Below are positions 1-64,000 of a stretch of 64,000 nucleotides of DNA, piece after piece. The stretch comes from an uncultured Acidobacteriota bacterium (lineage in GTDB: Bacteria; Acidobacteriota; Terriglobia; UBA7540). A program made the position numbers and the translations under genes. Positions within the stretch are counted from its first letter, which is position 1, and each line of letters opens with the position of its first letter. Below the pieces are notes generated by a model. That model made no database searches and was not told the DNA's origin. It was given only the letters and a program-made list of their open reading frames with translations. The stretch spans positions 640,001 through 704,000 of the forward strand of contig CAWDSK010000006.1 of assembly GCA_963804995.1 (NCBI GenBank), given 5' to 3'.

Positions 1-248
1 GCAATGATGATCGCCAAACCCACGGCCGCCTCGGCTGCGGCCACGACGATGACGAAAAAGACAAAGAGTTGGCCATCCAGATTTCCCAGATATCGCGAAA
101 AGGCCATAAACGCCAGGTTGACGGCGTTCAGCATCAATTCAATGCACATGAAAACCGTGATGATGTTGCGGCGGAAGATAAATCCGGTGGCGCCCAAAAC
201 GAAAAGGATTACACTGAGCGCCAGATAATGTGAAAGCGGAACAATCAT
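1..248 (-). CDS. nuoK: NADH-quinone oxidoreductase subunit K (runs off window start)
   Basis: Manual translation [45 protein letters not shown]...[11 protein letters not shown]; follows nuoJ. Confidence 0.95.
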
Positions 249-255
249 CTCGACC

Positions 256-747
256 TCAGAACTCCTTCTTAGCCAGTACAACCGCACCGAGCACTGCGAC
301 CAGAATCAAAATGGAAGTCACCTCAAAAGGCAACACGTAATTCCGGAAAAGCAGATGGCCAATCGCACTGGGACTTGCATCGAGCAGCGGGGCGGAAAGT
401 TTCGCGGTCGCCGGAAATTGCTCCCAGACCACCACCAATAGCTCAACCAGAATGGCGGCGATGATGGGGGCACCCAGCCACCGGGTCATGCGGCTTCGAT
501 GGGTTGTAGTTTCGCGGCCCGCATTGAGAAGCATGATGACGAAAACAAACAAAACCATGATGGCGCCCGCGTACACGATGACCTGAATGACGGCCATGAA
601 TTCCGCGCCTAGCAGCAAGTACACACACGCCAGCGAACAGAGGACGACAATCAGCGAGAGTGCGCTGTACACGGGGGTGCGCTGCAAGATAACATTCAGC
701 GCGGCCAGGACCGCTAGACCCGCACAAATATAGAAAAGAATCGCCAT
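256..747 (-). CDS. nuoJ: NADH-quinone oxidoreductase subunit J
   Basis: [21 protein letters not shown] and [15 protein letters not shown] motifs. Confidence 0.96.
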
Positions 748-753
748 ATCAGA

Positions 754-1821
754 TCATCCTGCCTCGTGCCAGGCGATGAGGAAACTCGTCACCAGAATAT
801 TCAGCAGGCCCAAAGGCAGCAGGAACTTCCATCCTAAAGACATCAGTTGGTCGTACCGGAAGCGCGGAAGTGTGCCGCGCATCCAGATGTAGAAAAACAG
901 GAAACAAAAAACTTTCAGGCAAAACCAAAAAACGGGAAGAAGGATTCGGAAGAGGGCCGGCCCACCCACCGGGCCATGCCAGCCTCCGAAAAACAACAGG
1001 GTGGCAAGGCATGAGACCGTTATCATATTCGCGTACTCTGACATGAAGAACATCGCGAATTTCATGCTGCTGTACTCAGTGTGAAAGCCACCCACCAGTT
1101 CCGTTTCGCCTTCGGGTAGATCAAAGGGCACGCGATTCGTTTCCGCCACTGCGGCAGTAAAGTAAACAAAAAAACCTATGGGCTGAACAAAAATGTTCCA
1201 ATGCGGCAACCAGGTATTGACGCCGTGAATATACCAAGTACCGCTTTGCGCCTCCACGATGCCGCGCAGGCTGAGCGTTCCCGCGATCATCAGCACCCCG
1301 ATCACGGCTATTCCCAGAGCCAGCTCGTAGCTGATCATCTGCGCCGAAGACCGCAGGGCGCCGAAGAGGGGATACTTGCTGTTGGAGGACCATCCCGCGA
1401 GCGCGATGCTGTACACGCCCAGGGAGGTGACGGCAAAGATAAACAGCAGCCCAACGTTCAGGTCAGTGATTTGAAACTCGATGGGATGACCACGGAAGGT
1501 GAATCCCCCGCCGAAGGGGATGACGGAAATGGAGAGAAACGCCAGGACAAATCCCAGAAAGGGCGCCAGCCAGTAGATCACGCGATCCGCCTCGAGGGGC
1601 ATAATATCTTCTTTGAGAATGAACTTTGCCCCGTCGGCCAGCGGTTGCAGCAGCCCGTGGGGGCCCACAAGGTACGGTCCCCAGCGCGCTTGAATATGGG
1701 CCACCACCTTGCGCTCCAGCCACGTGGTGTAAGCGACTGTGGTCAATAGAACAACGATGACCACCACAATCTTTACGCCCGCGACGAGGAAGAGAAATTC
1801 CGTGTCAGAAAATGTGGCCAT
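754..1821 (-). CDS. nuoH: NADH-quinone oxidoreductase subunit H
   Basis: ERKVVAHIQARWGP, GLLQPLADG, AETNRVPFDLPEGE, PRFRYDQLM. Confidence 0.97.
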   Translation of the reverse strand: MATFSDTEFLFLVAGVKIVVVIVVLLTTVAYTTWLERKVVAHIQARWGPYLVGPHGLLQPLADGAKFILKEDIMPLEADRVIYWLAPFLGFVLAFLSISVIPFGGGFTFRGHPIEFQITDLNVGLLFIFAVTSLGVYSIALAGWSSNSKYPLFGALRSSAQMISYELALGIAVIGVLMIAGTLSLRGIVEAQSGTWYIHGVNTWLPHWNIFVQPIGFFVYFTAAVAETNRVPFDLPEGETELVGGFHTEYSSMKFAMFFMSEYANMITVSCLATLLFFGGWHGPVGGPALFRILLPVFWFCLKVFCFLFFYIWMRGTLPRFRYDQLMSLGWKFLLPLGLLNILVTSFLIAWHEAG

Positions 1822-4156
1822 GAGGTCTCTTGGCTTCGTCCACTGAATTGAGCGCCCAACTATAACGGCTCAAGGTTCCCGATGTGAAGAGCGAATCCTG
1901 GGAGGAGAATATCAGATCTGCGGTGGCGAGTTCGGGTGGCATTCCCGCCGCCTGAGTCGCGACCGCGCGTCCGACCAGCAAGTTGGGAAGCGCGATTTCG
2001 TATCCCGGAACCCGCGCGATGATCTCCCGCAGCACGTCATCCGAAGACCCGTAAGTCCACTTGTGACCCAGCAGCCTCGCCAGGGCAAGCACGATCTCCA
2101 GGTCGCTTCGCGTCCCTGCCTTACGCATGGTTTTTTTAAGGGCCTGGACCTGGCCGCAGGTGTTGGTTACCGTCCCGGATTTTTCCGCAAAGCTGGTCGC
2201 GGGCAGAACCACGTGGGCAACCTCGGTCGTTTCCGTGGGGAAAAGTTCCGCCACCATCAGGAAACCCAGCTTGCCCAATTCTTCTTTGGCGATGTGAAAG
2301 GTCTTGACGGGATTTGATCCGAAGACCAGCAAGGCTTTGATCTCGCCCGATTTAACACCTTCGAGGATCGACAGTATGTTGCGCCCCGGCTCGGTGGGCA
2401 ACTCGCCTAGCCAGGTGGATTCGAAGCGCTCGCGAACGGCGGGGTCGGAAAGTGCCCCATAACCCGGCAAGACGTCGGGTAACAAGCCCATGTCGGCGGC
2501 GCCGCGCGAATTGGCATAATCTCCCAGCGCCACGAATCGAGTGCGGCCGGGAAGCGTGAGTCCCCAGCGAACCAGGGCCCCCACATCTTTCCCGCGAATT
2601 TCGTCCCCGAAAATAATGGTCGTGTTGGATTCTTTGTGCAACTTCTCGCCGAGAGAACTGAGAGCCACCGCCGCTCCGACCCCCAAGTCAGCAGCAGAGG
2701 ATCCGATTCCTGCCAGGGCGCGAATTGCCTCGGCTTCTCCCCCAACTTTGACACCGACGCTATAAGTCGCCTGGCGCTGCAACTTGATTTCCCGGCTATT
2801 CAACAAATACAAGTGAGCGTTGCGCTGGCGGACCGCCTGACGAATTTGATATGCGACCAGCGGATGTTGGTGGGTGGGGTCGTTGCCCACAACAAGGATG
2901 CTGGGAGATTCAAAGATGTCCTGGATAGTTGCGTGACGATCGAGGGCCTTCGCTTCCGTCAGCGCACGCACGAGCGAGCTGTAATCCGCCGTGCGGTGGT
3001 GGTCAAGATTGTTGGTTCCAAGCACCGTGCGCGCCAAGCGGCCGAGCAGATAATTCTCCTCATTCGTGGTGCGATTGGAGCCGATCACGGCGACGGACGC
3101 CGGCCCATGCTGTTTGAGGATTTCCGTGAGGCGGTCGGCCGTGAGCCCCAACGCCTCATCCCAGGTTCCAGCTTCCTGCCTGCCATTCTTGCGAATCAGC
3201 GGCGCCGTCAGGCGTTGGTCGCTGTTAACGAAGTCCCAGCCAAAGCGGCCTTTGACGCAAAGGAACTCGCCGTTAAAACCGGAGTGGTCGCGGTTGTTGG
3301 CTCGAATGATTTCGTTGTTCCGAACCGAGAGAGTCGTCTTGCAGCCATCACCGCAATGGTTACAGGTGGTGCCCGTGTATGTCATTTCCCAGGGGCGTGT
3401 CTTGTAGCGATAGGTTCCACTGGTCAGGGCGCCCACCGGGCAAACGTCAATACACATCCCGCATTCTTCGCATTCCAGTTTTTCGCCGTGGTTGGGAATA
3501 ATCTCACTGTGCGCGCCGCGGTAGCCGATGCCGTAGGCATTAACGTCCAGACCCTCATCGCAAACCCGCACGCAGCGATAACATAGTATGCAACGGGGCC
3601 AATCGTAATAAACCAGATTTGAAAACTGGCGCTCCTCATGGTGGAGTTTGGTTTCCATGAAGCGGGTCTCCGCCGCACCGTAGCGGAAAACCGCGTCCTG
3701 CAATTCGCACTCGCCGCCTTTGTCGCAAACGGGGCAATCGAGCGGGTGATTAGTGAGCAGGAACTCCAGCATGGCTTTGCGGGCGTTCTTTACTTCTTCG
3801 TTCTCAGTCTGGACAACCATGCCGTTGGTGACCACCGTGGTGCAGGCGGTCTGCAACTTGGGCATTTTCTCAATCGCCACCAGGCACATGCGGCAGGCAC
3901 CCTGGAGCGTCAGCCCCGGATAATAGCAGTAGGAAGGAATCTCGATTCCCGCTTGCTTGGCGGCTTCAATAAGTAGCGTGCCCGCCGGGACCGTCACTTT
4001 CTTGCCGTTGATGGTCAGGGACACAGGTTCGACTGCGGCGTTCGTGCGTGGAGAAAGGCTGTGGCTGCGGGAGTACGGTCCCGCCACCTGGAAGTTTTCC
4101 TCCTTGGGAGGCAAGTCCAGGATGACGAACGGAGATTTCTGCGTCTCGTCCTTCAT
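1805..4156 (-). CDS. nuoG: NADH-quinone oxidoreductase subunit G
   Basis: GACRMC, HPLDCPVCDKGGECELQD, CILCYRCVRVC and CNHCGDGC Fe-S motifs; molybdopterin-oxidoreductase-like C-terminus. Confidence 0.96.
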   Translation of the reverse strand: MKDETQKSPFVILDLPPKEENFQVAGPYSRSHSLSPRTNAAVEPVSLTINGKKVTVPAGTLLIEAAKQAGIEIPSYCYYPGLTLQGACRMCLVAIEKMPKLQTACTTVVTNGMVVQTENEEVKNARKAMLEFLLTNHPLDCPVCDKGGECELQDAVFRYGAAETRFMETKLHHEERQFSNLVYYDWPRCILCYRCVRVCDEGLDVNAYGIGYRGAHSEIIPNHGEKLECEECGMCIDVCPVGALTSGTYRYKTRPWEMTYTGTTCNHCGDGCKTTLSVRNNEIIRANNRDHSGFNGEFLCVKGRFGWDFVNSDQRLTAPLIRKNGRQEAGTWDEALGLTADRLTEILKQHGPASVAVIGSNRTTNEENYLLGRLARTVLGTNNLDHHRTADYSSLVRALTEAKALDRHATIQDIFESPSILVVGNDPTHQHPLVAYQIRQAVRQRNAHLYLLNSREIKLQRQATYSVGVKVGGEAEAIRALAGIGSSAADLGVGAAVALSSLGEKLHKESNTTIIFGDEIRGKDVGALVRWGLTLPGRTRFVALGDYANSRGAADMGLLPDVLPGYGALSDPAVRERFESTWLGELPTEPGRNILSILEGVKSGEIKALLVFGSNPVKTFHIAKEELGKLGFLMVAELFPTETTEVAHVVLPATSFAEKSGTVTNTCGQVQALKKTMRKAGTRSDLEIVLALARLLGHKWTYGSSDDVLREIIARVPGYEIALPNLLVGRAVATQAAGMPPELATADLIFSSQDSLFTSGTLSRYSWALNSVDEAKRPHGHIF

Positions 4157-5472
4157 GCCACGCTCACCACTTTCTTTTCGTAAGGACAGTACCCAAGCTT
4201 TAGATGCTCATCAAATTCATGCCGGAACTTTTTTAGGATGCTGATAGTTGGCATGGCTGCCGCGTCCCCCAGCGGGCAGAGAGTCTTGCCCAGGATGTTG
4301 TAGGAAACATCCAGCGCCGTGTCGGGATCGTCCGGAAGTGCCCCACCGGAGTGAAAGCGATCGAACAAGTGCTTCAACCAGGAAGTTCCTTCACGGCAGG
4401 GGATGCACCAGCCGCAGGATTCGTGCGCGTAGAATTTCATGATACGGCCTGCGGCTTTTACCATGCACGCATCTTCATCGATAACGACGACTCCCCCGGA
4501 GCCCAGCATGGAACCGATTTTGGCGACCGAATCATAATCCATGGCCACGTCAATTTCATCCGCGGTCAGGACAGGGCACGATGAGCCACCCGGAATCACG
4601 GCCTTCAGCTTCTTTCCGCCCGGCACCCCGCCGCCGATTTCCTCAATCATCCGGCGCAGGGGAAAGCCCATTGGCAATTCGTAAACTCCTGGACGCGCGA
4701 TGTGGCCGCTCAGGCAGAAAAGGCGGGTACCGCCATTTTTCGGTGAGCCCAGCTTCGAGTACCAGTCCGCGCCGTTCAGGAGGATGTGAGGAACATTCGA
4801 GAGTGTCTCGACGTTATTGATGACCGTAGGCCCGCCGTACAGGCCGACGACCGCAGGGAAAGGAGGCTTGATGCGGGGATAGCCGCGTAGGCCCTCGAGC
4901 GAATTCAGCAGCGCCGTTTCTTCGCCACACTCGTAGGCGCCCGCACCAGTGTGCGTGCAAAGCTCGAAATCGAATCCGGAGCCGAGCACGTTCCTGCCGA
5001 GATAGCCGCGCGCGTAGGCTTCCGCCAACGCCCGATCGACGATATCCAGAAGGTAACGATACTCGCCGCGAACGTAAATGAATCCCTGATGAGCCTGGAT
5101 GGCATAGCCCGCGATGATAATGCCTTCAATAAGCTGATGCGGGTCGTACTCCATCAGCGGCCGGTCCTTACAAGTTCCGGGCTCGCTCTCATCAGCATTG
5201 CAGACCACATACTTGGGTTTGGCCGACTGCTTGGGGACGAAGCTCCACTTCATGCCTGTATTGAAGCCGGCGCCACCCCGGCCGCGCAGGCCGGAGTTCT
5301 TTACTTCGTTGATGACATCTTCCGGTTTCAGGGTGAGCGCCTTGGCCAAGGCCTTGTAACCGTCATGTTGTATGTAAACGTCAATCGAGGTCGAGTTGGG
5401 CAGGCCAAAGCGCTTGCTGATGACCTTCACCTCGAGCGGGCTGTTGCCCATCGGATTGTTATAGCCAGGCAT
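4153..5472 (-). CDS. nuoF: NADH-quinone oxidoreductase subunit F
   Basis: GLRGRGGAGF, NADESEPG, GAGAYECGEETAL, ESCGWCIPCREG. Confidence 0.97.
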   Translation of the reverse strand: MPGYNNPMGNSPLEVKVISKRFGLPNSTSIDVYIQHDGYKALAKALTLKPEDVINEVKNSGLRGRGGAGFNTGMKWSFVPKQSAKPKYVVCNADESEPGTCKDRPLMEYDPHQLIEGIIIAGYAIQAHQGFIYVRGEYRYLLDIVDRALAEAYARGYLGRNVLGSGFDFELCTHTGAGAYECGEETALLNSLEGLRGYPRIKPPFPAVVGLYGGPTVINNVETLSNVPHILLNGADWYSKLGSPKNGGTRLFCLSGHIARPGVYELPMGFPLRRMIEEIGGGVPGGKKLKAVIPGGSSCPVLTADEIDVAMDYDSVAKIGSMLGSGGVVVIDEDACMVKAAGRIMKFYAHESCGWCIPCREGTSWLKHLFDRFHSGGALPDDPDTALDVSYNILGKTLCPLGDAAAMPTISILKKFRHEFDEHLKLGYCPYEKKVVSVA

Positions 5473-5657
5473 GGAGTTGTCAGTGGCCAGTTGTCAGTCG
5501 TCAGTTGCATGACCACGCCCTGACCTTATCCCTAACTAAGGAGGGGTGCCGCCATCCTGGGAACTCCTCTTCTTAATTAAGCAGAGGTGCCCGGAGTAGG
5601 GCGGGCTGGTTGCTTCTGACTCCTAACTCCTAACTTCTAGCTTCTACCTCCTACTCC

Positions 5658-6146
5658 TCACATCTTTGAACGCGGTTCTTTCTTTCTCAGTTCTTCAAGC
5701 AGAGCATCGATCTTTTCCGGCGTGAGGTTTTCGTAGAAGTCGTAATTCACCTGCATCGCCGGCGCTCCACAGCAGGCGCCCAGGCACTCAACTTCTTCGA
5801 GCGTGAACAGGCCATCCGAGGTGGTTTGCTTGTGCCCGATACCAAGTCTTCGCGAGCAGTGCTCGAAGATCTCCTCGGCGCCCCGCAGCATGCAGGAGAT
5901 GTTGGTGCAAACCTGAATATTGTACTTGCCGATTGGGTGGCGGTGGAGCATCGAGTAAAAGGAGACAACCTCGGTGACCTCAATGGGCCGCACGTCCACG
6001 CGGCGCGCCACCTCAGCGATGACCTCGTCGCTCACATGGCCGACCTCATCCTGGGCATAAAGGAGCATCGGCACAACTGCGGAGCGCTTCAGGGGGTAGC
6101 GCGCGATGAGTTGGTCGAACTTTTTCAGTAAAGATTCAGAGAGCAT
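5658..6146 (-). CDS. nuoE: NADH-quinone oxidoreductase subunit E
   Basis: CTNISC and ECLGAC [2Fe-2S] motifs. Confidence 0.96.
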   Translation of the reverse strand: MLSESLLKKFDQLIARYPLKRSAVVPMLLYAQDEVGHVSDEVIAEVARRVDVRPIEVTEVVSFYSMLHRHPIGKYNIQVCTNISCMLRGAEEIFEHCSRRLGIGHKQTTSDGLFTLEEVECLGACCGAPAMQVNYDFYENLTPEKIDALLEELRKKEPRSKM

Positions 6147-6212
6147 TCTCGTTGAGCTAAAGGCCGAGATTCGAAACCCGCTCCGATTTCCGAGTTCCGA
6201 TTTTCGCCTTCC

Positions 6213-7409
6213 TTATCGATCCACTTCTCCCAGGACGATATCGATGGTGCCGATACATGCCACAACGTCAGCAATCAAACGACCTTCAATCATCTTCGGC
6301 AAGGCCTGCAAATTCGCGAAAGAAGGCGCCCGTACATGACACCGGAAGGGTTTGGGAGATCCGTCACTGACCATGTAGAACCCTAATTCTCCACGTGGCG
6401 ACTCGATGGCCTGATAGACCTCACCCACCGGCGGATGGAAGCCTTCGGTCACAATCTTAAAGTGATAAATCAATGCCTCGATGGAAGTCTTCATGCTCTC
6501 ACGTTCGGGCATCACGATGTGCGGAGCGTTGGCTTTGACTGGTCCATCCGGCAAGCCCTCCATGGCCTGCCGCACGATACGCAGCGATTGGCGCATTTCC
6601 TCAACCCGCGCCAGGTATCGCGCGTACACATCGCCTTCGGAGCGGGTGACAACTTTGAAATCAAATTTCTCGTAGCTGGAGTAGGGTTCTTTCTTACGAA
6701 TGTCCCAGTCTACTCCCGAGCCGCGCAGGGAGGGACCGGAGAGCCCGAAGGCAACGGCATCTTCCCCCGAAATGTACCCGACCCCCTTTGTCCGGCTCAG
6801 CCAGATGGGGTTTTTGGTGAGCAAGGCTTCGTATTCGTCGATACGCTGGGGAAACTTCTGCATGAACTTTTCGACCAGCTTCAGCCATCCCAAAGGAGGC
6901 TCAAGAGCCAGCCCACCGACCCGAAAATAGCTGGTCATCATGCGCTGGCCGGAGACCGCCTCGAAAATGTGCAGGATTTCCTCGCGCTCGCGGAAACAAT
7001 AGAGGAAGACCGACATGGCACCAATGTCGATGGCATGCGTGCCGAGCCACACCAAATGGCTTTGGATGCGCGTCAATTCGGTCAGCAGCACCCGAATCCA
7101 CTGGGCGCGCGGTGGGATTTCGAGGTCCAGAAGCTTCTCGGTCGCAAGGCAGAATCCCAGGTTGTTCGAAAGGGGCGCCAGGTAATCCATGCGGTCGGTA
7201 AGCGTGATCCCCTGGGTATAGGTCTTGCTTTCGAAGGACTTTTCGAAGCCGGTGTGCAGATAGCCGATGTCATAGAGAGCGCGCACGACGGTTTCGCCGT
7301 CGAGCTCAAGCACCAGCCGCAGCACCCCATGTGTCGAGGGATGCTGCGGGCCCATGCTGAGGATAACCCGCTCTTCCTCCCCCGGAATTCTTTCCAAAGT
7401 AATCGGCAT
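6213..7409 (-). CDS. nuoD: NADH-quinone oxidoreductase subunit D
   Basis: MGPQHPSTHGVLRL, DRMDYLAP, IDIVLGEVDR. Confidence 0.97.
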   Translation of the reverse strand: MPITLERIPGEEERVILSMGPQHPSTHGVLRLVLELDGETVVRALYDIGYLHTGFEKSFESKTYTQGITLTDRMDYLAPLSNNLGFCLATEKLLDLEIPPRAQWIRVLLTELTRIQSHLVWLGTHAIDIGAMSVFLYCFREREEILHIFEAVSGQRMMTSYFRVGGLALEPPLGWLKLVEKFMQKFPQRIDEYEALLTKNPIWLSRTKGVGYISGEDAVAFGLSGPSLRGSGVDWDIRKKEPYSSYEKFDFKVVTRSEGDVYARYLARVEEMRQSLRIVRQAMEGLPDGPVKANAPHIVMPERESMKTSIEALIYHFKIVTEGFHPPVGEVYQAIESPRGELGFYMVSDGSPKPFRCHVRAPSFANLQALPKMIEGRLIADVVACIGTIDIVLGEVDR

Positions 7410-7883
7410 CTAGCGATAACCCTCAGTGGGGTAATCCTTGCGTAAAGGGTATCCCTTCCAATCCTCAGGCAGCAGGAGCCGCCGCAGAAAGGGATGTCCC
7501 TCAAATTCGATTCCAAACAGGTCAAACACCTCGCGTTCGAAGGCATTGGCCGCAGGCCACACGGAAACAGCCGAATTGAGGCGCGGAGTTTCGCCCGAGA
7601 CCCGTACCTTCAAGCGCAAGCGCTGCGAGGTTTCCATTGCCAGCAAGTGATACACAACTTCGAAGCGAGGTTCGTTCGGGTAGAGATCCACCACGGTAAC
7701 ATCCACGAGGAAACTGAACTTCAGGCCGGGTTCGTCTCGGAGATATTCACAGGCGCGGATGAGGCAGGCGGGCCGTATGTAGAGCGTCACCTCGCCGCGG
7801 AAGGACCGGGCATCCTCAACCGCCTCCGGCTCTGATTCCCTCAGTTTCTTGAAAGCGAGATTGGTTTCAAGGTCGGTGGTCAT
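7410..7883 (-). CDS. nuoC: NADH-quinone oxidoreductase subunit C
   Basis: EREVFDLFGIEFEGHP...PLRKDYP; start placed at MTTDLE because the longer ORF runs through intergenic repeats. Confidence 0.93.
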   Translation of the reverse strand: MTTDLETNLAFKKLRESEPEAVEDARSFRGEVTLYIRPACLIRACEYLRDEPGLKFSFLVDVTVVDLYPNEPRFEVVYHLLAMETSQRLRLKVRVSGETPRLNSAVSVWPAANAFEREVFDLFGIEFEGHPFLRRLLLPEDWKGYPLRKDYPTEGYR

Positions 7884-8007
7884 AGAATCGGGTGAGCCGG
7901 CAATCGGGAGAGCGAGTGAACAGGTCGCGGCATCAATTGATCGGGTGAGCAACAAACCAGTTCGGTCTTTGTTCACCCGATCACCGAATCTCCTGATCAC
8001 CCGATCA

Positions 8008-8376
8008 CTAGCGGGTCCAGTCCAGAGCGCCCTTCTTCCAAAGATAGACGTAGCCAGCCAGTAGGATGGCGATGTACAAGAACATTTCAACGAAGCCAAA
8101 CCACTTCAAGCTTTTATAGACCACTGCCCAGGGATAAAGAAAAACGGCCTCAACGTCGAACAGGATGAAGATCATCCCGATAAGATAGAAGCTGACCGAA
8201 AAGCGCTCACGGGCGTTGCCGACGGGAGGTATCCCGCATTCATAGGGCGAGAGTTTTTCCCGCGTTGGCCGCTTTACCCCGACCCACCAAGACAACCCCA
8301 GCATGGCGGCGGCAATGAACACCACCACCATGAAGTGCAACAAGACGGGGATATAAACTCCAGCCATTCCAGTCAC
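8008..8376 (-). CDS. nuoA: NADH-quinone oxidoreductase subunit A
   Basis: KLSPYECG, FILFDVEAVFLYPWA, WKKGALDW. Confidence 0.96.
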   Translation of the reverse strand: MTGMAGVYIPVLLHFMVVVFIAAAMLGLSWWVGVKRPTREKLSPYECGIPPVGNARERFSVSFYLIGMIFILFDVEAVFLYPWAVVYKSLKWFGFVEMFLYIAILLAGYVYLWKKGALDWTR

Positions 8377-8535
8377 TTACAAGCGCTTTTGAGTGTCTTT
8401 CCCGGACCAAAAACTATACGAGGCGGCTCCGAATGGTGTCAAGTTTTTTCTTGCCTGAGTCGCCGGGAGCCAGTAACATTCAAGCTATCGAACGGGGAGC
8501 TGCGGTCCGTAGCGGTCCCTAGCGGGGCTTGTCCC

Positions 8536-8808
8536 ATGGTGATGGGATTCAATACCGACATAAAGCACGATGGCGTGGTCTATCACATCCAGACCGAACC
8601 TCGCAAAGACGCGGGGATCGATACGACCGTGTACACACGGGGCGCGGTCATCCACAAATTAAAGAGCTCCTACCAGGATTTGCTGGACTCCCCCGATTTC
8701 AGTGAAGAGAAACTGAAGCAACGGCTCGAAGACCAGCACCGACAAGTCATCGCGCGGATCCGCGCGGGGGAAATCAACCCCGCTGCTCAACAAGCAGGCC
8801 CTTCCTAA
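8536..8808 (+). CDS. Small conserved hypothetical protein ([18 protein letters not shown] type)
   Basis: Globular 90-aa ORF divergent from nuoA and co-oriented with thiS. Confidence 0.75.
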
Positions 8809-8821
8809 CTGGGAGTCCCCT

Positions 8822-9061
8822 TTGGCAAATATCCACCTGAATGGAGAGCTTCAAGAGGTCCCCGAAGGACTAACTTTGGCGGCTCTGCTCGATTGGCTGG
8901 AGTTGCCTGCCGACCGTGTCGCCGTGGAACGCAACCTGGAGATCGTTCCCAGGTCCAAGTGGGCGGAGACCATGATCCAGACCAACGACCGCTTGGAGGT
9001 GGTACACTTTGTGGGCGGCGGCAAGTTTGACTTCACAGCGCCATTCCTTGGATGGGAATAA
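8822..9061 (+). CDS. thiS: Sulfur carrier protein ThiS with C-terminal extension
   Basis: LNGE...[12 protein letters not shown]...[12 protein letters not shown]. Confidence 0.9.
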
Positions 9062-9135
9062 GGTCAAGCGAGCCGAAACGCAGAGGTGCCCTGCCTGGGG
9101 GTCAACGCTGCGCGCTGGGTATTGCAAGTTTCCCG

Positions 9136-10495
9136 ATGAATCCGAACACTTACAATCCTGCGGCCTTCACGGTGGTCGACCTGCTCATCAAGTTGGCGGT
9201 CATGGCCCTATTGGCGGGCTTCATCGCGCGTTTCGGGATGTTCCGGCGCCTGCTGGTTATTGAGCAACGGGGACCCCGCGAGAAGATACAGTTTGCCCTG
9301 TTTCTGGGACTGCCCTTCATGGTAGGCGTGCTAGTACGTTTGCTTGAGCATTACCCAACTACCGATCTGAGCCTGGAAGTGACCGTGCTGGCGGGACTGC
9401 TGGGCGGGACGATTGTGGGCCTGGCGGTGGCGTTGATTGTCAGCCTCCCTACTCTACTCTTTCATCTTGGTCACATGGAATTCCTGGCCTTGCCAATGGC
9501 TACACTCTATGCGGTGGTGGCCGGAACGCTACGCTGGGTTTGTCCCGACAAAGAAGAGATCTGGAAATTCTCGCCCTTCATTGATTTGAGCCTGTACCGT
9601 TCGATTCGGCAAAAGTTCAAGCATCCTGCCATTGACTGGCAAGTCCTCTTTACACTTATCTGCATCATCCTGGAAGTCATTCGCATGGTGGTGGTAGGGC
9701 CCATCTCTCACGGAAGGCTGTTCTATCCGTACTCCCCCAATCATCTCACACAGGTACTGATCGTTTTGGCCACCATCATTGGGGTCGGCTTGCCGGTTCG
9801 GATTTGGAACACCACGCGCATTGAGCACAAACTCGTGGAACAGGAGAAGGCGCTGCTCCAAGCACGCATGGACGCACTCATCAGTCAGATTAATCCCCAC
9901 TTTCTCTTTAATACTTTGAACACGATCTCCTCCCTGATTCGTTTCGATCCCGACACAGCTCGCACCGTGCTGCTCAAGCTATCGAACATTTTGCGCCGGC
10001 GCCTGAAATCCCAGGTTCACTTCTCACCCCTCCGGCAGGAGTTGGAGTTCATCGATGATTACCTGGATATCGAAGTAGTGCGGTTCGGGCGAGACAAGTT
10101 GCAAATCCGCAAAGAGATTGATCCTGAGACTTTGGAAATAGTCGTTCCCAGCATGATCTTGCAACCCTTGGTGGAGAACGCGATCCGGCACGGCATCGGG
10201 CCGAAAATTGAGGGCGGCACAATCACCTTGCGAACCAAGCGTGGCAATGGCCGGCTGATGATTGAAGTCATCGACAACGGAGTGGGGATTCCTGAGCCGC
10301 GGCAAAGCGAAGTGTTCGACAGTGGAATCGGAATCAGCAACGTTCGCGAGCGCCTGGCGGTGCTCTACGGCGAGGATTTCTCGATTAAGATCGATAGCCA
10401 GCCGGGCCAGGGAACCGCAATCCGGCTCGAAGATTCCAGAGTTGCTCACTTCAGTGCCTGCGGCGCGGGTCGAGGCCGCCGCCGCCCTGTCTTAG
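9136..10495 (+). CDS. LytS/YehU-type membrane sensor histidine kinase; apparent extra base near 10430
   Basis: TM helices, SQINPHFLFNTLN, LQPLVENAIRHG, DNGVG, GIGISNV; C-terminus continues as IPELLTS...ALS* in the 10262..10495 frame. Confidence 0.9.
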
Positions 10496-10678
10496 AAACT
10501 CTTCCCGCCTACGCGACAAGCCAGCGGGCGTGGTTCGGACTGCGCCGGCCGCTGGTCTCCACCCACCGCACGGCTGTGCTTTAATTTTCCGATAACGATA
10601 TAGATTTGGGCGTACAATCCTCCCATCCCACTGGTGACTTCGGGCGTGTGCAGACAACTTGAAGAGGAGGACTTTGTT

Positions 10679-11383
10679 ATGCCAATTTCAAAACGCGCGA
10701 CAGCGGAATTCGTCGGAACATTCTGGTTGGTTTTCGGGGGATGCGGGAGCGCCGTGCTTGCCGCGGGATTTCCCAGCTTGGGCATTGGATTTCTGGGCGT
10801 CGCCTTGGCCTTTGGCCTGACGGTGCTGACCATGGCGTTCGCCATCGGCCACATTTCCGGATGCCATCTTAACCCCGCGGTTTCCGTCGGCTTGTGGGCG
10901 GGGAAGAGATTCCCCGGTTCAGACTTGATCCCTTACATCCTTGCGCAGGTCGCAGGGGGAATTGTAGCCGCCGGCGTCTTGTACGTCATCGCCAGCGGCA
11001 AAGAAGGATTCAGCCTGGCGGGTGGCTTCGCTTCGAACGGCTACGCTGAGCATTCGCCTGGCGGATACTCGCTGACGGCCTGCCTGGTGGCGGAAGTTGT
11101 GTTGACCTTCATGTTCCTGGTGATCATCCTCGGCGCCACGGACCGCCGCGCGCCGCAAGGCTTCGCACCCATCCCCATTGGCCTTGGACTGACACTGATT
11201 CACCTCATCGGAATTCCGGTCACGAATCTTTCCGTAAACCCGGCGCGTAGCACCGGCCCGGCTATGTTCGTCGGGGGTTGGGCAATCTCGCAACTGTGGC
11301 TGTTCTGGGTGGCGCCGATATTGGGCGCGGCGTTGGCGGGCGCCTTTTATCGATTTCTCGCCGGCGATGGCAAGGCTGCTTAA
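10679..11383 (+). CDS. aqpZ: Aquaporin Z
   Basis: [11 protein letters not shown] and [10 protein letters not shown] (two NPA motifs). Confidence 0.97.
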
Positions 11384-11509
11384 CCCACGCACAGTTCGAT
11401 TGTATGAGTACGAAATGCCGCACCCTCTTGGTTTGGTCGCGCGGTAAAAATGAAGAAGGGATGGCAGGCCATACCCCAACAACCTAGGGACCTATGCTAG
11501 TATTTTTGG

Positions 11510-11668
11510 GTGGTGCGTGGAGGGCGGTTTCTTGATATTTCCCGGGGCGTAAGCAATCCGTCGGGGTGAGGGCTGGGCGGCGCCCGGCGAGTGGCAAGAG
11601 TCGCGCGCGCTCCACGCTCTCCGAATCCCCCCGCAATGCCCGCAGGGGCGGCAGTCTGAATTCGGAGC
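11510..11668 (+). ncRNA. Candidate structured leader RNA of unknown family
   Basis: Long irregular stem 11515-11617 with several G.U pairs on +, second hairpin 11619-11667, extended -10-like TGcTAGTAT at 11495-11503. Confidence 0.35.
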
Positions 11669-11696
11669 TTTAAACATCCAGGAGCGAGGTTTCCGT

Positions 11697-12035
11697 ATGG
11701 CGAATGATGGGCCCAACAAGAAGAAGAATCCTCCGGCATCGATGAGCATGATTGAGCCGCGGATTCGCAACATCTACCGGTCTTTCTACAAGGAAGGATA
11801 CTTCACCCCCTCCGCATTGGATTTGAAAACCAAGGAACTGATCGCCATCGGCTGTTCTCTGGTGGCGAAGTGTGAGGGCTGTTTGGAAGGACACATCAAG
11901 AAGGCGTTGGAGTTGGGCGCAACCAAGCAGGAAATCAGCGATGCGATTGTGGTGGCCATTGGCATTGGCGCCGCCAGCATCATGGACCAGGCCGACAAGG
12001 CGGCCATCAAGCTGGACCTGCATCACTTTGAGTAA
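11697..12035 (+). CDS. Carboxymuconolactone decarboxylase / AhpD family protein
   Basis: LDLKTKELIAIG..KCEGCLEGH..ALELGAT..EI with CxxC motif. Confidence 0.9.
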   Translation: MANDGPNKKKNPPASMSMIEPRIRNIYRSFYKEGYFTPSALDLKTKELIAIGCSLVAKCEGCLEGHIKKALELGATKQEISDAIVVAIGIGAASIMDQADKAAIKLDLHHFE

Positions 12036-12189
12036 GGGGCGGGCGGACCCATCAAACTAAGCGGGGCAAAGTGCCAGGATAAGACGAAAGTCGAAATTCG
12101 AAACTTGAAACTCGCGAGCTATCCATCAATTTTCGAGTTTCGAATTTCGAGCTTTGCCTCTGGCACCTGACACCTGTCACTTGACACCT

Positions 12190-13386
12190 ATGGACTCCCT
12201 GGTGATCGGCAACCTCTTTCTCCTGCTCTTCCTGGGCTTGGCCGACAACCAGATGATCGCCGCACTCTTGCCCTCGCTCGTGAGTTCCTTTGACATCAGC
12301 GTCGCAACGGCGGGTTTACTGGTGGTGGTTTACTCGGTTGCGGCGGCGCTGTCGGCGTTCTTCTCCGGGACGCTTTCCGATCACTACGGGCGCCGGCGAT
12401 TTCTGCTGGCAGGGGTGGTGCTTTTTGCCGTGGCTTCCTGGGCGGCGGCGGAGAGCCGAACCTTTCGGGAGTTCATGTTGGCGCGTGCGGTAACGGGATT
12501 GGCGGCCGGCACACTTTCCACCTGTTCCATCACTTATGCCGCGGATTGGTTTGCCTACAACGTGCGGGGCAGGGCGATTGGGCTGATCTCTTCCGCTTAC
12601 TTTGCCGCGCCCATTCTGGGTGTGCCGATCGCCGCCCAGATTGCCGACCACTTCGGCTGGCGGCGGGCGTTCCTCTTCTTCGGGGCTTTGGCGGCAATCG
12701 CGATGTTCGTTTCCATCAGCCTGCCCAAGGAGCGCCTGAGCCCACTCCCCTCGACCGAGAAGTTGCGGAGCACGGTCGAAGCCTTCCGTTCCTTTCTTTC
12801 GCGACGGGACACCGCGGCGGCGCTGGTTATCGCCTTTTTGGTTTCAGGTGGTCTGGTGGGATTCCTGACCTACATCGGGCAATGGCTGAATATCCGCTTC
12901 GGTCTTCCCACCCGCACGATCGGCTGGGTCTTCATGCTGGGTGGCATCGTTGCGGTCGGGACAGCTCCCCTGGGAGGAATTGTTTCTGACCGCTGGGGAA
13001 AGCGCAACATTTCGATCGCCAGCAATGTCCTGCTCGCAGTCGCAGTGGCTTTCGTTCCGTTTTTTCCGTGGGGATTGGGTTTGCTTGCCGTCTTCGCTTT
13101 CGCGAGTTTGGGTGCAGCGTTCCGGCAGGGGCCCTTGACCGCGCTGATGACCGAACTCGTGCCCGCCGCGCAGCGCGGTTCCTTCATCGCCTCGCGAAAC
13201 ATCTCCTCGCAGCTTGGCATTGGAGTTGCGGCTTACGTAGGTGGGCTTCTGTTCCAACATTACGGCTACGTGGCGGTCACATCGCTTTGTGCGGTGATGA
13301 CCGCCATAGTGGCGATTTTGCTCGGAACCCATATTGTCGAGCCGGAGGGATCGGGCCATCGTGCCGTTGGGGCCTCGGAACATTGA
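12190..13386 (+). CDS. MFS transporter
   Basis: GTLSDHYGRRR and GIVSDRWGKR motif A repeats; about 12 TM segments. Confidence 0.92.
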   Translation: MDSLVIGNLFLLLFLGLADNQMIAALLPSLVSSFDISVATAGLLVVVYSVAAALSAFFSGTLSDHYGRRRFLLAGVVLFAVASWAAAESRTFREFMLARAVTGLAAGTLSTCSITYAADWFAYNVRGRAIGLISSAYFAAPILGVPIAAQIADHFGWRRAFLFFGALAAIAMFVSISLPKERLSPLPSTEKLRSTVEAFRSFLSRRDTAAALVIAFLVSGGLVGFLTYIGQWLNIRFGLPTRTIGWVFMLGGIVAVGTAPLGGIVSDRWGKRNISIASNVLLAVAVAFVPFFPWGLGLLAVFAFASLGAAFRQGPLTALMTELVPAAQRGSFIASRNISSQLGIGVAAYVGGLLFQHYGYVAVTSLCAVMTAIVAILLGTHIVEPEGSGHRAVGASEH

Positions 13387-13429
13387 CTCAGGGGCCCGCT
13401 CACCCTAGGGGCAGGTTTGAAGGAGAAGC

Positions 13430-14371
13430 GTGGAGGGAAAAGTGCCGTCGCGGGCGCGAATTCTGAAGGGTGTTCGAAATGTGTTCTTGATGGTGGCCGT
13501 GCTGGTCGCCGCGTTTTTTCTCGTCGTTGTCCCCTGGTTCTTCACCTCGATCATCACCTACCGCCAATATCACTATCCCGATCCGAACGATGGGAAGACC
13601 CCGAAATCCTACAACCTCGATTTCCAGTGGGTGGAGTTCCAATCCTCGGACGCAATTCCCCTCAAGGGTTGGTACATTCCCGCCGAGGGCGCGGCGCGCG
13701 GCACGATCGTCTATTGCCACGGACTGAATCGGACGCGCATCGAGATGCTGCCTGACGCCGTCTTCGGGCACAGCCTGGGTTACAACGGCCTGCTCTTCGA
13801 TCTTCGCCACCAGGGCATGAGTGGCGGCCCCATCACCACGCTGGGTTACCAGGAACGTCTGGATGTTGAGGGCGCAGTGCGTTTTGCGCTCGAGCAGGAG
13901 AAGGCGGCGCGGCCGATCGTCGCGTGGGGAGTCTCGATGGGAGCCTCGGCGGCGTTGCTATGCGCGGCTGAGTCGCCGAACGTCGCCGGGGTGATTTCCG
14001 ACAGCTCTTTTGACTCTATGATGGGTACGCTGCAGCATCACTTGAAATTGTTCCTGCATCTCCCGGGCTTTCCGATTGCCGACGAAGTTGGTTATTGGGT
14101 CGCCTCGCGTGGCCACTTCCGGCCCGGGGATTTCGACCTCGTGAAGGCGGTGGAACAAATCGGTGATCGGCCGATTCTGTTCGTCGCGGTCGAGGGTGAC
14201 CGCCGCATGCCTCCCTCGATCGCTCAGACTCTCTACGCGCATGCCCGGAGCCCGCAAAAGAAAATCATCATCCTGCCCGGACGCCGCCACGGTGAGGGGT
14301 TTAACCAAGCCCGCGAGCCCTACGAGAAAGCCGTGACGGATTTCCTGGCCAGCCTCCCCGCCGGGAAGTAA
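13430..14371 (+). CDS. Membrane-anchored alpha/beta hydrolase
   Basis: N-terminal TM, CHG, DLRHQG, GVSMG nucleophile elbow, terminal His. Confidence 0.9.
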   Translation: MEGKVPSRARILKGVRNVFLMVAVLVAAFFLVVVPWFFTSIITYRQYHYPDPNDGKTPKSYNLDFQWVEFQSSDAIPLKGWYIPAEGAARGTIVYCHGLNRTRIEMLPDAVFGHSLGYNGLLFDLRHQGMSGGPITTLGYQERLDVEGAVRFALEQEKAARPIVAWGVSMGASAALLCAAESPNVAGVISDSSFDSMMGTLQHHLKLFLHLPGFPIADEVGYWVASRGHFRPGDFDLVKAVEQIGDRPILFVAVEGDRRMPPSIAQTLYAHARSPQKKIIILPGRRHGEGFNQAREPYEKAVTDFLASLPAGK

Positions 14372-14502
14372 GCGGGTGGCGCTCCGAGCCCCGATAGCGC
14401 GTTCTTTCCAAATTGATCATCGGGTCCAAGCGCCGGAGCGGGGCTGACAAGGGGATAGCCGATTGCTCGTCACTTGTCACCCGCCGCATGTCACTGTCTA
14501 CT

Positions 14503-15357
14503 TCAGTTCATCATCGCCCGGATACGATGGATCAAGGACTTCACGTCTTGGATCTGGGGGTCATCCGGCGGGGAGAGGCTCAGGTAGGTGCGGAAGTCGG
14601 TCAAGGCATCAGGGTAGCGCCGCAGAAGATAGTAGATCATGCCGCGATCGTGAATCTCCTGGCGCGAAGCGGGGTCGAGGGCCAACCCCAGGTCGATCAT
14701 CATCAGAACTTTGGGAAAATCCTTGCGGCGAAAATACGATCCTTTCAAATTGTTCAGCATGCGGCCCAGGATCTGTTTAGAGGTCGAAGCGGCCAGGTAT
14801 TCCGCCCGCAACTCAGCCTCTTCCCCGAAATGTTCTTTCAGCCTGTCCACGCAATCCTGGCGGCTCATAATGGCGCCGCGATGGTAAGGGTCAATCAGGA
14901 TATCGCCCGAACTGGTAAGGTACTTGACAAGAAAGTGGCCGGGAAATCCCACGCCCACGACGGGCAGGCCACGCCGGCGCGCCACTTCCTGGTAAACCAG
15001 CGAGAGCGTAATGGGAATACCCTTCTTGCGGTCCAGCACGTCATTCAAGTAGCTGTTGCGCGGGTCGTCGTATTCTTCTTCATTTCCGGAAAAGTTCTCT
15101 TCCTCGAAGAGGCGGCGGTTCAAGCCGTCGATATTCTTTTGGGGGGAGCGGTGGGGATCACACTCGGCGCGGGCCGCCAGCGCGTCCAAGCGAGCCAGTT
15201 GTGCCCCCACGTCGAGATCCCGATACTCCGTGCGAGCCAGAAGCAGGGCGGCCCGGTCGAGGCAAATCTCACCCTCGGGAAGCTTCAGGTAGTATGCGAG
15301 TTCATGAACTGTGTCCGGTAGATCCATGTTGGGAATTTGCTGCTCGCCCGCGGCCAT
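14503..15357 (-). CDS. SirB1/transglutaminase-like + TPR protein
   Basis: YDDPRNSYLNDVLDRKKGIPITLS, FPGHFLV, DPY; TGATG overlap with the upstream gene. Confidence 0.9.
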   Translation of the reverse strand: MAAGEQQIPNMDLPDTVHELAYYLKLPEGEICLDRAALLLARTEYRDLDVGAQLARLDALAARAECDPHRSPQKNIDGLNRRLFEEENFSGNEEEYDDPRNSYLNDVLDRKKGIPITLSLVYQEVARRRGLPVVGVGFPGHFLVKYLTSSGDILIDPYHRGAIMSRQDCVDRLKEHFGEEAELRAEYLAASTSKQILGRMLNNLKGSYFRRKDFPKVLMMIDLGLALDPASRQEIHDRGMIYYLLRRYPDALTDFRTYLSLSPPDDPQIQDVKSLIHRIRAMMN

Positions 15358-16268
15358 CAGCCCCGGAACAGATTGCGCATCAGGAAGAGCAGATTGGCTG
15401 GCCGTTCCGCCAGCCGGCGCATAAAGTAAGGATACCACTCCCGCCCATAAGGAACGTAAATACGCACCCGCCAGCCCTGTTTCAGGAGTTCGCGCTGCAA
15501 CTGCCGTCGAATGCCGTAGAGCATTTGGAATTCGAATTTGTCCGGGGAAATTCCCTGGGTGCGCGCGAACTGCTTGGTGGCCATGATAATCCGCTCGTCA
15601 TGCGTAGCAATAGCATGATAGAAACCGCTGGTTAAGAGCTTCTCCGTCAGCTTCTCGAAGCTCTCGTCCACGTCCCGCTTGTGGGAGAAGGCAATATCGG
15701 GCGGCTCCTTGTAAGCGCCCTTCACCAGGCGAATACGCACGCCGTATTTCAGAAGTTCTTCCACATCCGCCGCAGTACGAAAGAGGTACGCCTGAAGGGC
15801 AATCCCCACCACATCGGGGGGCGCGTTGATGGCTCGAAACACCCGCAAGGTGGCCTCGGTAAAAGCCGAGCCTTCCATATCGACGCGCACAAAGTTCCGG
15901 TGCTGCGCCGCGCGCTCAGCAAGTAACCGCAGGCTACTTCGCGCCAACCCTTCGTCATTGGCCAGGCCCAGTTGGGTGAGCTTTATGGAGACGTGCGAGT
16001 CAAGCTTCTCCGCCGCCAGGCAGTCAAGCAAACGCAGGTAGATTTGGCAGGCGGCTTCGGCGGTCGCTGCTTCATGCACGCTCTCACCCAGGTGATCGAG
16101 CGTCACCGTGAAGCCCTCGGCGTGGAGTCGCCGAATGGCGCGCAGGGCGTCCTCGACCTCTTCTCCGGCAATGAATCGCGCCGCCAGACGCCGCCCCACA
16201 GCGTGTCGCGTGAGGAAGTTTTTAAGGCTTTCGCGCTCGGAGAGGAAGAGAAGGAAGGAACGGAGCAT
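15357..16268 (-). CDS. Monofunctional proline dehydrogenase
   Basis: SIKLTQLG, VRVDME, RLVKGAY, IATHD, EFQMLYG, YFMRRLAERPAN. Confidence 0.95.
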   Translation of the reverse strand: MLRSFLLFLSERESLKNFLTRHAVGRRLAARFIAGEEVEDALRAIRRLHAEGFTVTLDHLGESVHEAATAEAACQIYLRLLDCLAAEKLDSHVSIKLTQLGLANDEGLARSSLRLLAERAAQHRNFVRVDMEGSAFTEATLRVFRAINAPPDVVGIALQAYLFRTAADVEELLKYGVRIRLVKGAYKEPPDIAFSHKRDVDESFEKLTEKLLTSGFYHAIATHDERIIMATKQFARTQGISPDKFEFQMLYGIRRQLQRELLKQGWRVRIYVPYGREWYPYFMRRLAERPANLLFLMRNLFRG

Positions 16269-16274
16269 AGCCGC

Positions 16275-17195
16275 TCAGTGCTCAGCTTCCAGAAATCTTT
16301 CCGCGTCCATCGCCGCCATGCAGCCTGAGCCGGAGGCCGTGATGGCCTGCCGGTAAACCCGGTCCTTGACGTCACCGGCCGCGAACACGCCGGGGATATT
16401 GGTTTTCGATCCTTCGCGAGTGATGAGGTAACCGAGGTCGTCCATATCGAGCTGTCCGCGGAACAAGCTGGTGTTGGGCTCGTGGCCGATTCCAATGAAT
16501 ACGCCATCCACGGATTTGAGGGTTTCCTCGTGGGTCTTGACGTTCTTGAGCTTGATTCCGGTCACTTCGCGCTTCTGCGCGTCCAGAATCTCTTCCACCC
16601 CGGAGTTCCAGATGAATTTGACCTTCTCATTCCGGAACAGGCGGTCTTGCATGATCTTGGAGGCACGCAACTGCTCACGGCGGTGGACGATGTTCACGGT
16701 GGTGGCATATCGCGTCAGGAACAACGCATCTTCAGCCGCTGTGTCGCCACCCCCCACCACCGCGACTTCCTTCCCTCGGAAAAAATAGCCATCACAAGTA
16801 GCACACGTGGAAACCCCGTGCCCCAGCAGCTTGCGTTCGGATTCAAGCCCCAAGAGCTTTGCCGAAGCCCCGGAAGCAATGATGAGGGTGCGCGTCTCGA
16901 TTTTCTCCTCGCCGGCCTCGAGCACGAAGGGCCGGCGGGAAAAATCCACGCGCCCCACGTTGCCTTCCTTGAATTCCGTCCCGAACTCTGTGGCCTGTTT
17001 CTGCATCAGCTCGATGAGCTCGGGCCCCTGGATGCCTTTGGGGAATCCCGGAAAGTTTTCGACCAGGGTGGTCAAGGTCAACTGTCCGCCCGCTTCCATG
17101 CCGCGGATAACCAGCGGCTGCAAATTGGCGCGCGCCGCGTAGATTGCCGCGGTCAAACCCGCGCACCCCGAACCAATAATCACTACGTTCCGCAT
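16275..17195 (-). CDS. trxB: Thioredoxin-disulfide reductase
   Basis: IIGSGxAG, CATCDG, GGGDTA, RQAITA. Confidence 0.96.
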   Translation of the reverse strand: MRNVVIIGSGCAGLTAAIYAARANLQPLVIRGMEAGGQLTLTTLVENFPGFPKGIQGPELIELMQKQATEFGTEFKEGNVGRVDFSRRPFVLEAGEEKIETRTLIIASGASAKLLGLESERKLLGHGVSTCATCDGYFFRGKEVAVVGGGDTAAEDALFLTRYATTVNIVHRREQLRASKIMQDRLFRNEKVKFIWNSGVEEILDAQKREVTGIKLKNVKTHEETLKSVDGVFIGIGHEPNTSLFRGQLDMDDLGYLITREGSKTNIPGVFAAGDVKDRVYRQAITASGSGCMAAMDAERFLEAEH

Positions 17196-17340
17196 GTGAA
17201 GAAGGTCTCCGGTCGCTATTAGAAATGGACCAAATATTTTACTCGATGCCCTCCGTCTCGTACAGCCACTTCTTCCCGGTCGAGTTGCCCCTTCCCCGCC
17301 CCCGCCAGCGAATTGCGGGTAGAGGGTCAATTTGGATTGT

Positions 17341-17408
17341 TGTAGCGGCGGTCTCCGACCGCCGAAGCCTATTAAATCCAAAGCCGGCGGTCAGAGACCT
17401 CCGCTACA
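17341..17408. repeat. GTAG-type REP doublet
   Basis: TGTAGCGGCGGTCTCCGACCGCCG ... GCCGGCGGTCAGAGACCTCCGCTACA inverted pair; related copy at 63430. Confidence 0.7.
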
Positions 17409-17517
17409 GCAAATCGACCCACCCCCGAATTGCGTGCTCCCTTCATTTGATGCTACAACTAGGACTTTGCATCCAGCCATCCCGGGGAACCGATTCGCGC
17501 CGCCGAATAAGTCTGCC

Positions 17518-18424
17518 ATGGAAGCGATTGTACTCGAACACGTCAGTAAGCGCTTTGACTCCGTCGTGGCCGTAGACGACCTGAGCCTGCGTGTTCGAGC
17601 CGGGCTCGGTTTTCGGGCTACTGGGCCCCAATGGCGCCGGCAAAACCACTTCTTTACGAATGATCATGAACATCCTGGCGCCCGACGAGGGATCCATCCA
17701 GGTGCTCGGGCAACCGCCCAGCGAACGCGTGCAGGACCTGATCGGATATCTCCCCGAAGAGCGCGGCTTGTACCCGCGCATGAAAGTGCGCGAAGTTCTG
17801 GTCTTTCTTGCCGCGCTCAAGGGGTTGAGTGAAGCCGAAGCCGCCAAGCGGGTTCACACCTGGCTCGAACGACTGGAGCTCACCGCCTGGGCGGAAAAGA
17901 AGATCATCGATCTTTCCAAAGGGATGCAGCAGAAAGTGCAGTTCATCGCGGCGGTCATCCACGAACCTCGGCTGCTGATCCTCGACGAACCCTTCACGGG
18001 CCTTGACCCGGTCAACGCCACCCTGATCAAAGACATCATGTTGGAACGGCGCGAACAGGGCTGTACCCTCATCCTTTCCACCCACCGCATGGAACAAGTG
18101 GAGATGATGTGCGATGCGATCTGCCTGATCCATCACGGGCGCAGCGTGCTGGCCGGGAACTTGCGCGCCATCAAGCAGTCCTACGGCAAGAATACGTTGC
18201 GTATGGAGTATTCAGGAGATGGCAATTTCCTCGACCTGCCGGACCTGGTGGAAAGGCTTAACCACTTCGGCGCCGTGGTGGAGGTCACGCTACGGCCCGG
18301 CGCTGACCCTCAGGAAATCCTGAAGGCCGCGCTTGCCCGCGGTGTGCGCCTATCGCGCTTCGAGTTGGTTGAGCCGCCCCTGCACGATATCTTCATTGAG
18401 AAGGTTTCGGAGGAGCATGCGTAA
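17518..18424 (+). CDS. ABC transporter ATP-binding protein; apparent extra base near 17594
   Basis: MEAIVLEHVSKRF...LSLRV joins EPGSVFGLLGPNGAGKTT; LSKGM signature, ILDEPFTGLD. Confidence 0.93.
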
Positions 18425-19694
18425 AATCTGGTTGGTCTTCAAGCGCGAATACCTGACGCGCCTCCGGACCAAGGGATTCATCATCAGTACAGTCGGACTG
18501 CCGCTCTTTAGCGTCGGCGTCTTCGCCATCTCCCTGGGCCTTGCGACGCTCAGAACAGATCACCCTTTGAAGATTGCCATTCTGGATAATCTCGGAGGCC
18601 TTACCCCACAAATCACTGCAGCTCTGAAAGAGAAACTGCCGGATGGGCAGCCCCTCTACCAGATCGTGGGCACCTGGGACCGCCCCGCTGCCGGGCAGAG
18701 GGTTCAACTGGATTTAAGCGAGCAGGTTCGCGAGGGCCACCTGGACGGCTTTCTACTGGTTCCCCCCGATGTTTTGCAGGAGAAGAAGGGTGCGACCTAC
18801 CATTCCCGGAACCCGGGTGATTACCAAACCAGCCGAGCTCTCAGCCGCGCTTTTAACAGGGCAATTGTCGCGCGCCGTCTCAGCGATCGGGGGATTCACG
18901 TCGACAACCTCAGCGAAGTCATGCGCAGCGTAGAGCTCTCGGTCGTTAGAGTCACAAAGACGGGGGAATCCGAGGAAAGCGACGAGGGATTGTTAGTCCA
19001 AATTTCCGTCGTCATGGTGCTTTACATCACCCTCATGGTGTACGGCGTCATGACGATGCGCTCCGTGCTGGAAGAAAAAACCACCCGCATCGTCGAGATA
19101 CTGGCCTCTTCAGTAAAGGCCACTCATCTCTTAACCGGAAAAATCCTGGGCGTGGCCGCGGTGGGACTCACCCAGTACCTGATCTGGACGCTGACCGCAG
19201 CCTTTGTTTCCACCTATGGGAGGACAGTGAGCTCTGTGCTCGCGCCGGGCGCGTCGCCGCCGGCCTTCCATCTGCCGCTGCCGTTGCTGATCTATCCGCT
19301 CATCTTCTTTCTGGCCGGATACTTCCTTTACGCATCGTTCTACGCCGCCTTGGGCGCCATGGTTTCGAGCGACGAGGATTTGCAGCAGGTGCAACTTCCC
19401 TTCACCCTGATGCTCGTCGTCTCGTTCATTCTCTATCCCATCATCTTGCGGGATCCCAACTCGCCCCTGTCTGTAGCCCTCACCCTGATCCCTTTTTTCG
19501 CACCCATCTTGATGGTCTTTCGTATTACCGTGCAGACCCCACCCCTGTGGCAAATCGTCCTTTCGCTGGCCATCTGCGTGGCAACCACCGTGGCGGTCAT
19601 TCGCCTGTCCGCAAGAATCTATCGCGTGGGCATCCTGATGTACGGGAAGCGGCCCTCGGTGGTGGAATTGCTGCGCTGGCTGCGCTACACGTAG
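18417..19694 (+). CDS. ABC-2 (NatB/YhaP-like) permease
   Basis: MRKIWLVFKREY, VLEEKTTRIVEIL, GKILG, RIYRVGILMYGK. Confidence 0.92.
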   Translation: MRKIWLVFKREYLTRLRTKGFIISTVGLPLFSVGVFAISLGLATLRTDHPLKIAILDNLGGLTPQITAALKEKLPDGQPLYQIVGTWDRPAAGQRVQLDLSEQVREGHLDGFLLVPPDVLQEKKGATYHSRNPGDYQTSRALSRAFNRAIVARRLSDRGIHVDNLSEVMRSVELSVVRVTKTGESEESDEGLLVQISVVMVLYITLMVYGVMTMRSVLEEKTTRIVEILASSVKATHLLTGKILGVAAVGLTQYLIWTLTAAFVSTYGRTVSSVLAPGASPPAFHLPLPLLIYPLIFFLAGYFLYASFYAALGAMVSSDEDLQQVQLPFTLMLVVSFILYPIILRDPNSPLSVALTLIPFFAPILMVFRITVQTPPLWQIVLSLAICVATTVAVIRLSARIYRVGILMYGKRPSVVELLRWLRYT

Positions 19695-19745
19695 CGGCGA
19701 CCTTGCGCGACTTTGTCCAAATTACGCTTATATGGGCGCGGCTAA

Positions 19746-19798
19746 CTCCCCTCCTCAGATGAGGAGGGGTGGCGCACCCAGCGCCGGTGTGGTGCTGA
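19746..19798. repeat. Palindromic repeat CTCCCCTCCTCAGATGAGGAGGGG...GTGGTGCTGA
   Basis: Identical 24-mer core at 19746, 38976 and 63555; degenerate copies near 5525, 39104-39180 and 63498-63548. Confidence 0.85.
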
Positions 19799-19952
19799 CA
19801 TAATCACCCCGTGTACGTGGTGTGTCTGTGGTATTGCTGTGGGGGAGGTTGGGGTGTATGGTTGTCTCGGCCGGGGCGCCCAAAATAGTAATCCTGGTCA
19901 GAAAGACATGTGTCACAAGAGAACATTTTCCAGATACCACGGACGGGAAACC

Positions 19953-21284
19953 ATGACAGCACCAAACCAGGGAATCGGCAGGCGGCAATTCCTCAGCGCA
20001 ACTGGCGCTGCGGGACTCCTGATCATCAAACCGCAACTCGTGCGCGGCACCGCAGCCAATTCGGCAATTCGACTCGGTTTAATCGGTTGCGGAAATCGCG
20101 GGACATACGTAGCCACCTCCTTTGCAGACCACACCAACGCGCGCGTGGTCGCACTCGCGGACTTGTTTCAGGATCAATTGGAAAAAGGCAAACAACACTT
20201 TGATAGTCTGGCGGCGAAAAGGGGTTATGCCGGGATTGATTCCAAGCTGATGTTTCGCGGGCCGAAAGCTTATCAAGCCTTGGTGAGCTGCCCGGAGGTC
20301 GACCTGATTCAGATCTCCACACCTGACATCTTTCACCCGCAGCACCTGGAAGCCGCTGTGCACACCGGCAAGCACATCTATTGCGAGAAGCCCGTGGCGG
20401 TGGATGTAAGCGGCTGCAAGCGCGTGATGCAGATCGGGGAGCAAGTTCGGGAGCGCTTCAGTCTCGACATCGGTTTCCAGCTTCGCAGCGTGCCCCCTAT
20501 ATGGAACTCGTCCGCCGCATTCACGCCGGGGGCTTGGGCAAAATCGCCTGCGGCGCGGCGGCTTTCCATTCCACCGGCGTCTTCTACCCGCCGCACCCCA
20601 ACGCCTCACCTCTGGAGTTGCGCATTCGAAACTTTTTTTGGGACCGCGTCATCGGCGGCGACATCATTGTCGACCAGAACATCCACCTGCTGGACCTGTG
20701 CAACTGGATGCTGGAGGCGCACCCGCTCAAAGCCATCGGCACGGGCGGCAGAAAGATTCGGGAAGATTTCGGAGACTGCTGGGACCACTTCGACGTCACC
20801 TACACTTACCCCAAAGACGTGCACGTTAACCTCAATTCCTTCCAGGGCGCCAAAGCTCTGTTCGATGCCTCGATCCGCATGTTCGGCTCGAAAGGCGTCG
20901 CCGAGCTGCATTACGAGGGCATCGTGGGCCTGTACGGCGAAGAACCCTGGGAGTGGGAAGGCAGCGTCGGGCCCGCTTCACCCCGACCTGGGCACGCGAA
21001 TATCTACGAGCAGGGTACTGAAGCCGCTGCGGAACGAGTCTCGGGAGTCTTCCATAGCGCCCTCGAACACGCCGACTCCGAAAAGGAAAATGCCTTTATC
21101 GACAGCATCACCAGTGGAAAGTTTCACAATCAGGCGGCCACGGGCGCGGAGTCAGCTCTGACCGCCATCCTGGGACGCACCGCGGCTTACACCGGTCGGG
21201 AAACGACTTGGGATGAGATGATGGCGTCCAGCCAAACATATGATCTGGAACTGCGAGGGAATCGACCTGCGTGAGTTTGAGTGA
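19953..21284 (+). CDS. Tat-exported Gfo/Idh/MocA oxidoreductase; apparent indels near 20495 and 21259
   Basis: GRRQFL Tat motif, LIGCGNRG, HIYCEKP; continues in the 20381 frame (VDQNIHLLD); probable tail GIDLREFE*. Confidence 0.88.
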
Positions 21285-21319
21285 TGAGGCGTGAATTGAC
21301 GCCCCCATTTCGTCTCTTA

Positions 21320-21348
21320 TTGACAGTCCCCTGTTCGCTACTTAACAT
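21320..21348 (+). promoter_or_regulatory. Sigma70-like promoter of the kinase gene
   Basis: TTGACA-17 nt-TAACAT ending 12 nt before ATG 21361. Confidence 0.55.
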
Positions 21349-24264
21349 GTGTGCCCAGCGATGATTGGGAAAACCGTCTCTCACTATCGAATTCTGGAAA
21401 AGCTGGGCGGCGGCGGGATGGGCGTGGTGTACAAGGCCGAAGACACCGCGCTCGGCCGTTTTGTGGCGCTCAAGTTTCTGCCGGAAAATCTGGCCAAGGA
21501 TCCCCAAGCGCTCGATCGCTTCCAACGCGAGGCGCGGGCCGCTTCGGCGCTCAACCACCCGAACATCTGCACCATTTTCGAAATCGGCGAGCACGAAGGC
21601 GAGCCCTTCATCGTGATGCAGCTTTTGGAGGGGCAGACCCTCAAGCATCGCATCGAGTCCAAGCCCTTTAAGACCGATACCCTGCTCAACCTGGCGATTC
21701 AGATCGCTGACGCGCTCGAACGCCGCGCACGCCAAGGGCATTGTGCATCGGGACATCAAACCCGCCAATATTTTCGTCACGCAACGCGGCCAGGCCAAGG
21801 TGCTGGACTTTGGTTTGGCGAAGCTCGCGCCTTCCAGCCGTCCGCGCGCGGGAACGGGCGCCTCCGGCATGTTGACGGCTCAGACGCGCGAAGAATTCAA
21901 TACCAGCCCGGGCGTCACTATGGGAACGGTGGCTTACATGTCTCCCGAGCAGGTGCGGGGAGAAGACCTCGACGGCCGTTCCGATATTTTTTCCCTCGGT
22001 CTGGTGCTTTATGAAATGGCCACCGGCGTGCCCGCTTTCAGTGGCAACACTTCCGGGGTGATTCAAGAAGCCATTCTCAACCGCGCCCCGATTTCTCCGC
22101 TGCGCCTGAATCTTGATTTGCCCCCCAAGCTCGAAGAAATCATTTTCAAGGCGCTCGAAAAAGACCCCGACATGCGCTATCAGGGCGCTTCCGAGCTACG
22201 AACGGATCTCAAGCGTCTGAAGCGCGACACGGATTCCGGGCGTTCCGCCAGCCGGGTGCAAATGGGAGAACCCAGCAGTCACATGTCTGCCCAGCCCAGC
22301 CAGTCGCGGCAAGACGCGCATTCGGGGATGGCGCCTCCGTTTCCCCCACCGCCGGCGGCGAGCGGCCCCACGCCGGTCACGCCTGCGTCAAGCGGGTCCA
22401 GCGCGGTCACCCCGGCTCCAGCGCCGGTCGAACCCTCGGGCGCGGTTATTCCCTCGCCCCCAACCACCGCCCAATGGCGAGGTCTCAAACTCCTAGTTCC
22501 TGCCGTCTCAGCTTTGCTGGTTATCGTGTTGGCGCTGGGTTGGTGGCTCACGCGCCACCGCCCATCAAGGCCGGGGGCGGTGGAAGTCCATAAGTCTTTG
22601 GCGGTGCTTTACTTCTCCAATCTTTCGCAAGATCCCTCGCTCAACTGGCTGAACCGCGGCCTCACCGAAATGCTCACCACGAATCTAGCCCAGGTGAAGG
22701 GATTGGACGTGCTTTCGACGGAGCGCATTCTGGCCGAAGTTCAGCGGCTGGGGATGAAGGATGCGAAGGAACTCAACCCAGCCTCGGCGGTGAAAGTGGC
22801 GCGCAACACGGACGCCGACGCGTTTGTCACCGGCACGCTCCTGCGCGTCGGCCCCCAGCAGCTTCGGCTCGACGTACAGGTTCAAGACACTAAATCCGGT
22901 CAGATACTTTTTTCCGACAAGGTAGAGGCCGCGGACGTCCAAGGCATCTTCAGCATGGTGGATGCAGTGACGGGCCGCGTCGCACAGCGCTTCGCGCCCT
23001 CGGCCAATATGGCCATGAATGCTCCCAGCATCGAAGAAGCGGCAACTTCTAACCTCGAAGCCTACCGGCACTATCAGCTCGGGCTCGATTTTCACCGACG
23101 CTATCTCTTTGCCGAAGCAGTCCAAGAATTCGAGAAAGCCGTCCGGCTGGATCCGCAGTTTGCGCTGGCTTACTTCTACCTTTCCAGGGCCTATGCGATG
23201 CAGGGGGATCTTCGCAAAAGCCAGGACCTCTGGCCGAAGATCGAGCAATTACAGTCCCGCCTGTCGCGCAAAGACCGGTTGGAGTTTCAGGCAGACCAGG
23301 CTTTTCGGGCCGGAGACTTAATGGGGGATAGGCAAATCCTGGAATCGCTTCTCAAGGAGTTTCCCCGCCAGGACGGGGCCCGGGCGCACCTGTCGCAATT
23401 GTTGCTTTACGCAGGCGAAGTGGACCGCGCTGTCTCCGTGTTGCAGGATGGGCTTCAACTCGATCCCAGGAATGACACGCTCCTGAATATTCTCGGATAC
23501 GCGCAGGCATTATCCGGAAACTTGGCGGCCGCGCTCCAGGCCAACGATCAATACATGGCGGTTCGCCCCAACGACCCGAATCCCTGGGACACGCGCGGGG
23601 ACATCCTCTATCAATTGAATCACGACGATGAAGCGGTAGCGGCCTATCGTAAAGTCCTGGCGCTCAAGCCGGATTTCGTAGGCTCCGAAGACTATGTCAA
23701 ACTGGCCGTCGTTTACGCGGACCAGAAGAAATTCGCGCTGGCAGATTCGGCGCTCTTGGAATACGGCAAACAAGTTACGGGCGCGGCCAAGTTCTACGCT
23801 TCGGTATTTGCCGGGCAGTTTCAGGAAACGCGGGGAGACTTGGAAGGCGCGCGAGCAAGTTATGAGCGCGCCGCCGGGGACTTGGCGCGCGCCGGGCAGA
23901 ACGCGGGCGCCGCTGACGCCCTCCTGCCGCTGGCCAGGGTTTCGATTCTGACGGGCGAGGGATTGGCCTCCGATCTGGCCTTCGCCCGTCAGCAAAACCT
24001 CTCCGGATGGGAGTATCGGGCGATTGCCTTTCTGCAGGCGGCGCAGGGTGATACGGCGGCCTCCGAACGCAGCCTCCAGCTCTATGCGGCGGCTCGCCCC
24101 GATATGGGTCCACGAGGCCTCGAACAGATTCGGAATTACAACGCCCTTTACGCGGCTCTGGTGCGCAAGGACCCGCAAGGCGTACTCGCTGCGGCAGGCC
24201 GTCTGCCGAACTCCGTGGATTCATTCTTGCGATATCCGCGCGGTTGGGCCTATTTCGAGACTAA

Positions 24265-25173
24265 GAGCTTATCCGTAAATACTTATTGAAGTCTGCTGCA
24301 ATTTGATGCATGATTATGACCCAAGATGCCGCAGATAAAATCTTGGGAAGTATCCGACGAGTTTTGGGTGAAAGTCGAACCGCTGATTCCGGTTCGACAG
24401 CGGTCGAAAGGCCGAAAGTATAGGCGGAAGCCGGGGGGTGGGAGGAAGCCAATGCCGGCGCGCCGGATCTTCTCGGCCATTGTGTATGTGCTGCGCACGG
24501 GATGTCAGTGGAAGGCCTTGCCCAAGGAATTCGGCAGCGCCAGCGCGGTCCACAAGCATTTTCAACAGTGGCACCGGGCGGGTTTCTTTCTGGCGCTCTG
24601 GCGGTCGGGGCTGGCCGAGTACGATGAGCTGGAGGGCATTGCCTGGGACTGGCAAAGCATCGACGGAGCGATGGTGAAAGCCCCGCTGGCCTTGACTTGC
24701 GTGGGACCCAATCCCACCGATCGGGGAAAAAAATGGGCGCAAGCGAAGTTTGTTAGTCGACGGGCGTGGCGTCCCACTATCGCTCGCCGTCAGCGGAGCC
24801 AACCTGCATGATGTGAAGCTGCTGGCCACCACCCTCGACCAGGTGGTGAGAGCGCGACCGGCACCGCGACCGAGAAAGCCCCAGCACCTTTGCGCCGATG
24901 CCGGTTACAAGGGATCCCGCGCTCGGCAAGCGGCCACGAACCGCCACTACCGGCCGCATATCAAGCAACAGCGAGAAGAGATGGAAGCAAAACGTATCGT
25001 CCCCGGTTACAAGGCTCGCCGATGGGTGGTCGAGCGGACCCATTCCTGGCTCAACCGATACCGCAAGGTGTTGGTGAGCTTTGAAAAGACCGAGGAAAGC
25101 TACGTCGCCCTACTAACCTTAGCCGCGGCCATGATCTGCTGGCGACAGACAATTATTATTTACGGATAAGCTC
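24265..25173 (+). mobile_element. IS5 family element (IS427-like, two-ORF), 909 bp
   Basis: Perfect 17-bp TIR GAGCTTATCCGTAAATA; TAA target duplication at 24262-24264 and 25174-25176. Confidence 0.95.
24326..25169 (+). CDS. IS5 transposase in two frames joined at GGGGAAAAAAAT
   Basis: YVLRTGCQWKALP, SIDG, GPNPTDRGK / LLVDGRG, LCADAGY, RWVVERTHSWL. Confidence 0.92.
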
Positions 25174-25640
25174 TAAGGACTATAGCCGGGCAGAGCAGGA
25201 CCTTCACGCGGCGGTTCTTAATGAAAGGGCATTGTCAAATTTCAACACCGTGCGCACCCGCTCCCCACTGCTCGCCGCCCTGGCGCACTTTTATCTGGGC
25301 CAAGTCTATGAAGCCACGGGAAAGCGCGAGCAGGCTACCAACGAGTACCAGGAATTTCTTTCTCACTTCGATAAATCCACCGCCCGCCTTCCCCAAATCG
25401 CCATCGCGCGCGCCGCCCTCCAGCGCTCCCTGCCGTAAGACTCCGGGCGGTCGCTGCGGGGCCCAATTGCCAGCCAGCGCTGCGACTCCTGTAGTGGCCC
25501 GCTGGCGCGGACCTGTTTTGGTCCGCGGTTCTTCCCCCCCTGACCACGAAAAGCCGCGGACCTCAAGAACAGGTCCGCGCTACCTTGCTGGACAGGCGAT
25601 GAATCTACGAGCCATGCCGTGCGGAGGTTAACTCGAATCG

Positions 25641-28434
25641 CTACGATTTCTTTCGCGCTTTCTTGGCGGACGGAATAAGGGGTGCGGTCAGTTTTTCGAA
25701 GAGGGCGAAGAGGTGCTCCACGCGCTGGCGGTCGTTTTCAAATGGTTGGGAACGGTAGCAGCGATCAACAGCTCGGTCGAGGCCAGTATGGGCTTTGACC
25801 AGCGCTGAAGGCATCGTCAGTGGGTCGTAAAGATCGGCCAGCGTGGCGTCGGGGAATTGTTCGCGGGCGTCCAATATCGCTTGCGCAGCGGTTTCCACGG
25901 CTGCACGTTGCTTGGCGCCCGGGGCTTCCGGCCACGGGTAATTGTTGTAAACCAGCTTGGCCGAATAGCGGTAGCGCGACTCCAGCCGTCCGCCAACTTG
26001 TCGCAACCAAGCCATGTGCATCGCTGAGGAAAGTACGCCGAAATCGTAGAGTGTGGCGTGGGGAACAATTCTTACAAGGCTGCTTGCAAGAATTTCCGGC
26101 TTAAGAAAACCGATGGGAACGTAATTGCGCCGCTCAGAGCTTACTTCGGGGATAACGAGATAACTTTGAGTCGGCATGTTCTCGAACATGGAAGCGCGTC
26201 GGCTTGTCCGCGATTGCCCGTGTCGGCGCGCTCTTGCTGGCCAGGCGAAATTTTCTTACAGCTTCGACACGCGCCATCGCGTTCGGCATCTTGCGGAGCT
26301 TTGCAGGGGGACAGTCGCCGAGCCATAGGCACCAACGCTCGATTCCATTGATGAATTCTTCCGAGCCGATCCAGCGCCGGAAGAATTCTTTTGCGTCTGG
26401 CTCTAGCTTCAAGAACTCAGCCTTCTCCTTTGGCGTAAAAAGGTAGTTGCCGTCATCAATCGGCTTGTTGCCGATCCCAATCTCAGGCGCGTCGCAGAGG
26501 GGCAAAGCACGATTGACGATGGCGCGGTCGGGGCCTTCGACCAGGTATGGGCTAATGTTGCTAACAATGCTGACGCTGGCTTTCTCACCGCCCTCCTCGT
26601 ACTCGTAGATGCGTTTGTTCTTCGCATCCGAAGCAGCAAAGCCCACGACAACAACATGAACATGTGCCTTGCCTCGCGCCTCGCTTTGCCACGCAAAGGG
26701 CCGATGGCCAAATAGGATTTTCGATCGATAGCGTTGAAAAAGCGCATTCCACAAAACTCCGACTTGCTCACCTTGAGAGATCGAATTGGTGGACACAAAA
26801 CCGACAACGATGCGTGTCCCTTTGATGTATTCGGCAGCCTTAAAGTACCACCCGGTAACGTAATCGAGCAGGCCACTGTTCTCAACATCGCGAGCAATAA
26901 GGTCCATATCAGCGCGTTGCTCATCGGTTTGGAATTTTCCACCGACAAACGGCGGATTGCCCAAGACAAAGCTACATTTCTCAGGGAGAAGAATTTTCCT
27001 CCAGTCGGTGCGGAGCGCGTTGCCGCAGACGATAGTTGGGGATTTCTTGAGTGGGAGGCGGACGAAGTATTGGCCGAAAGCTTCCGACAGGCGAATGTTC
27101 ATCTGGTGGTCCATAAGCCACATCGCCACTTCGGCAATTCTCACAGGCCATTCGCTAATTTCGATGCCGCAGAAAGCGTCTACATCGATTATGGATAGGG
27201 GGAGCATACCCGCTCCCTGCGTCGTATGGAGATAGAGCAGCTTAAGGATTTCAATTTCGATCAAACGCAGTTCGCGGTAGGTGATGACAAGGAAGTTCCC
27301 GCAGCCGCAAGCCGGATCGAGAAATCGCAATCGGGCGAGTTTCTGATGGAAGCGCTTCAGTTCAGCTTGTGTACCTTTGGCGCGCTCGAACTCCGCGCGC
27401 AGCTCATCCAGGAAGAGTGAGCGTATGAGCTTAAGAATGTCGCGCTCGTTGGTGTAATGCCCCCCGATTTGCCGCCGTTTTTTCGGCTCCATGACCGACT
27501 GAAAGAGTGAGCCGAAAATCGCTGGCGAGATCCGCGACCAGTCAAAGTGCGTGCAGGCTAGAAGCGCGTTACGCATATCGCTGTTGAAGTCGGCGAAGCC
27601 GAGGTTTTCCGAAAAGAGGTCACCGTTGACGTAGGGGAAAGCAGCAAGCGTTTCGTCGAGGTTTTTCTGGCGCTTGTCGGGCGGCGTGTTCAGCACGTCG
27701 AAGAGGCGTGCGAGGTGCAAGCCGAGGTCAGAGCCGTCCTTGGCGGTGCGATTCAAGAGGTAGAGCTTGAACGTTTCAGGTTCGAAGATACCGGTGTCTT
27801 CACCGAACAGGCAAAAGAGGATGCGTACAAGAAAGCGTTCGAGCTGATGCCCTGAGTAGCCGCCCGCCTCCAGCGCGTCGTGGAGGTGGCCCATGATTTC
27901 GACGGCACGAATGTTGATGGGGTCCTGCTCCTGGAATTTGTGCTGCTCGTAGCCTGGGATGAACGCAAAGAGGTGAATGTTTTTGTGGAAATCGTCCAGC
28001 GGGAACTCGATGCTCGCCACGCGCCATTCGTGGAAGAGAGGTAGATTTCGCTGCTCCTCCGGCTCTAAATCGTGCAGGGCGATGCGGGCAAAATCGGAAA
28101 CGATAACGTATCGAGGAATTTCGTCTGTGCGTCCTTCGCGCGCGAGGTCCTGAATATAGTTAAACGCCTGCGACTCGGCTTTGTTGAGGTCTCCGCCGCG
28201 GCTCTTGTGCTCGATCAGTACCTTGCCAGGCCAGAAAAGGTCAATGTAGCCGTAATCACCGGAAATCTTTTTGACCGATTCCTCAAAGCTGGCAACCGCC
28301 CGGCGAGGGACACCGAAAACATTGAAGAACTCGTTCCAAAAGGTTTGCTTCTCTGCTTGTTCCCTTCTGGCGCCTGTCCATTCCTTTGAAAAAGCAATCG
28401 CGCGATGGCGGATTTCGTTCCAGGAAAGTGGCAT
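25641..28434 (-). CDS. MmeI-like type IIL restriction-modification enzyme (nuclease + m6A methyltransferase + TRD); apparent extra base near 26185
   Basis: YIDLFWPGKVLIEHKS (PD-ExK), FLDPACGCGNF, GNPPF, PEVSSERRNYVPIG, RLESRYRYS, TLADLYDP. Confidence 0.93.
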
Positions 28435-28585
28435 GGGGGGATGATAGCAGCCTTGCCGAGCATCGAGCGTGGTATTTTAAATTATTGGGGCAAAGCGATC
28501 GGGTAGCGACGGTCAACCTTGCTCGGATTGTCCTTATGCCTTTAACCAGGATCACAAGCCCACGCAGTCAGCAAACCAATGCCCG

Positions 28586-29212
28586 ATCGGGATAGGGGGA
28601 GCGGTCGCCCGCTCACCCCTCCCACACCACCGTACGTACGGAGCACGTATACGGCGGTTCCGTGACTTGAGCCCGCAGGGGCCGGAGGTTCGATACGCGT
28701 TTCGCCGAGGAGGCTTCACCGCTCCCAGTTTCCTTTCGGGCTTCACCCAATCCGTCCCTGGGTAGCTCCGCCGAAGCGGATAGGCTGGTGCATGGCCGTC
28801 CTTGAGAAACGCGCACTACTGTTCACGATCACGGTTCGGGCCTTCGTCCCGATCCACCGGGACTAATATGCCCTATGCTGACTTCTGCCGCAGGATCAGG
28901 ATGATTTACATCACCCTCAGTCACAACTTCGTGACCTACAGCAGATCTCCCGAGGTAAGTTCGACCGCCTTCCGTGCAACGCCGCCGAATCTACGTTTTG
29001 CGCCCTTGATGGAAATGGGCTTCGCGAAACCCGGCCCGCTCGCCCAACGCTCACGCCTTCTATTCGGTTTTTGTCCATCGGCTCGCACCTTTGCTCCACG
29101 CTTCCTTCAGACCCCGCCTCGCGACGACGCCCTTGCGCTTCGCTAACCCTTCACCTCCATCAGGTTGGGTAGAGGACTTTCACCTCCAAGCTGTCGAACA
29201 TGCTCGGCACAC
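28586..29212 (-). mobile_element. ORF-less group II intron, class IIC-like (627 nt)
   Basis: 5' GTGTGC; domain V GAACCGCCGTATACGTGCTCCGTACGTACGGTGGTGTG with CGC triad; domain VI ending CTATCCCGAT; no RT ORF. Confidence 0.9.
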
Positions 29213-29381
29213 CGGGTGGCGCATACGTGCCGCATTTTGGCATGTATGCGGTCACAACCTTCGGTGCATAGACAGCATGGGATCATCGTTCAGAGAATAG
29301 AATCTCCAACTGGACCACGGCCAGTCGCCTAAAAGCCGCACACATCCCAATAAAGGGCACCGGGACGTATCCGCCACCCGC
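29213..29381. repeat. Inverted pair of REP-like hairpins ending in CCACCCG (intron target)
   Basis: CGGGTGGCGCATACGTGCC..GGCATGTATGCGG at 29213 and an inverted relative ending GGACGTATCCGCCACCCG at 29380. Confidence 0.65.
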
Positions 29382-29557
29382 GAAACCTGGCCGCAAGGCC
29401 ATGGCGGGTTAGTCGAGTCCGGATATTCTTCACTGCCAGGTCTGCTTGTCCGCTGGCAACTCCATCGAGGGGGAACTCTAGTAGCCTTTTCAAAACCCCG
29501 AATTCGACTCGCTAACCCATGATTCCAAAACGCCCAAAATGGGTTTTGAAACCAGCG

Positions 29558-30253
29558 CTAATCATGAAGGACTATGTTGAGGAGTGAACTGTGAACCAGC
29601 ATGCCGCCGTTGTAGCCGCTGTAATCGATGAACCCGAGCTTGCGGAACTTGTTCATGAAGTGGCTGACCCGCGACCGGGTTGTTCCAATCATTCCCGACA
29701 GTGTTTCTTGACTGATCTTTGGAATCACCGGCTCCAGCTTGCCTTCCTTGCCAAAGTGCGCAAGCAGAAGCAGAATCCGAGCCAACCGCTTCTCACTCGA
29801 ATTGAACAGTTGATCGACCAGGTCCTCTTCAATTCGAATATTGCGGGAGAGCAGGTGGGCCGTGAAGAACTCCGAGTATTTTGGGTCGGTGTGCAGCAGC
29901 CGCACCATGGCCTTTTTGCGGATGCGCAGAACGGTCGTGGCTTCGTCCGCCGTGGCCGTCGAGATGCGCAGGGGTTGCCCGGCCAAGCAGCCTTCACCGA
30001 AGAACTCATCAGCACCGAGAAGCGCCACGATAGCTTCCTTCCCCTGCTTGGAAACCACGGCCAGCTTTACTCGGCCATTCTGAACGTAGAACACCGCATC
30101 CGCCGGATCGCCTTGTGAAAAGATCACTTGCTTACGCCGGTAGGACGAGACACTTTTCCCCTCGCTCACTCTCGTGAGGATAGCCTTCCCGTCTAAAGGT
30201 AAGGTCCGTTTTGATGCTCTGGCTGCGATCCTGAGGTTAGCGGGCATTTCCAT
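29558..30253 (-). CDS. Crp/Fnr family transcriptional regulator
   Basis: IFSQGDPAD, FFGEGCLAG, ISQETLSGMIGTTRSRVS HTH. Confidence 0.94.
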   Translation of the reverse strand: MEMPANLRIAARASKRTLPLDGKAILTRVSEGKSVSSYRRKQVIFSQGDPADAVFYVQNGRVKLAVVSKQGKEAIVALLGADEFFGEGCLAGQPLRISTATADEATTVLRIRKKAMVRLLHTDPKYSEFFTAHLLSRNIRIEEDLVDQLFNSSEKRLARILLLLAHFGKEGKLEPVIPKISQETLSGMIGTTRSRVSHFMNKFRKLGFIDYSGYNGGMLVHSSLLNIVLHD

Positions 30254-30932
30254 TATCGTCGTTCCGCCCGACTAACAATATACACCTGACCGCCACTGGG
30301 TGCAATCGTGCGAAAGTTACATTCTTAAATGGCTTGACGCGTCGTGCGGGCGGGTTGGCTCCATCCCCGCCGCGCCGCTGTCAGGCAGCGTATCCCTTGA
30401 CCCGGACTTCTCCCTTCGACACGTCAACCGTCCCGGGGGCCCAGCGGGGTAGCGGATCAGAGTCTCATGCTCTCCGAGACTCTGCGGCTCTTCGTTTGTT
30501 GCGTGCAACTTTGGATCACCGCTTAGGACCTCCAGAGCGCAGAGGTACGCGCCTCATGCGTTCCTCTGCGGCTATTTGTTGTGTAGCATTAATAAACATG
30601 TGAACGCTTCTCGTATTTAGAGCCGCGGAGTAGTGCTGAGATGCGCACAACTCCGCGCTACCAGACCATCTCCCCCTCGAATCGCCCGTTGATTGTGCAC
30701 CGCGTCTAACGTGTTGGTCACTTGGCCGTTCTAGTCGCCAAACCGTAGATGTGGCGCTCACGTTCGCCTGCAGATTCCTGACCTACCCGGAAGCTACCGG
30801 ACTGGGGAGGTGCCGCAGGTGTCGCCCGGAATGATCGAACTTCTGAAACCGCTACCTAACGTCCTGTAAGAAGTTCAAAGTCGGCGAGTTGCGGGCGTCC
30901 GTTCCGCAGCCCCGTCAGGGGCGTAAGAACGT

Positions 30933-32351
30933 CACTCGTGTCCAAGACAAGTTTTTGGGGTGATGCGTGAACGGCACGGTTGCCCTCCTGCAACGGCGGC
31001 TTCAGAATGATGTTGCTGAAGCATCTCTGAACGCCATTGAGGAGGGCATCCCCATGGTACAAGTCGCAAGCCTGTTCAATCAACTGCTGCATCATTTTCC
31101 CCGCTTGGAGTTCGCGGCTCTGGTCAAGAAGCACAAAGCCGAGCGCGCCGCCAAAGGGTTCGATTGCTGGACGCAATTTGTCGCGATGTTATTCTGCCAA
31201 CTGGGCCATGCCGATTCCCTGCGCGAGATCTGCAACGGTTTGAGTTGCTGTCTCGGCAAGTTGGTGCATCTGGGCATCGCCCGGGCTCCCAATAAGTCAA
31301 CGTTGTCCTACGCCAACGAACATCGCCCCGCCGCGCTTTATCAGGAACTGTTCTATACGGTCCTGGAACGCTTCCGCACGCAGCCGCCACTGGGCGTTCG
31401 CAAGCGCACCTTCCGTTTCAAGAACAAGCTGCTCTCGCTCGATTCGACAACCATCTCCCTTTGCTTATCGCTCTTTCCCTGGGCGCAGTTCCGTCGCACC
31501 AAAGGCGGGGTTAAAGCGCATGTGCTCCTGGATCACGACAACTACCTGCCTCATTACGCTCTGCTCACCGCCGCCCGCGCCAGTGACGTGCGCATGGCCC
31601 ATCATTTTGATCTGCCCCCCGGATCGATCGTCGCCGTCGACCGCGGCTATAACGACTTCCGCCTCTTTGCCCGCTGGATCGCCGGCGGGGTGTACTTCGT
31701 CATTCGCCCCATGCACCACATGGTCTATGAAGTCATCGAGTCACGGCAACCGCCGCCGACCAGTAACATCCTTTCCGACGAGATCATCCGCTTCACCAGC
31801 AAGAAGGCTCAGCAAACCTTCAAGCACCCACTGCGCCGCGTCAGCGTCTGGGACCCGGTAAAGGAGCGCGAGATCGTGCTCGTGACCAATCACTTCAACT
31901 TCGGGGCGACGACCATCGCCAACATCTACAAGGACCGTTGGGAGATTGAACTCTTCTTCAAGGCGCTCAAGCAGAACCTCAAGATCAAGAGTTTCGTCGG
32001 CACCACGGAGAACGCGCTCCACATCCAGATTTGGACAGCCTTGATCGCCCTGCTGCTCATCAAGTGGCTCCATCACCTCTCCCAGGCCCACTGGTCGTTC
32101 TCCAATATGGCCACCATGCTGCGCCTGAACTTGTTTACCTATCGAGATTTGCGCGACTGGCTTCATGACCCTTTCGGCACCCCGCCAGTGGTTCCCGGCC
32201 CCCAGCAACTGGCACTTTCACTGGCTTGATTTGGACAGGCAACCAACTTATGAAAACCGAAACCTCTTTCTCATTTACCCATCATCCCTGTCCTAAACCC
32301 TTTCCTTGCAGTGGGTCGACGATGGAGAACCGATTATCTTGGACAGCAGTG
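30933..32351 (+). mobile_element. IS4 family element
   Basis: TIRs CACTCGTGTCCAAGA / TCTTGGACAGCAGTG (13/15 match); no clear target duplication. Confidence 0.85.
31054..32229 (+). CDS. IS4 family transposase (DUF4372 + DDE)
   Basis: LDSTTI, VDRGY, YKDRWEIELFFKALKQ (YREK motif). Confidence 0.94.
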   Translation: MVQVASLFNQLLHHFPRLEFAALVKKHKAERAAKGFDCWTQFVAMLFCQLGHADSLREICNGLSCCLGKLVHLGIARAPNKSTLSYANEHRPAALYQELFYTVLERFRTQPPLGVRKRTFRFKNKLLSLDSTTISLCLSLFPWAQFRRTKGGVKAHVLLDHDNYLPHYALLTAARASDVRMAHHFDLPPGSIVAVDRGYNDFRLFARWIAGGVYFVIRPMHHMVYEVIESRQPPPTSNILSDEIIRFTSKKAQQTFKHPLRRVSVWDPVKEREIVLVTNHFNFGATTIANIYKDRWEIELFFKALKQNLKIKSFVGTTENALHIQIWTALIALLLIKWLHHLSQAHWSFSNMATMLRLNLFTYRDLRDWLHDPFGTPPVVPGPQQLALSLA

Positions 32352-32511
32352 ACGATCTTTCGCCCGCTTTGCGGGCTGACTTCATCGGCGAATTTTTGAG
32401 ACACAACACTAGCGTGATACGCCCCACGCTAACAGCTCACAGCCGACAGCTCACAGTTAGCCCCCAGTCCCGAGCCCCTAACCCCCAACCCCGAATCGCT
32501 CGTCCCCCCGC

Positions 32512-32703
32512 CCCCGCCGTGACACACTACCCCGTATCGGATATCGGTGGGATCGACGCCAAGGATGAGGCAAATTGAGTGGCCGGTAACAAGAAGCTTG
32601 CCCCCTCACCCGTCGCGCTTGGGCTGGTGGAGGGATCGCCCGATCACCCGATCTCCCGATTACCTAACCCCGCCGTGACACACTACCCCGTATCGGTTAT
32701 CGG
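32512..32703. repeat. 36-bp direct repeat pair, 1 mismatch, 156-bp period
   Basis: CCCCGCCGTGACACACTACCCCGTATCGG(A/T)TATCGG at 32512-32547 and 32668-32703. Confidence 0.85.
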
Positions 32704-32852
32704 CAGGTTGACACCCGAACATGAGGTCAAAAACCGACTGTAGCAGGGGGCGCAGACTGAGTAGCGCCGCGCAGCGGGGCGGCAAGTAAGAAGTGCCACG
32801 GCCGACCTGCCCCGATCCATCGGGGTCTTGGCCGTGCCGGTCACGGGCGGGA

Positions 32853-32992
32853 GAAGCTGTGAAGAAATCCCTGAACGAACAAAAGCATCTCGCGCAGAGA
32901 CGCAGAGGCGCAGAGAAAACGAATCAGTTATTTACTTAAAATCTCTGCGTCTCAGCGGCTCTGCGCGAGATTGTCTATTTTTTCGCAGCTTC
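32853..32992. mobile_element. MITE-like element nested in a REP hairpin
   Basis: TIRs GAAGCTGTGAAGAAAT / ATTTTTTCGCAGCTTC (14/16), flanked by the split stem CACGGGCG...CGCCCGTG. Confidence 0.6.
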
Positions 32993-33035
32993 GCACGCCC
33001 GTGCCACGCCGCGTGCACCGGTTGGGCCCAGCGCC

Positions 33036-34001
33036 TCATGCTGCGTGATATTCCCACAGAGCGCGATAATACTGCATCAGTCGGATGGGCTCGCAGCTTT
33101 CCGGAACTTCCGCGTAGGTGAAACGGTTGAACCCGATGCTGCGGAAAAGTGTGAAGAGCTCACGCCAGGGATAAGGCTGCTGCCAGGAGGGAAAGCCGGG
33201 GATTGTGGCTGGCGCGGTAACGTTCCCGCCGCCCCAGGGCGCTACGGTTCTTGACAGCTCATTGATGTGGCAGCTTCGAATCCAGGGCTTGAGCAAATCG
33301 AACGTCGGCTTCACGGAGCCATCCACCACGTCCGTATCGTTGGAATTCCAGCATGCGCCCACCGCAGGGTGGTTCGCCACGCTGAGAATGCGGTGAATGT
33401 TAGGGGGAAGCTGGGTGCCTGGGCCATGGACCTCCAGCCATATTTCTACGCCGTGGTCGCGCGCCGCGTCGCCGCACCGGGCGAGGGCATGACCAATCTG
33501 GTCAAGGGTCTTCTCCTCAGGGACGCCTTGGGGAAATCCGTTGGGCCGCACTTTCACGCCCACGCAGCCAACGTCTTGCGCCAGCTCGCACCAGCGCCGC
33601 GTCTCCTCAATGTTCCGCTCCACCGTGGCCGGGTCCGGCGACTCGTATTCACAAGTCGTGCCCAGGCTCATCAAACGCACATGCGAGTCAGCAAACCGCT
33701 TCCTTACTTCGGCCCGCTGCGCCTTATTCAAAGAGATTTCCACGCCGTGCTTGTGCGTCGTGCGCAGCTCCACCCCTTCAAAACCCGTCGCCTCGCAATT
33801 CCTGATGAGCGTATTGATATCCCAATCCTTCGCCAGGTTATAGGTGACCAATCCCAATTTGAAAGGGGGCGCAGAACGCGTGGCATCGGGGTCGTTCACA
33901 CCCTTCGCGAACATGCCGTCTTCAACCGATCCCAGGGCGCTTAAACCCACCGCGGTAAGAACTCCCGTTTTGAGAAAATCCCGTCTGCCTGTTGTGCCCA
34001 T
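33036..34001 (-). CDS. Tat-exported sugar phosphate isomerase/epimerase (xylose isomerase-like TIM barrel)
   Basis: GRRDFLK Tat motif, GFEGVELR, IWLEVHG, CHINEL. Confidence 0.88.
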   Translation of the reverse strand: MGTTGRRDFLKTGVLTAVGLSALGSVEDGMFAKGVNDPDATRSAPPFKLGLVTYNLAKDWDINTLIRNCEATGFEGVELRTTHKHGVEISLNKAQRAEVRKRFADSHVRLMSLGTTCEYESPDPATVERNIEETRRWCELAQDVGCVGVKVRPNGFPQGVPEEKTLDQIGHALARCGDAARDHGVEIWLEVHGPGTQLPPNIHRILSVANHPAVGACWNSNDTDVVDGSVKPTFDLLKPWIRSCHINELSRTVAPWGGGNVTAPATIPGFPSWQQPYPWRELFTLFRSIGFNRFTYAEVPESCEPIRLMQYYRALWEYHAA

Positions 34002-34729
34002 CCTCATCCTCCCCTCGTGCGTGGTTGTGCGCGGCTGGCGCTTCCGCGAAGTCGCGCAGAAAGCCCACGCGCATTCTACTCCTATTGAATTTTCTGAAGA
34101 TAGGGGCATCTGCCTGCGGGTGGCGAGGCAAGCGTCTATGTCATGGGACTGCGTCAGAGGCGGCCCATCCCGATTGCCAGCATGCCGACTAGGCCAGTCG
34201 GTTCAGTGTTCTACACTGGCAGTGGCAGCGGCAGACGGCGTGGTTACATGACCCGCTCTGGACTGCGGTGGGACGAAAATCGGAACCACCAGTCCTGATA
34301 GGACCATCAGAATGGCCAAGCCAACAACGACATTTACAAGAGTGAGGTGAATTCGCCAGGAGAGCTTTCGCACTATAGAGCACCTTTCCTAAGTTCAGGC
34401 ATTGTTGAGCAATTCGCAGGCCAAGTCAAAAATATCGGTGTGCTTGAAATTCAAGTTAATCCCCTAAGATTCAAGAGGTTAGGCGTTCGCCACCTTGGCG
34501 CGAGCTAGTTAGAGGCAGATCATTACAAGAATGTGACAATTTGCGGCATTTTCGTTGTGCCAATATCTGACCACTATCCTTCATATGGGTGCACAGCCTC
34601 CAAGCACTACTACCCCTGGACACTAGCCATACGCACCAGATAAGCCCTTGTGACCCGTCGTCAATTCGTACCGCGGCCAGGCCATTTCCCTTATAATAAT
34701 CACGGGCGCTTCGGTCGAAAGGCTAATCC

Positions 34730-35293
34730 ATGATCCTGGTCATCGATAACTACGATTCCTTCACCTACAACCTTGTCCAATATCTGGGGGAGCTGGGCGC
34801 AAACCTCGAAGTCGTGAGAAACGATCAGACCACAGTTGAGAACATCGCAAAGCAAGCCCCCGAACGGATTGTAATTTCACCCGGCCCCAAGACGCCTACG
34901 GAAGCTGGAATCTGTCTCGAAGTGATTGGAGCATTCGCAGGGCGCATTCCGATTCTAGGCGTCTGTCTGGGCCACCAAGCCATTGGGCAAGCTTTCGGCG
35001 GGAAGGTCATTCGCGCCCCGGAACTCATGCACGGCAAGACCAGCGAAATCCGTCACGACGGCAAAACCATCTTCGCGGGGCTGCCGAATCCATTTCCCGC
35101 GACCCGTTATCATTCCCTGATTGTCGAGCGCTCAACCCTTCCCGCCTGTCTCGAAATTTCTGCGTGCACCGCGGACGGGCTCATCATGGGCCTCCGCCAC
35201 AAAGAGATGAAAGTGGAAGGTGTACAGTTTCACCCCGAGTCCATCCTGACTGACGCGGGCAAGCAGTTGCTCGGAAACTTCCTCAACTTGTGA
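34730..35293 (+). CDS. trpG: Anthranilate/aminodeoxychorismate synthase component II (glutamine amidotransferase)
   Basis: [34 protein letters not shown]. Confidence 0.93.
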
Positions 35294-35300
35294 CTCGTCC

Positions 35301-35418
35301 AGTGTAGTGTCCGGTAATTAACTGGACATCGTAGCGCCGCCATCTTGGCGGCATTTGCCGGCAGGATGCCGGCGCTACGGCCAACCCAGTTGTCCAGCCA
35401 TTTCCTGGACACTACACT
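35301..35418. mobile_element. MITE-like element (28-bp imperfect TIRs) enclosing a GTAG REP doublet
   Basis: AGTGTAGTGTCCGGTAATTAACTGGACA / TGTCCAGCCATTTCCTGGACACTACACT (23/28); internal GTAGCGCCG...CGGCGCTAC. Confidence 0.7.
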
Positions 35419-35476
35419 AGTTCCGTGCGCAGGGCAGCAAGCAAAAAATAGTTCGCTAACTCCCACGGGGGATCTG

Positions 35477-37177
35477 ATGGCTTCACAACCAGTTTATGAC
35501 GCGATCGTGGTGGGCTCCGGCGCGTCAGGAGGCATTGCCGCGTACGTCCTGGCCACCGAGGGCCTGAATGTGTTGTGCCTGGAGGGCGGCCGTCCCATCG
35601 ATCCCGCCGTGGATTTTTCCACCCACAAGATGCCTTATGACTGGCCCCATCGCGGCCACGGCAAGCCTGGCCAATACGGAAAGATCCCTCAGGGCATGGG
35701 TTGGAAAATTACGGAGTGGACAGACCATCTCTACACGATTCCGCAGGAAGACCCTTACGCGCTCGCCCCCGGCTCGAAGTTCACTTGGACTCGCATGCGA
35801 GTAGTCGGTGGGCGCACCAACGTTTGGGGACGTAGTATCGACCGCTTCGGTCCGCTCGACTTCAAGGCCAAGAGTCAGCAGGACGGCTTTGGCGAAGACT
35901 GGCCCCTCACTTACGACGACATCGCCCCCTACTACGATCACATCGAGAAGCTCATCGGAGTGTCGGGGATTTCGCCGGGAGTTTACAACACACCCTGCGG
36001 GCAATATTTGCTTCCCGGCTTTCGTCCGCGCTGTGGTGAGTGGATGATCAAGCGCGGTGCGGAGAAGCTGGGCATCAAAGTGCTACCCTTGCAACTGGCC
36101 GTGATCAGTCAGAATTACGATGGCCGTCCCGCCTGCCATTACTGCGGCGCATGCAACAACGGCTGCGATACAGCTTCGCGCTTCAGTTCGCCGGATGTGC
36201 TGGTGCCGAAACTCGAAAAGCTCAAGAACTTCACGCTGCGAACCCACGCCGTGGTGCACACCGTGCTGATGGACAAGAACACGGGGAAGGCTCGGGGCGT
36301 GACTTATATCGATGCGAACAACCGCCAGGAATACGAAGCCTATGGCAAGACCGTGGTGTTGGGCGCGTCGATGGTTGAGTCGCTCCGCATCCTCTTCAAT
36401 TCCCGCAGCCGCGAATTTCCCACCGGGCTCGCGAATTCCAGCGGGGTGTTGGGCAAATATCTCTCCGAGCACGTGGCGTTCAATAGCATCGCGGGATTCA
36501 TGCCGCAACTCGTGGGGCGCCCCACCACCAACGACGACGGGCCCGGCGAAGGCAGCCTCTACATCCCGCGCTACAATTACGGCCACGGGGACAAGAAGAA
36601 ATTCCTGCGCGGCTTTCGCCTGTATTTCCATTCCGGATGCGGGGTGGGCCCTGGCGTCGGCGCGTCGTCCCCAGGGTTCGGGTCTGCGTACAAGAAGCGC
36701 ATTAAGGACCTCTACCCCGCGAACGTTTCCATCAGCGGGATGGGCGAAGGGTTGGCATTCCCGTGGAACTACGTCGAGATCGACCCGGACGGGTTAAAAG
36801 ATCGCTTCGGGATTCCGCAGGTACGCTTCCATACCACGGCGGAGTACGACCACGCCTTCGCGATCCGGGATGAAATGTATGGAGAGATGGAGAGAATCCT
36901 GAAAGCTTCCGGTGCGGAGATTCTGCCCTACAGAAAAGTGGCGCCCTATCCGCTCGGAGCCGTTACGCATGAGGCCGGCGGCGCGCGCATGGGCGAAGAT
37001 CCCAAGACCTCGGTTCTCGACGCCTGGAACCGCTGCCACGACGTCAAGAATCTGCTGGTGGTGGATGCGGCGTGCTTTGTGACGCACCCGGAAAAGCACC
37101 CCACCCTCACCATCATGTCGCTCGCGTACCGCGCCGCGGATCACCTGGCGGAGGAAATTCGCGCGGGAAATATCTAA
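35477..37177 (+). CDS. GMC family oxidoreductase
   Basis: VVGSGASGG, VGGRTNVWG, CHYCGACNNGC, THEAGGARMG, PTLTIMSL. Confidence 0.94.
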   Translation: MASQPVYDAIVVGSGASGGIAAYVLATEGLNVLCLEGGRPIDPAVDFSTHKMPYDWPHRGHGKPGQYGKIPQGMGWKITEWTDHLYTIPQEDPYALAPGSKFTWTRMRVVGGRTNVWGRSIDRFGPLDFKAKSQQDGFGEDWPLTYDDIAPYYDHIEKLIGVSGISPGVYNTPCGQYLLPGFRPRCGEWMIKRGAEKLGIKVLPLQLAVISQNYDGRPACHYCGACNNGCDTASRFSSPDVLVPKLEKLKNFTLRTHAVVHTVLMDKNTGKARGVTYIDANNRQEYEAYGKTVVLGASMVESLRILFNSRSREFPTGLANSSGVLGKYLSEHVAFNSIAGFMPQLVGRPTTNDDGPGEGSLYIPRYNYGHGDKKKFLRGFRLYFHSGCGVGPGVGASSPGFGSAYKKRIKDLYPANVSISGMGEGLAFPWNYVEIDPDGLKDRFGIPQVRFHTTAEYDHAFAIRDEMYGEMERILKASGAEILPYRKVAPYPLGAVTHEAGGARMGEDPKTSVLDAWNRCHDVKNLLVVDAACFVTHPEKHPTLTIMSLAYRAADHLAEEIRAGNI

Positions 37178-37200
37178 CCCCCTGGGGTCGTGAGGTTGAA

Positions 37201-37836
37201 ATGAACTACGAAACCATTGGACGAAGAAAAGCCCTGAAATACTTCGGCATGCTCGCCGCGAGCGCCGCGGGACAGGAATTTCTGGCGTCGTGGCTTCCTG
37301 CCGCGGAGGCCCCGGGAGCTGCGCACGCCGCGCACCTGCATCACCCTGCCGCGCAAACCCCCGACCCCAGCCTTGCCGCTTCTTCGCCGCAATTTTTCTC
37401 GGCCCCGGAATATCGTACCGTGGAGATTCTCACCGAGTTGATTATCCCTACCGACGATCAGCCCGGAGCGAAGGGGGCGCAGGTGGCCCGCTACATTGAC
37501 TTCGTCGTTTTCTCTGCCGCCGAGTTCGAGCCGCAACTGCAAAAGGAATGGATCGCCGGGCTTGCCCTTCTGGAAAGGCTGAGCTCAGAAAAGTACGGCC
37601 ACGCATTCCGTGATCTCACCGCCGCGCAGCAGGAAGCGCTGCTCACCGAAATGAGTGCCCCGGAGCACGATCCCAAGACCAGCCACGAGGGTTTTGCCTT
37701 TTATCGGCAGGTGAAGGAAATGACAGTGGAAGGTTTTTACACGTCGAAGATAGGATTGGTCGACGTGCTCGGCTACATGGGCCGCACTTACCTCTCGGAG
37801 TTCCCAGGCTGCACGCACCCCGAGCATCAGTCGTGA
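37201..37836 (+). CDS. Gluconate 2-dehydrogenase subunit 3 family protein (Tat-exported GMC partner)
   Basis: GRRKALK, LIIPTDDQPGA, TVEGFYTSKIG. Confidence 0.88.
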   Translation: MNYETIGRRKALKYFGMLAASAAGQEFLASWLPAAEAPGAAHAAHLHHPAAQTPDPSLAASSPQFFSAPEYRTVEILTELIIPTDDQPGAKGAQVARYIDFVVFSAAEFEPQLQKEWIAGLALLERLSSEKYGHAFRDLTAAQQEALLTEMSAPEHDPKTSHEGFAFYRQVKEMTVEGFYTSKIGLVDVLGYMGRTYLSEFPGCTHPEHQS

Positions 37837-37871
37837 TCTGGGAGGGTCTGGTTGTCAGCGGATGGTGTCCG

Positions 37872-38924
37872 TCAGCGGCGATACCGCGAGGTAAATTCCA
37901 CGAGATTGCGGAGTGTCGCGCGCGCCGCGCCGGAATCCACAACCTCTGCCGCCCTTCCCACACCTTCCGCAAAATTCTCCGCTTTCCCCGCCAGGGTGAA
38001 GGCCGCAGCCGCGTTCGCCAGCACCACATCACGATAAGGACCGCGGTCCCCGTCCAATACTGCCAGCAGCAAGCGCGCATTGGTCTCTGCGTCGCCGCCG
38101 TGCAGTTGTTCAAGGGAAGCGCGCGGCAGGCGAAACTCTTCGGGGTGCACGTCGCGCGTCCGGACCGTGTTGCCATTACTCTCGGAAAGCCGCGTCGCGC
38201 CGGTCGTCGTAATCTCATCGATGCCGTCCGAGCCCGCCACCACGTAGGCCTGGCGCGTGCCCACGGCTTGCAGGGTCGCGGCCATCATCTCCGTGCGCGC
38301 GGCATCGAATACGCCCACCAACTGCACCGTCGCCGCCAGCGGATTGGTGAGCGGGCCGAGGAGATTGAACACGCTTTTGGTTTTCAAGCTGCGCCGCGCG
38401 TTCATCACGTGCTTCATGGCCAGGTGCAGGCGGGGAGCAAACAGGAAGACCATGCCGACTTCTTCAAGACAGGCCGGAATCCGCTCGAGCGGCAGATCGA
38501 TTTCGACCCCCAGGGCTTCCAGGACGTCGGCGCTACCACAGCGGCTGGAAATCGAACGGTTACCGTGCTTGGCCACGCGGACTCCTGCCGCCGCCGCTAC
38601 CAGTGCCGCCGCCGTCGAAACGTTGAACGTCCCGCGGCCATCGCCCCCCGTGCCGCAGGTATCGAGCAAGGGCTCGCGATGTGAGACGGATTCAAGCTTC
38701 ACTCCGGCCGTGCGCAAGGTTTCGGTAGCGTGGGCGCGCATCTCCTCCGCAAAACCCACCAACTCTTCCGCCTGCTCGCCCTTGTCGCGCAGCGCGGCAA
38801 GGAACGCCACAATCTCCTCATCCGGCACTGTACCCGAAAGGAGCTGCTGCATCACGGCGCGAGCTTCGGCTCGCGTGAGGTGCGTCTGCGCTTTGATGGT
38901 TTCGATGGACTCTCGAATCGTCAT
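37872..38924 (-). CDS. trpD: Anthranilate phosphoribosyltransferase
   Basis: DTCGTGGDG, FNVST, KHGNRSISSRCGSAD, FNLLGPLTNP. Confidence 0.96.
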   Translation of the reverse strand: MTIRESIETIKAQTHLTRAEARAVMQQLLSGTVPDEEIVAFLAALRDKGEQAEELVGFAEEMRAHATETLRTAGVKLESVSHREPLLDTCGTGGDGRGTFNVSTAAALVAAAAGVRVAKHGNRSISSRCGSADVLEALGVEIDLPLERIPACLEEVGMVFLFAPRLHLAMKHVMNARRSLKTKSVFNLLGPLTNPLAATVQLVGVFDAARTEMMAATLQAVGTRQAYVVAGSDGIDEITTTGATRLSESNGNTVRTRDVHPEEFRLPRASLEQLHGGDAETNARLLLAVLDGDRGPYRDVVLANAAAAFTLAGKAENFAEGVGRAAEVVDSGAARATLRNLVEFTSRYRR

Positions 38925-38975
38925 AGTGTTCTTATGCGTTCGCCGCTCGGGCACGGCATCACTATCATGAAAAAG

Positions 38976-39240
38976 CTCCCCTCCTCAGATGAGGAGGGGT
39001 GGCGCGCCGAGCGCCGGGGTGGTGCTGAAATGGGTAATGCCGGCCGTGGCGGCAAGCCGCCAAGTGGTTGGAATAACCTCCCCGTCGCCTCAGGTGCTCG
39101 CGTAACCACCCCGTCGCCTTCGGCGCCACGGAAATCAGGAGGGGAGTTCTTAAAAACACTCCCCGCCTCAGATGAGGAGCGCCTGCCTTTGTAGCGCTGA
39201 CCTTTAGGTCAGCACGTGCCGACCTCAAGGTCAGCGCTAC
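38976..39240. repeat. Cluster of palindromic repeats (CTCCCCTCC family plus GTAG REP doublet)
   Basis: Copies at 38976, about 39104-39150 and 39159-39180; TGTAGCGCTGACC...GGTCAGCGCTAC at 39190-39240. Confidence 0.75.
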
Positions 39241-39509
39241 CCCCAGTCCCCTTCATTGCAATTCCAGGCCGGATTCCCTATACTCAATATTTCGGGGTAA
39301 GCGAGCTGAACATTCTAGTGTAAGCCGCTTTATTGGCTTTGCCAAAGTTAGATTTCACATCCAGTTGATCCTTGCCGGTCTGGAATGGCCGCCCCGTAGT
39401 ATCGGGACGTTACAAGATTCTCGCCTTTCTGCAAAACAACAGGGCAAGGAAACCAGCCTCAGCCCTCCGCTGATAGCTGAAGGCTGAAAGCTGACAGCTC
39501 CTAATAAAT

Positions 39510-40674
39510 ATGAAAATCCACGAATATCAGGCAAAACAGATTCTTGCAAAGTTTGGGGTCGCGGTGCCCTGCGGCGAGGTGATCGCCAAGCGTGAGGAGG
39601 CTCGCGCCGTGGCGGAAAAGCTGGGCGGCGGAACCGTTGTCGTCAAAGCCCAGATTCACGCCGGCGGCCGCGGCAAAGGGGGCGGCGTCAAGCTGGCCCA
39701 CAATCCCGCCGAGGCCGAAGCCATCGCAGGGCAAATTCTGGGCATGACGCTCGTCACCCACCAGACCGGCCCCGAAGGCCGCCTGGTGAAGCGCGTCCTG
39801 ATCGAAGAAGGTTTGGATGTGGCGCGCGAACTTTACCTCGGCATCGTCATCGATCGCGCCTCCGGCCGGCCGGTGTTTATGGCCTCAAGCGAAGGTGGCG
39901 TGGAAATCGAAGTTGTGGCCGCCGAGCATCCGGAGAAAATCCTGAAAGAATTCATCGACCCCGCCGTGGGTTTCCAGGCCTTTCAGGCGCGCAAGCTCGC
40001 CTTCGGATTGGGCCTGGAGGGCAAGGTAGTGAACGAGGCGGCGCGCCTTTTCCAGAACCTCTATCGCGCCTTTGAGGCTACCGACGCTTCGCTGGTTGAG
40101 ATCAATCCCTTCGTCACCACGCGTGACGGCCGCGCGCTGGCGCTCAACGCCAAGATGAACTTTGACGATAACGCGCTCGCGCGCCACCCGGAAATCCGTG
40201 AACTGCGCGACCTTGACGAAGAAGACCCCTTGGAAGTGAAGGCGTCGAATTACGGGCTCAACTACATTCGCCTGGAGGGCAACGTGGGCTGCATGGTGAA
40301 CGGCGCGGGCCTGGCCATGGCCACTATGGACATTATCCAGTACGCCGGCAGCCGCCCCGCGAATTTCCTGGATGTGGGCGGCGGCGCCAACGAAGAACAG
40401 GTCCGCCACGGCTTCGAAGATCATCTTGAGCGACGCCAACGTGCGCGCGGTTCTGATTAACATCTTCGGCGGCATCATGCGCTGCGATATTGTCGCGAAC
40501 GGTGTGGTGGCCGCCGCGAAAACCCTGGGGATCAAAGTGCCCATCGTGGTGCGGCTGAAAGGAACCAACGTCGAGCTGGGGCAAAAGATCCTCCGCGAGT
40601 CCGGCCTGAACTTCACTGTGGCCAATGATATGAAAGAGGCAGCGGAAAAAGTAGTCGCGCTGGCGCAGCAATGA
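39510..40674 (+). CDS. sucC: Succinyl-CoA synthetase beta subunit; apparent extra base near 40417
   Basis: [40 protein letters not shown]; continues [11 protein letters not shown] in the 40372 frame. Confidence 0.96.
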
Positions 40675-41513
40675 CCTTCGATTTGACGACCGCACGGCGG
40701 ATCACTCTGAAACAGCTGTCCGGGGCTGGGCCGGGGAGTGAAATCCAAATCTCCAGCCTGGAAGCCAATGTAAGTCACGCTTACGCGACAGAGTGTGGGA
40801 TAACCACAGCTCCTTACAGTGGAGACTGGAGACAGCATCTCGGCCTCAATGGCACAACTTTCATTCATCAGGTCATCTGGGACTTGATAGTGCAGCGGGT
40901 TCTAACAGTCCGGAACTATGGGAACTACTCTTGGGCAGCTGTGAGCGTGACTGATTATGGGGCTGAGGTTCTCAAAGAGCAACGCTGGTCACCATACGAC
41001 CAGGACGGTTATCTCAAAGAGCTGCACACACGAACGCCAAGATTAGCTTCACTGTGTAACATGTACGCGGTCGAGGCTTTGCAATGCTTCCGGGGTGGCT
41101 GCTATTTGGCCACTGTCGTGATGCTCGGAGCAGCCTCGGAAGGGATAATAAACGAGTTATTTCGCCGGTTCCTCGCGGCCCTTAAGGTCGGGGGGGTGCC
41201 TGAGGCATCCAGCGTGGAGGACAAGATCAAGAAAGAGCAATCCATTTACCGGAAGTATGAGGTATTCAGGAGATACTTCGATTCACTCGTTAAGCCCAAG
41301 CTGTCGTCGGAACTTAGTGATGACCTTAACATTCAATTCGACGGAGTGTTTAATCTTATCCGGTTCTACCGAAACGACGCTGGCCACCCCACCGGTACAC
41401 AAATCGAGCGGATGAGCGCATTCACAAGCCTCATCTTGTTTGTACCTTATTGCAAGCGCGTCGAGGACCTTATCAACTGGTTGGAAGCAAGCGCAGGAAC
41501 CCTAAATAAATGA
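40671..41513 (+). CDS. Hypothetical protein with C-terminal HEPN/DUF4145-like motif
   Basis: [21 protein letters not shown] and [11 protein letters not shown] (R-x4-H); codon usage visibly differs from neighbours. Confidence 0.7.
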
Positions 41514-42381
41514 GCATACTTGTTGACGAAAATACGCGATTACTAGTTCAGGGCATTACCGGACGCGAGGGAACCTTCCACACGCAGCAAGCTGTTGCTT
41601 ACGGCACGAAGGTTGTGGCTGGCGTGACGCCCGGGAAGGGCGGTACCAGTGTCGACGGCATTCCCGTCTTCAACACCGTGCAGGAGGCCGTGGATAAAAC
41701 CGGCGCAAATGCTTCCGTCATCTTCGTTCCCCCTGGTTTGCCGCTGACGCCATCATGGAAGCCGCGGACGCCGGGCTTCCCCTCGTGGTCGCTATCACCG
41801 AGGGCATCCCGACGCTCGATATGGTGCGCGCCGCGCAATTCCTGGCCGGAAAGACCACACGCCTGATCGGACCCAACTGCCCGGGGATAATTTCTCCAGG
41901 TAAATGCAAAATCGGCATTATGCCAGGGCAAATTCATCTACCGGGGCACGTGGGTGTGGTCTCGCGTAGCGGGACTCTGACCTACGAAGCGGTAGGCCAA
42001 TTGACGGCCCTGGGCATCGGGCAATCCACCTGCATCGGTATTGGCGGCGACCCCATCATCGGTACGAATTTCGTGGATGCATTGCGGCTTTTTAGCCAGG
42101 ACCCTGACACCCACGCCATCGTGATGATCGGAGAAATCGGCGGAGCGGCAGAGGAAGAGGCCGCGGCATTCATCAAAGCGAATGTGAAGAAGCCGGTGGT
42201 GGGATTCATCGCCGGCCGCACCGCGCCGCCCGGCCGCCGCATGGGCCACGCCGGAGCGATCATCTCCGGCGGCAAGGGGACGGCTGCCGACAAGATTGCA
42301 GCTCTTGAAGCCGCTGGCATCGCCGTCGCCGCAAGCCCTGCGCTCATTGGAGAAACGATGGCGCACGCGCTGGCGCGCTAA
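41510..42381 (+). CDS. sucD: Succinyl-CoA synthetase alpha subunit; apparent missing base near 41738
   Basis: [33 protein letters not shown]. Confidence 0.96.
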
Positions 42382-42512
42382 GAGACGAAAATCGAAAATT
42401 GAAACTCGAAATTCGCCACTTCGCGAGTTTGGAGGGCGAGTTTCGAATTTCGATTTTCGATTTTCAAGTTTCCTGTTTCGAGTTTCGTCTTTTCGACCCA
42501 TAAAGGAGAGAT

Positions 42513-42932
42513 ATGGCAACCCAACGCACGCTGACCATCATCAAACCCGACGCCGTCGCCGCCGGGCACATTGGCGACATCATCAAAATCCTCGAGTCTA
42601 ACCAGTTCAAGATCGTCGCGGCGCGCCTGGTGAATCTCAGCAAGAAGGAAGCCGAGGGCTTCTATGCCGTTCACCGCAGCAAAGGTTTTTTTGAGAGCCT
42701 GACCGGCTTCATGAGCTCAGGCAGCGCGCTGGTAATGGTTCTGGAAGGCGAGAACATCATCGCCCGCCTGCGCGAAGTGATGGGCGCAACCAATCCCGCC
42801 AATGCCGCACCGGGAACGATCCGCAAGCTCTACGCCACCAACATTGAGCGCAACTGCGTGCATGGCTCCGACGCACCGGAAACCGCCGCCTACGAAATCG
42901 GCTACTTCTTCCCGGGCATTGCTCTCGTTTAG
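42513..42932 (+). CDS. ndk: Nucleoside diphosphate kinase
   Basis: [22 protein letters not shown]. Confidence 0.97.
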
Positions 42933-43112
42933 CGACAATCAAGAATACACCGCAGAGGCGCTGAGCCGCTGAGACTGAAAAGAAAGGATGCAAGATTCAG
43001 GCCATAATTCCTGAATCCTGTGCCCCTGCGCTGAGCCTCCGCGTCTCTGCGGTGACAAGCAGCTTGTTCCCGCGCTTGACAACCGCACGCCCCCCGGCGA
43101 CCATAAAAGAGG

Positions 43113-43358
43113 ATGAGCAGCGCGCTTCCTTTTCAATTAGGACGGTTTCTGGTGGTTGCGGGCGTAGCCCTGGTGGCGCTGGGGCTGCTCCTCATGGCGG
43201 GATCAAAGTTCTCGTTCCTCGGCCTCGGGCGGCTTCCCGGAGATCTTGCCTACAAGGGAAAGAACTTCCAATTCTATTTTCCGATCGTGACCTGCCTGGT
43301 GCTGAGCGCGGTCGTGACGCTGCTCCTGTGGGCGGTTTCCTGGTCGACGCGGAAATAA
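43113..43358 (+). CDS. DUF2905 family membrane protein
   Basis: LGRLPGD, FYFPIVTC. Confidence 0.88.
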   Translation: MSSALPFQLGRFLVVAGVALVALGLLLMAGSKFSFLGLGRLPGDLAYKGKNFQFYFPIVTCLVLSAVVTLLLWAVSWSTRK

Positions 43359-43425
43359 AACAAGTTTTCAATTATCAGCGTTCTATCCCCTAGGTGCTCA
43401 ACTGAAAACTGACGACTGAGAACTG

Positions 43426-44796
43426 ATGACCTTTCCCATGTCCCAACCTTCTCTCAATTTCGGTCCCGTGCGGAAGATTTACAGTGTCACGGAACTGAGT
43501 CTCGAAATCCGCAACCTTCTGGAGAAGCAATTTCCCAACGTCTGGGTGACCGGCGAAGTGTCAAACTTGCGCGCCGCCGGCTCCGGTCATCTCTATTTCA
43601 CGCTCAAGGATGAATCCGCCCAACTCCGCGCCGTGTGCTTTCGCAATCAGGTACGGTATTTGAAATTCAAGCCGCAGGACGGACTGGCAGTGATTGCGCG
43701 CGGGCGATTGGGCGTATACGAAACGCGCGGTGAATACCAGCTTTACGTCGAGTTCCTGGAGCCGGCGGGCCTGGGAGCGCTGCAGCTCGCCTTTGAGCAA
43801 CTGAAACAAAAGCTCGCAGCGGAAGGTTTGTTTGACTCAGCGCGCAAGAAGCCTCTCCCCGTGCTGCCGCACAGGATCGGCGTAGTCACTTCACCCACCG
43901 GCGCCGTCATCCAGGATATTCTGCGCATTCTGCGCCGGCGCTTCCGCAATATGAATGTGCTGCTCTATCCCGTGAAGGTTCAGGGCGAGGGCGCGGCCGA
44001 GGAAATCGCGCAGGGCATCGAGCACTTCAACCGCCGCGCGCCGGTTGAAGTGATGATCGTGGGACGGGGCGGCGGCTCGATGGAAGACCTGTGGGCGTTC
44101 AATGAGGAGGTGGTGGCGCGAGCCATTGCCGCTTCGCGGATTCCCATCATCTCTGCCGTGGGCCACGAAACGGATTTCACCATCGCGGATTTCGTGGCCG
44201 ACTTGCGTGCGCCTACACCGTCAGCGGCAGCCGAACTCGTCGTGCACCGCAAGCAGGATTTCGTTGCCGACATTGAGAACCGCGTACGCCGCATGGCGCA
44301 GATCTTGCGTTTGCGGCTTTCCCAAGCGCGCCAGGCGCTGACCGAACTGAGGATGAACCAGGTTTTCCAGACCCTCGCGACGCGCCTCGCTGAGCAGGCT
44401 CAGCGCGTGGACGAAGCCGTGGCTGCGCTCGACCGCCTGATGCGCTCGAGCCTGCACACGGCGCGGCAGGAATGGCTGCGCGTGTCGGCGGGCGTGGTGC
44501 GCTACGACTTCCGGCGCCTGCTCAACCTGCGGCGCGCCAAGCTCGCCGAACGCGAGCGTCTCTTCGAAAACGATTTCCGGCGATTCCTTACGGAGAGGCG
44601 CAATCGCCTGGTGCAGATCGAGGCGATATTGAAAGAACGCAGTCCACAGAGGATTCTCGAACGGGGCTACTCGATCACGCGCGACGCGGAAGGAAGAATC
44701 GTACGGGACGCCGCGCAGGTGGCGATTGGGGCGGATGTTTCCATTCGCCTCGCCCGGGGTGAGCTGGGAGCGAGCGTCAAAGACCGGAAGTTGTAG
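43426..44796 (+). CDS. xseA: Exodeoxyribonuclease VII large subunit
   Basis: [44 protein letters not shown]. Confidence 0.97.
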
Positions 44797-44804
44797 GGAA
44801 TCCC

Positions 44805-45797
44805 CTACTTGCCCTTCTTAGCAAGCGCCAACTGCATGCGGACGCGGCGGGCATCCGCAAAGCGAGTTAACTTACCGTCAGCATCCAGAAAAATCATAAT
44901 CACGGGCCGGTCGTCCAGATTTACCCGCATCACCAGGCAGCGGCCCGCCTCATTGGTGAATCCCGTCTTCTGAATCTGAATGTCCCAATCGGGACGGCCC
45001 ACCAGCCGGTTGGAGTTGACGTAGGGGAGGACATGCTTGCCAATCTGCACGTCCCGCCCCGGGTCCGTCGAAAACTCCCGAATGAGGGGATACTGAAAAG
45101 CGGCTTGAACGAGTTTGACCAGGTCGAAAGCGGTCGACACATTTTCGTTAGTAAGACCGTTGGGGTTAACGAAATGCGTATGACTCATCCCCAAATCAGC
45201 GGCCTTCGCGTTCATGGCCGCGATAAAAGCCGGGCGCCCGCCGGTGTAATAGCGGCTCAGGGTGGCGGCGGCGCGATTTTCCGATGACATCAGCGCCAGG
45301 TGCAGCATATCTTCGCGGCTGAGCGACCACCCGACATTGAGGCGGGAGGTCGTCCCCATCACCTTGTCGCGGTCGTCATCGCTGATCGTGAGCGTCTCCT
45401 CCAGGGGCTGCTTCGCGTCCAGCGCGACCATCGCGGTCATCAACTTGGTGATGGAAGCGATGGGAACAACCTTGTCCGCATTCTTCTCGAGCAGCACTTC
45501 AGAAGTGTTGGCGTCTTCCACCAACGCGATTCTCGATCGCACCACCGGGGCAGACTGTGCCGCGTGTGGGTGAGAAGGCTTGGTCGTGGGCAGCGTCGTG
45601 GAGGCCGGGTGAGCAGGAGAGGTCGGCGCTGCTATCCGCGCGGTATCAGCGCTTTGGGCAGCGGGCGCGAGTCCGGGAGCGGCATACGCATCATGACAAG
45701 AAAAAGTGAGCTGAAAACCCGCCAGAGTAATCCAAGCGGCGGCAAGCGATGCGCAGATGCGTTGGGCCCAATGCATGTTTCGCGAAGCAGAAACCAT
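44805..45797 (-). CDS. pbpG: D-alanyl-D-alanine endopeptidase (PBP7-like, peptidase S11)
   Basis: ASITK (SxxK), SEN (SxN), KTG. Confidence 0.88.
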   Translation of the reverse strand: MVSASRNMHWAQRICASLAAAWITLAGFQLTFSCHDAYAAPGLAPAAQSADTARIAAPTSPAHPASTTLPTTKPSHPHAAQSAPVVRSRIALVEDANTSEVLLEKNADKVVPIASITKLMTAMVALDAKQPLEETLTISDDDRDKVMGTTSRLNVGWSLSREDMLHLALMSSENRAAATLSRYYTGGRPAFIAAMNAKAADLGMSHTHFVNPNGLTNENVSTAFDLVKLVQAAFQYPLIREFSTDPGRDVQIGKHVLPYVNSNRLVGRPDWDIQIQKTGFTNEAGRCLVMRVNLDDRPVIMIFLDADGKLTRFADARRVRMQLALAKKGK

Positions 45798-46225
45798 TCT
45801 ACATCACGAAACCGGTTGCCCGCGCACGGAAACTCTGCCTTGCCAGCCCATTCAGGCTTTATATTTCAGCAAGAATTTTGTGCCGGTATTCCGGAAGTAT
45901 GTTTAGCTCGGGGGCTTGCGGCTCAACCGTGCGGCTCTGCCTGCTTCGAGACTCTGATGTCTCATTCTGGCGAGAATTGGGGTGAGTTCCGGAAGGGCAA
46001 ATCGCTACTTCCGGCTCGAAGGGGGGCGTGGAATTCGGGCTCAGCATGGCGTGCTCTCCGCCTCAACTTTTGTAGGCCCGCGACTTCTTGTCATGGTGGG
46101 ACATGTCCCACTTGTTACCCTCCGCGGGGCATAGCGAGCCAGGTCCCACCAACTTTCCCCGCCGCCCGGCATTTTCATCCTCAGATTTGTACTAGTGATT
46201 TCGTCAAGTTTGACCTACAAAAGCC

Positions 46226-47113
46226 TCAGGCGCGCTGCTTCCCTCGCACGCCAGTGCTCGGGAGCTTCACTGCTGGGGCCGGCGCCGCTTCCGGAGGTGC
46301 AGCATTCGTCCGCGCGCCGCTGAGCCTGATGACCGCAGCGGCAGCGGTGTATCGGACGGTGTCTTTTTCATCGGTCAATCCCCCTTGAATCTCATTCAGA
46401 AGAGCGGGGTCACCGCGCCGCGCAATCGCATCCAACGCCGCTGCACGGACAACCCAACTTTTATCGGAGCAGGATTTCACAAGCGCACGCCCGCTGCGAG
46501 GGTCGGGGTCCTCAGCCAGAACCTTGGCCGCGGCGGCTCGCACCGGCGAGACGTCATCCTTGTGAACAGCTTTCACAACTTCCCATCCCATGCTGGCGAA
46601 GGGCACAAATCCGATGCCCTCCTCAAATCCTAGCTGCGCTAACTTTTTTCGGTCGCGCAATATTTTCTCCTGATCCGCTATCAGGCCTGGTCCGCTTTTG
46701 CGTTCGCCCAGCAGAATCTCGTAATAAAGTTCGAACGCCTCTTTATCCTGAATGGTCCGCAGGGAGTGAGCGGCCGCCAGCGCCACGGATACTTCCTTGT
46801 CGTTGAGCATGTGCTCGAGCTTCGGGGCTGATGAAGTCGATTGCATCTGCCCCAGCGCTGTTGCCGCCGCCACGCGGACTTCCGGCGCCGGATCGGCAAG
46901 GGCGTTTTCAGCCATGTCCACGGCCTTGGCGTCGCCCGGCAGCAGCCCTAGTACTTGAATGGCTTGGGAGCGCTTGGCAAAAGCCTTTTCCTTCGCGCCT
47001 GCATCGAGGATATCCCAGGCCTTCTGCTGTACCGTCGGATCGACTGCGGAGGCCGAACCCGCAAGAAGCGCAGTGAACAGCACGGCGAAACAGATTCGCG
47101 TAGGAGGCTGCAT
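46226..47113 (-). CDS. Exported HEAT-repeat protein
   Basis: Signal peptide; repeated DxxxxVRxAAAxAL motifs. Confidence 0.85.
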
Positions 47114-47330
47114 AGTTATAGGGTTTCCTTCCCCGAAAGGATCTCTACTATTGTCGCTCAACTTCCAAGAGAAATCCACTCCTACAGCGATCGCACACTT
47201 CTCCCAGCAGCCTTCCGAGGGTTCGAGATTGCGTTGCTTTCGCGGAAGGCAACCCGTAAACTTCAAGCTCTGGCAATTTACACGCCACAGCAGACAAGCG
47301 ATCAAAACAACGTGGGAGGGAACGTCTTTA

Positions 47331-48356
47331 ATGAAAGCACTCGTTAAGAGCAAGAGAGAACCAGGACTCTGGTTGGACGAAATCGAAGTCCCCAAAATCG
47401 GCATCAACGACGTGTTGATCCGCGTACACCGCACCGGAATCTGCGGCACGGACCTCCACATCTACCGCTGGGATGACTGGGCGCAGAAAACCATTCCCGT
47501 TCCCATGGCGATTGGGCATGAATTCGTAGGTGAAATAGTTGAAGTGGGCGCGAATGTCTCCGACTTCTTCCCGGGCGACATTGTGAGTGGTGAAGGCCAC
47601 GTGGTGTGTGGGCGGTGCCGGAACTGCCTGGCGGGCCGTCGTCACCTCTGCGCTCGAACGGCAGGGGTGGGCGTTAACAGGCCCGGAGCGTTCGCCGAGT
47701 ATATCGCTTTGCCCATGACCAACCTCTGGCGCCATCACCCGTCCATCGGAGAGGACATTGGCGCGATCTTTGACCCCTTCGGGAACGCCGTCCACACGGC
47801 GCTTGCCTTCCCGGTGCTGGGCGAGGATGTACTCATTACTGGCGCGGGCCCCATCGGCTTGATGGCGGCGGCAGTGGTGAAACATGCTGGCGCCCGCTTC
47901 GTGGTGATTACGGACGTCAATCCCTTCCGGCTTGAGATTGCCAAGAAGTTGGGCGTAACGGTGGCGCTGGATGTGCGGGAAGGCAATCTCCGCGATGTGC
48001 AGAAGAAACTGGGAATGGCCGAGGGCTTCGACGTAGGCCTCGAAATGTCTGGTAACGCGGCCGGGTTCCGGGACATGCTTGCCAATATGTGCCATGGAGC
48101 AAAGATCGCCATGCTTGGCATTCCCACAGCGGAAGTGGCGATCGATTGGAATACCGTTATCTTTAATATGCTTACCATAAGAGGTATTTATGGACGCGAG
48201 ATGTATGACACTTGGTATAAGATGACAGTGATGGTACAATCCGGGCTGGATATTTCCCCCGTCATCACTCACCGCTTCCATTATGAAGAATTCCGGAAAG
48301 GCTTTGAGATCATGGACACCGGCCAGTCTGCCAAGGTCATTCTGAACTGGACCTAA
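47331..48356 (+). CDS. tdh: L-threonine 3-dehydrogenase
   Basis: [51 protein letters not shown]. Confidence 0.95.
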
Positions 48357-48429
48357 ACTCCGCCTCTTACGAGCTCTGCCGGGGCAGTAAGAACAAAGCA
48401 CGAGGGCGAGTTCAAGCCTCCCCAAACCA

Positions 48430-49251
48430 ATGCCGATGCCCATTCCACAAGCGAGCGATATCACGGCTGTGATCAGTAACATTCCCTACCGGTTGGCTCT
48501 GGCAGGAGGCTGGATCGACCAGCCGTTTGTTTCCATGCACAACCCCACTCCGCCGGGATCGATGGTGGTGGTGGGGATCGAGCCCACCTTCCGCTTCATG
48601 GACCGAAGTGGCATGGCGACCAGCACGCGTGAAGTCGCGCGGAAACTGTGGAGTGGTGCGTTGCCCGAACAAGACCCGCGGGAGTTGGTTCGCATCCTGT
48701 ACGAAGCGGAGAATCAAGGCAAGGCCGCACCTTCCGGCTCGCAGGACATGCTGGGCCTGATTATTCCCGGCATCAGCCGCCTCAACTACGATTTCGCCTG
48801 CGAGGGCGGTTACTTCCCTGCACACATCGAAACCAACCATGACCCTGCGGTCGCCCATTGGCTGGAGGGCGTCCTGCATCTTCTCCCCGTCGCCCCGCGC
48901 CCAGAGCGTTATAGTCCACTCAACGAGAAGCGTTTGGATAAGGATTGGATCCGCCGCCTGGGCCAATCCGGAAAAGATTGTTACGCAGCGATCCTGGCAA
49001 AGGACGCGGGCGCGCTCGGCGCGTCCCTGAACGAATGCATGAAATGCTGGGAGGCTATCCTTCCCTGCACCGTCCGGCATCCGGCAATCACCGTCGACTT
49101 GATGGCGATTCTTGCCTATTACCAATCCCGTTATGCAGGCGCGATGTACTCCGGCTGCGGTGGCGGATACCTTTACGTAGTGTCGGAGGAACCCGTCGCC
49201 GGTTCGATTCGTGTACAAGTCAGGCTCGCTCCGGCAAGCGGCAAAGAATGA
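48430..49251 (+). CDS. GHMP-kinase-like protein
   Basis: PYRLALAGGWID, RSGMATST, SGSQD, YSGCGGGY. Confidence 0.8.
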   Translation: MPMPIPQASDITAVISNIPYRLALAGGWIDQPFVSMHNPTPPGSMVVVGIEPTFRFMDRSGMATSTREVARKLWSGALPEQDPRELVRILYEAENQGKAAPSGSQDMLGLIIPGISRLNYDFACEGGYFPAHIETNHDPAVAHWLEGVLHLLPVAPRPERYSPLNEKRLDKDWIRRLGQSGKDCYAAILAKDAGALGASLNECMKCWEAILPCTVRHPAITVDLMAILAYYQSRYAGAMYSGCGGGYLYVVSEEPVAGSIRVQVRLAPASGKE

Positions 49252-50069
49252 AAATCGTCGCGGTTACTGGAAGTTTTGACAACCTGCGGTCGAAAGCTGT
49301 CCGATTTTCTCAGGAGGCCTCGAAGGGGGGAGATCTGCACGTAGGATTGTGGTCAGATGAAACCGTGCAAGCCATCGAAGGCAAATGCCCGAAATTCCCG
49401 GAGCGAGAACGATTGTATCTCTTGCAGGCCCTGCGCTACGTCCACCAGGTGACGGTTGTGCGGGGAACCATCGAGCGCGAGGTGCTGTCGCAGCTTGATG
49501 CCCTCCGACCCGACCTTTGGATTGTGGATGAGGCCAGCGACACACCCGCCAAGCGCGAACACGCAAAAGCCCGAGGCCTTCAATATCGTGTAATGAGGGA
49601 CGAAGAATTGGGAGGGCTTCCTGTGCCGCCGTTCGAGCCGCCAGCGACTGATTCAGGACGAAAGCGCGTGATCGTAACGGGCTCGTTTGACTGGTTGCAT
49701 TCCGGGCACGTGAGGTTCTTCGAGGAGGCTTCCGCGTTCGGTAAACTGTATGTTGTGGTGGGGCACGACGCAAACATCAAGCTCCTAAAAGGTCAAGGTC
49801 ACCCCCTGCTTCCGCCGGACGAACGCCTCTACATGGTTCACTCAATTCGCCACGTCCATCAGGCAGTGATTTCAACGGGGCAAGGATGGATGGATGCGGA
49901 ACCGAACATCTACCGGATCAAACCTCACATCTATGTGGTGAATGAAGATGGCGACAGACCTGAAAAGAGAGCATTCTGCGCCGAGCACGCCATCGAATAC
50001 GTGGTGCTGAAACGAATACCCAAGGAAGGCCTTCCGAAAAGGCAAAGCACCGATCTGCGCGGGTTCTGA
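49248..50069 (+). CDS. Tandem cytidylyltransferase-domain protein
   Basis: Degenerate TGSFDNLRSKA, then intact TGSFDWLHSGH (HxGH); C-terminal RQSTDLR. Confidence 0.85.
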   Translation: MKIVAVTGSFDNLRSKAVRFSQEASKGGDLHVGLWSDETVQAIEGKCPKFPERERLYLLQALRYVHQVTVVRGTIEREVLSQLDALRPDLWIVDEASDTPAKREHAKARGLQYRVMRDEELGGLPVPPFEPPATDSGRKRVIVTGSFDWLHSGHVRFFEEASAFGKLYVVVGHDANIKLLKGQGHPLLPPDERLYMVHSIRHVHQAVISTGQGWMDAEPNIYRIKPHIYVVNEDGDRPEKRAFCAEHAIEYVVLKRIPKEGLPKRQSTDLRGF

Positions 50070-50080
50070 TTGGAGACAAC

Positions 50081-51562
50081 TCAGGCCAGGACCTTATCAA
50101 AAACTTCTCCGGCCACATCCGTGAGCCGGAAATAGCGTCCCTGAAACTTATAGGTCAGCCGGGTGTGCTCGATTCCCAGACAATGCAATATGGTCGCTTG
50201 CAAATCGTGAATGTGGACGGGATCTTCGAGGGAGTTGTAAGAGTAGTCGTCGGTCTTGCCAATCTGGATGCCAGGCTTGATACCGCCGCCGGCCATCCAC
50301 ACCGAAAAGCAGCGGGGATGGTGATCGCGGCCATAGTTCGTATCGGTGAGTTTGCCCTGGCAATAGACGGTCCGGCCAAACTCGCCACCCCAGATTACCA
50401 GCGTGTCGTCGAGCATGCCGCGCTGTTTCAAGTCAATGATCAAGGCAGCGGAAGCCTGGTCGACACCCTTGCATTGCAGGGCGATGTCACGCGGCAAGTC
50501 GTTATGCTGGTCCCAGCCGCGATGATAAAGCTGGATAAAGCGTACGCCCCGCTCCGCCAGTCGCCGCGCCAGCAAACAGTTGGCGGCGTAGGTACCGGGC
50601 TTGCGTGAATCGGGCCCGTACAGCTCGAAGATGGACGCCGGTTCTTTCGCGAGGTCCATCAAATCCGGCACGGAGGTCTGCATGCGATAAGCCATCTCGT
50701 ACTGGGCCACGCGGGTGTCAATTTCCGGGTCACCATACTTCTCCGCCAGCAGGCGGTTCAGCTTGCCGACGCCGTCCAACATGCGCCGCCGCGTGGCGGG
50801 AGATATGCCGGGCGGGTTCGAGAGATAAAGCACGGGGTCGCCGCCCGCGCGAAATTTCACCCCCTGATATTTGGAGGGCAGGAAACCATTCCCCCACAAA
50901 CGCGAGAACAGCGGCTGGTCAGGATTGAGGGCCTGAGCTTGGGAAATCATGACCACGAAGGCGGGCAGGTTCTGATTCTCGCTGCCCAGGCCGTAGCTGA
51001 CCCACGCTCCCATGCTGGGGCGCCCGGGCTGCTGGAAGCCGGTTTAAATGAAAGTAATTGCAGGATCGTGATTAATTGCCTCAGTGTAGACGGTCTTGAT
51101 GAGGGCAATATCATCGACAATCTTTGCGTGGTGCGGCAGCAGTTCGCTGAGCATCACGCCGGACTTCCCTGCCGGGCTGAATTTGAAAATGGAGGGCGCG
51201 ACCGGCAAAGTCGATTGGCCGGATGTCATTCCCGTGATGCGTTGGCCCATGCGGATCGAATCCGGCAGGTCCGTGCCCTTCCATTTCGTAAGACTCGGCT
51301 TGGGGTCGAACAGGTCGATTTGCGATGGCGCGCCGGATTGATGCAGGAAAATGACCCGCTTGGCTTTGGGAGGGAAATGCGGCAAGCCGGCCAAACCTCC
51401 CGTCTTGGGATTAATTGCCGAGTCGGCGGCGAAGCCATCTCCCGCCAGCAGCGAGGCAAGCGCCGGAATGCCAATCGCCATGCCCGCGGTGCTGCGCCGG
51501 AAGAAATGGCGCCGGGTCATGCGCAGGCAGAGATCGTGAGGGGTCATGTTTGTTTTATCCAT
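50081..51562 (-). pseudogene. DUF1501 family Tat-exported protein with in-frame TAA at 51044-51046
   Basis: [61 protein letters not shown]. Confidence 0.9.
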
Positions 51563-53316
51563 GGTGCGGCTAATAGCTGTCAGTTATCAGATGTTAGCTG
51601 ATAGCTTTTGGCTGAGAGCTGAGAGCTGACAGCTTCTTTTCCTCATTCTTTCGTAATCGTCTCATCAAGATTCAAAATCATGCTGGCCACAGTCGTCCAC
51701 GCGGCGAGTTCCTGTGGGTTGAGCTTCGGGTCGCTTCTGGAATCGCCGACGGCCAGCAGTTTCGGCGCTTGTTCGCGATGTAGGCGATAGTCCGCCAGGG
51801 CTTGCTGAACGGCCTCCACCAGCACCGCGCGTTCCTGGGAGTCAGGCTCCCGGCCCGTGGCCATGCGGAACGCAAAGTTAATCCGCTGGGTTGTAGATTT
51901 CCCGCCCTGGGTGAGTATCCTCGCCGCCAGAAAGCGCGCGGCTTCAACGTAGGTGGGATCATTCATCAGCACCAGCGCCTGGAGAGGCGTGTTGGTCGCG
52001 GTGCGGCGCGCTGTACATTTCTCGCGATCGGGCGCGTCAAAGGTAACCATTTGCGGGGGCGGCACGGTGCGTTTCCAAATCGTGTACATGCTGCGGCGGT
52101 AAAGGTCGCGCCCAGTTGATGGCACGTAAACTTGCCCGGTATAACCTTGGCCGAGAGCCATCTCCTCCCACAGACCCTTGGGCTGGTAGGGAGAAACGCT
52201 GGGCCCGCCAATGTGGTCATCCAGCAGGCCGCTGATGGCAAGGGCGTTATCGCGGACGAGTTCAGCGGGCAAGCGGAATCGCGGGCCGCGAGCCAACAGC
52301 CGATTCTCCGGATCACGCTCCGCCAGTTCAGGGGTCACGCGGGAGGACTGCCGATAGGTGGCCGAAGTCACAATCAGCCGCTGCATGGCTTTAACATTCC
52401 ATCCCGTGCGAATGAATTCCGTGGCCAGCCAATCAAGCAGTTGCGGGTGACTGGGCCGTTCCCCCTGGGAGCCGAAATCCTCCGCGGTCTTCACGATGCC
52501 GGTCCCGAAGTAGCTCTGCCAGAAATGATTCACCGCCACGCGCGCGGTCAGAGGATTTCCGGGATCCACGAACCACTTCGCCAGTCCCAACCGATTCATC
52601 GGCAGTCCAGGCGCCATAGGCGGCAGGAAGGCGGGCACATTAGGCGTGACCTTTTCCTGGCGGTTGTCGTACTGCCCACGGCCCAGCACAAACGTATCGC
52701 GCGGTTTCTTCATCTCCGCCATGATCATGACGGTGGGGATGGATTTTACGAGCTTGGCCTTTTCCTCGCGTGCGGTTTTCAGTTGCGCATAGAGCTGGCG
52801 GTCCTTCTGCGCCGCCCCATAAGTAAGGAAATACTCGCTCAGCCGGGTCTGGTGGCCTTCCTCCAGGCTCTTTTCGCTCTCTTCCTTGGTCTTGGCTTTT
52901 TCGAGCTCACCCACCTGGGGTTCTTCCGGCTCCTTCTCAGGCTGGAGCAGCGTGATGTGCTGGGCCGGCCGTCCTGCCAATTCTCCCAGCAGCGAGCGGG
53001 CCGGCACGCGGATGGCAATATCCTCAGCGTCGTGGTCGGTCAGGACGCGGTCGTAAACTCGCAAGTCATCCAAGCGGCCTTCGAAAGGTGTGCCCAGGTT
53101 CTTGTTGCCGACTTCCATTGTCGAGGAAGTCCGAAGACTTCCCGTCAGGTGGTCCTTCAAGATTTCCGCCTCCACCGGTTTGCCGTCAACATAGAAACTG
53201 ATGCCCGCGGCCTTTCCCGAGCCGTCGTAGTTAACCAGCAAATGGCGCTGCGAAACCGTCTCAATACGTTGCTTGGTTCGGACCTCAATCGCCTGATCGG
53301 GCCAGTGGCTGGCCAA

Positions 53317-55331
53317 CCGAACTTTCGCACTTCAGGGTGTTGAGTTGGGTTAACTCGCTTCTTTTCAGTACAGGCATTGCCAAGGTCTGGCCTACAAACG
53401 CAGCATTCCAGCAGGAAAGATTTCCGGCTGGACCGTGATCCTGGGCGGTGGCTGAGTGGGGAGCACGAGCTGCAGTTCGTGCAACAGGAGCTTTTGTTCG
53501 GGTGTCGGCTCGGTGTAGCGGGGCATCACTAATCGGCGCCCATCCGTGGTCGGGAAAGACACATCGAGCATCTGCATGCCCGCCAGCTTCTCCAGCACCG
53601 CTTTCGGCGTCAGGCCCGGAGCGTGGGCCTGCAGACGCTGTTTCAGCGTCACCCACAAGCCGTACGCCAGAAAGGCAATGAGGATGTGGGCCTCGACGCG
53701 ATGTTCTATTTGATGATAAATCGGCCGAATTCCCAGCTCACTCTTCAAACACTTAAAGGCCGCTTCGATCTGCGCCAGTTGCATGTAGCGGTCCCACAAC
53801 ACCTCGGGATTTTCCCCCGTCAGATTGGTGCGCAACAGATAATGTCCATCGCGCCGCTCCGCTTCCTCCAACTTGCTGCGCTCGAGCCGGAACTGGAAGG
53901 TCTGGCGAGTCACTTCTTCCTGGGCCTTGGGCACGCTGATCTTCACGAAACCGAAGGCCCGTCCGGCTTCACTCTTGGCTGCTCCGATCTTCATCAGCAA
54001 CGCATCACGCGTCGGACACACGCGCCGCAAGGCCCGCAGCCTCCACAACAGCCGTGCCAGCTTGCGTCGACGGATGGCCATCTCTTTCGCCTGGCGGCCT
54101 GCGCTCTTCGCCAGCACATACAACTCGCCTTCCTCCGCGAACAGTTTCACCTCTACCGACTCGCGCACCTTCCGCCACGGCAGTTCCGTCTACTTCGCTT
54201 CGTACTGCCGGATCTTGCCCCGTGGCGTCCCCACCAGGTAAAACATCTCCCGCCCCGGGGTGCGCATCTCCGCCAGCAGTTCTTCACTGGGAACTCCCCG
54301 ATCCATCATCCACACCCGCCGTGCCTTGCCGTACACGCTCTCGATCTTGTCCAGAAAACCGCGCAAGCTGTTCCGGTCGGAAGTATTCCCCTCCATCACT
54401 TCGTAGGCCAGCGGGAAACCTTCCGGCGTCAGCACCAGGGCGATCACCACCTGCCGACAGTCGAACCGCCCGTCCCGGCTGTAACCGTGGCGGGCTTTGG
54501 GAATCGCTTCCGCCTCTCCTTCCACATAGGTGCTGGTGAGATCGTAGAGGAGCAGATCAAAGCGCGCCGCAAAGAGGTCTTGCCACCGCAGCCGCAGGTG
54601 CTGGAACAACTCCGCCTTGTGCGCCAGTATTCGATCCAGACAACGATAGAGCCGGTCCTTCTCGGCCACCGCGAAGTTCACTGCCAGCAACTCGGCCATG
54701 GCGGTCTGATCGAACCAGTGCCGATGCACACGGAATTCGCTGCCCGGCTCGATCAACCGGTTCACCACCAGCAGCCGTAGCACCTTCTCCCACGGAACTC
54801 CCTCGCGCCCTTCCGGCAACCTCGCCTGCCAGAACTCGTCCAGCTTCAACTGGCGCCACAGCTCGCAGCCCAACCAACAGCCACCGAAGGTGCGCGGCCG
54901 CTCAACGCGCATTTCACTCAACTTCACTTGTACGCCGTCCACAGCATCCGCAGGAAGTTCGCGGTCCTCCGGGAAGAGGCTCAGGGACGCGAGGACGCGA
55001 CGGTCCTCGTCAAAAACCTCCAGCGTCTTGCGCCACGCGGATTGTTGGCTGTCGTTGATTTCGCCCAGATACAGCACCGTCCGATGCACGACCTTCGAGC
55101 GCGACACGCGCCGACTCTCGACGATGCTGAAATAACGATGTTCCTTGCCGTCCTTTTTGCGTCGATGAATCTTCAGGTGCACGCCCCAGAATGCCAGACC
55201 TTCGCGCCCCAGAAAAGAGGGTAGGTCGGGCCTACAAGCACTCTTCAACCCGCGCCCATTGAAGGCAAAGACCTTGTGCACCGCAAGCTGCCAAAATCAG
55301 CCCGGTAGCGGGTGGAAGTGCGAAAGGCAGG
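53317..55331 (-). mobile_element. IS1634 family element
   Basis: Imperfect TIRs CCGAACTTTCGCACTTC / CCTGCCTTTCGCACTTC; flanking direct repeat GGCCAA at 53311-53316 and 55330-55335 (exact right end ambiguous by 2 bp). Confidence 0.9.
53392..55182 (-). pseudogene. IS1634 transposase with in-frame TAG at 54190-54192
   Basis: LLYDLTSTYVEG, GYSRD, MMDRG, IEAAFKCLKSELGIRPIYHQ; reads YEAK*TELPW. Confidence 0.9.
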
Positions 55332-57099
55332 CCAAGCGTACGAAGAAGTACGACATGCTCTCGTAGCGCCCCGTAAAGGACGGCTCATCGATGGCAATTT
55401 CCCATCCTTGCCAGTTTTCCCCCGGACCGTGCTTTTGGATGATTTCATCCCAGGTGACGGACGAGGCCCGCACCCAAAACCCGATGGCAAAGGGCGCAGC
55501 GCGATCGAAGTCACCGGCATTACCAAAACTCACCTCCGTCTCGGGACTGAAGTCGGCATCCTTCCCGACGATGCCATTCTCATAAACAACCTGGCCGCGC
55601 ACCTCTTTACCGTCGCGATGGTTCCCCGAGGCATCGGTCAAGTCACCGTCCAGCGGGTAGTAAGCCACCAAGCCTTTATGCGAAGGCTCGGGGACGGAGA
55701 CAAGAGCCGTCTTCTGCCACTCGTTCCGTTGCGCCAGCAGTTCCTTTTCCGGCAAGGCGGCCAACAGGCTCGCGATCTGCGTTTTCAGCGCATCGAGATG
55801 CTCTTGCTGCTCGTGCGAGGGCAGCGGCAGGACGGGCACCGCGTTCCCCGTGTAGCCATCCAAACCGCGCTCCGGAACCGTGTTGAAGAAGGCGCTGAAG
55901 CGATAGAAATCCTTCTGCTTGATGGGATCGAATTTGTGATCGTGGCAGCGCGCGCATCCCATGGTGAGGCCCATCCAGGTGGTGGCCGTGGTGCTTACGC
56001 GATCGACCACGTACTCCACGTGATACTCCTCGGGAATGGCGCCGCCTTCAAAGTTGATTTCGTGATTGCGGTTGAACGCTGACGCGATTTTCTGTTCCCG
56101 CGTGGCGTTGGGCAGCAGATCGCCGGCGATCTGCTCGATGGTAAATTCGTCGTACGGCATATTCGCATTGAACGCCTGAATGACCCAGTCGCGCCAAGCC
56201 CACATGTTGCGCAGTGGATCAATGTGGTAGCCGTGCGAATCGGCATAGCGCGCCAAATCGAGCCAGGGCATCGCCATGCGCTCACCGTAATGAGGGGAAG
56301 CCAGTAGTTGATCGACACGCTTCTCGTAAGCGTCCGGTGAATGATCGGCCAGGAATGCATCAATCTCCGCGGGCGCGGGCGGCAAACCGGTGAGATCGAA
56401 ATACAGTCGGCGCAGAAGCGCGGCCTTGTCAGCCTCGGCAGAAGGCTTCAGCCCCTCGGCTTCGAGCCGCGCCAGCACAAAGTTGTCGATGGGATTTCGT
56501 GGCCACGCCTTGTCCTTAACTTCGGGTAAGGCGGGACGCTTGGGAGGGACGAAGGACCATTGCGTTGCCCATTTGGCCCCTTGGTCAATCCACTCCTTGA
56601 TGAGCTCGATCTGCTTTGGAGTCAGCGTACGGCCGGAATAAACCGGCGGCATGCGGAAGGATTCATCCGTCGAGCTGATCTTCTGGTAAAGCTTGCTCTG
56701 CGCGGAATTTCCCGGGACGATGATGCGATAGCCACCCCGGTCAGCGAACAGACCCTCGGTTTCGTCGAGACGCATGTTGGCCATGCGCTGCTTTTCGTCC
56801 GGACCGTGACAGGTAAAACACGTGTCCGACAAGATGGGGCGAATGTCGCGGTTGAAGTCGACCGGCTTAACGGCCGTCTGCGCCGGAGCGACAGAAGTAA
56901 CAAAGGTTGTGAAAAGAAGACAAGCGATAGATGACGAGATGACAAAAGCCAAGAGCAGCCGTGTTCTCAAGCGGATTACCCCTGCGGTATGGTAGAAACA
57001 CACCCTTCCGTACCTAAACTATAGCGAAATAATGTCCCAATTCCAATGATACTTTTTGCCCGTTGTAGCGCCGACCATATGGTTTTTGAATTTATAAGT

Positions 57100-58430
57100 C
57101 AGTGCTGTCCCAAGAAAGTTGGGGCGCATCGCCGTAACTGCTTGATCGAAAAGAAGTAAGAGGTCGGGATGTTACTTTTCGATTTCAATTTTCTGCGGCT
57201 CTTTTGGCATCATTCTGTTGTGTCCCAGCCCAAGCCGGAGGCAGCAGATGAATGTTGGTCGCAGTGTTTTCTCGCAACTTTTGGATTTTCTCCCGACCTA
57301 CCAGTTCGAGATTTGCGTCGATCGCTACCAGGGCAATCGTTACGTGAAGGACTTCTCTTGTTGGGACCAGTTCCTTTGCTTGCTGTTCGCTCAACTCACT
57401 TATCGCCGCAGCTTGCGCGATATCGAAGCTTGTCTGCGCGCCCAGCCCTCCAAACTTTATCATATGGGTTTTCGCGGACAAGTTTCGCGCAACACGCTGG
57501 CGCACGCCAACGAGGTTCGCGACTGGCGCATCTACCGCGACTTCGCGCAAGCGTTGATTCACCTCGCGCGCGATCTTTACCGCGAGGAATCTTTCGGCGT
57601 GGACTTGTCCGAGACCGTGTATGCCTTCGACTCGACCACCATCGATTTGTGCTTGTCGCTCTTCCCTTGGGGAAAGTTCCGCCGGCACAAAAGTGCGGTC
57701 AAACTACATACCCTGTTGGACGTGCGCGGCAGCATTCCGACCAGTGTTTATGTGACCGGCGGGCAGGTGCACGATGTCAACCTTCTCAACGAACTGTTCC
57801 TGGAACCGGGAGCGCTTTACTTGCTCGACCGCGGTTATGTGGACTTCGCGCGTCTCTATCTGTTCACGCAAGCCTGCGCCTTTTTCGTTACGCGCGCCAA
57901 AAAGAACTTGCAGTTCTACCTGCGCACCTCGCGCCCGGTCGATCGCTCCAGCGGCCTGCGCTGCGACCAAATCATTCGCCTCACCGGCATCCGCACGGCG
58001 CAACGCTATCCCGATCAACTTCGTCGCATCGTCTTCTACGATGCCGAAAAAGACTCGCGGCTGACCTTCCTGACCAACAACTTTTCCCTGCTTCCCTTGC
58101 TCATCGCCCAACTCTATCGGGTACGCTGGCAGGTGGAACTGTTCTTTCGCTGGATCAAACAGCACCTCCGCATCAAGGCTTTTTACGGTACCTCCGAGAA
58201 CGCCGTGAAGACGCAAGTGTGGGTCGCCCTGGCGGCTTACGTTCTGGTAGCCATCGCCAAAAAGCAACTCGGGCTGGACATGAGTCTCTATCAAATTCTC
58301 GAAATTCTCAGTGTCACGATCTTCGAAAAAACCCCGATTTTAGAGGGTTTTTCCAACTTCAACGAGCAATCTACCGATGTCGATCCAGGTATCCAATTGA
58401 GCCTGTTCGACTTGTAATGGGACAGCACTG
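57100..58430 (+). mobile_element. IS4 family element, 1331 bp
   Basis: Perfect 13-bp TIR CAGTGCTGTCCCA; 9-bp target duplication TTTATAAGT at 57091-57099 and 58431-58439. Confidence 0.96.
57248..58417 (+). CDS. IS4 family transposase
   Basis: FDSTTI, LDRGY, YRVRWQVELFFRWIKQ. Confidence 0.95.
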   Translation: MNVGRSVFSQLLDFLPTYQFEICVDRYQGNRYVKDFSCWDQFLCLLFAQLTYRRSLRDIEACLRAQPSKLYHMGFRGQVSRNTLAHANEVRDWRIYRDFAQALIHLARDLYREESFGVDLSETVYAFDSTTIDLCLSLFPWGKFRRHKSAVKLHTLLDVRGSIPTSVYVTGGQVHDVNLLNELFLEPGALYLLDRGYVDFARLYLFTQACAFFVTRAKKNLQFYLRTSRPVDRSSGLRCDQIIRLTGIRTAQRYPDQLRRIVFYDAEKDSRLTFLTNNFSLLPLLIAQLYRVRWQVELFFRWIKQHLRIKAFYGTSENAVKTQVWVALAAYVLVAIAKKQLGLDMSLYQILEILSVTIFEKTPILEGFSNFNEQSTDVDPGIQLSLFDL

Positions 58431-58473
58431 TTTATAAGTTGTAAATTGTCCTGACGCCCCGTCCGTGGAAGTA

Positions 58474-58635
58474 ACCCCCTCATCCGTCCTCCTACGTCGG
58501 CCACCTTCTCCCGCCACGGCGGATCTGCGACCCCTGGGAGAAAACTGGGACCTACGGTGCCTAGCCCTCTCCGAGGGGAGAGGGTGGACCGCAGCCGGCG
58601 TCTTCATCAGCCGGGGCGGGACGGGTGAGGGGTCA
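58474..58635. repeat. Composite palindromic repeat (CCCTCTCC..GGAGAGGG type)
   Basis: ACCCCCTCATCCGTCC ... GGACGGGTGAGGGG outer inverted repeat with internal hairpins; partial relative near 32601. Confidence 0.6.
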
Positions 58636-59237
58636 CTTGGGCGATTGAGAATTCTACAAGCTAAAAATCCAAAAACCATTAGGTCGGCATTTTCGCCTAT
58701 TGCCTCCCGGCTGACCTCCCGACCATATCGAGACAGGCCGCCATTCACAACCACTGCGGTGCATTTGAGCCCCAACGGGCGATCCAGCACAGCCCAAGCC
58801 TGCGCGAATGGCACAAGCCACATCGACGCTTGAGCCCCATAAGGGGCTGCGTGAAAACTGACAAAATCGGCATTTCCCTGAGGAGCAATCATTAAGTTAT
58901 GTTGTGGAGAAGGCGATTTTGGCGGCTATCACACAAGCTCCTGCGGGAAGGACCGAGGCGCCGCTGCGCTGCCTGCTGCCCAATTTGTTCCTGTGTGCCC
59001 CCCACACCCCCGCGCACAAAACGTGCGGGTGTGGGAGCACCCAAACATATCTTAAAAAGCAGCAAGCCTCGCGCGAACTGTATTGCTTCTCGCGGGTAAC
59101 TTCTGAGCAGAAACTTGAGGGGCGGGGGTTACACTCCGCCCCCCGGTGAGCCAATGAAGGTTCTTCACTACGTCGAGGAATCCAAACAAGAGTTTGCTTC
59201 CTACCCGATCCCCGTTGACAACAGTCTGAGCCTACTA

Positions 59238-59792
59238 TCACCTGCCCAGGAACTGCACGTGCGCGTAGGTGCCCAGCCTGACATTGAAAGCCAGATACCA
59301 ACCCACGTGGTCCGGATCGTCATAGATTACGACTTGGTCAGAGTCCCAGAGCCAATCGTTGCAGTAATCATAGTCATAGGGGGCAACGCCGAAATAGAAA
59401 CCATTAAACCAGAAACGGTCGCGGCCGCCTCCGCCCAGATGCCACACGTGGCTGCGCCCAATGCCACCTTCAAAACGCCCGTGCTCCCAGGGATGATCGA
59501 GGCGGTAGTGTTCATCGTTGGGGCCGGATTCATGTCCAACCCATTTCCCGTTGGCGTGAACATGCGGGGCTTCGGGATGCCCTTGTACGTCGCGATAACT
59601 TGGTCTTTCTGTGGCTTGATGTTCGGCGGTATGCGCGGGTGGATTACTCACCCGCGTCGGACCATGCGCCGGTATCTTTCCCTGATTGGGACCGCTACGT
59701 TCTTCACCCTTGCCCTTACCCTCGCCGTGTTGCGCGAATGCAGGAACCGAGAGTATCAACAGGACCGTGAAGACAACAGCCAGTTTTTTCAT
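59238..59792 (-). CDS. Secreted hypothetical protein (His/Gly/aromatic-rich)
   Basis: Signal peptide MKKLAVV...PAFA; C-terminal [23 protein letters not shown]. Confidence 0.8.
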
Positions 59793-60198
59793 ATCATCCT
59801 CCCATCAAAACCTACGATTTGCTTCACACGAGAATTGGGCCTTTTTTCGATGTAGACGCGGCTTTATGTCGCCATTTGGCGAGGTAATCTCGCCGCTACA
59901 TCATCAAACCGAACGGCAGGGTAACCGCCAGCTCGAAAGTGACATAATGAGCGAGCATTGTAAGTAGCCCTGCACTTCCTTCGGACGGATTGCCCCCCCA
60001 AGGAGTTACTTCCAGGCTTTCCGCACCGGACCGCAGCCCCTGTCGACAGCCCTCGATTGTGCCCGTCTTCAATAGGTTAGCAAAGAATGAGAAAAATTGG
60101 AAATCAACAATTCCGGGCCATAATGAGGTAACTAATATTGCCGCTGCGTCGTCGTAAAAGTTGTAAAATAGGCGCAGCCGATGCAAGGGGGGTCCACC

Positions 60199-61953
60199 AT
60201 GAGATGCGATCGTTTAGGACGCGTACTCGTGGTTGTGGTCGTGGGGCTGTCGTTCCTGCCAGCAGCTCTCTTTTCCCAACAAGCTGTTTCGCACGCGCGG
60301 GTGGTGCGCCTGAGCTACGTCAGTGGCACTGTGGCCTTGAAGCGGGCCAGGGCCTCTGAGTGGACCAGCGCACTCGTGAACACACCCATCCAGGAAGGCT
60401 TCGAGCTGTCGACCGCGGCCGACAGTTTTGCGGAAGTGGAATTTGAGGATGGCGCCACGGCCCGATTGGGTGAACTCTCCAAGCTAGCCTTCACCCAACT
60501 GGCCCTGGATGCTGAGGGCAACAGGCTGACCTCCCTCACATTCGAAGAGGGTTATGCCACTTTCCATTTCGGCCCGACAGGTCGCAACCCGAATAGCGTG
60601 AAGATTGCAGACGCCACATTGACGCCTGAAGGTAGGAGCGAATTTCGTACGGATTTCCGCGAGGGTCGAATTCGTGTGGAAGTGTTCTTGGGTATGGTGG
60701 AGATTGTGACACTTCAAGGGTCTGTGAAGCTTAGTAAAGATAAGGTTCTGGAATACAACCCCAGCGCGCCAGAAAAAGCCTTCAACCTTCAGCACGGGAT
60801 CACGAGCGACGCGTGGGATAAGTGGGTAGCAGCGCGGGATGAGCAAGAGATGCGCGCCTGGAATGACCAGGGTGTGCCGTCGCAGGGTCTGAGGTATGGC
60901 TGGAGCGATCTCGATACTTATGGCGAGTGGGTCCAAATCCCCAGCTACGGTCTTGGGTGGGCCCCCTATTCGCAGGTGGGCTGGACCCCGTACAGCAACG
61001 GTATGTGGGGGATGTACCCGGGCACAGGTTGGACCTGGATTTCTGCTGACCCTTGGGGCTGGCTGCCGTATCACTGTGGGGCATGGGACTTCGACGATTC
61101 CTTTGGATGGTTTTGGCAGATGCCCATGGGCGGTTGCTTTAACTGGCAGGGCGCGCTGGTTAATTGGTATGCGGGCCCGGGATGGATTGGCTGGACGCCC
61201 CAATCACCGAGTTGGCGGCCTCACCCGCATCCTGTGACCGGCGGGCCGACACCTAGCCGGCCGCTGCCGAGTCTCCTGGGGGGACGCATGGTGACCACGG
61301 TTCCCATCAGTGCCTTCCAGAATGGGCGGGTAATCACCCCTCAGACTGTTGGCCACGTCCAAATGGGTGAGGGGATTGAGCTTGTGCACCCACCCTTGTC
61401 GCCTTCCGTGGAAGCTACGCTATCCGCAGCGCAGCTAATGTCGGGTGCGAAGCAGTCACCCCAAGGGCCATCACCGTCCCCATCAACTCGTGGCGCTGCG
61501 GCTCCGTCCAGCATCCTGATAGGTGGCAATCCGGCAAAAGAGCAGGAGATCCTCTCGGACCACCGGGGCTTCCTGGCACGTGTTAGGGGTACGGGCCCTT
61601 TGCCGCAGGCCCAGCCCTTGCGTGCGCGTGAGGGGGCGACCTTGGGTGGTCACTTCCCGGTGCATGGTAACGTGGGTGAGTTCCGCGGTGAAGCCTTCGG
61701 GCCTGCCAGTGAAGCCAGGGGTTCAGAACCCGGGCACGGATTGAGCCCCGGGCCTGCCGTCGTTTCCCACACGTCACCCGGCGGAGGCTCTTACGGCGGT
61801 GGTCACGGCGGCAGTGGCTACTCAGGTGGAGGTGGCGGCGCGGTGCACGGTGGCGGAGGCGGCGGTGGAGGTGGCGGTAGTCACAGCTCCGCAGGTGGCG
61901 GTGGAGGTGGTGGAGGATTTGGCGGCGGTGGTGGTGGCGGCGGACACCACTGA
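60199..61953 (+). CDS. FecR-like + DUF6600-like exported protein with Pro/Gly-rich tail
   Basis: HARVVRLSYVSG, AEVEFEDG, DLDTYGEW, WTPYSNGMW, PWGWLPYH; poly-Gly end. Confidence 0.85.
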   Translation: MRCDRLGRVLVVVVVGLSFLPAALFSQQAVSHARVVRLSYVSGTVALKRARASEWTSALVNTPIQEGFELSTAADSFAEVEFEDGATARLGELSKLAFTQLALDAEGNRLTSLTFEEGYATFHFGPTGRNPNSVKIADATLTPEGRSEFRTDFREGRIRVEVFLGMVEIVTLQGSVKLSKDKVLEYNPSAPEKAFNLQHGITSDAWDKWVAARDEQEMRAWNDQGVPSQGLRYGWSDLDTYGEWVQIPSYGLGWAPYSQVGWTPYSNGMWGMYPGTGWTWISADPWGWLPYHCGAWDFDDSFGWFWQMPMGGCFNWQGALVNWYAGPGWIGWTPQSPSWRPHPHPVTGGPTPSRPLPSLLGGRMVTTVPISAFQNGRVITPQTVGHVQMGEGIELVHPPLSPSVEATLSAAQLMSGAKQSPQGPSPSPSTRGAAAPSSILIGGNPAKEQEILSDHRGFLARVRGTGPLPQAQPLRAREGATLGGHFPVHGNVGEFRGEAFGPASEARGSEPGHGLSPGPAVVSHTSPGGGSYGGGHGGSGYSGGGGGAVHGGGGGGGGGGSHSSAGGGGGGGGFGGGGGGGGHH

Positions 61954-62131
61954 TCCACGATCCCACTGCTCCTGTTGAATGTTCATCTTTGACCTCTCAG
62001 GGGAGGCAGGTTGGCGCCCCGACCAGTCGGGGCGATTCACGTCATCAAACCGCACAAGAACCGCAGGGCTACGCTCGCCCTGCGCCAGCCGACCCAACCC
62101 TAAATCACTAAATCACCCGCAGGCCTGACCC

Positions 62132-63358
62132 TCACCAATTGGTAATCGACCCGTCAGGCCGATGCAGCATGGGAATGGGCCGCTTCGCTTCGGTGATCTC
62201 CGCCGCCAGGTGCAGCGTCTTCGTGTTGAGCCTCACGCCCAGGCCCGGACGGCGGTTCGGCCACAGTTTGCCATTGCGGAAATCGTAGCATTCCGGCAGG
62301 TGCGCGTAATTGCTGTGGCCCTCACCGGTCATTTCCATCAGCACCGGCCCGGAGAAAACCGAGCAAGCGTGCACCAGGGCGGCTTCTGAAACGGGTCCGG
62401 TGAAATGCGGGATGAGTCCCACATAATGGGTCTCGCAGAGCGCCTGGATTTTCATATACTCGGTGATGCCGCCCACGTTGGGAATCGTCACGCGCGCGTA
62501 ATCGATGAGTTGCTGTTCGATGAGCTCGTTCACGTCCCACTTGCTGCCAAATTGCTCACCCACGGCGATGGGGACTTTAACGTGCTGGCGCAATTCGCGA
62601 TAAATAGCGGGGCTTTCGGAACGTACCAGGTCTTCCGCAAAGTAGGGCTCCAGCGGCTCGATCAGCGTGCTCAGGCGCACCGCGTCGGGAAAATCGAGGC
62701 GAGTGTGATAATCGAGTGCCCAATCGCCGTCTTTGCCCACGCCCTCGCGAATCTCCACGCAATCCTCATAGGTCTTATCAACCATCTGACGCGCGCTGAA
62801 CGGTTGTCCCTCCGGCGGGTCAGACGTGGCGTGGCGATAGGCTCGGAAGCCAGCTTCGATGCAGGCGCGCGCCGTATCCTTCAAGCTGCCTCGGGAGGGA
62901 AAACCGGTGGCATAGCACTCGACGTGGTCCCGCGATGCGCCTCCCAGCAAGTCGCTCACGGGGACACCCAGGGCCTTGCCTTTGATGTCCCAAAGCGCCA
63001 TGTTGAGAGCGCCCAGCGCGTCAAGCTTCTCGCGTCCGGCTGGGTAGAAGTAACCGCGGTACATCATCTGCCAAAGGTGATCGATGCGGGATGGGTCCTC
63101 GCCAATCAGCATCGCGGCGCATTGTTCGACCGTGTCCTTCGTGCCCCCTTCGCCCACGCCCGTAATCCCCTGGTCGGTTTCAATCGTGACCATGTGGAAG
63201 CTCTGATTGAACGTGGGGCCGGAACTCGGATTCAGGTAAAAACGCACACGGGTGATTTTCATGGGTGGCGGTGCCGCGGCTTTTGCGACCGAGGGGAGAG
63301 CCGGCAACCCTGCGGCTGCCCCCACGGTTGCCAGTTGCAGAAATGATCGACGCTTCAT
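62132..63358 (-). CDS. Tat-exported mandelate racemase/muconate lactonizing enzyme family protein
   Basis: KRRSFL, ALWDIKGK, LDYH, FAED, AVGE, LIPH. Confidence 0.92.
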   Translation of the reverse strand: MKRRSFLQLATVGAAAGLPALPSVAKAAAPPPMKITRVRFYLNPSSGPTFNQSFHMVTIETDQGITGVGEGGTKDTVEQCAAMLIGEDPSRIDHLWQMMYRGYFYPAGREKLDALGALNMALWDIKGKALGVPVSDLLGGASRDHVECYATGFPSRGSLKDTARACIEAGFRAYRHATSDPPEGQPFSARQMVDKTYEDCVEIREGVGKDGDWALDYHTRLDFPDAVRLSTLIEPLEPYFAEDLVRSESPAIYRELRQHVKVPIAVGEQFGSKWDVNELIEQQLIDYARVTIPNVGGITEYMKIQALCETHYVGLIPHFTGPVSEAALVHACSVFSGPVLMEMTGEGHSNYAHLPECYDFRNGKLWPNRRPGLGVRLNTKTLHLAAEITEAKRPIPMLHRPDGSITNW

Positions 63359-63497
63359 AAGCCCTCCTGTTTTTCAACTACGCGTTCGCTGCGGTCATGA
63401 TTATACGCTGCGTGCGCCATTATACAGGTTGTAGCGGCGGTCTATGACCACCGGCCGGAGTTTCTACATTTACCTACGCTGTGAATTACATGCCGGA

Positions 63498-63608
63498 AAC
63501 CACCCCGCCGCTATCGCGCCTCCCCTCCTGATTCAGGAGGGGAGTTCCGCGAGGCTCCCCTCCTCAGATGAGGAGGGGCGACGCCCTAGCGGCGGGGGTG
63601 GTGCTGAG
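63498..63608. repeat. Head-to-head pair of CTCCCCTCC palindromic repeats
   Basis: ACCACCCCGCCG...CCCCTCCTGATTCAGGAGGGG then CTCCCCTCCTCAGATGAGGAGGGG...GGGGTGGTG; downstream of the tex stop. Confidence 0.8.
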
Positions 63609-63790
63609 CAGGAAAAGTAGAAACTCCAGGGAAGGGCGAAGCCCGATCATATCCCGAGCAGTCTCGCTAATTTGGACAACCTTGCTTCGCGAAGTGCCCC
63701 TACAACTGCCGCGACCTCCGGGGCTTTTCCGGTCATTAACTGGGAATCGAGGGCCTACGGAACAGGTTCGCGCCACGACTTGTCCGCCGC

Positions 63791-64000
63791 TTAGCGCGTC
63801 TTCCATTTCGCTGCAAGAATCGCGACTTTCTCCTCGAAAGTTAGTTCCGGCTTAGGTTTGGGTTGAGGCTTGGGTGGCCGGAGCGGCTTGGGTGGCCTGG
63901 ACGGCTCGGGTGGTTTGGGCGGGCGCTTGGGTTGCGCTCGCTCTTTGGGCGGCCGCCTGGCAGGCGGGTCTTGCAGGGCTTTGATCGACAGGGCGATACG
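63791..64000 (-). CDS. C-terminus of an S1-domain protein, probably Tex
   Basis: Manual translation RIALSIKALQDPP...(Pro/Lys-rich)...ELTFEEKVAILAAKWKTR*. Confidence 0.65.
   Translation of the reverse strand, partial: RIALSIKALQDPPARRPPKERAQPKRPPKPPEPSRPPKPLRPPKPQPKPKPELTFEEKVAILAAKWKTR

Follow-up and report, generated by a model that had tools for sequence, protein, structure and literature searches.

Probable consensus errors at short, likely methylated words in the genome of an uncultured Acidobacteriota bacterium

Four short words, CTCGAC, CTCGAG, GACGTC and GACGAC, carry sequence changes in the assembled genome of an uncultured Acidobacteriota bacterium. The changes are read here, with a probability of about 85%, as native long-read consensus errors beside likely N6-methylated adenines, and the affected genes are likely intact. 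We infer both the platform, probably nanopore, and the methyl mark. Methylation-linked consensus error is an already known kind of artefact. It is slightly better than an even bet that the consensus alone reveals four m6A words and that GACGAC is a new MmeI-family specificity whose writer's gene is shown as a pseudogene. The words are read out from the G/A split among repeat copies, an excess of non-synonymous changes and a bias by file strand.

In the proposed mechanism, reads of the methylated strand would have G called as A. Where calls are split between G and A, the consensus step may keep the G, keep the A, or write both. Writing both letters (G+A) would produce a +1 frameshift. Among R10 errors at methylated motifs, G2A is the main type, according to passages of two reports (bioRxiv 10.64898/2026.01.14.699587; PMC11610603).

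Frameshift sites in the window

The window is the whole 64,000-nucleotide stretch that was analysed. The genome that carries it is G000, and the other genomes compared include G005, G008, G013 and G037. G013 was dropped as a reference because it is too noisy, with 170 random extra bases. The sites in the window are as follows.

10426..10432, plus strand: CTCGAAG, CTCGAG-type; one base too many in a His_kinase/HATPase_c gene (Pfam; start 9052)
17593..17599, minus strand: CTCGAAC (GTTCGAG on the plus strand), CTCGAC-type; one base too many near the start of an ABC ATPase gene
21715..21721, plus strand: CTCGAAC, CTCGAC-type; one base too many, splitting a Ser/Thr kinase-TPR gene
26181..26187, plus strand: CTCGAAC, CTCGAC-type; one base too many, splitting the target-recognition domain of an MmeI-like gene
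25641..28434, minus strand: the MmeI-family (Type IIL) restriction-methyltransferase gene itself, two frames joined at 26181-26187
40413..40419, plus strand: TTCGAAG(ATC), minor error class; one base too many in sucC
21251..21257, plus strand: CTGCGAG, fitting no strong motif; actual place of a sixth insertion, at the end of a GFO/IDH/MocA gene
20493..20497, plus strand: C-run one base short, a homopolymer loss in the GFO/IDH/MocA gene; extra base in 11/11 homologues
41729..41740, plus strand: C-run or T-run one base short, a homopolymer loss in sucD; extra base in 10/10 aligned relatives

The first-pass annotation had reported five gene-breaking insertions at TCGA words. Their coordinates are correct, and each shifts the frame by +1. 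The five extra bases are genuine in the assembly and are absent from homologues or short-read contigs at every site. In homologue loci one base is missing at 10424-10432 (11/11, these ending ...IR[FIL]E[IM]PEL...) and at 17595-17597 (9/9). The insertion at 21715..21721 splits the Pkinase domain at model positions 112/120, and its repair is the largest gain within the window. Base 21719 is left out by short-read contigs in 4/4 runs, some of which contigs may derive from relatives. The MmeI_TRD domain is split at 123/125 by the insertion at 26181..26187. A 251-base short-read contig spans the 252 positions 26004-26255 with 0 mismatches and one gap somewhere in this interval, and 26181-26187 is the sole break found in that interval. 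Each short-read run compared contained at most 16% of the words.

The extra base in sucC is borne out, as one base fewer is found at 40417-40419 in 11/11 relatives; its membership in a well-supported motif class is not. The candidate motifs for this minor error class are TTCGAG and the adjoining GATC, both outside the strong motifs. A single deletion repairs the frame at 8/203 CTTCGAAG sites, versus 0/125 for CTTGCAAG. The probable sixth insertion, adjacent to TCGA, had been placed at 21257-21266. Its +1 shift holds and its placing fails: the GGAATCGAC codons are gap-free in 11/11 homologues, and the homologue gap lies at 21253-21254 in 11/11. Assigning this site to AATCGAC was rejected, since only 2/647 such sites are repaired genome-wide and the homologue gap sits elsewhere. 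The losses near 20495 and 41738 are ordinary homopolymer deletions in C or T runs, as had been described.

Insertion words across the genome

Motif-specific consensus errors had been proposed from the window, and the words do concentrate errors genome-wide. Deletion of an A restores the frame at 102/1,502 CTCGAAC, 53/1,946 CTCGAAG and 56/1,102 GAACGTC sites, against a background at AA sites of ~0.6% (3,570/615,060). Any single-base variant of CTCG or GACGTC has a repair rate of about background. The suggested k-mer check shows TCGA near 128/412 predicted insertions (38.4 expected) and CTCGAAC near 57/412 (1.5 expected). Plain TCGA does not survive as the motif: the signal is confined to CTCGAC/CTCGAG, and the remaining NTCGAN contexts are near background (ATCGAAC 6/1,054, GTCGAAC 3/1,111, TTCGAAC 10/970). 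The fallback offered, a longer CTCGA(C) motif, was the correct choice.

The 218 motif events occur on all 9 contigs and both strands, in almost all different sequences, and 55 of the 62 with a homologue have a net +1. These words hold 162/532 predicted insertions. The majority lie elsewhere, at slippery sites of IS elements or as random errors within two local stretches, or else are false calls. Other apparent classes, CCAGCTG and AGTCGAC (4 and 6 distinct sequences) as well as CTAACAA and poly-A, were read as IS copies and rejected. Paired insertions at palindromes are unsupported (CTTCGAAG 3/203, GAACGTTC 1/86, control 3/71). GATC was rejected as a fifth motif; its signal is weak only (C[G>A]ATCC in 7/42 repeat columns; GAATC 133/19,726 vs 0.53%), with no k-mer shift relative to relatives.

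A hidden layer of G-to-A changes

Near-identical repeat copies at CTCGAC (n=287) comprise 240 that are the same, 40 with CTCAAC, 5 with CTCGAAC and 2 others. This split into G, A or both implies a larger hidden G-to-A layer, ~14% at CTCGAC. The insertions are a minor by-product, the G-to-A layer being roughly eight-fold larger (40 vs 5). At GACGAC (n=115), 99 copies are the same, 15 have GACAAC and 1 has a deletion. Such changes occur in 0/1,062 repeat copies of the control contexts ATCGAC, TTCGAC, GTCGAC and GCCGAC. CTCGAC (21/31) and GACGAC (9/16) take the top two ranks of all repeat columns. In each motif, the G that changes is the immediate 5' neighbour of the A. Two likely examples lie in the window.

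40143..40148, plus strand: CTCAAC in sucC; the A at 40146 is likely a hidden miscall for the G of CTCGAC, showing Asp as Asn; G in 12/12 aligned homologue rows
10273..10278, plus strand: GACAAC in the His kinase gene; the A at 10276 is likely a hidden miscall for the G of GACGAC; G in 11/11 aligned homologue rows

Non-synonymous G-to-A changes relative to relatives are most in excess at the same two words, CTCGAC (28/145, 5.6 expected) and GACGAC (21/119, 4.6 expected). The excess is similar at non-synonymous and synonymous positions, and codon position is irrelevant. The A/G ratio also follows the file strand of the contig (CTCGAC 1.19 vs 0.89; GACGAC 1.26 vs 0.88), in a consistent direction in 9/9 contigs per motif and with no bias in controls. 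In G-rich bins, CTCGAC shows only a weak bias (1.00 vs 0.93). Premature TGA in GT-TGA-G occurs at 14/4,839 vs 4/17,312 under looser thresholds, the strict threshold giving none, and 4 of the 14 come from copies of a single IS.

The words differ in how they err. CTCGAG shows no non-synonymous G-to-A excess (1/55), although it has insertions, so the merge route is demonstrated for CTCGAC and GACGTC only. GACGAC has substitutions, but its insertions are not raised (6/982). A purine-degenerate site, CTCRAC, was suggested by one repeat pair and rejected: CTCAAC shows no raised A-to-G (1/62), and the two copies of that pair can both have arisen by error from CTCGAC. The first-pass annotation missed GACGTC, GACGAC and the G-to-A layer.

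Origin of the errors

DNA methylation, as first proposed, is the likely cause: the error motifs differ by genome, and methyltransferase genes are present in G000. The mark could instead sit on the opposite strand, as a methyl-cytosine (GT[C]GAG, GT[C]GTC) that is read as T. G-to-A equals C-to-T on the other strand, and the data cannot separate them. G000 encodes L033, an SPPY-type and likely N4-cytosine methyltransferase, and a CTCGARB m5C motif is described for B. subtilis in part of PMC7261158. This reading is nonetheless unlikely. G000 (92% complete) has no PF00145 5mC enzyme, and GACGTC and GACGAC fit known or predicted m6A positions. L033 orthologues (87-91%) occur in G037 and G008, two genomes whose sequencing platform is not known and whose CTCAAC/CTCGAC ratios are normal (0.49 and 0.47 vs 1.03); L033 is thus also unsupported as the CTCGAC writer.

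Methylated adenine confined to the longer words is also preferred over methylation of every TCGA (TaqI-like m6A or T(m4C)GA) with a base-caller that errs only in C-TCGA-C/G. Flanks do affect the insertion rate, which is 75/572 at GCTCGAAC vs 2.4-3.5% with other first bases, and the small CTTCGAAG class is present. T(m4C)GA enzymes exist, according to part of PMC3287169; M.EsaBC2I makes this mark. The idea is made quite improbable by ATCGAC, TTCGAC and GTCGAC, which have 0/653 G-to-A repeat copies and background insertion rates. GTCGAC is clean here although it appears error-prone in G005 (A/G ratio 2.38 vs 1.03 and 1.17), and the few CTCGAT variants found overlap GATC.

The single-copy genes leuS, ftsY, argS, ispF, grpE, purN and truB are all split at motif words. 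When single-copy, leuS, argS and ftsY cannot be null. It is therefore very improbable that the cell itself carries the changes, through a mutational hot spot or gene decay, or that the consensus merges two strains. Genuine disruption of some MmeI homologues in their hosts is described in part of PMC2731913, and k-mer ratios by themselves permit real avoidance of a restriction site. Real changes would not be expected to show a non-synonymous excess as large as the synonymous one, premature TGA included, or to follow the contig file strand; moreover, the identical short-read contig over 26004-26255 is one base short, presumably at the insertion. Strain mixing would not be expected to be motif-specific. 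That the genes are intact in vivo, as originally suggested, is very likely.

A base-caller that miscalls these k-mers in any DNA, modified or not, is as improbable as real changes in the cell. A/G confusion remains in amplified DNA according to part of bioRxiv 10.64898/2026.01.14.699587, but the affected words vary between genomes: in G005 the errors have the same shape yet fall on that genome's own words (GAGACC 6/10, GACGTC 3/10), with none at CTCGAC, and the CTCAAC/CTCGAC ratio is normal in four congeners.

The MmeI-like enzyme and GACGAC

The MmeI-like gene is the only MmeI-type gene of G000 and is likely broken in the assembly only. Its two frames match MmeI (5HR4) with E values of 1e-241 and 3e-49, and its order of MmeI_N, helical spacer, MTase, TRD and C-terminal domains is colinear with MmeI. 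The nuclease D...EXK (IDLFWPGKVLIEHK) and GNPPF methyltransferase motifs are intact and align to MmeI. Like other members of the family, it is a single polypeptide with nuclease, methyltransferase and recognition domains. Members methylate the penultimate A in one strand of an asymmetric 6-7-mer, a pattern that the predicted 6-mer would fit, and cleave ~20 bases away from it.

Residue rules for specificity in this family are published (PMC4833311, PMC2731914). The code predicts G-(A/C)-C-G-A-C for the enzyme and is loose at positions 1-2; the residue pairs E/S, L/R and E/R are those of C3-, G4- and C6-specific members. Among repeat copies, GACGAC carries the error footprint and GCCGAC carries none. 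As GACGAC is the site predicted for the enzyme, the enzyme is likely active, judging from the sequencing errors, and it is probably the GACGAC writer. It was rejected as the CTCGAC writer, since the residues that read positions 1 and 2 favour G and A/C. Sites in the family include TCCRAC (MmeI), GACCAC (EsaSSI), TACGAC (DrdIV), ATCGAC (ApyPI) and GACGAG (B. subtilis DnmA). GACGAC is unnamed in the main text of PMC2731913 (0 occurrences).

Other candidate methyltransferases

For GACGTC the favoured, if less secure, candidate writer is the beta-class methyltransferase L039 of contig C2, which would have the activity of M.AatII. L039 has a PADLOC MTase_II match, and its orthologue (91%) is found in G005 alone among 5 relatives. 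The putative link to M.AatII is drawn from co-occurrence in G005 and from a length, 331 aa, matching that of the best PADLOC model for L039. M.AatII acts on the same word, and its product is G(m6A)CGTC according to part of PMC3287169, so that the affected G-A step falls at the methylated adenine.

For CTCGAC/CTCGAG, we infer a Type IIG, ISP or III enzyme, and a separate CTCGAG enzyme is possible. A full-length BREX PglX gene is absent, with 0 matches over the cut-off in G000. XhoI/PaeR7I-type systems produce CTCG(m6A)G. CTCGAG resembles them in gaining insertions at and beside the A, and differs in that the asymmetric CTCGAC is hit harder. An XhoI-family nuclease was not found in a search whose controls were blank too, and plasmid searches returned no specificity names. 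L044 has homologues in 13/400 long-contig genomes.

Comparison with published artefacts

Hammerhead (PMC11610603) and bioRxiv 10.64898/2026.01.14.699587 describe, in the portions considered, modification-induced C2T/G2A errors that are specific to one strand and occur both in nanopore R10.4.1 reads and in assemblies. The likeness lies in G-to-A miscalls at short genome-specific motifs that survive into the consensus. Those portions use reads and amplified controls and treat substitutions, whereas here the consensus alone is used and some split calls are G+A insertions that frameshift genes. In ONT-only Neisseria assemblies, 77/103 indels lie outside homopolymers and fall on, or directly beside, methylated bases, according to part of PMC12506013. 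Nearly all of those are one-base losses, mostly at 5mC, in contrast to the +1 gains at likely m6A words here. That predominance of deletions, as far as this part of the source goes, counts against the explanation favoured here.

Consequences for the genome and its methylome

The frameshifts carry no biological meaning if, as is very likely, the genes are intact. They are a quality warning: ~200 genes in a species-representative genome appear broken at motif words. A further 1,200-1,300 silent G-to-A sites are estimated by scaling from repeat copies, which puts the affected share at ~14% of CTCGAC and 13% of GACGAC. Silent errors of this kind escape frameshift filters, and protein trees, dN/dS values and counts of pseudogenes would all be distorted by them. 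If the reading is true, >1,000 silent missense errors could be flagged per affected genome, and public long-read MAGs could be used to pair uncultured methyltransferases with their sites. The by-product here is a testable methylome of an uncultured Acidobacterium, together with an enzyme prediction (MmeI-like, GACG-m6A-C).

Insertions in the window

The assembly of the source Acidobacteriota bacterium (G000) comprises 7.55 Mb in nine contigs and is 92% complete; the window covers 640001-704000 of contig C6. Five single-base insertions proposed by the first-pass annotation are present, and each is a +1 shift in a conserved gene:

10426-10432, histidine kinase gene
17593-17599, ABC ATPase gene
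21715-21721, Ser/Thr kinase gene
26181-26187, MmeI-like gene
40413-40419, sucC

Homologues are one base shorter at the insertion in the histidine kinase gene (11/11), the ABC ATPase gene (9/9), and sucC (11/11; the closest named relatives of SucC are Terriglobia/Acidobacteria MAGs at 91% identity). In the Ser/Thr kinase gene, base 21719 is absent from the short-read contigs of all four runs compared, many of these contigs being from relatives. Around 26181, a 251-base short-read contig spans 252 window positions with no mismatches and one gap somewhere within. Homologue alignments also show one base missing near 20495 and another near 41735, both of them homopolymer deletions. A sixth insertion is a true +1, but it was misplaced: the extra base lies in CTGCGAG at 21253-21254, while GGAATCGAC aligns gap-free in 11/11 homologues.

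Genome-wide motif test

Frameshifts were predicted by training a gene model on G000 that allows frameshift states, which yielded 412 insertions and 172 deletions. Some k-mers are enriched around the insertions: CTCGAAC is close to 57 called insertions (1.5 expected), GAACGTC to 31 (1.4 expected), and CTCGAAG to 23 (1.9 expected). In a repair test, one A was deleted at each of 615,060 AA sites, which restored the frame at 0.6% overall (see table). Other TCGA contexts are near this background, so the proposed TCGA motif holds only in the longer forms CTCGAC and CTCGAG, to which GACGTC and GACGAC are to be added.

Frame repair by deletion of one A (sites repaired/sites).
CTCGAAC: 102/1,502
CTCGAAG: 53/1,946
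GAACGTC: 56/1,102
ATCGAAC: 6/1,054
GTCGAAC: 3/1,111
TTCGAAC: 10/970
CTCGAAA: 6/1,798
CTCGAAT: 10/904
AATCGAC: 2/647

Among 218 motif events, 62 have a homologue; the net difference is +1 in 55, with five gap-free and two at +2 or +3. In a separate scan, 1.08 Mb of G000 was aligned to two relatives, G005 and G013, and G000 carried an extra base in 46 rows. By our own count, 28 of these are at CTCGAC, CTCGAG, or GACGTC; 10 fall in one noisy stretch of contig C8, one is sucC, and seven are other. The three words account for 162 of 532 model-called insertions, so most insertions are ordinary errors, slippery sites of insertion sequences (IS), or false calls. G013 itself has 170 frame-breaking extra bases and 24 losses in 392 kb aligned, the insertions being random and motif-free; local stretches of G000 resemble this (C8, 28-51 kb; C5, 500-550 kb).

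The sucC insertion falls in the small CTTCGAAG class, where 8/203 sites are repaired. Its extra base may have arisen where G and A were merged at the GATC next to it. Evidence for GATC involvement is weak; D12-class methyltransferase genes do exist in G000. At 3293-7945 of locus L290 (contig C6), a truncated CcrM/DpnA-like methyltransferase lies next to an ATPase and two D12-class adenine methyltransferase genes, which are candidates for the weak GATC signal.

Origin of the extra base

Repeat copies contain all three forms of the word. The same site in 19 copies of one family reads CTCGAC in 17, CTCAAC in one, and CTCGAAC in one. Across 33 repeat positions (287 copies), the counts are 240, 40, and 5, with two other. 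GACGTC copies are unchanged in 11, substituted in four, and inserted in two (n=17; 34 rows with both strands counted). Four control words have no such changes in 1,062 copies. CTCGAAC is both alleles, G and A, written in succession. Some reads would have G and others A at the position 5' of a modified A, and the consensus would then retain G, A, or both, the last giving the extra base.

In R10 data, errors at methylated motifs are reported to be mainly G-to-A (bioRxiv 10.64898/2026.01.14.699587), and this error to be strand-specific and lost after amplification (PMC11610603). Because the pattern matches this error, together with homopolymer losses, G000 was probably sequenced on a nanopore platform. 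Methylation-linked nanopore errors, indels among them, are established; the indels in PMC12506013 are nearly all losses. A literature search, with REBASE and most subscription papers beyond its reach, found no account of merged G+A insertions, nor of GACGAC as an MmeI-family site.

Artefact or mutation

Where relatives have CTCGAC, G000 reads A in place of the second G-C pair's G, as CTCAAC, at 33/93 synonymous sites (control 22.0%) and 28/144 non-synonymous sites (control 3.6%), an excess that is alike in both classes. The CTCAAC/CTCGAC ratio is 1.03 in G000 vs 0.47-0.56 in four congeners. It is 1.19 with the motif on the forward strand of the contig file vs 0.89 on the reverse, while controls are equal. 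The bias has one direction in 9/9 contigs and is weak in G-rich bins. File-strand dependence is something biology should not see. Premature TGA is raised in GT-TGA-G, at 14/4,839 vs 4/17,312, four of the 14 being copies of one IS.

Genes split at the error words without a second copy include leuS, ftsY, argS, ispF, grpE, purN, and truB. These are from eight genes picked by eye among 126 listed; the eighth, fabF, has a paralogue. LeuS, ArgS, and FtsY are essential. That the broken genes at these words are a real assembly artefact, of a known kind, is well supported. The value is low as biology and moderate as a quality warning.

GACGAC and the MmeI-like enzyme

The sole MmeI-type gene of G000 lies in the window:

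25641-28434, MmeI-like gene

Residue rules for MmeI specificity are described (PMC4833311, PMC2731914). In the alignment to MmeI, E751/S773, L774/R810, and E806/R808 specify C3, G4, and C6, and S723/H737 point to G1. Enzymes with I642/K645 recognise A2 (three of them) or C2 (one). The prediction, with G first and A or C second, was written down before the motif scan. In an unbiased ranking of non-synonymous transitions, the top context is CTC[G>A]AC (28/145 vs 5.6 expected), followed by GAC[G>A]AC (21/119 vs 4.6 expected); GCC[G>A]AC gave 10/159 vs 5.7 expected. Repeat copies are changed at GACGAC in 15/115 (9/16 columns) vs 0/409 at GCCGAC. GACGAC also has the file-strand bias (1.26 vs 0.88) and is without insertions (repair test 6/982).

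The simplest reading of these sequence patterns is that the MmeI-like enzyme is intact and methylates GACGAC, and that what splits its gene in the assembly is an error at the word of a different enzyme. However, the residue code is loose at positions 1-2 and the genome has further Type IIG/ISP enzymes. CG-A-C may also be merely the most error-prone context. Some MmeI homologues are genuinely disrupted (PMC2731913). DnmA has a related word, GACG(m6A)G (PMC7261158).

Other methyltransferases

The product of M.AatII is reported as G(m6A)CGTC (PMC3287169). The methyltransferase of locus L039, a candidate writer of GACGTC, has a 91% orthologue in G005 alone among five relatives; the error tests covered G005 and some of the other four. 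G005 also errs at GACGTC (3/10 extra-base events) and at GAGACC (6/10). XhoI/PaeR7I marks and an Eco31I-type mark at GAGACC are known. G005 further has a strong GTCGAC to GTCAAC shift (ratio 2.38); this and its errors at GAGACC and GACGTC suggest that it has its own set of marked words.

In G000, neither a 5mC enzyme nor PglX was found in the 92% complete assembly. Nine PF01555 and nine PF07669 matches occur, among them several IIG/ISP genes and a Mod/Res pair of Type III, none tied to CTCGAC or CTCGAG. One of these matches, the gamma-class methyltransferase at 436-2113 of locus L044 (contig C4), lies by a PD-(D/E)XK-like gene, is itself split at GAACGTC, and is a candidate writer of CTCGAG. 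The error words form an indirect, testable methylome of moderate value.

Scale of hidden miscalls

With shares of 14% (CTCGAC) and 13% (GACGAC) taken from repeat copies, silent miscalls in G000 would be about 780 and 490 sites. K-mer ratios put the CTCGAC share at up to 22-27%, which may include real avoidance. Within the window, likely cases are position 40146 of sucC (G in 12/12 homologue rows) and position 10276 of the histidine kinase gene (G in 11/11).

Other interruptions, repeats, and k-mers

24326-25169, IS5-type transposase, frame change near 24783
51044-51046 (-), in-frame TAA splitting a DUF1501 gene
51643-57003, PSCyt1/PSCyt2/PSD1 gene (DUF1549/DUF1553) interrupted by a DDE transposase, with an in-frame TAG near 54190 in the transposase
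12091-12150 and 42392-42480, intergenic runs of a short TTTCGA(A/G/T) repeat

The IS5-type element has many copies, 16 seen with a neighbouring AGTCGAC, and its frame change is probably a native IS frameshift. The DUF1501 Pfam model runs on past the TAA (79/92), and the context ATT-TAA-ACC matches none of the four motifs. The TTTCGA(A/G/T) repeat family spans the genus. G000 has about ten times less CAGCTG than expected (observed/expected 0.11), and the word is just as rare in G005 and G013; its avoidance is genus-wide. CTGCAG, by comparison, occurs in G000 at 2-3 times its frequency in G005 and G013, which points to avoidance or loss in these two relatives.
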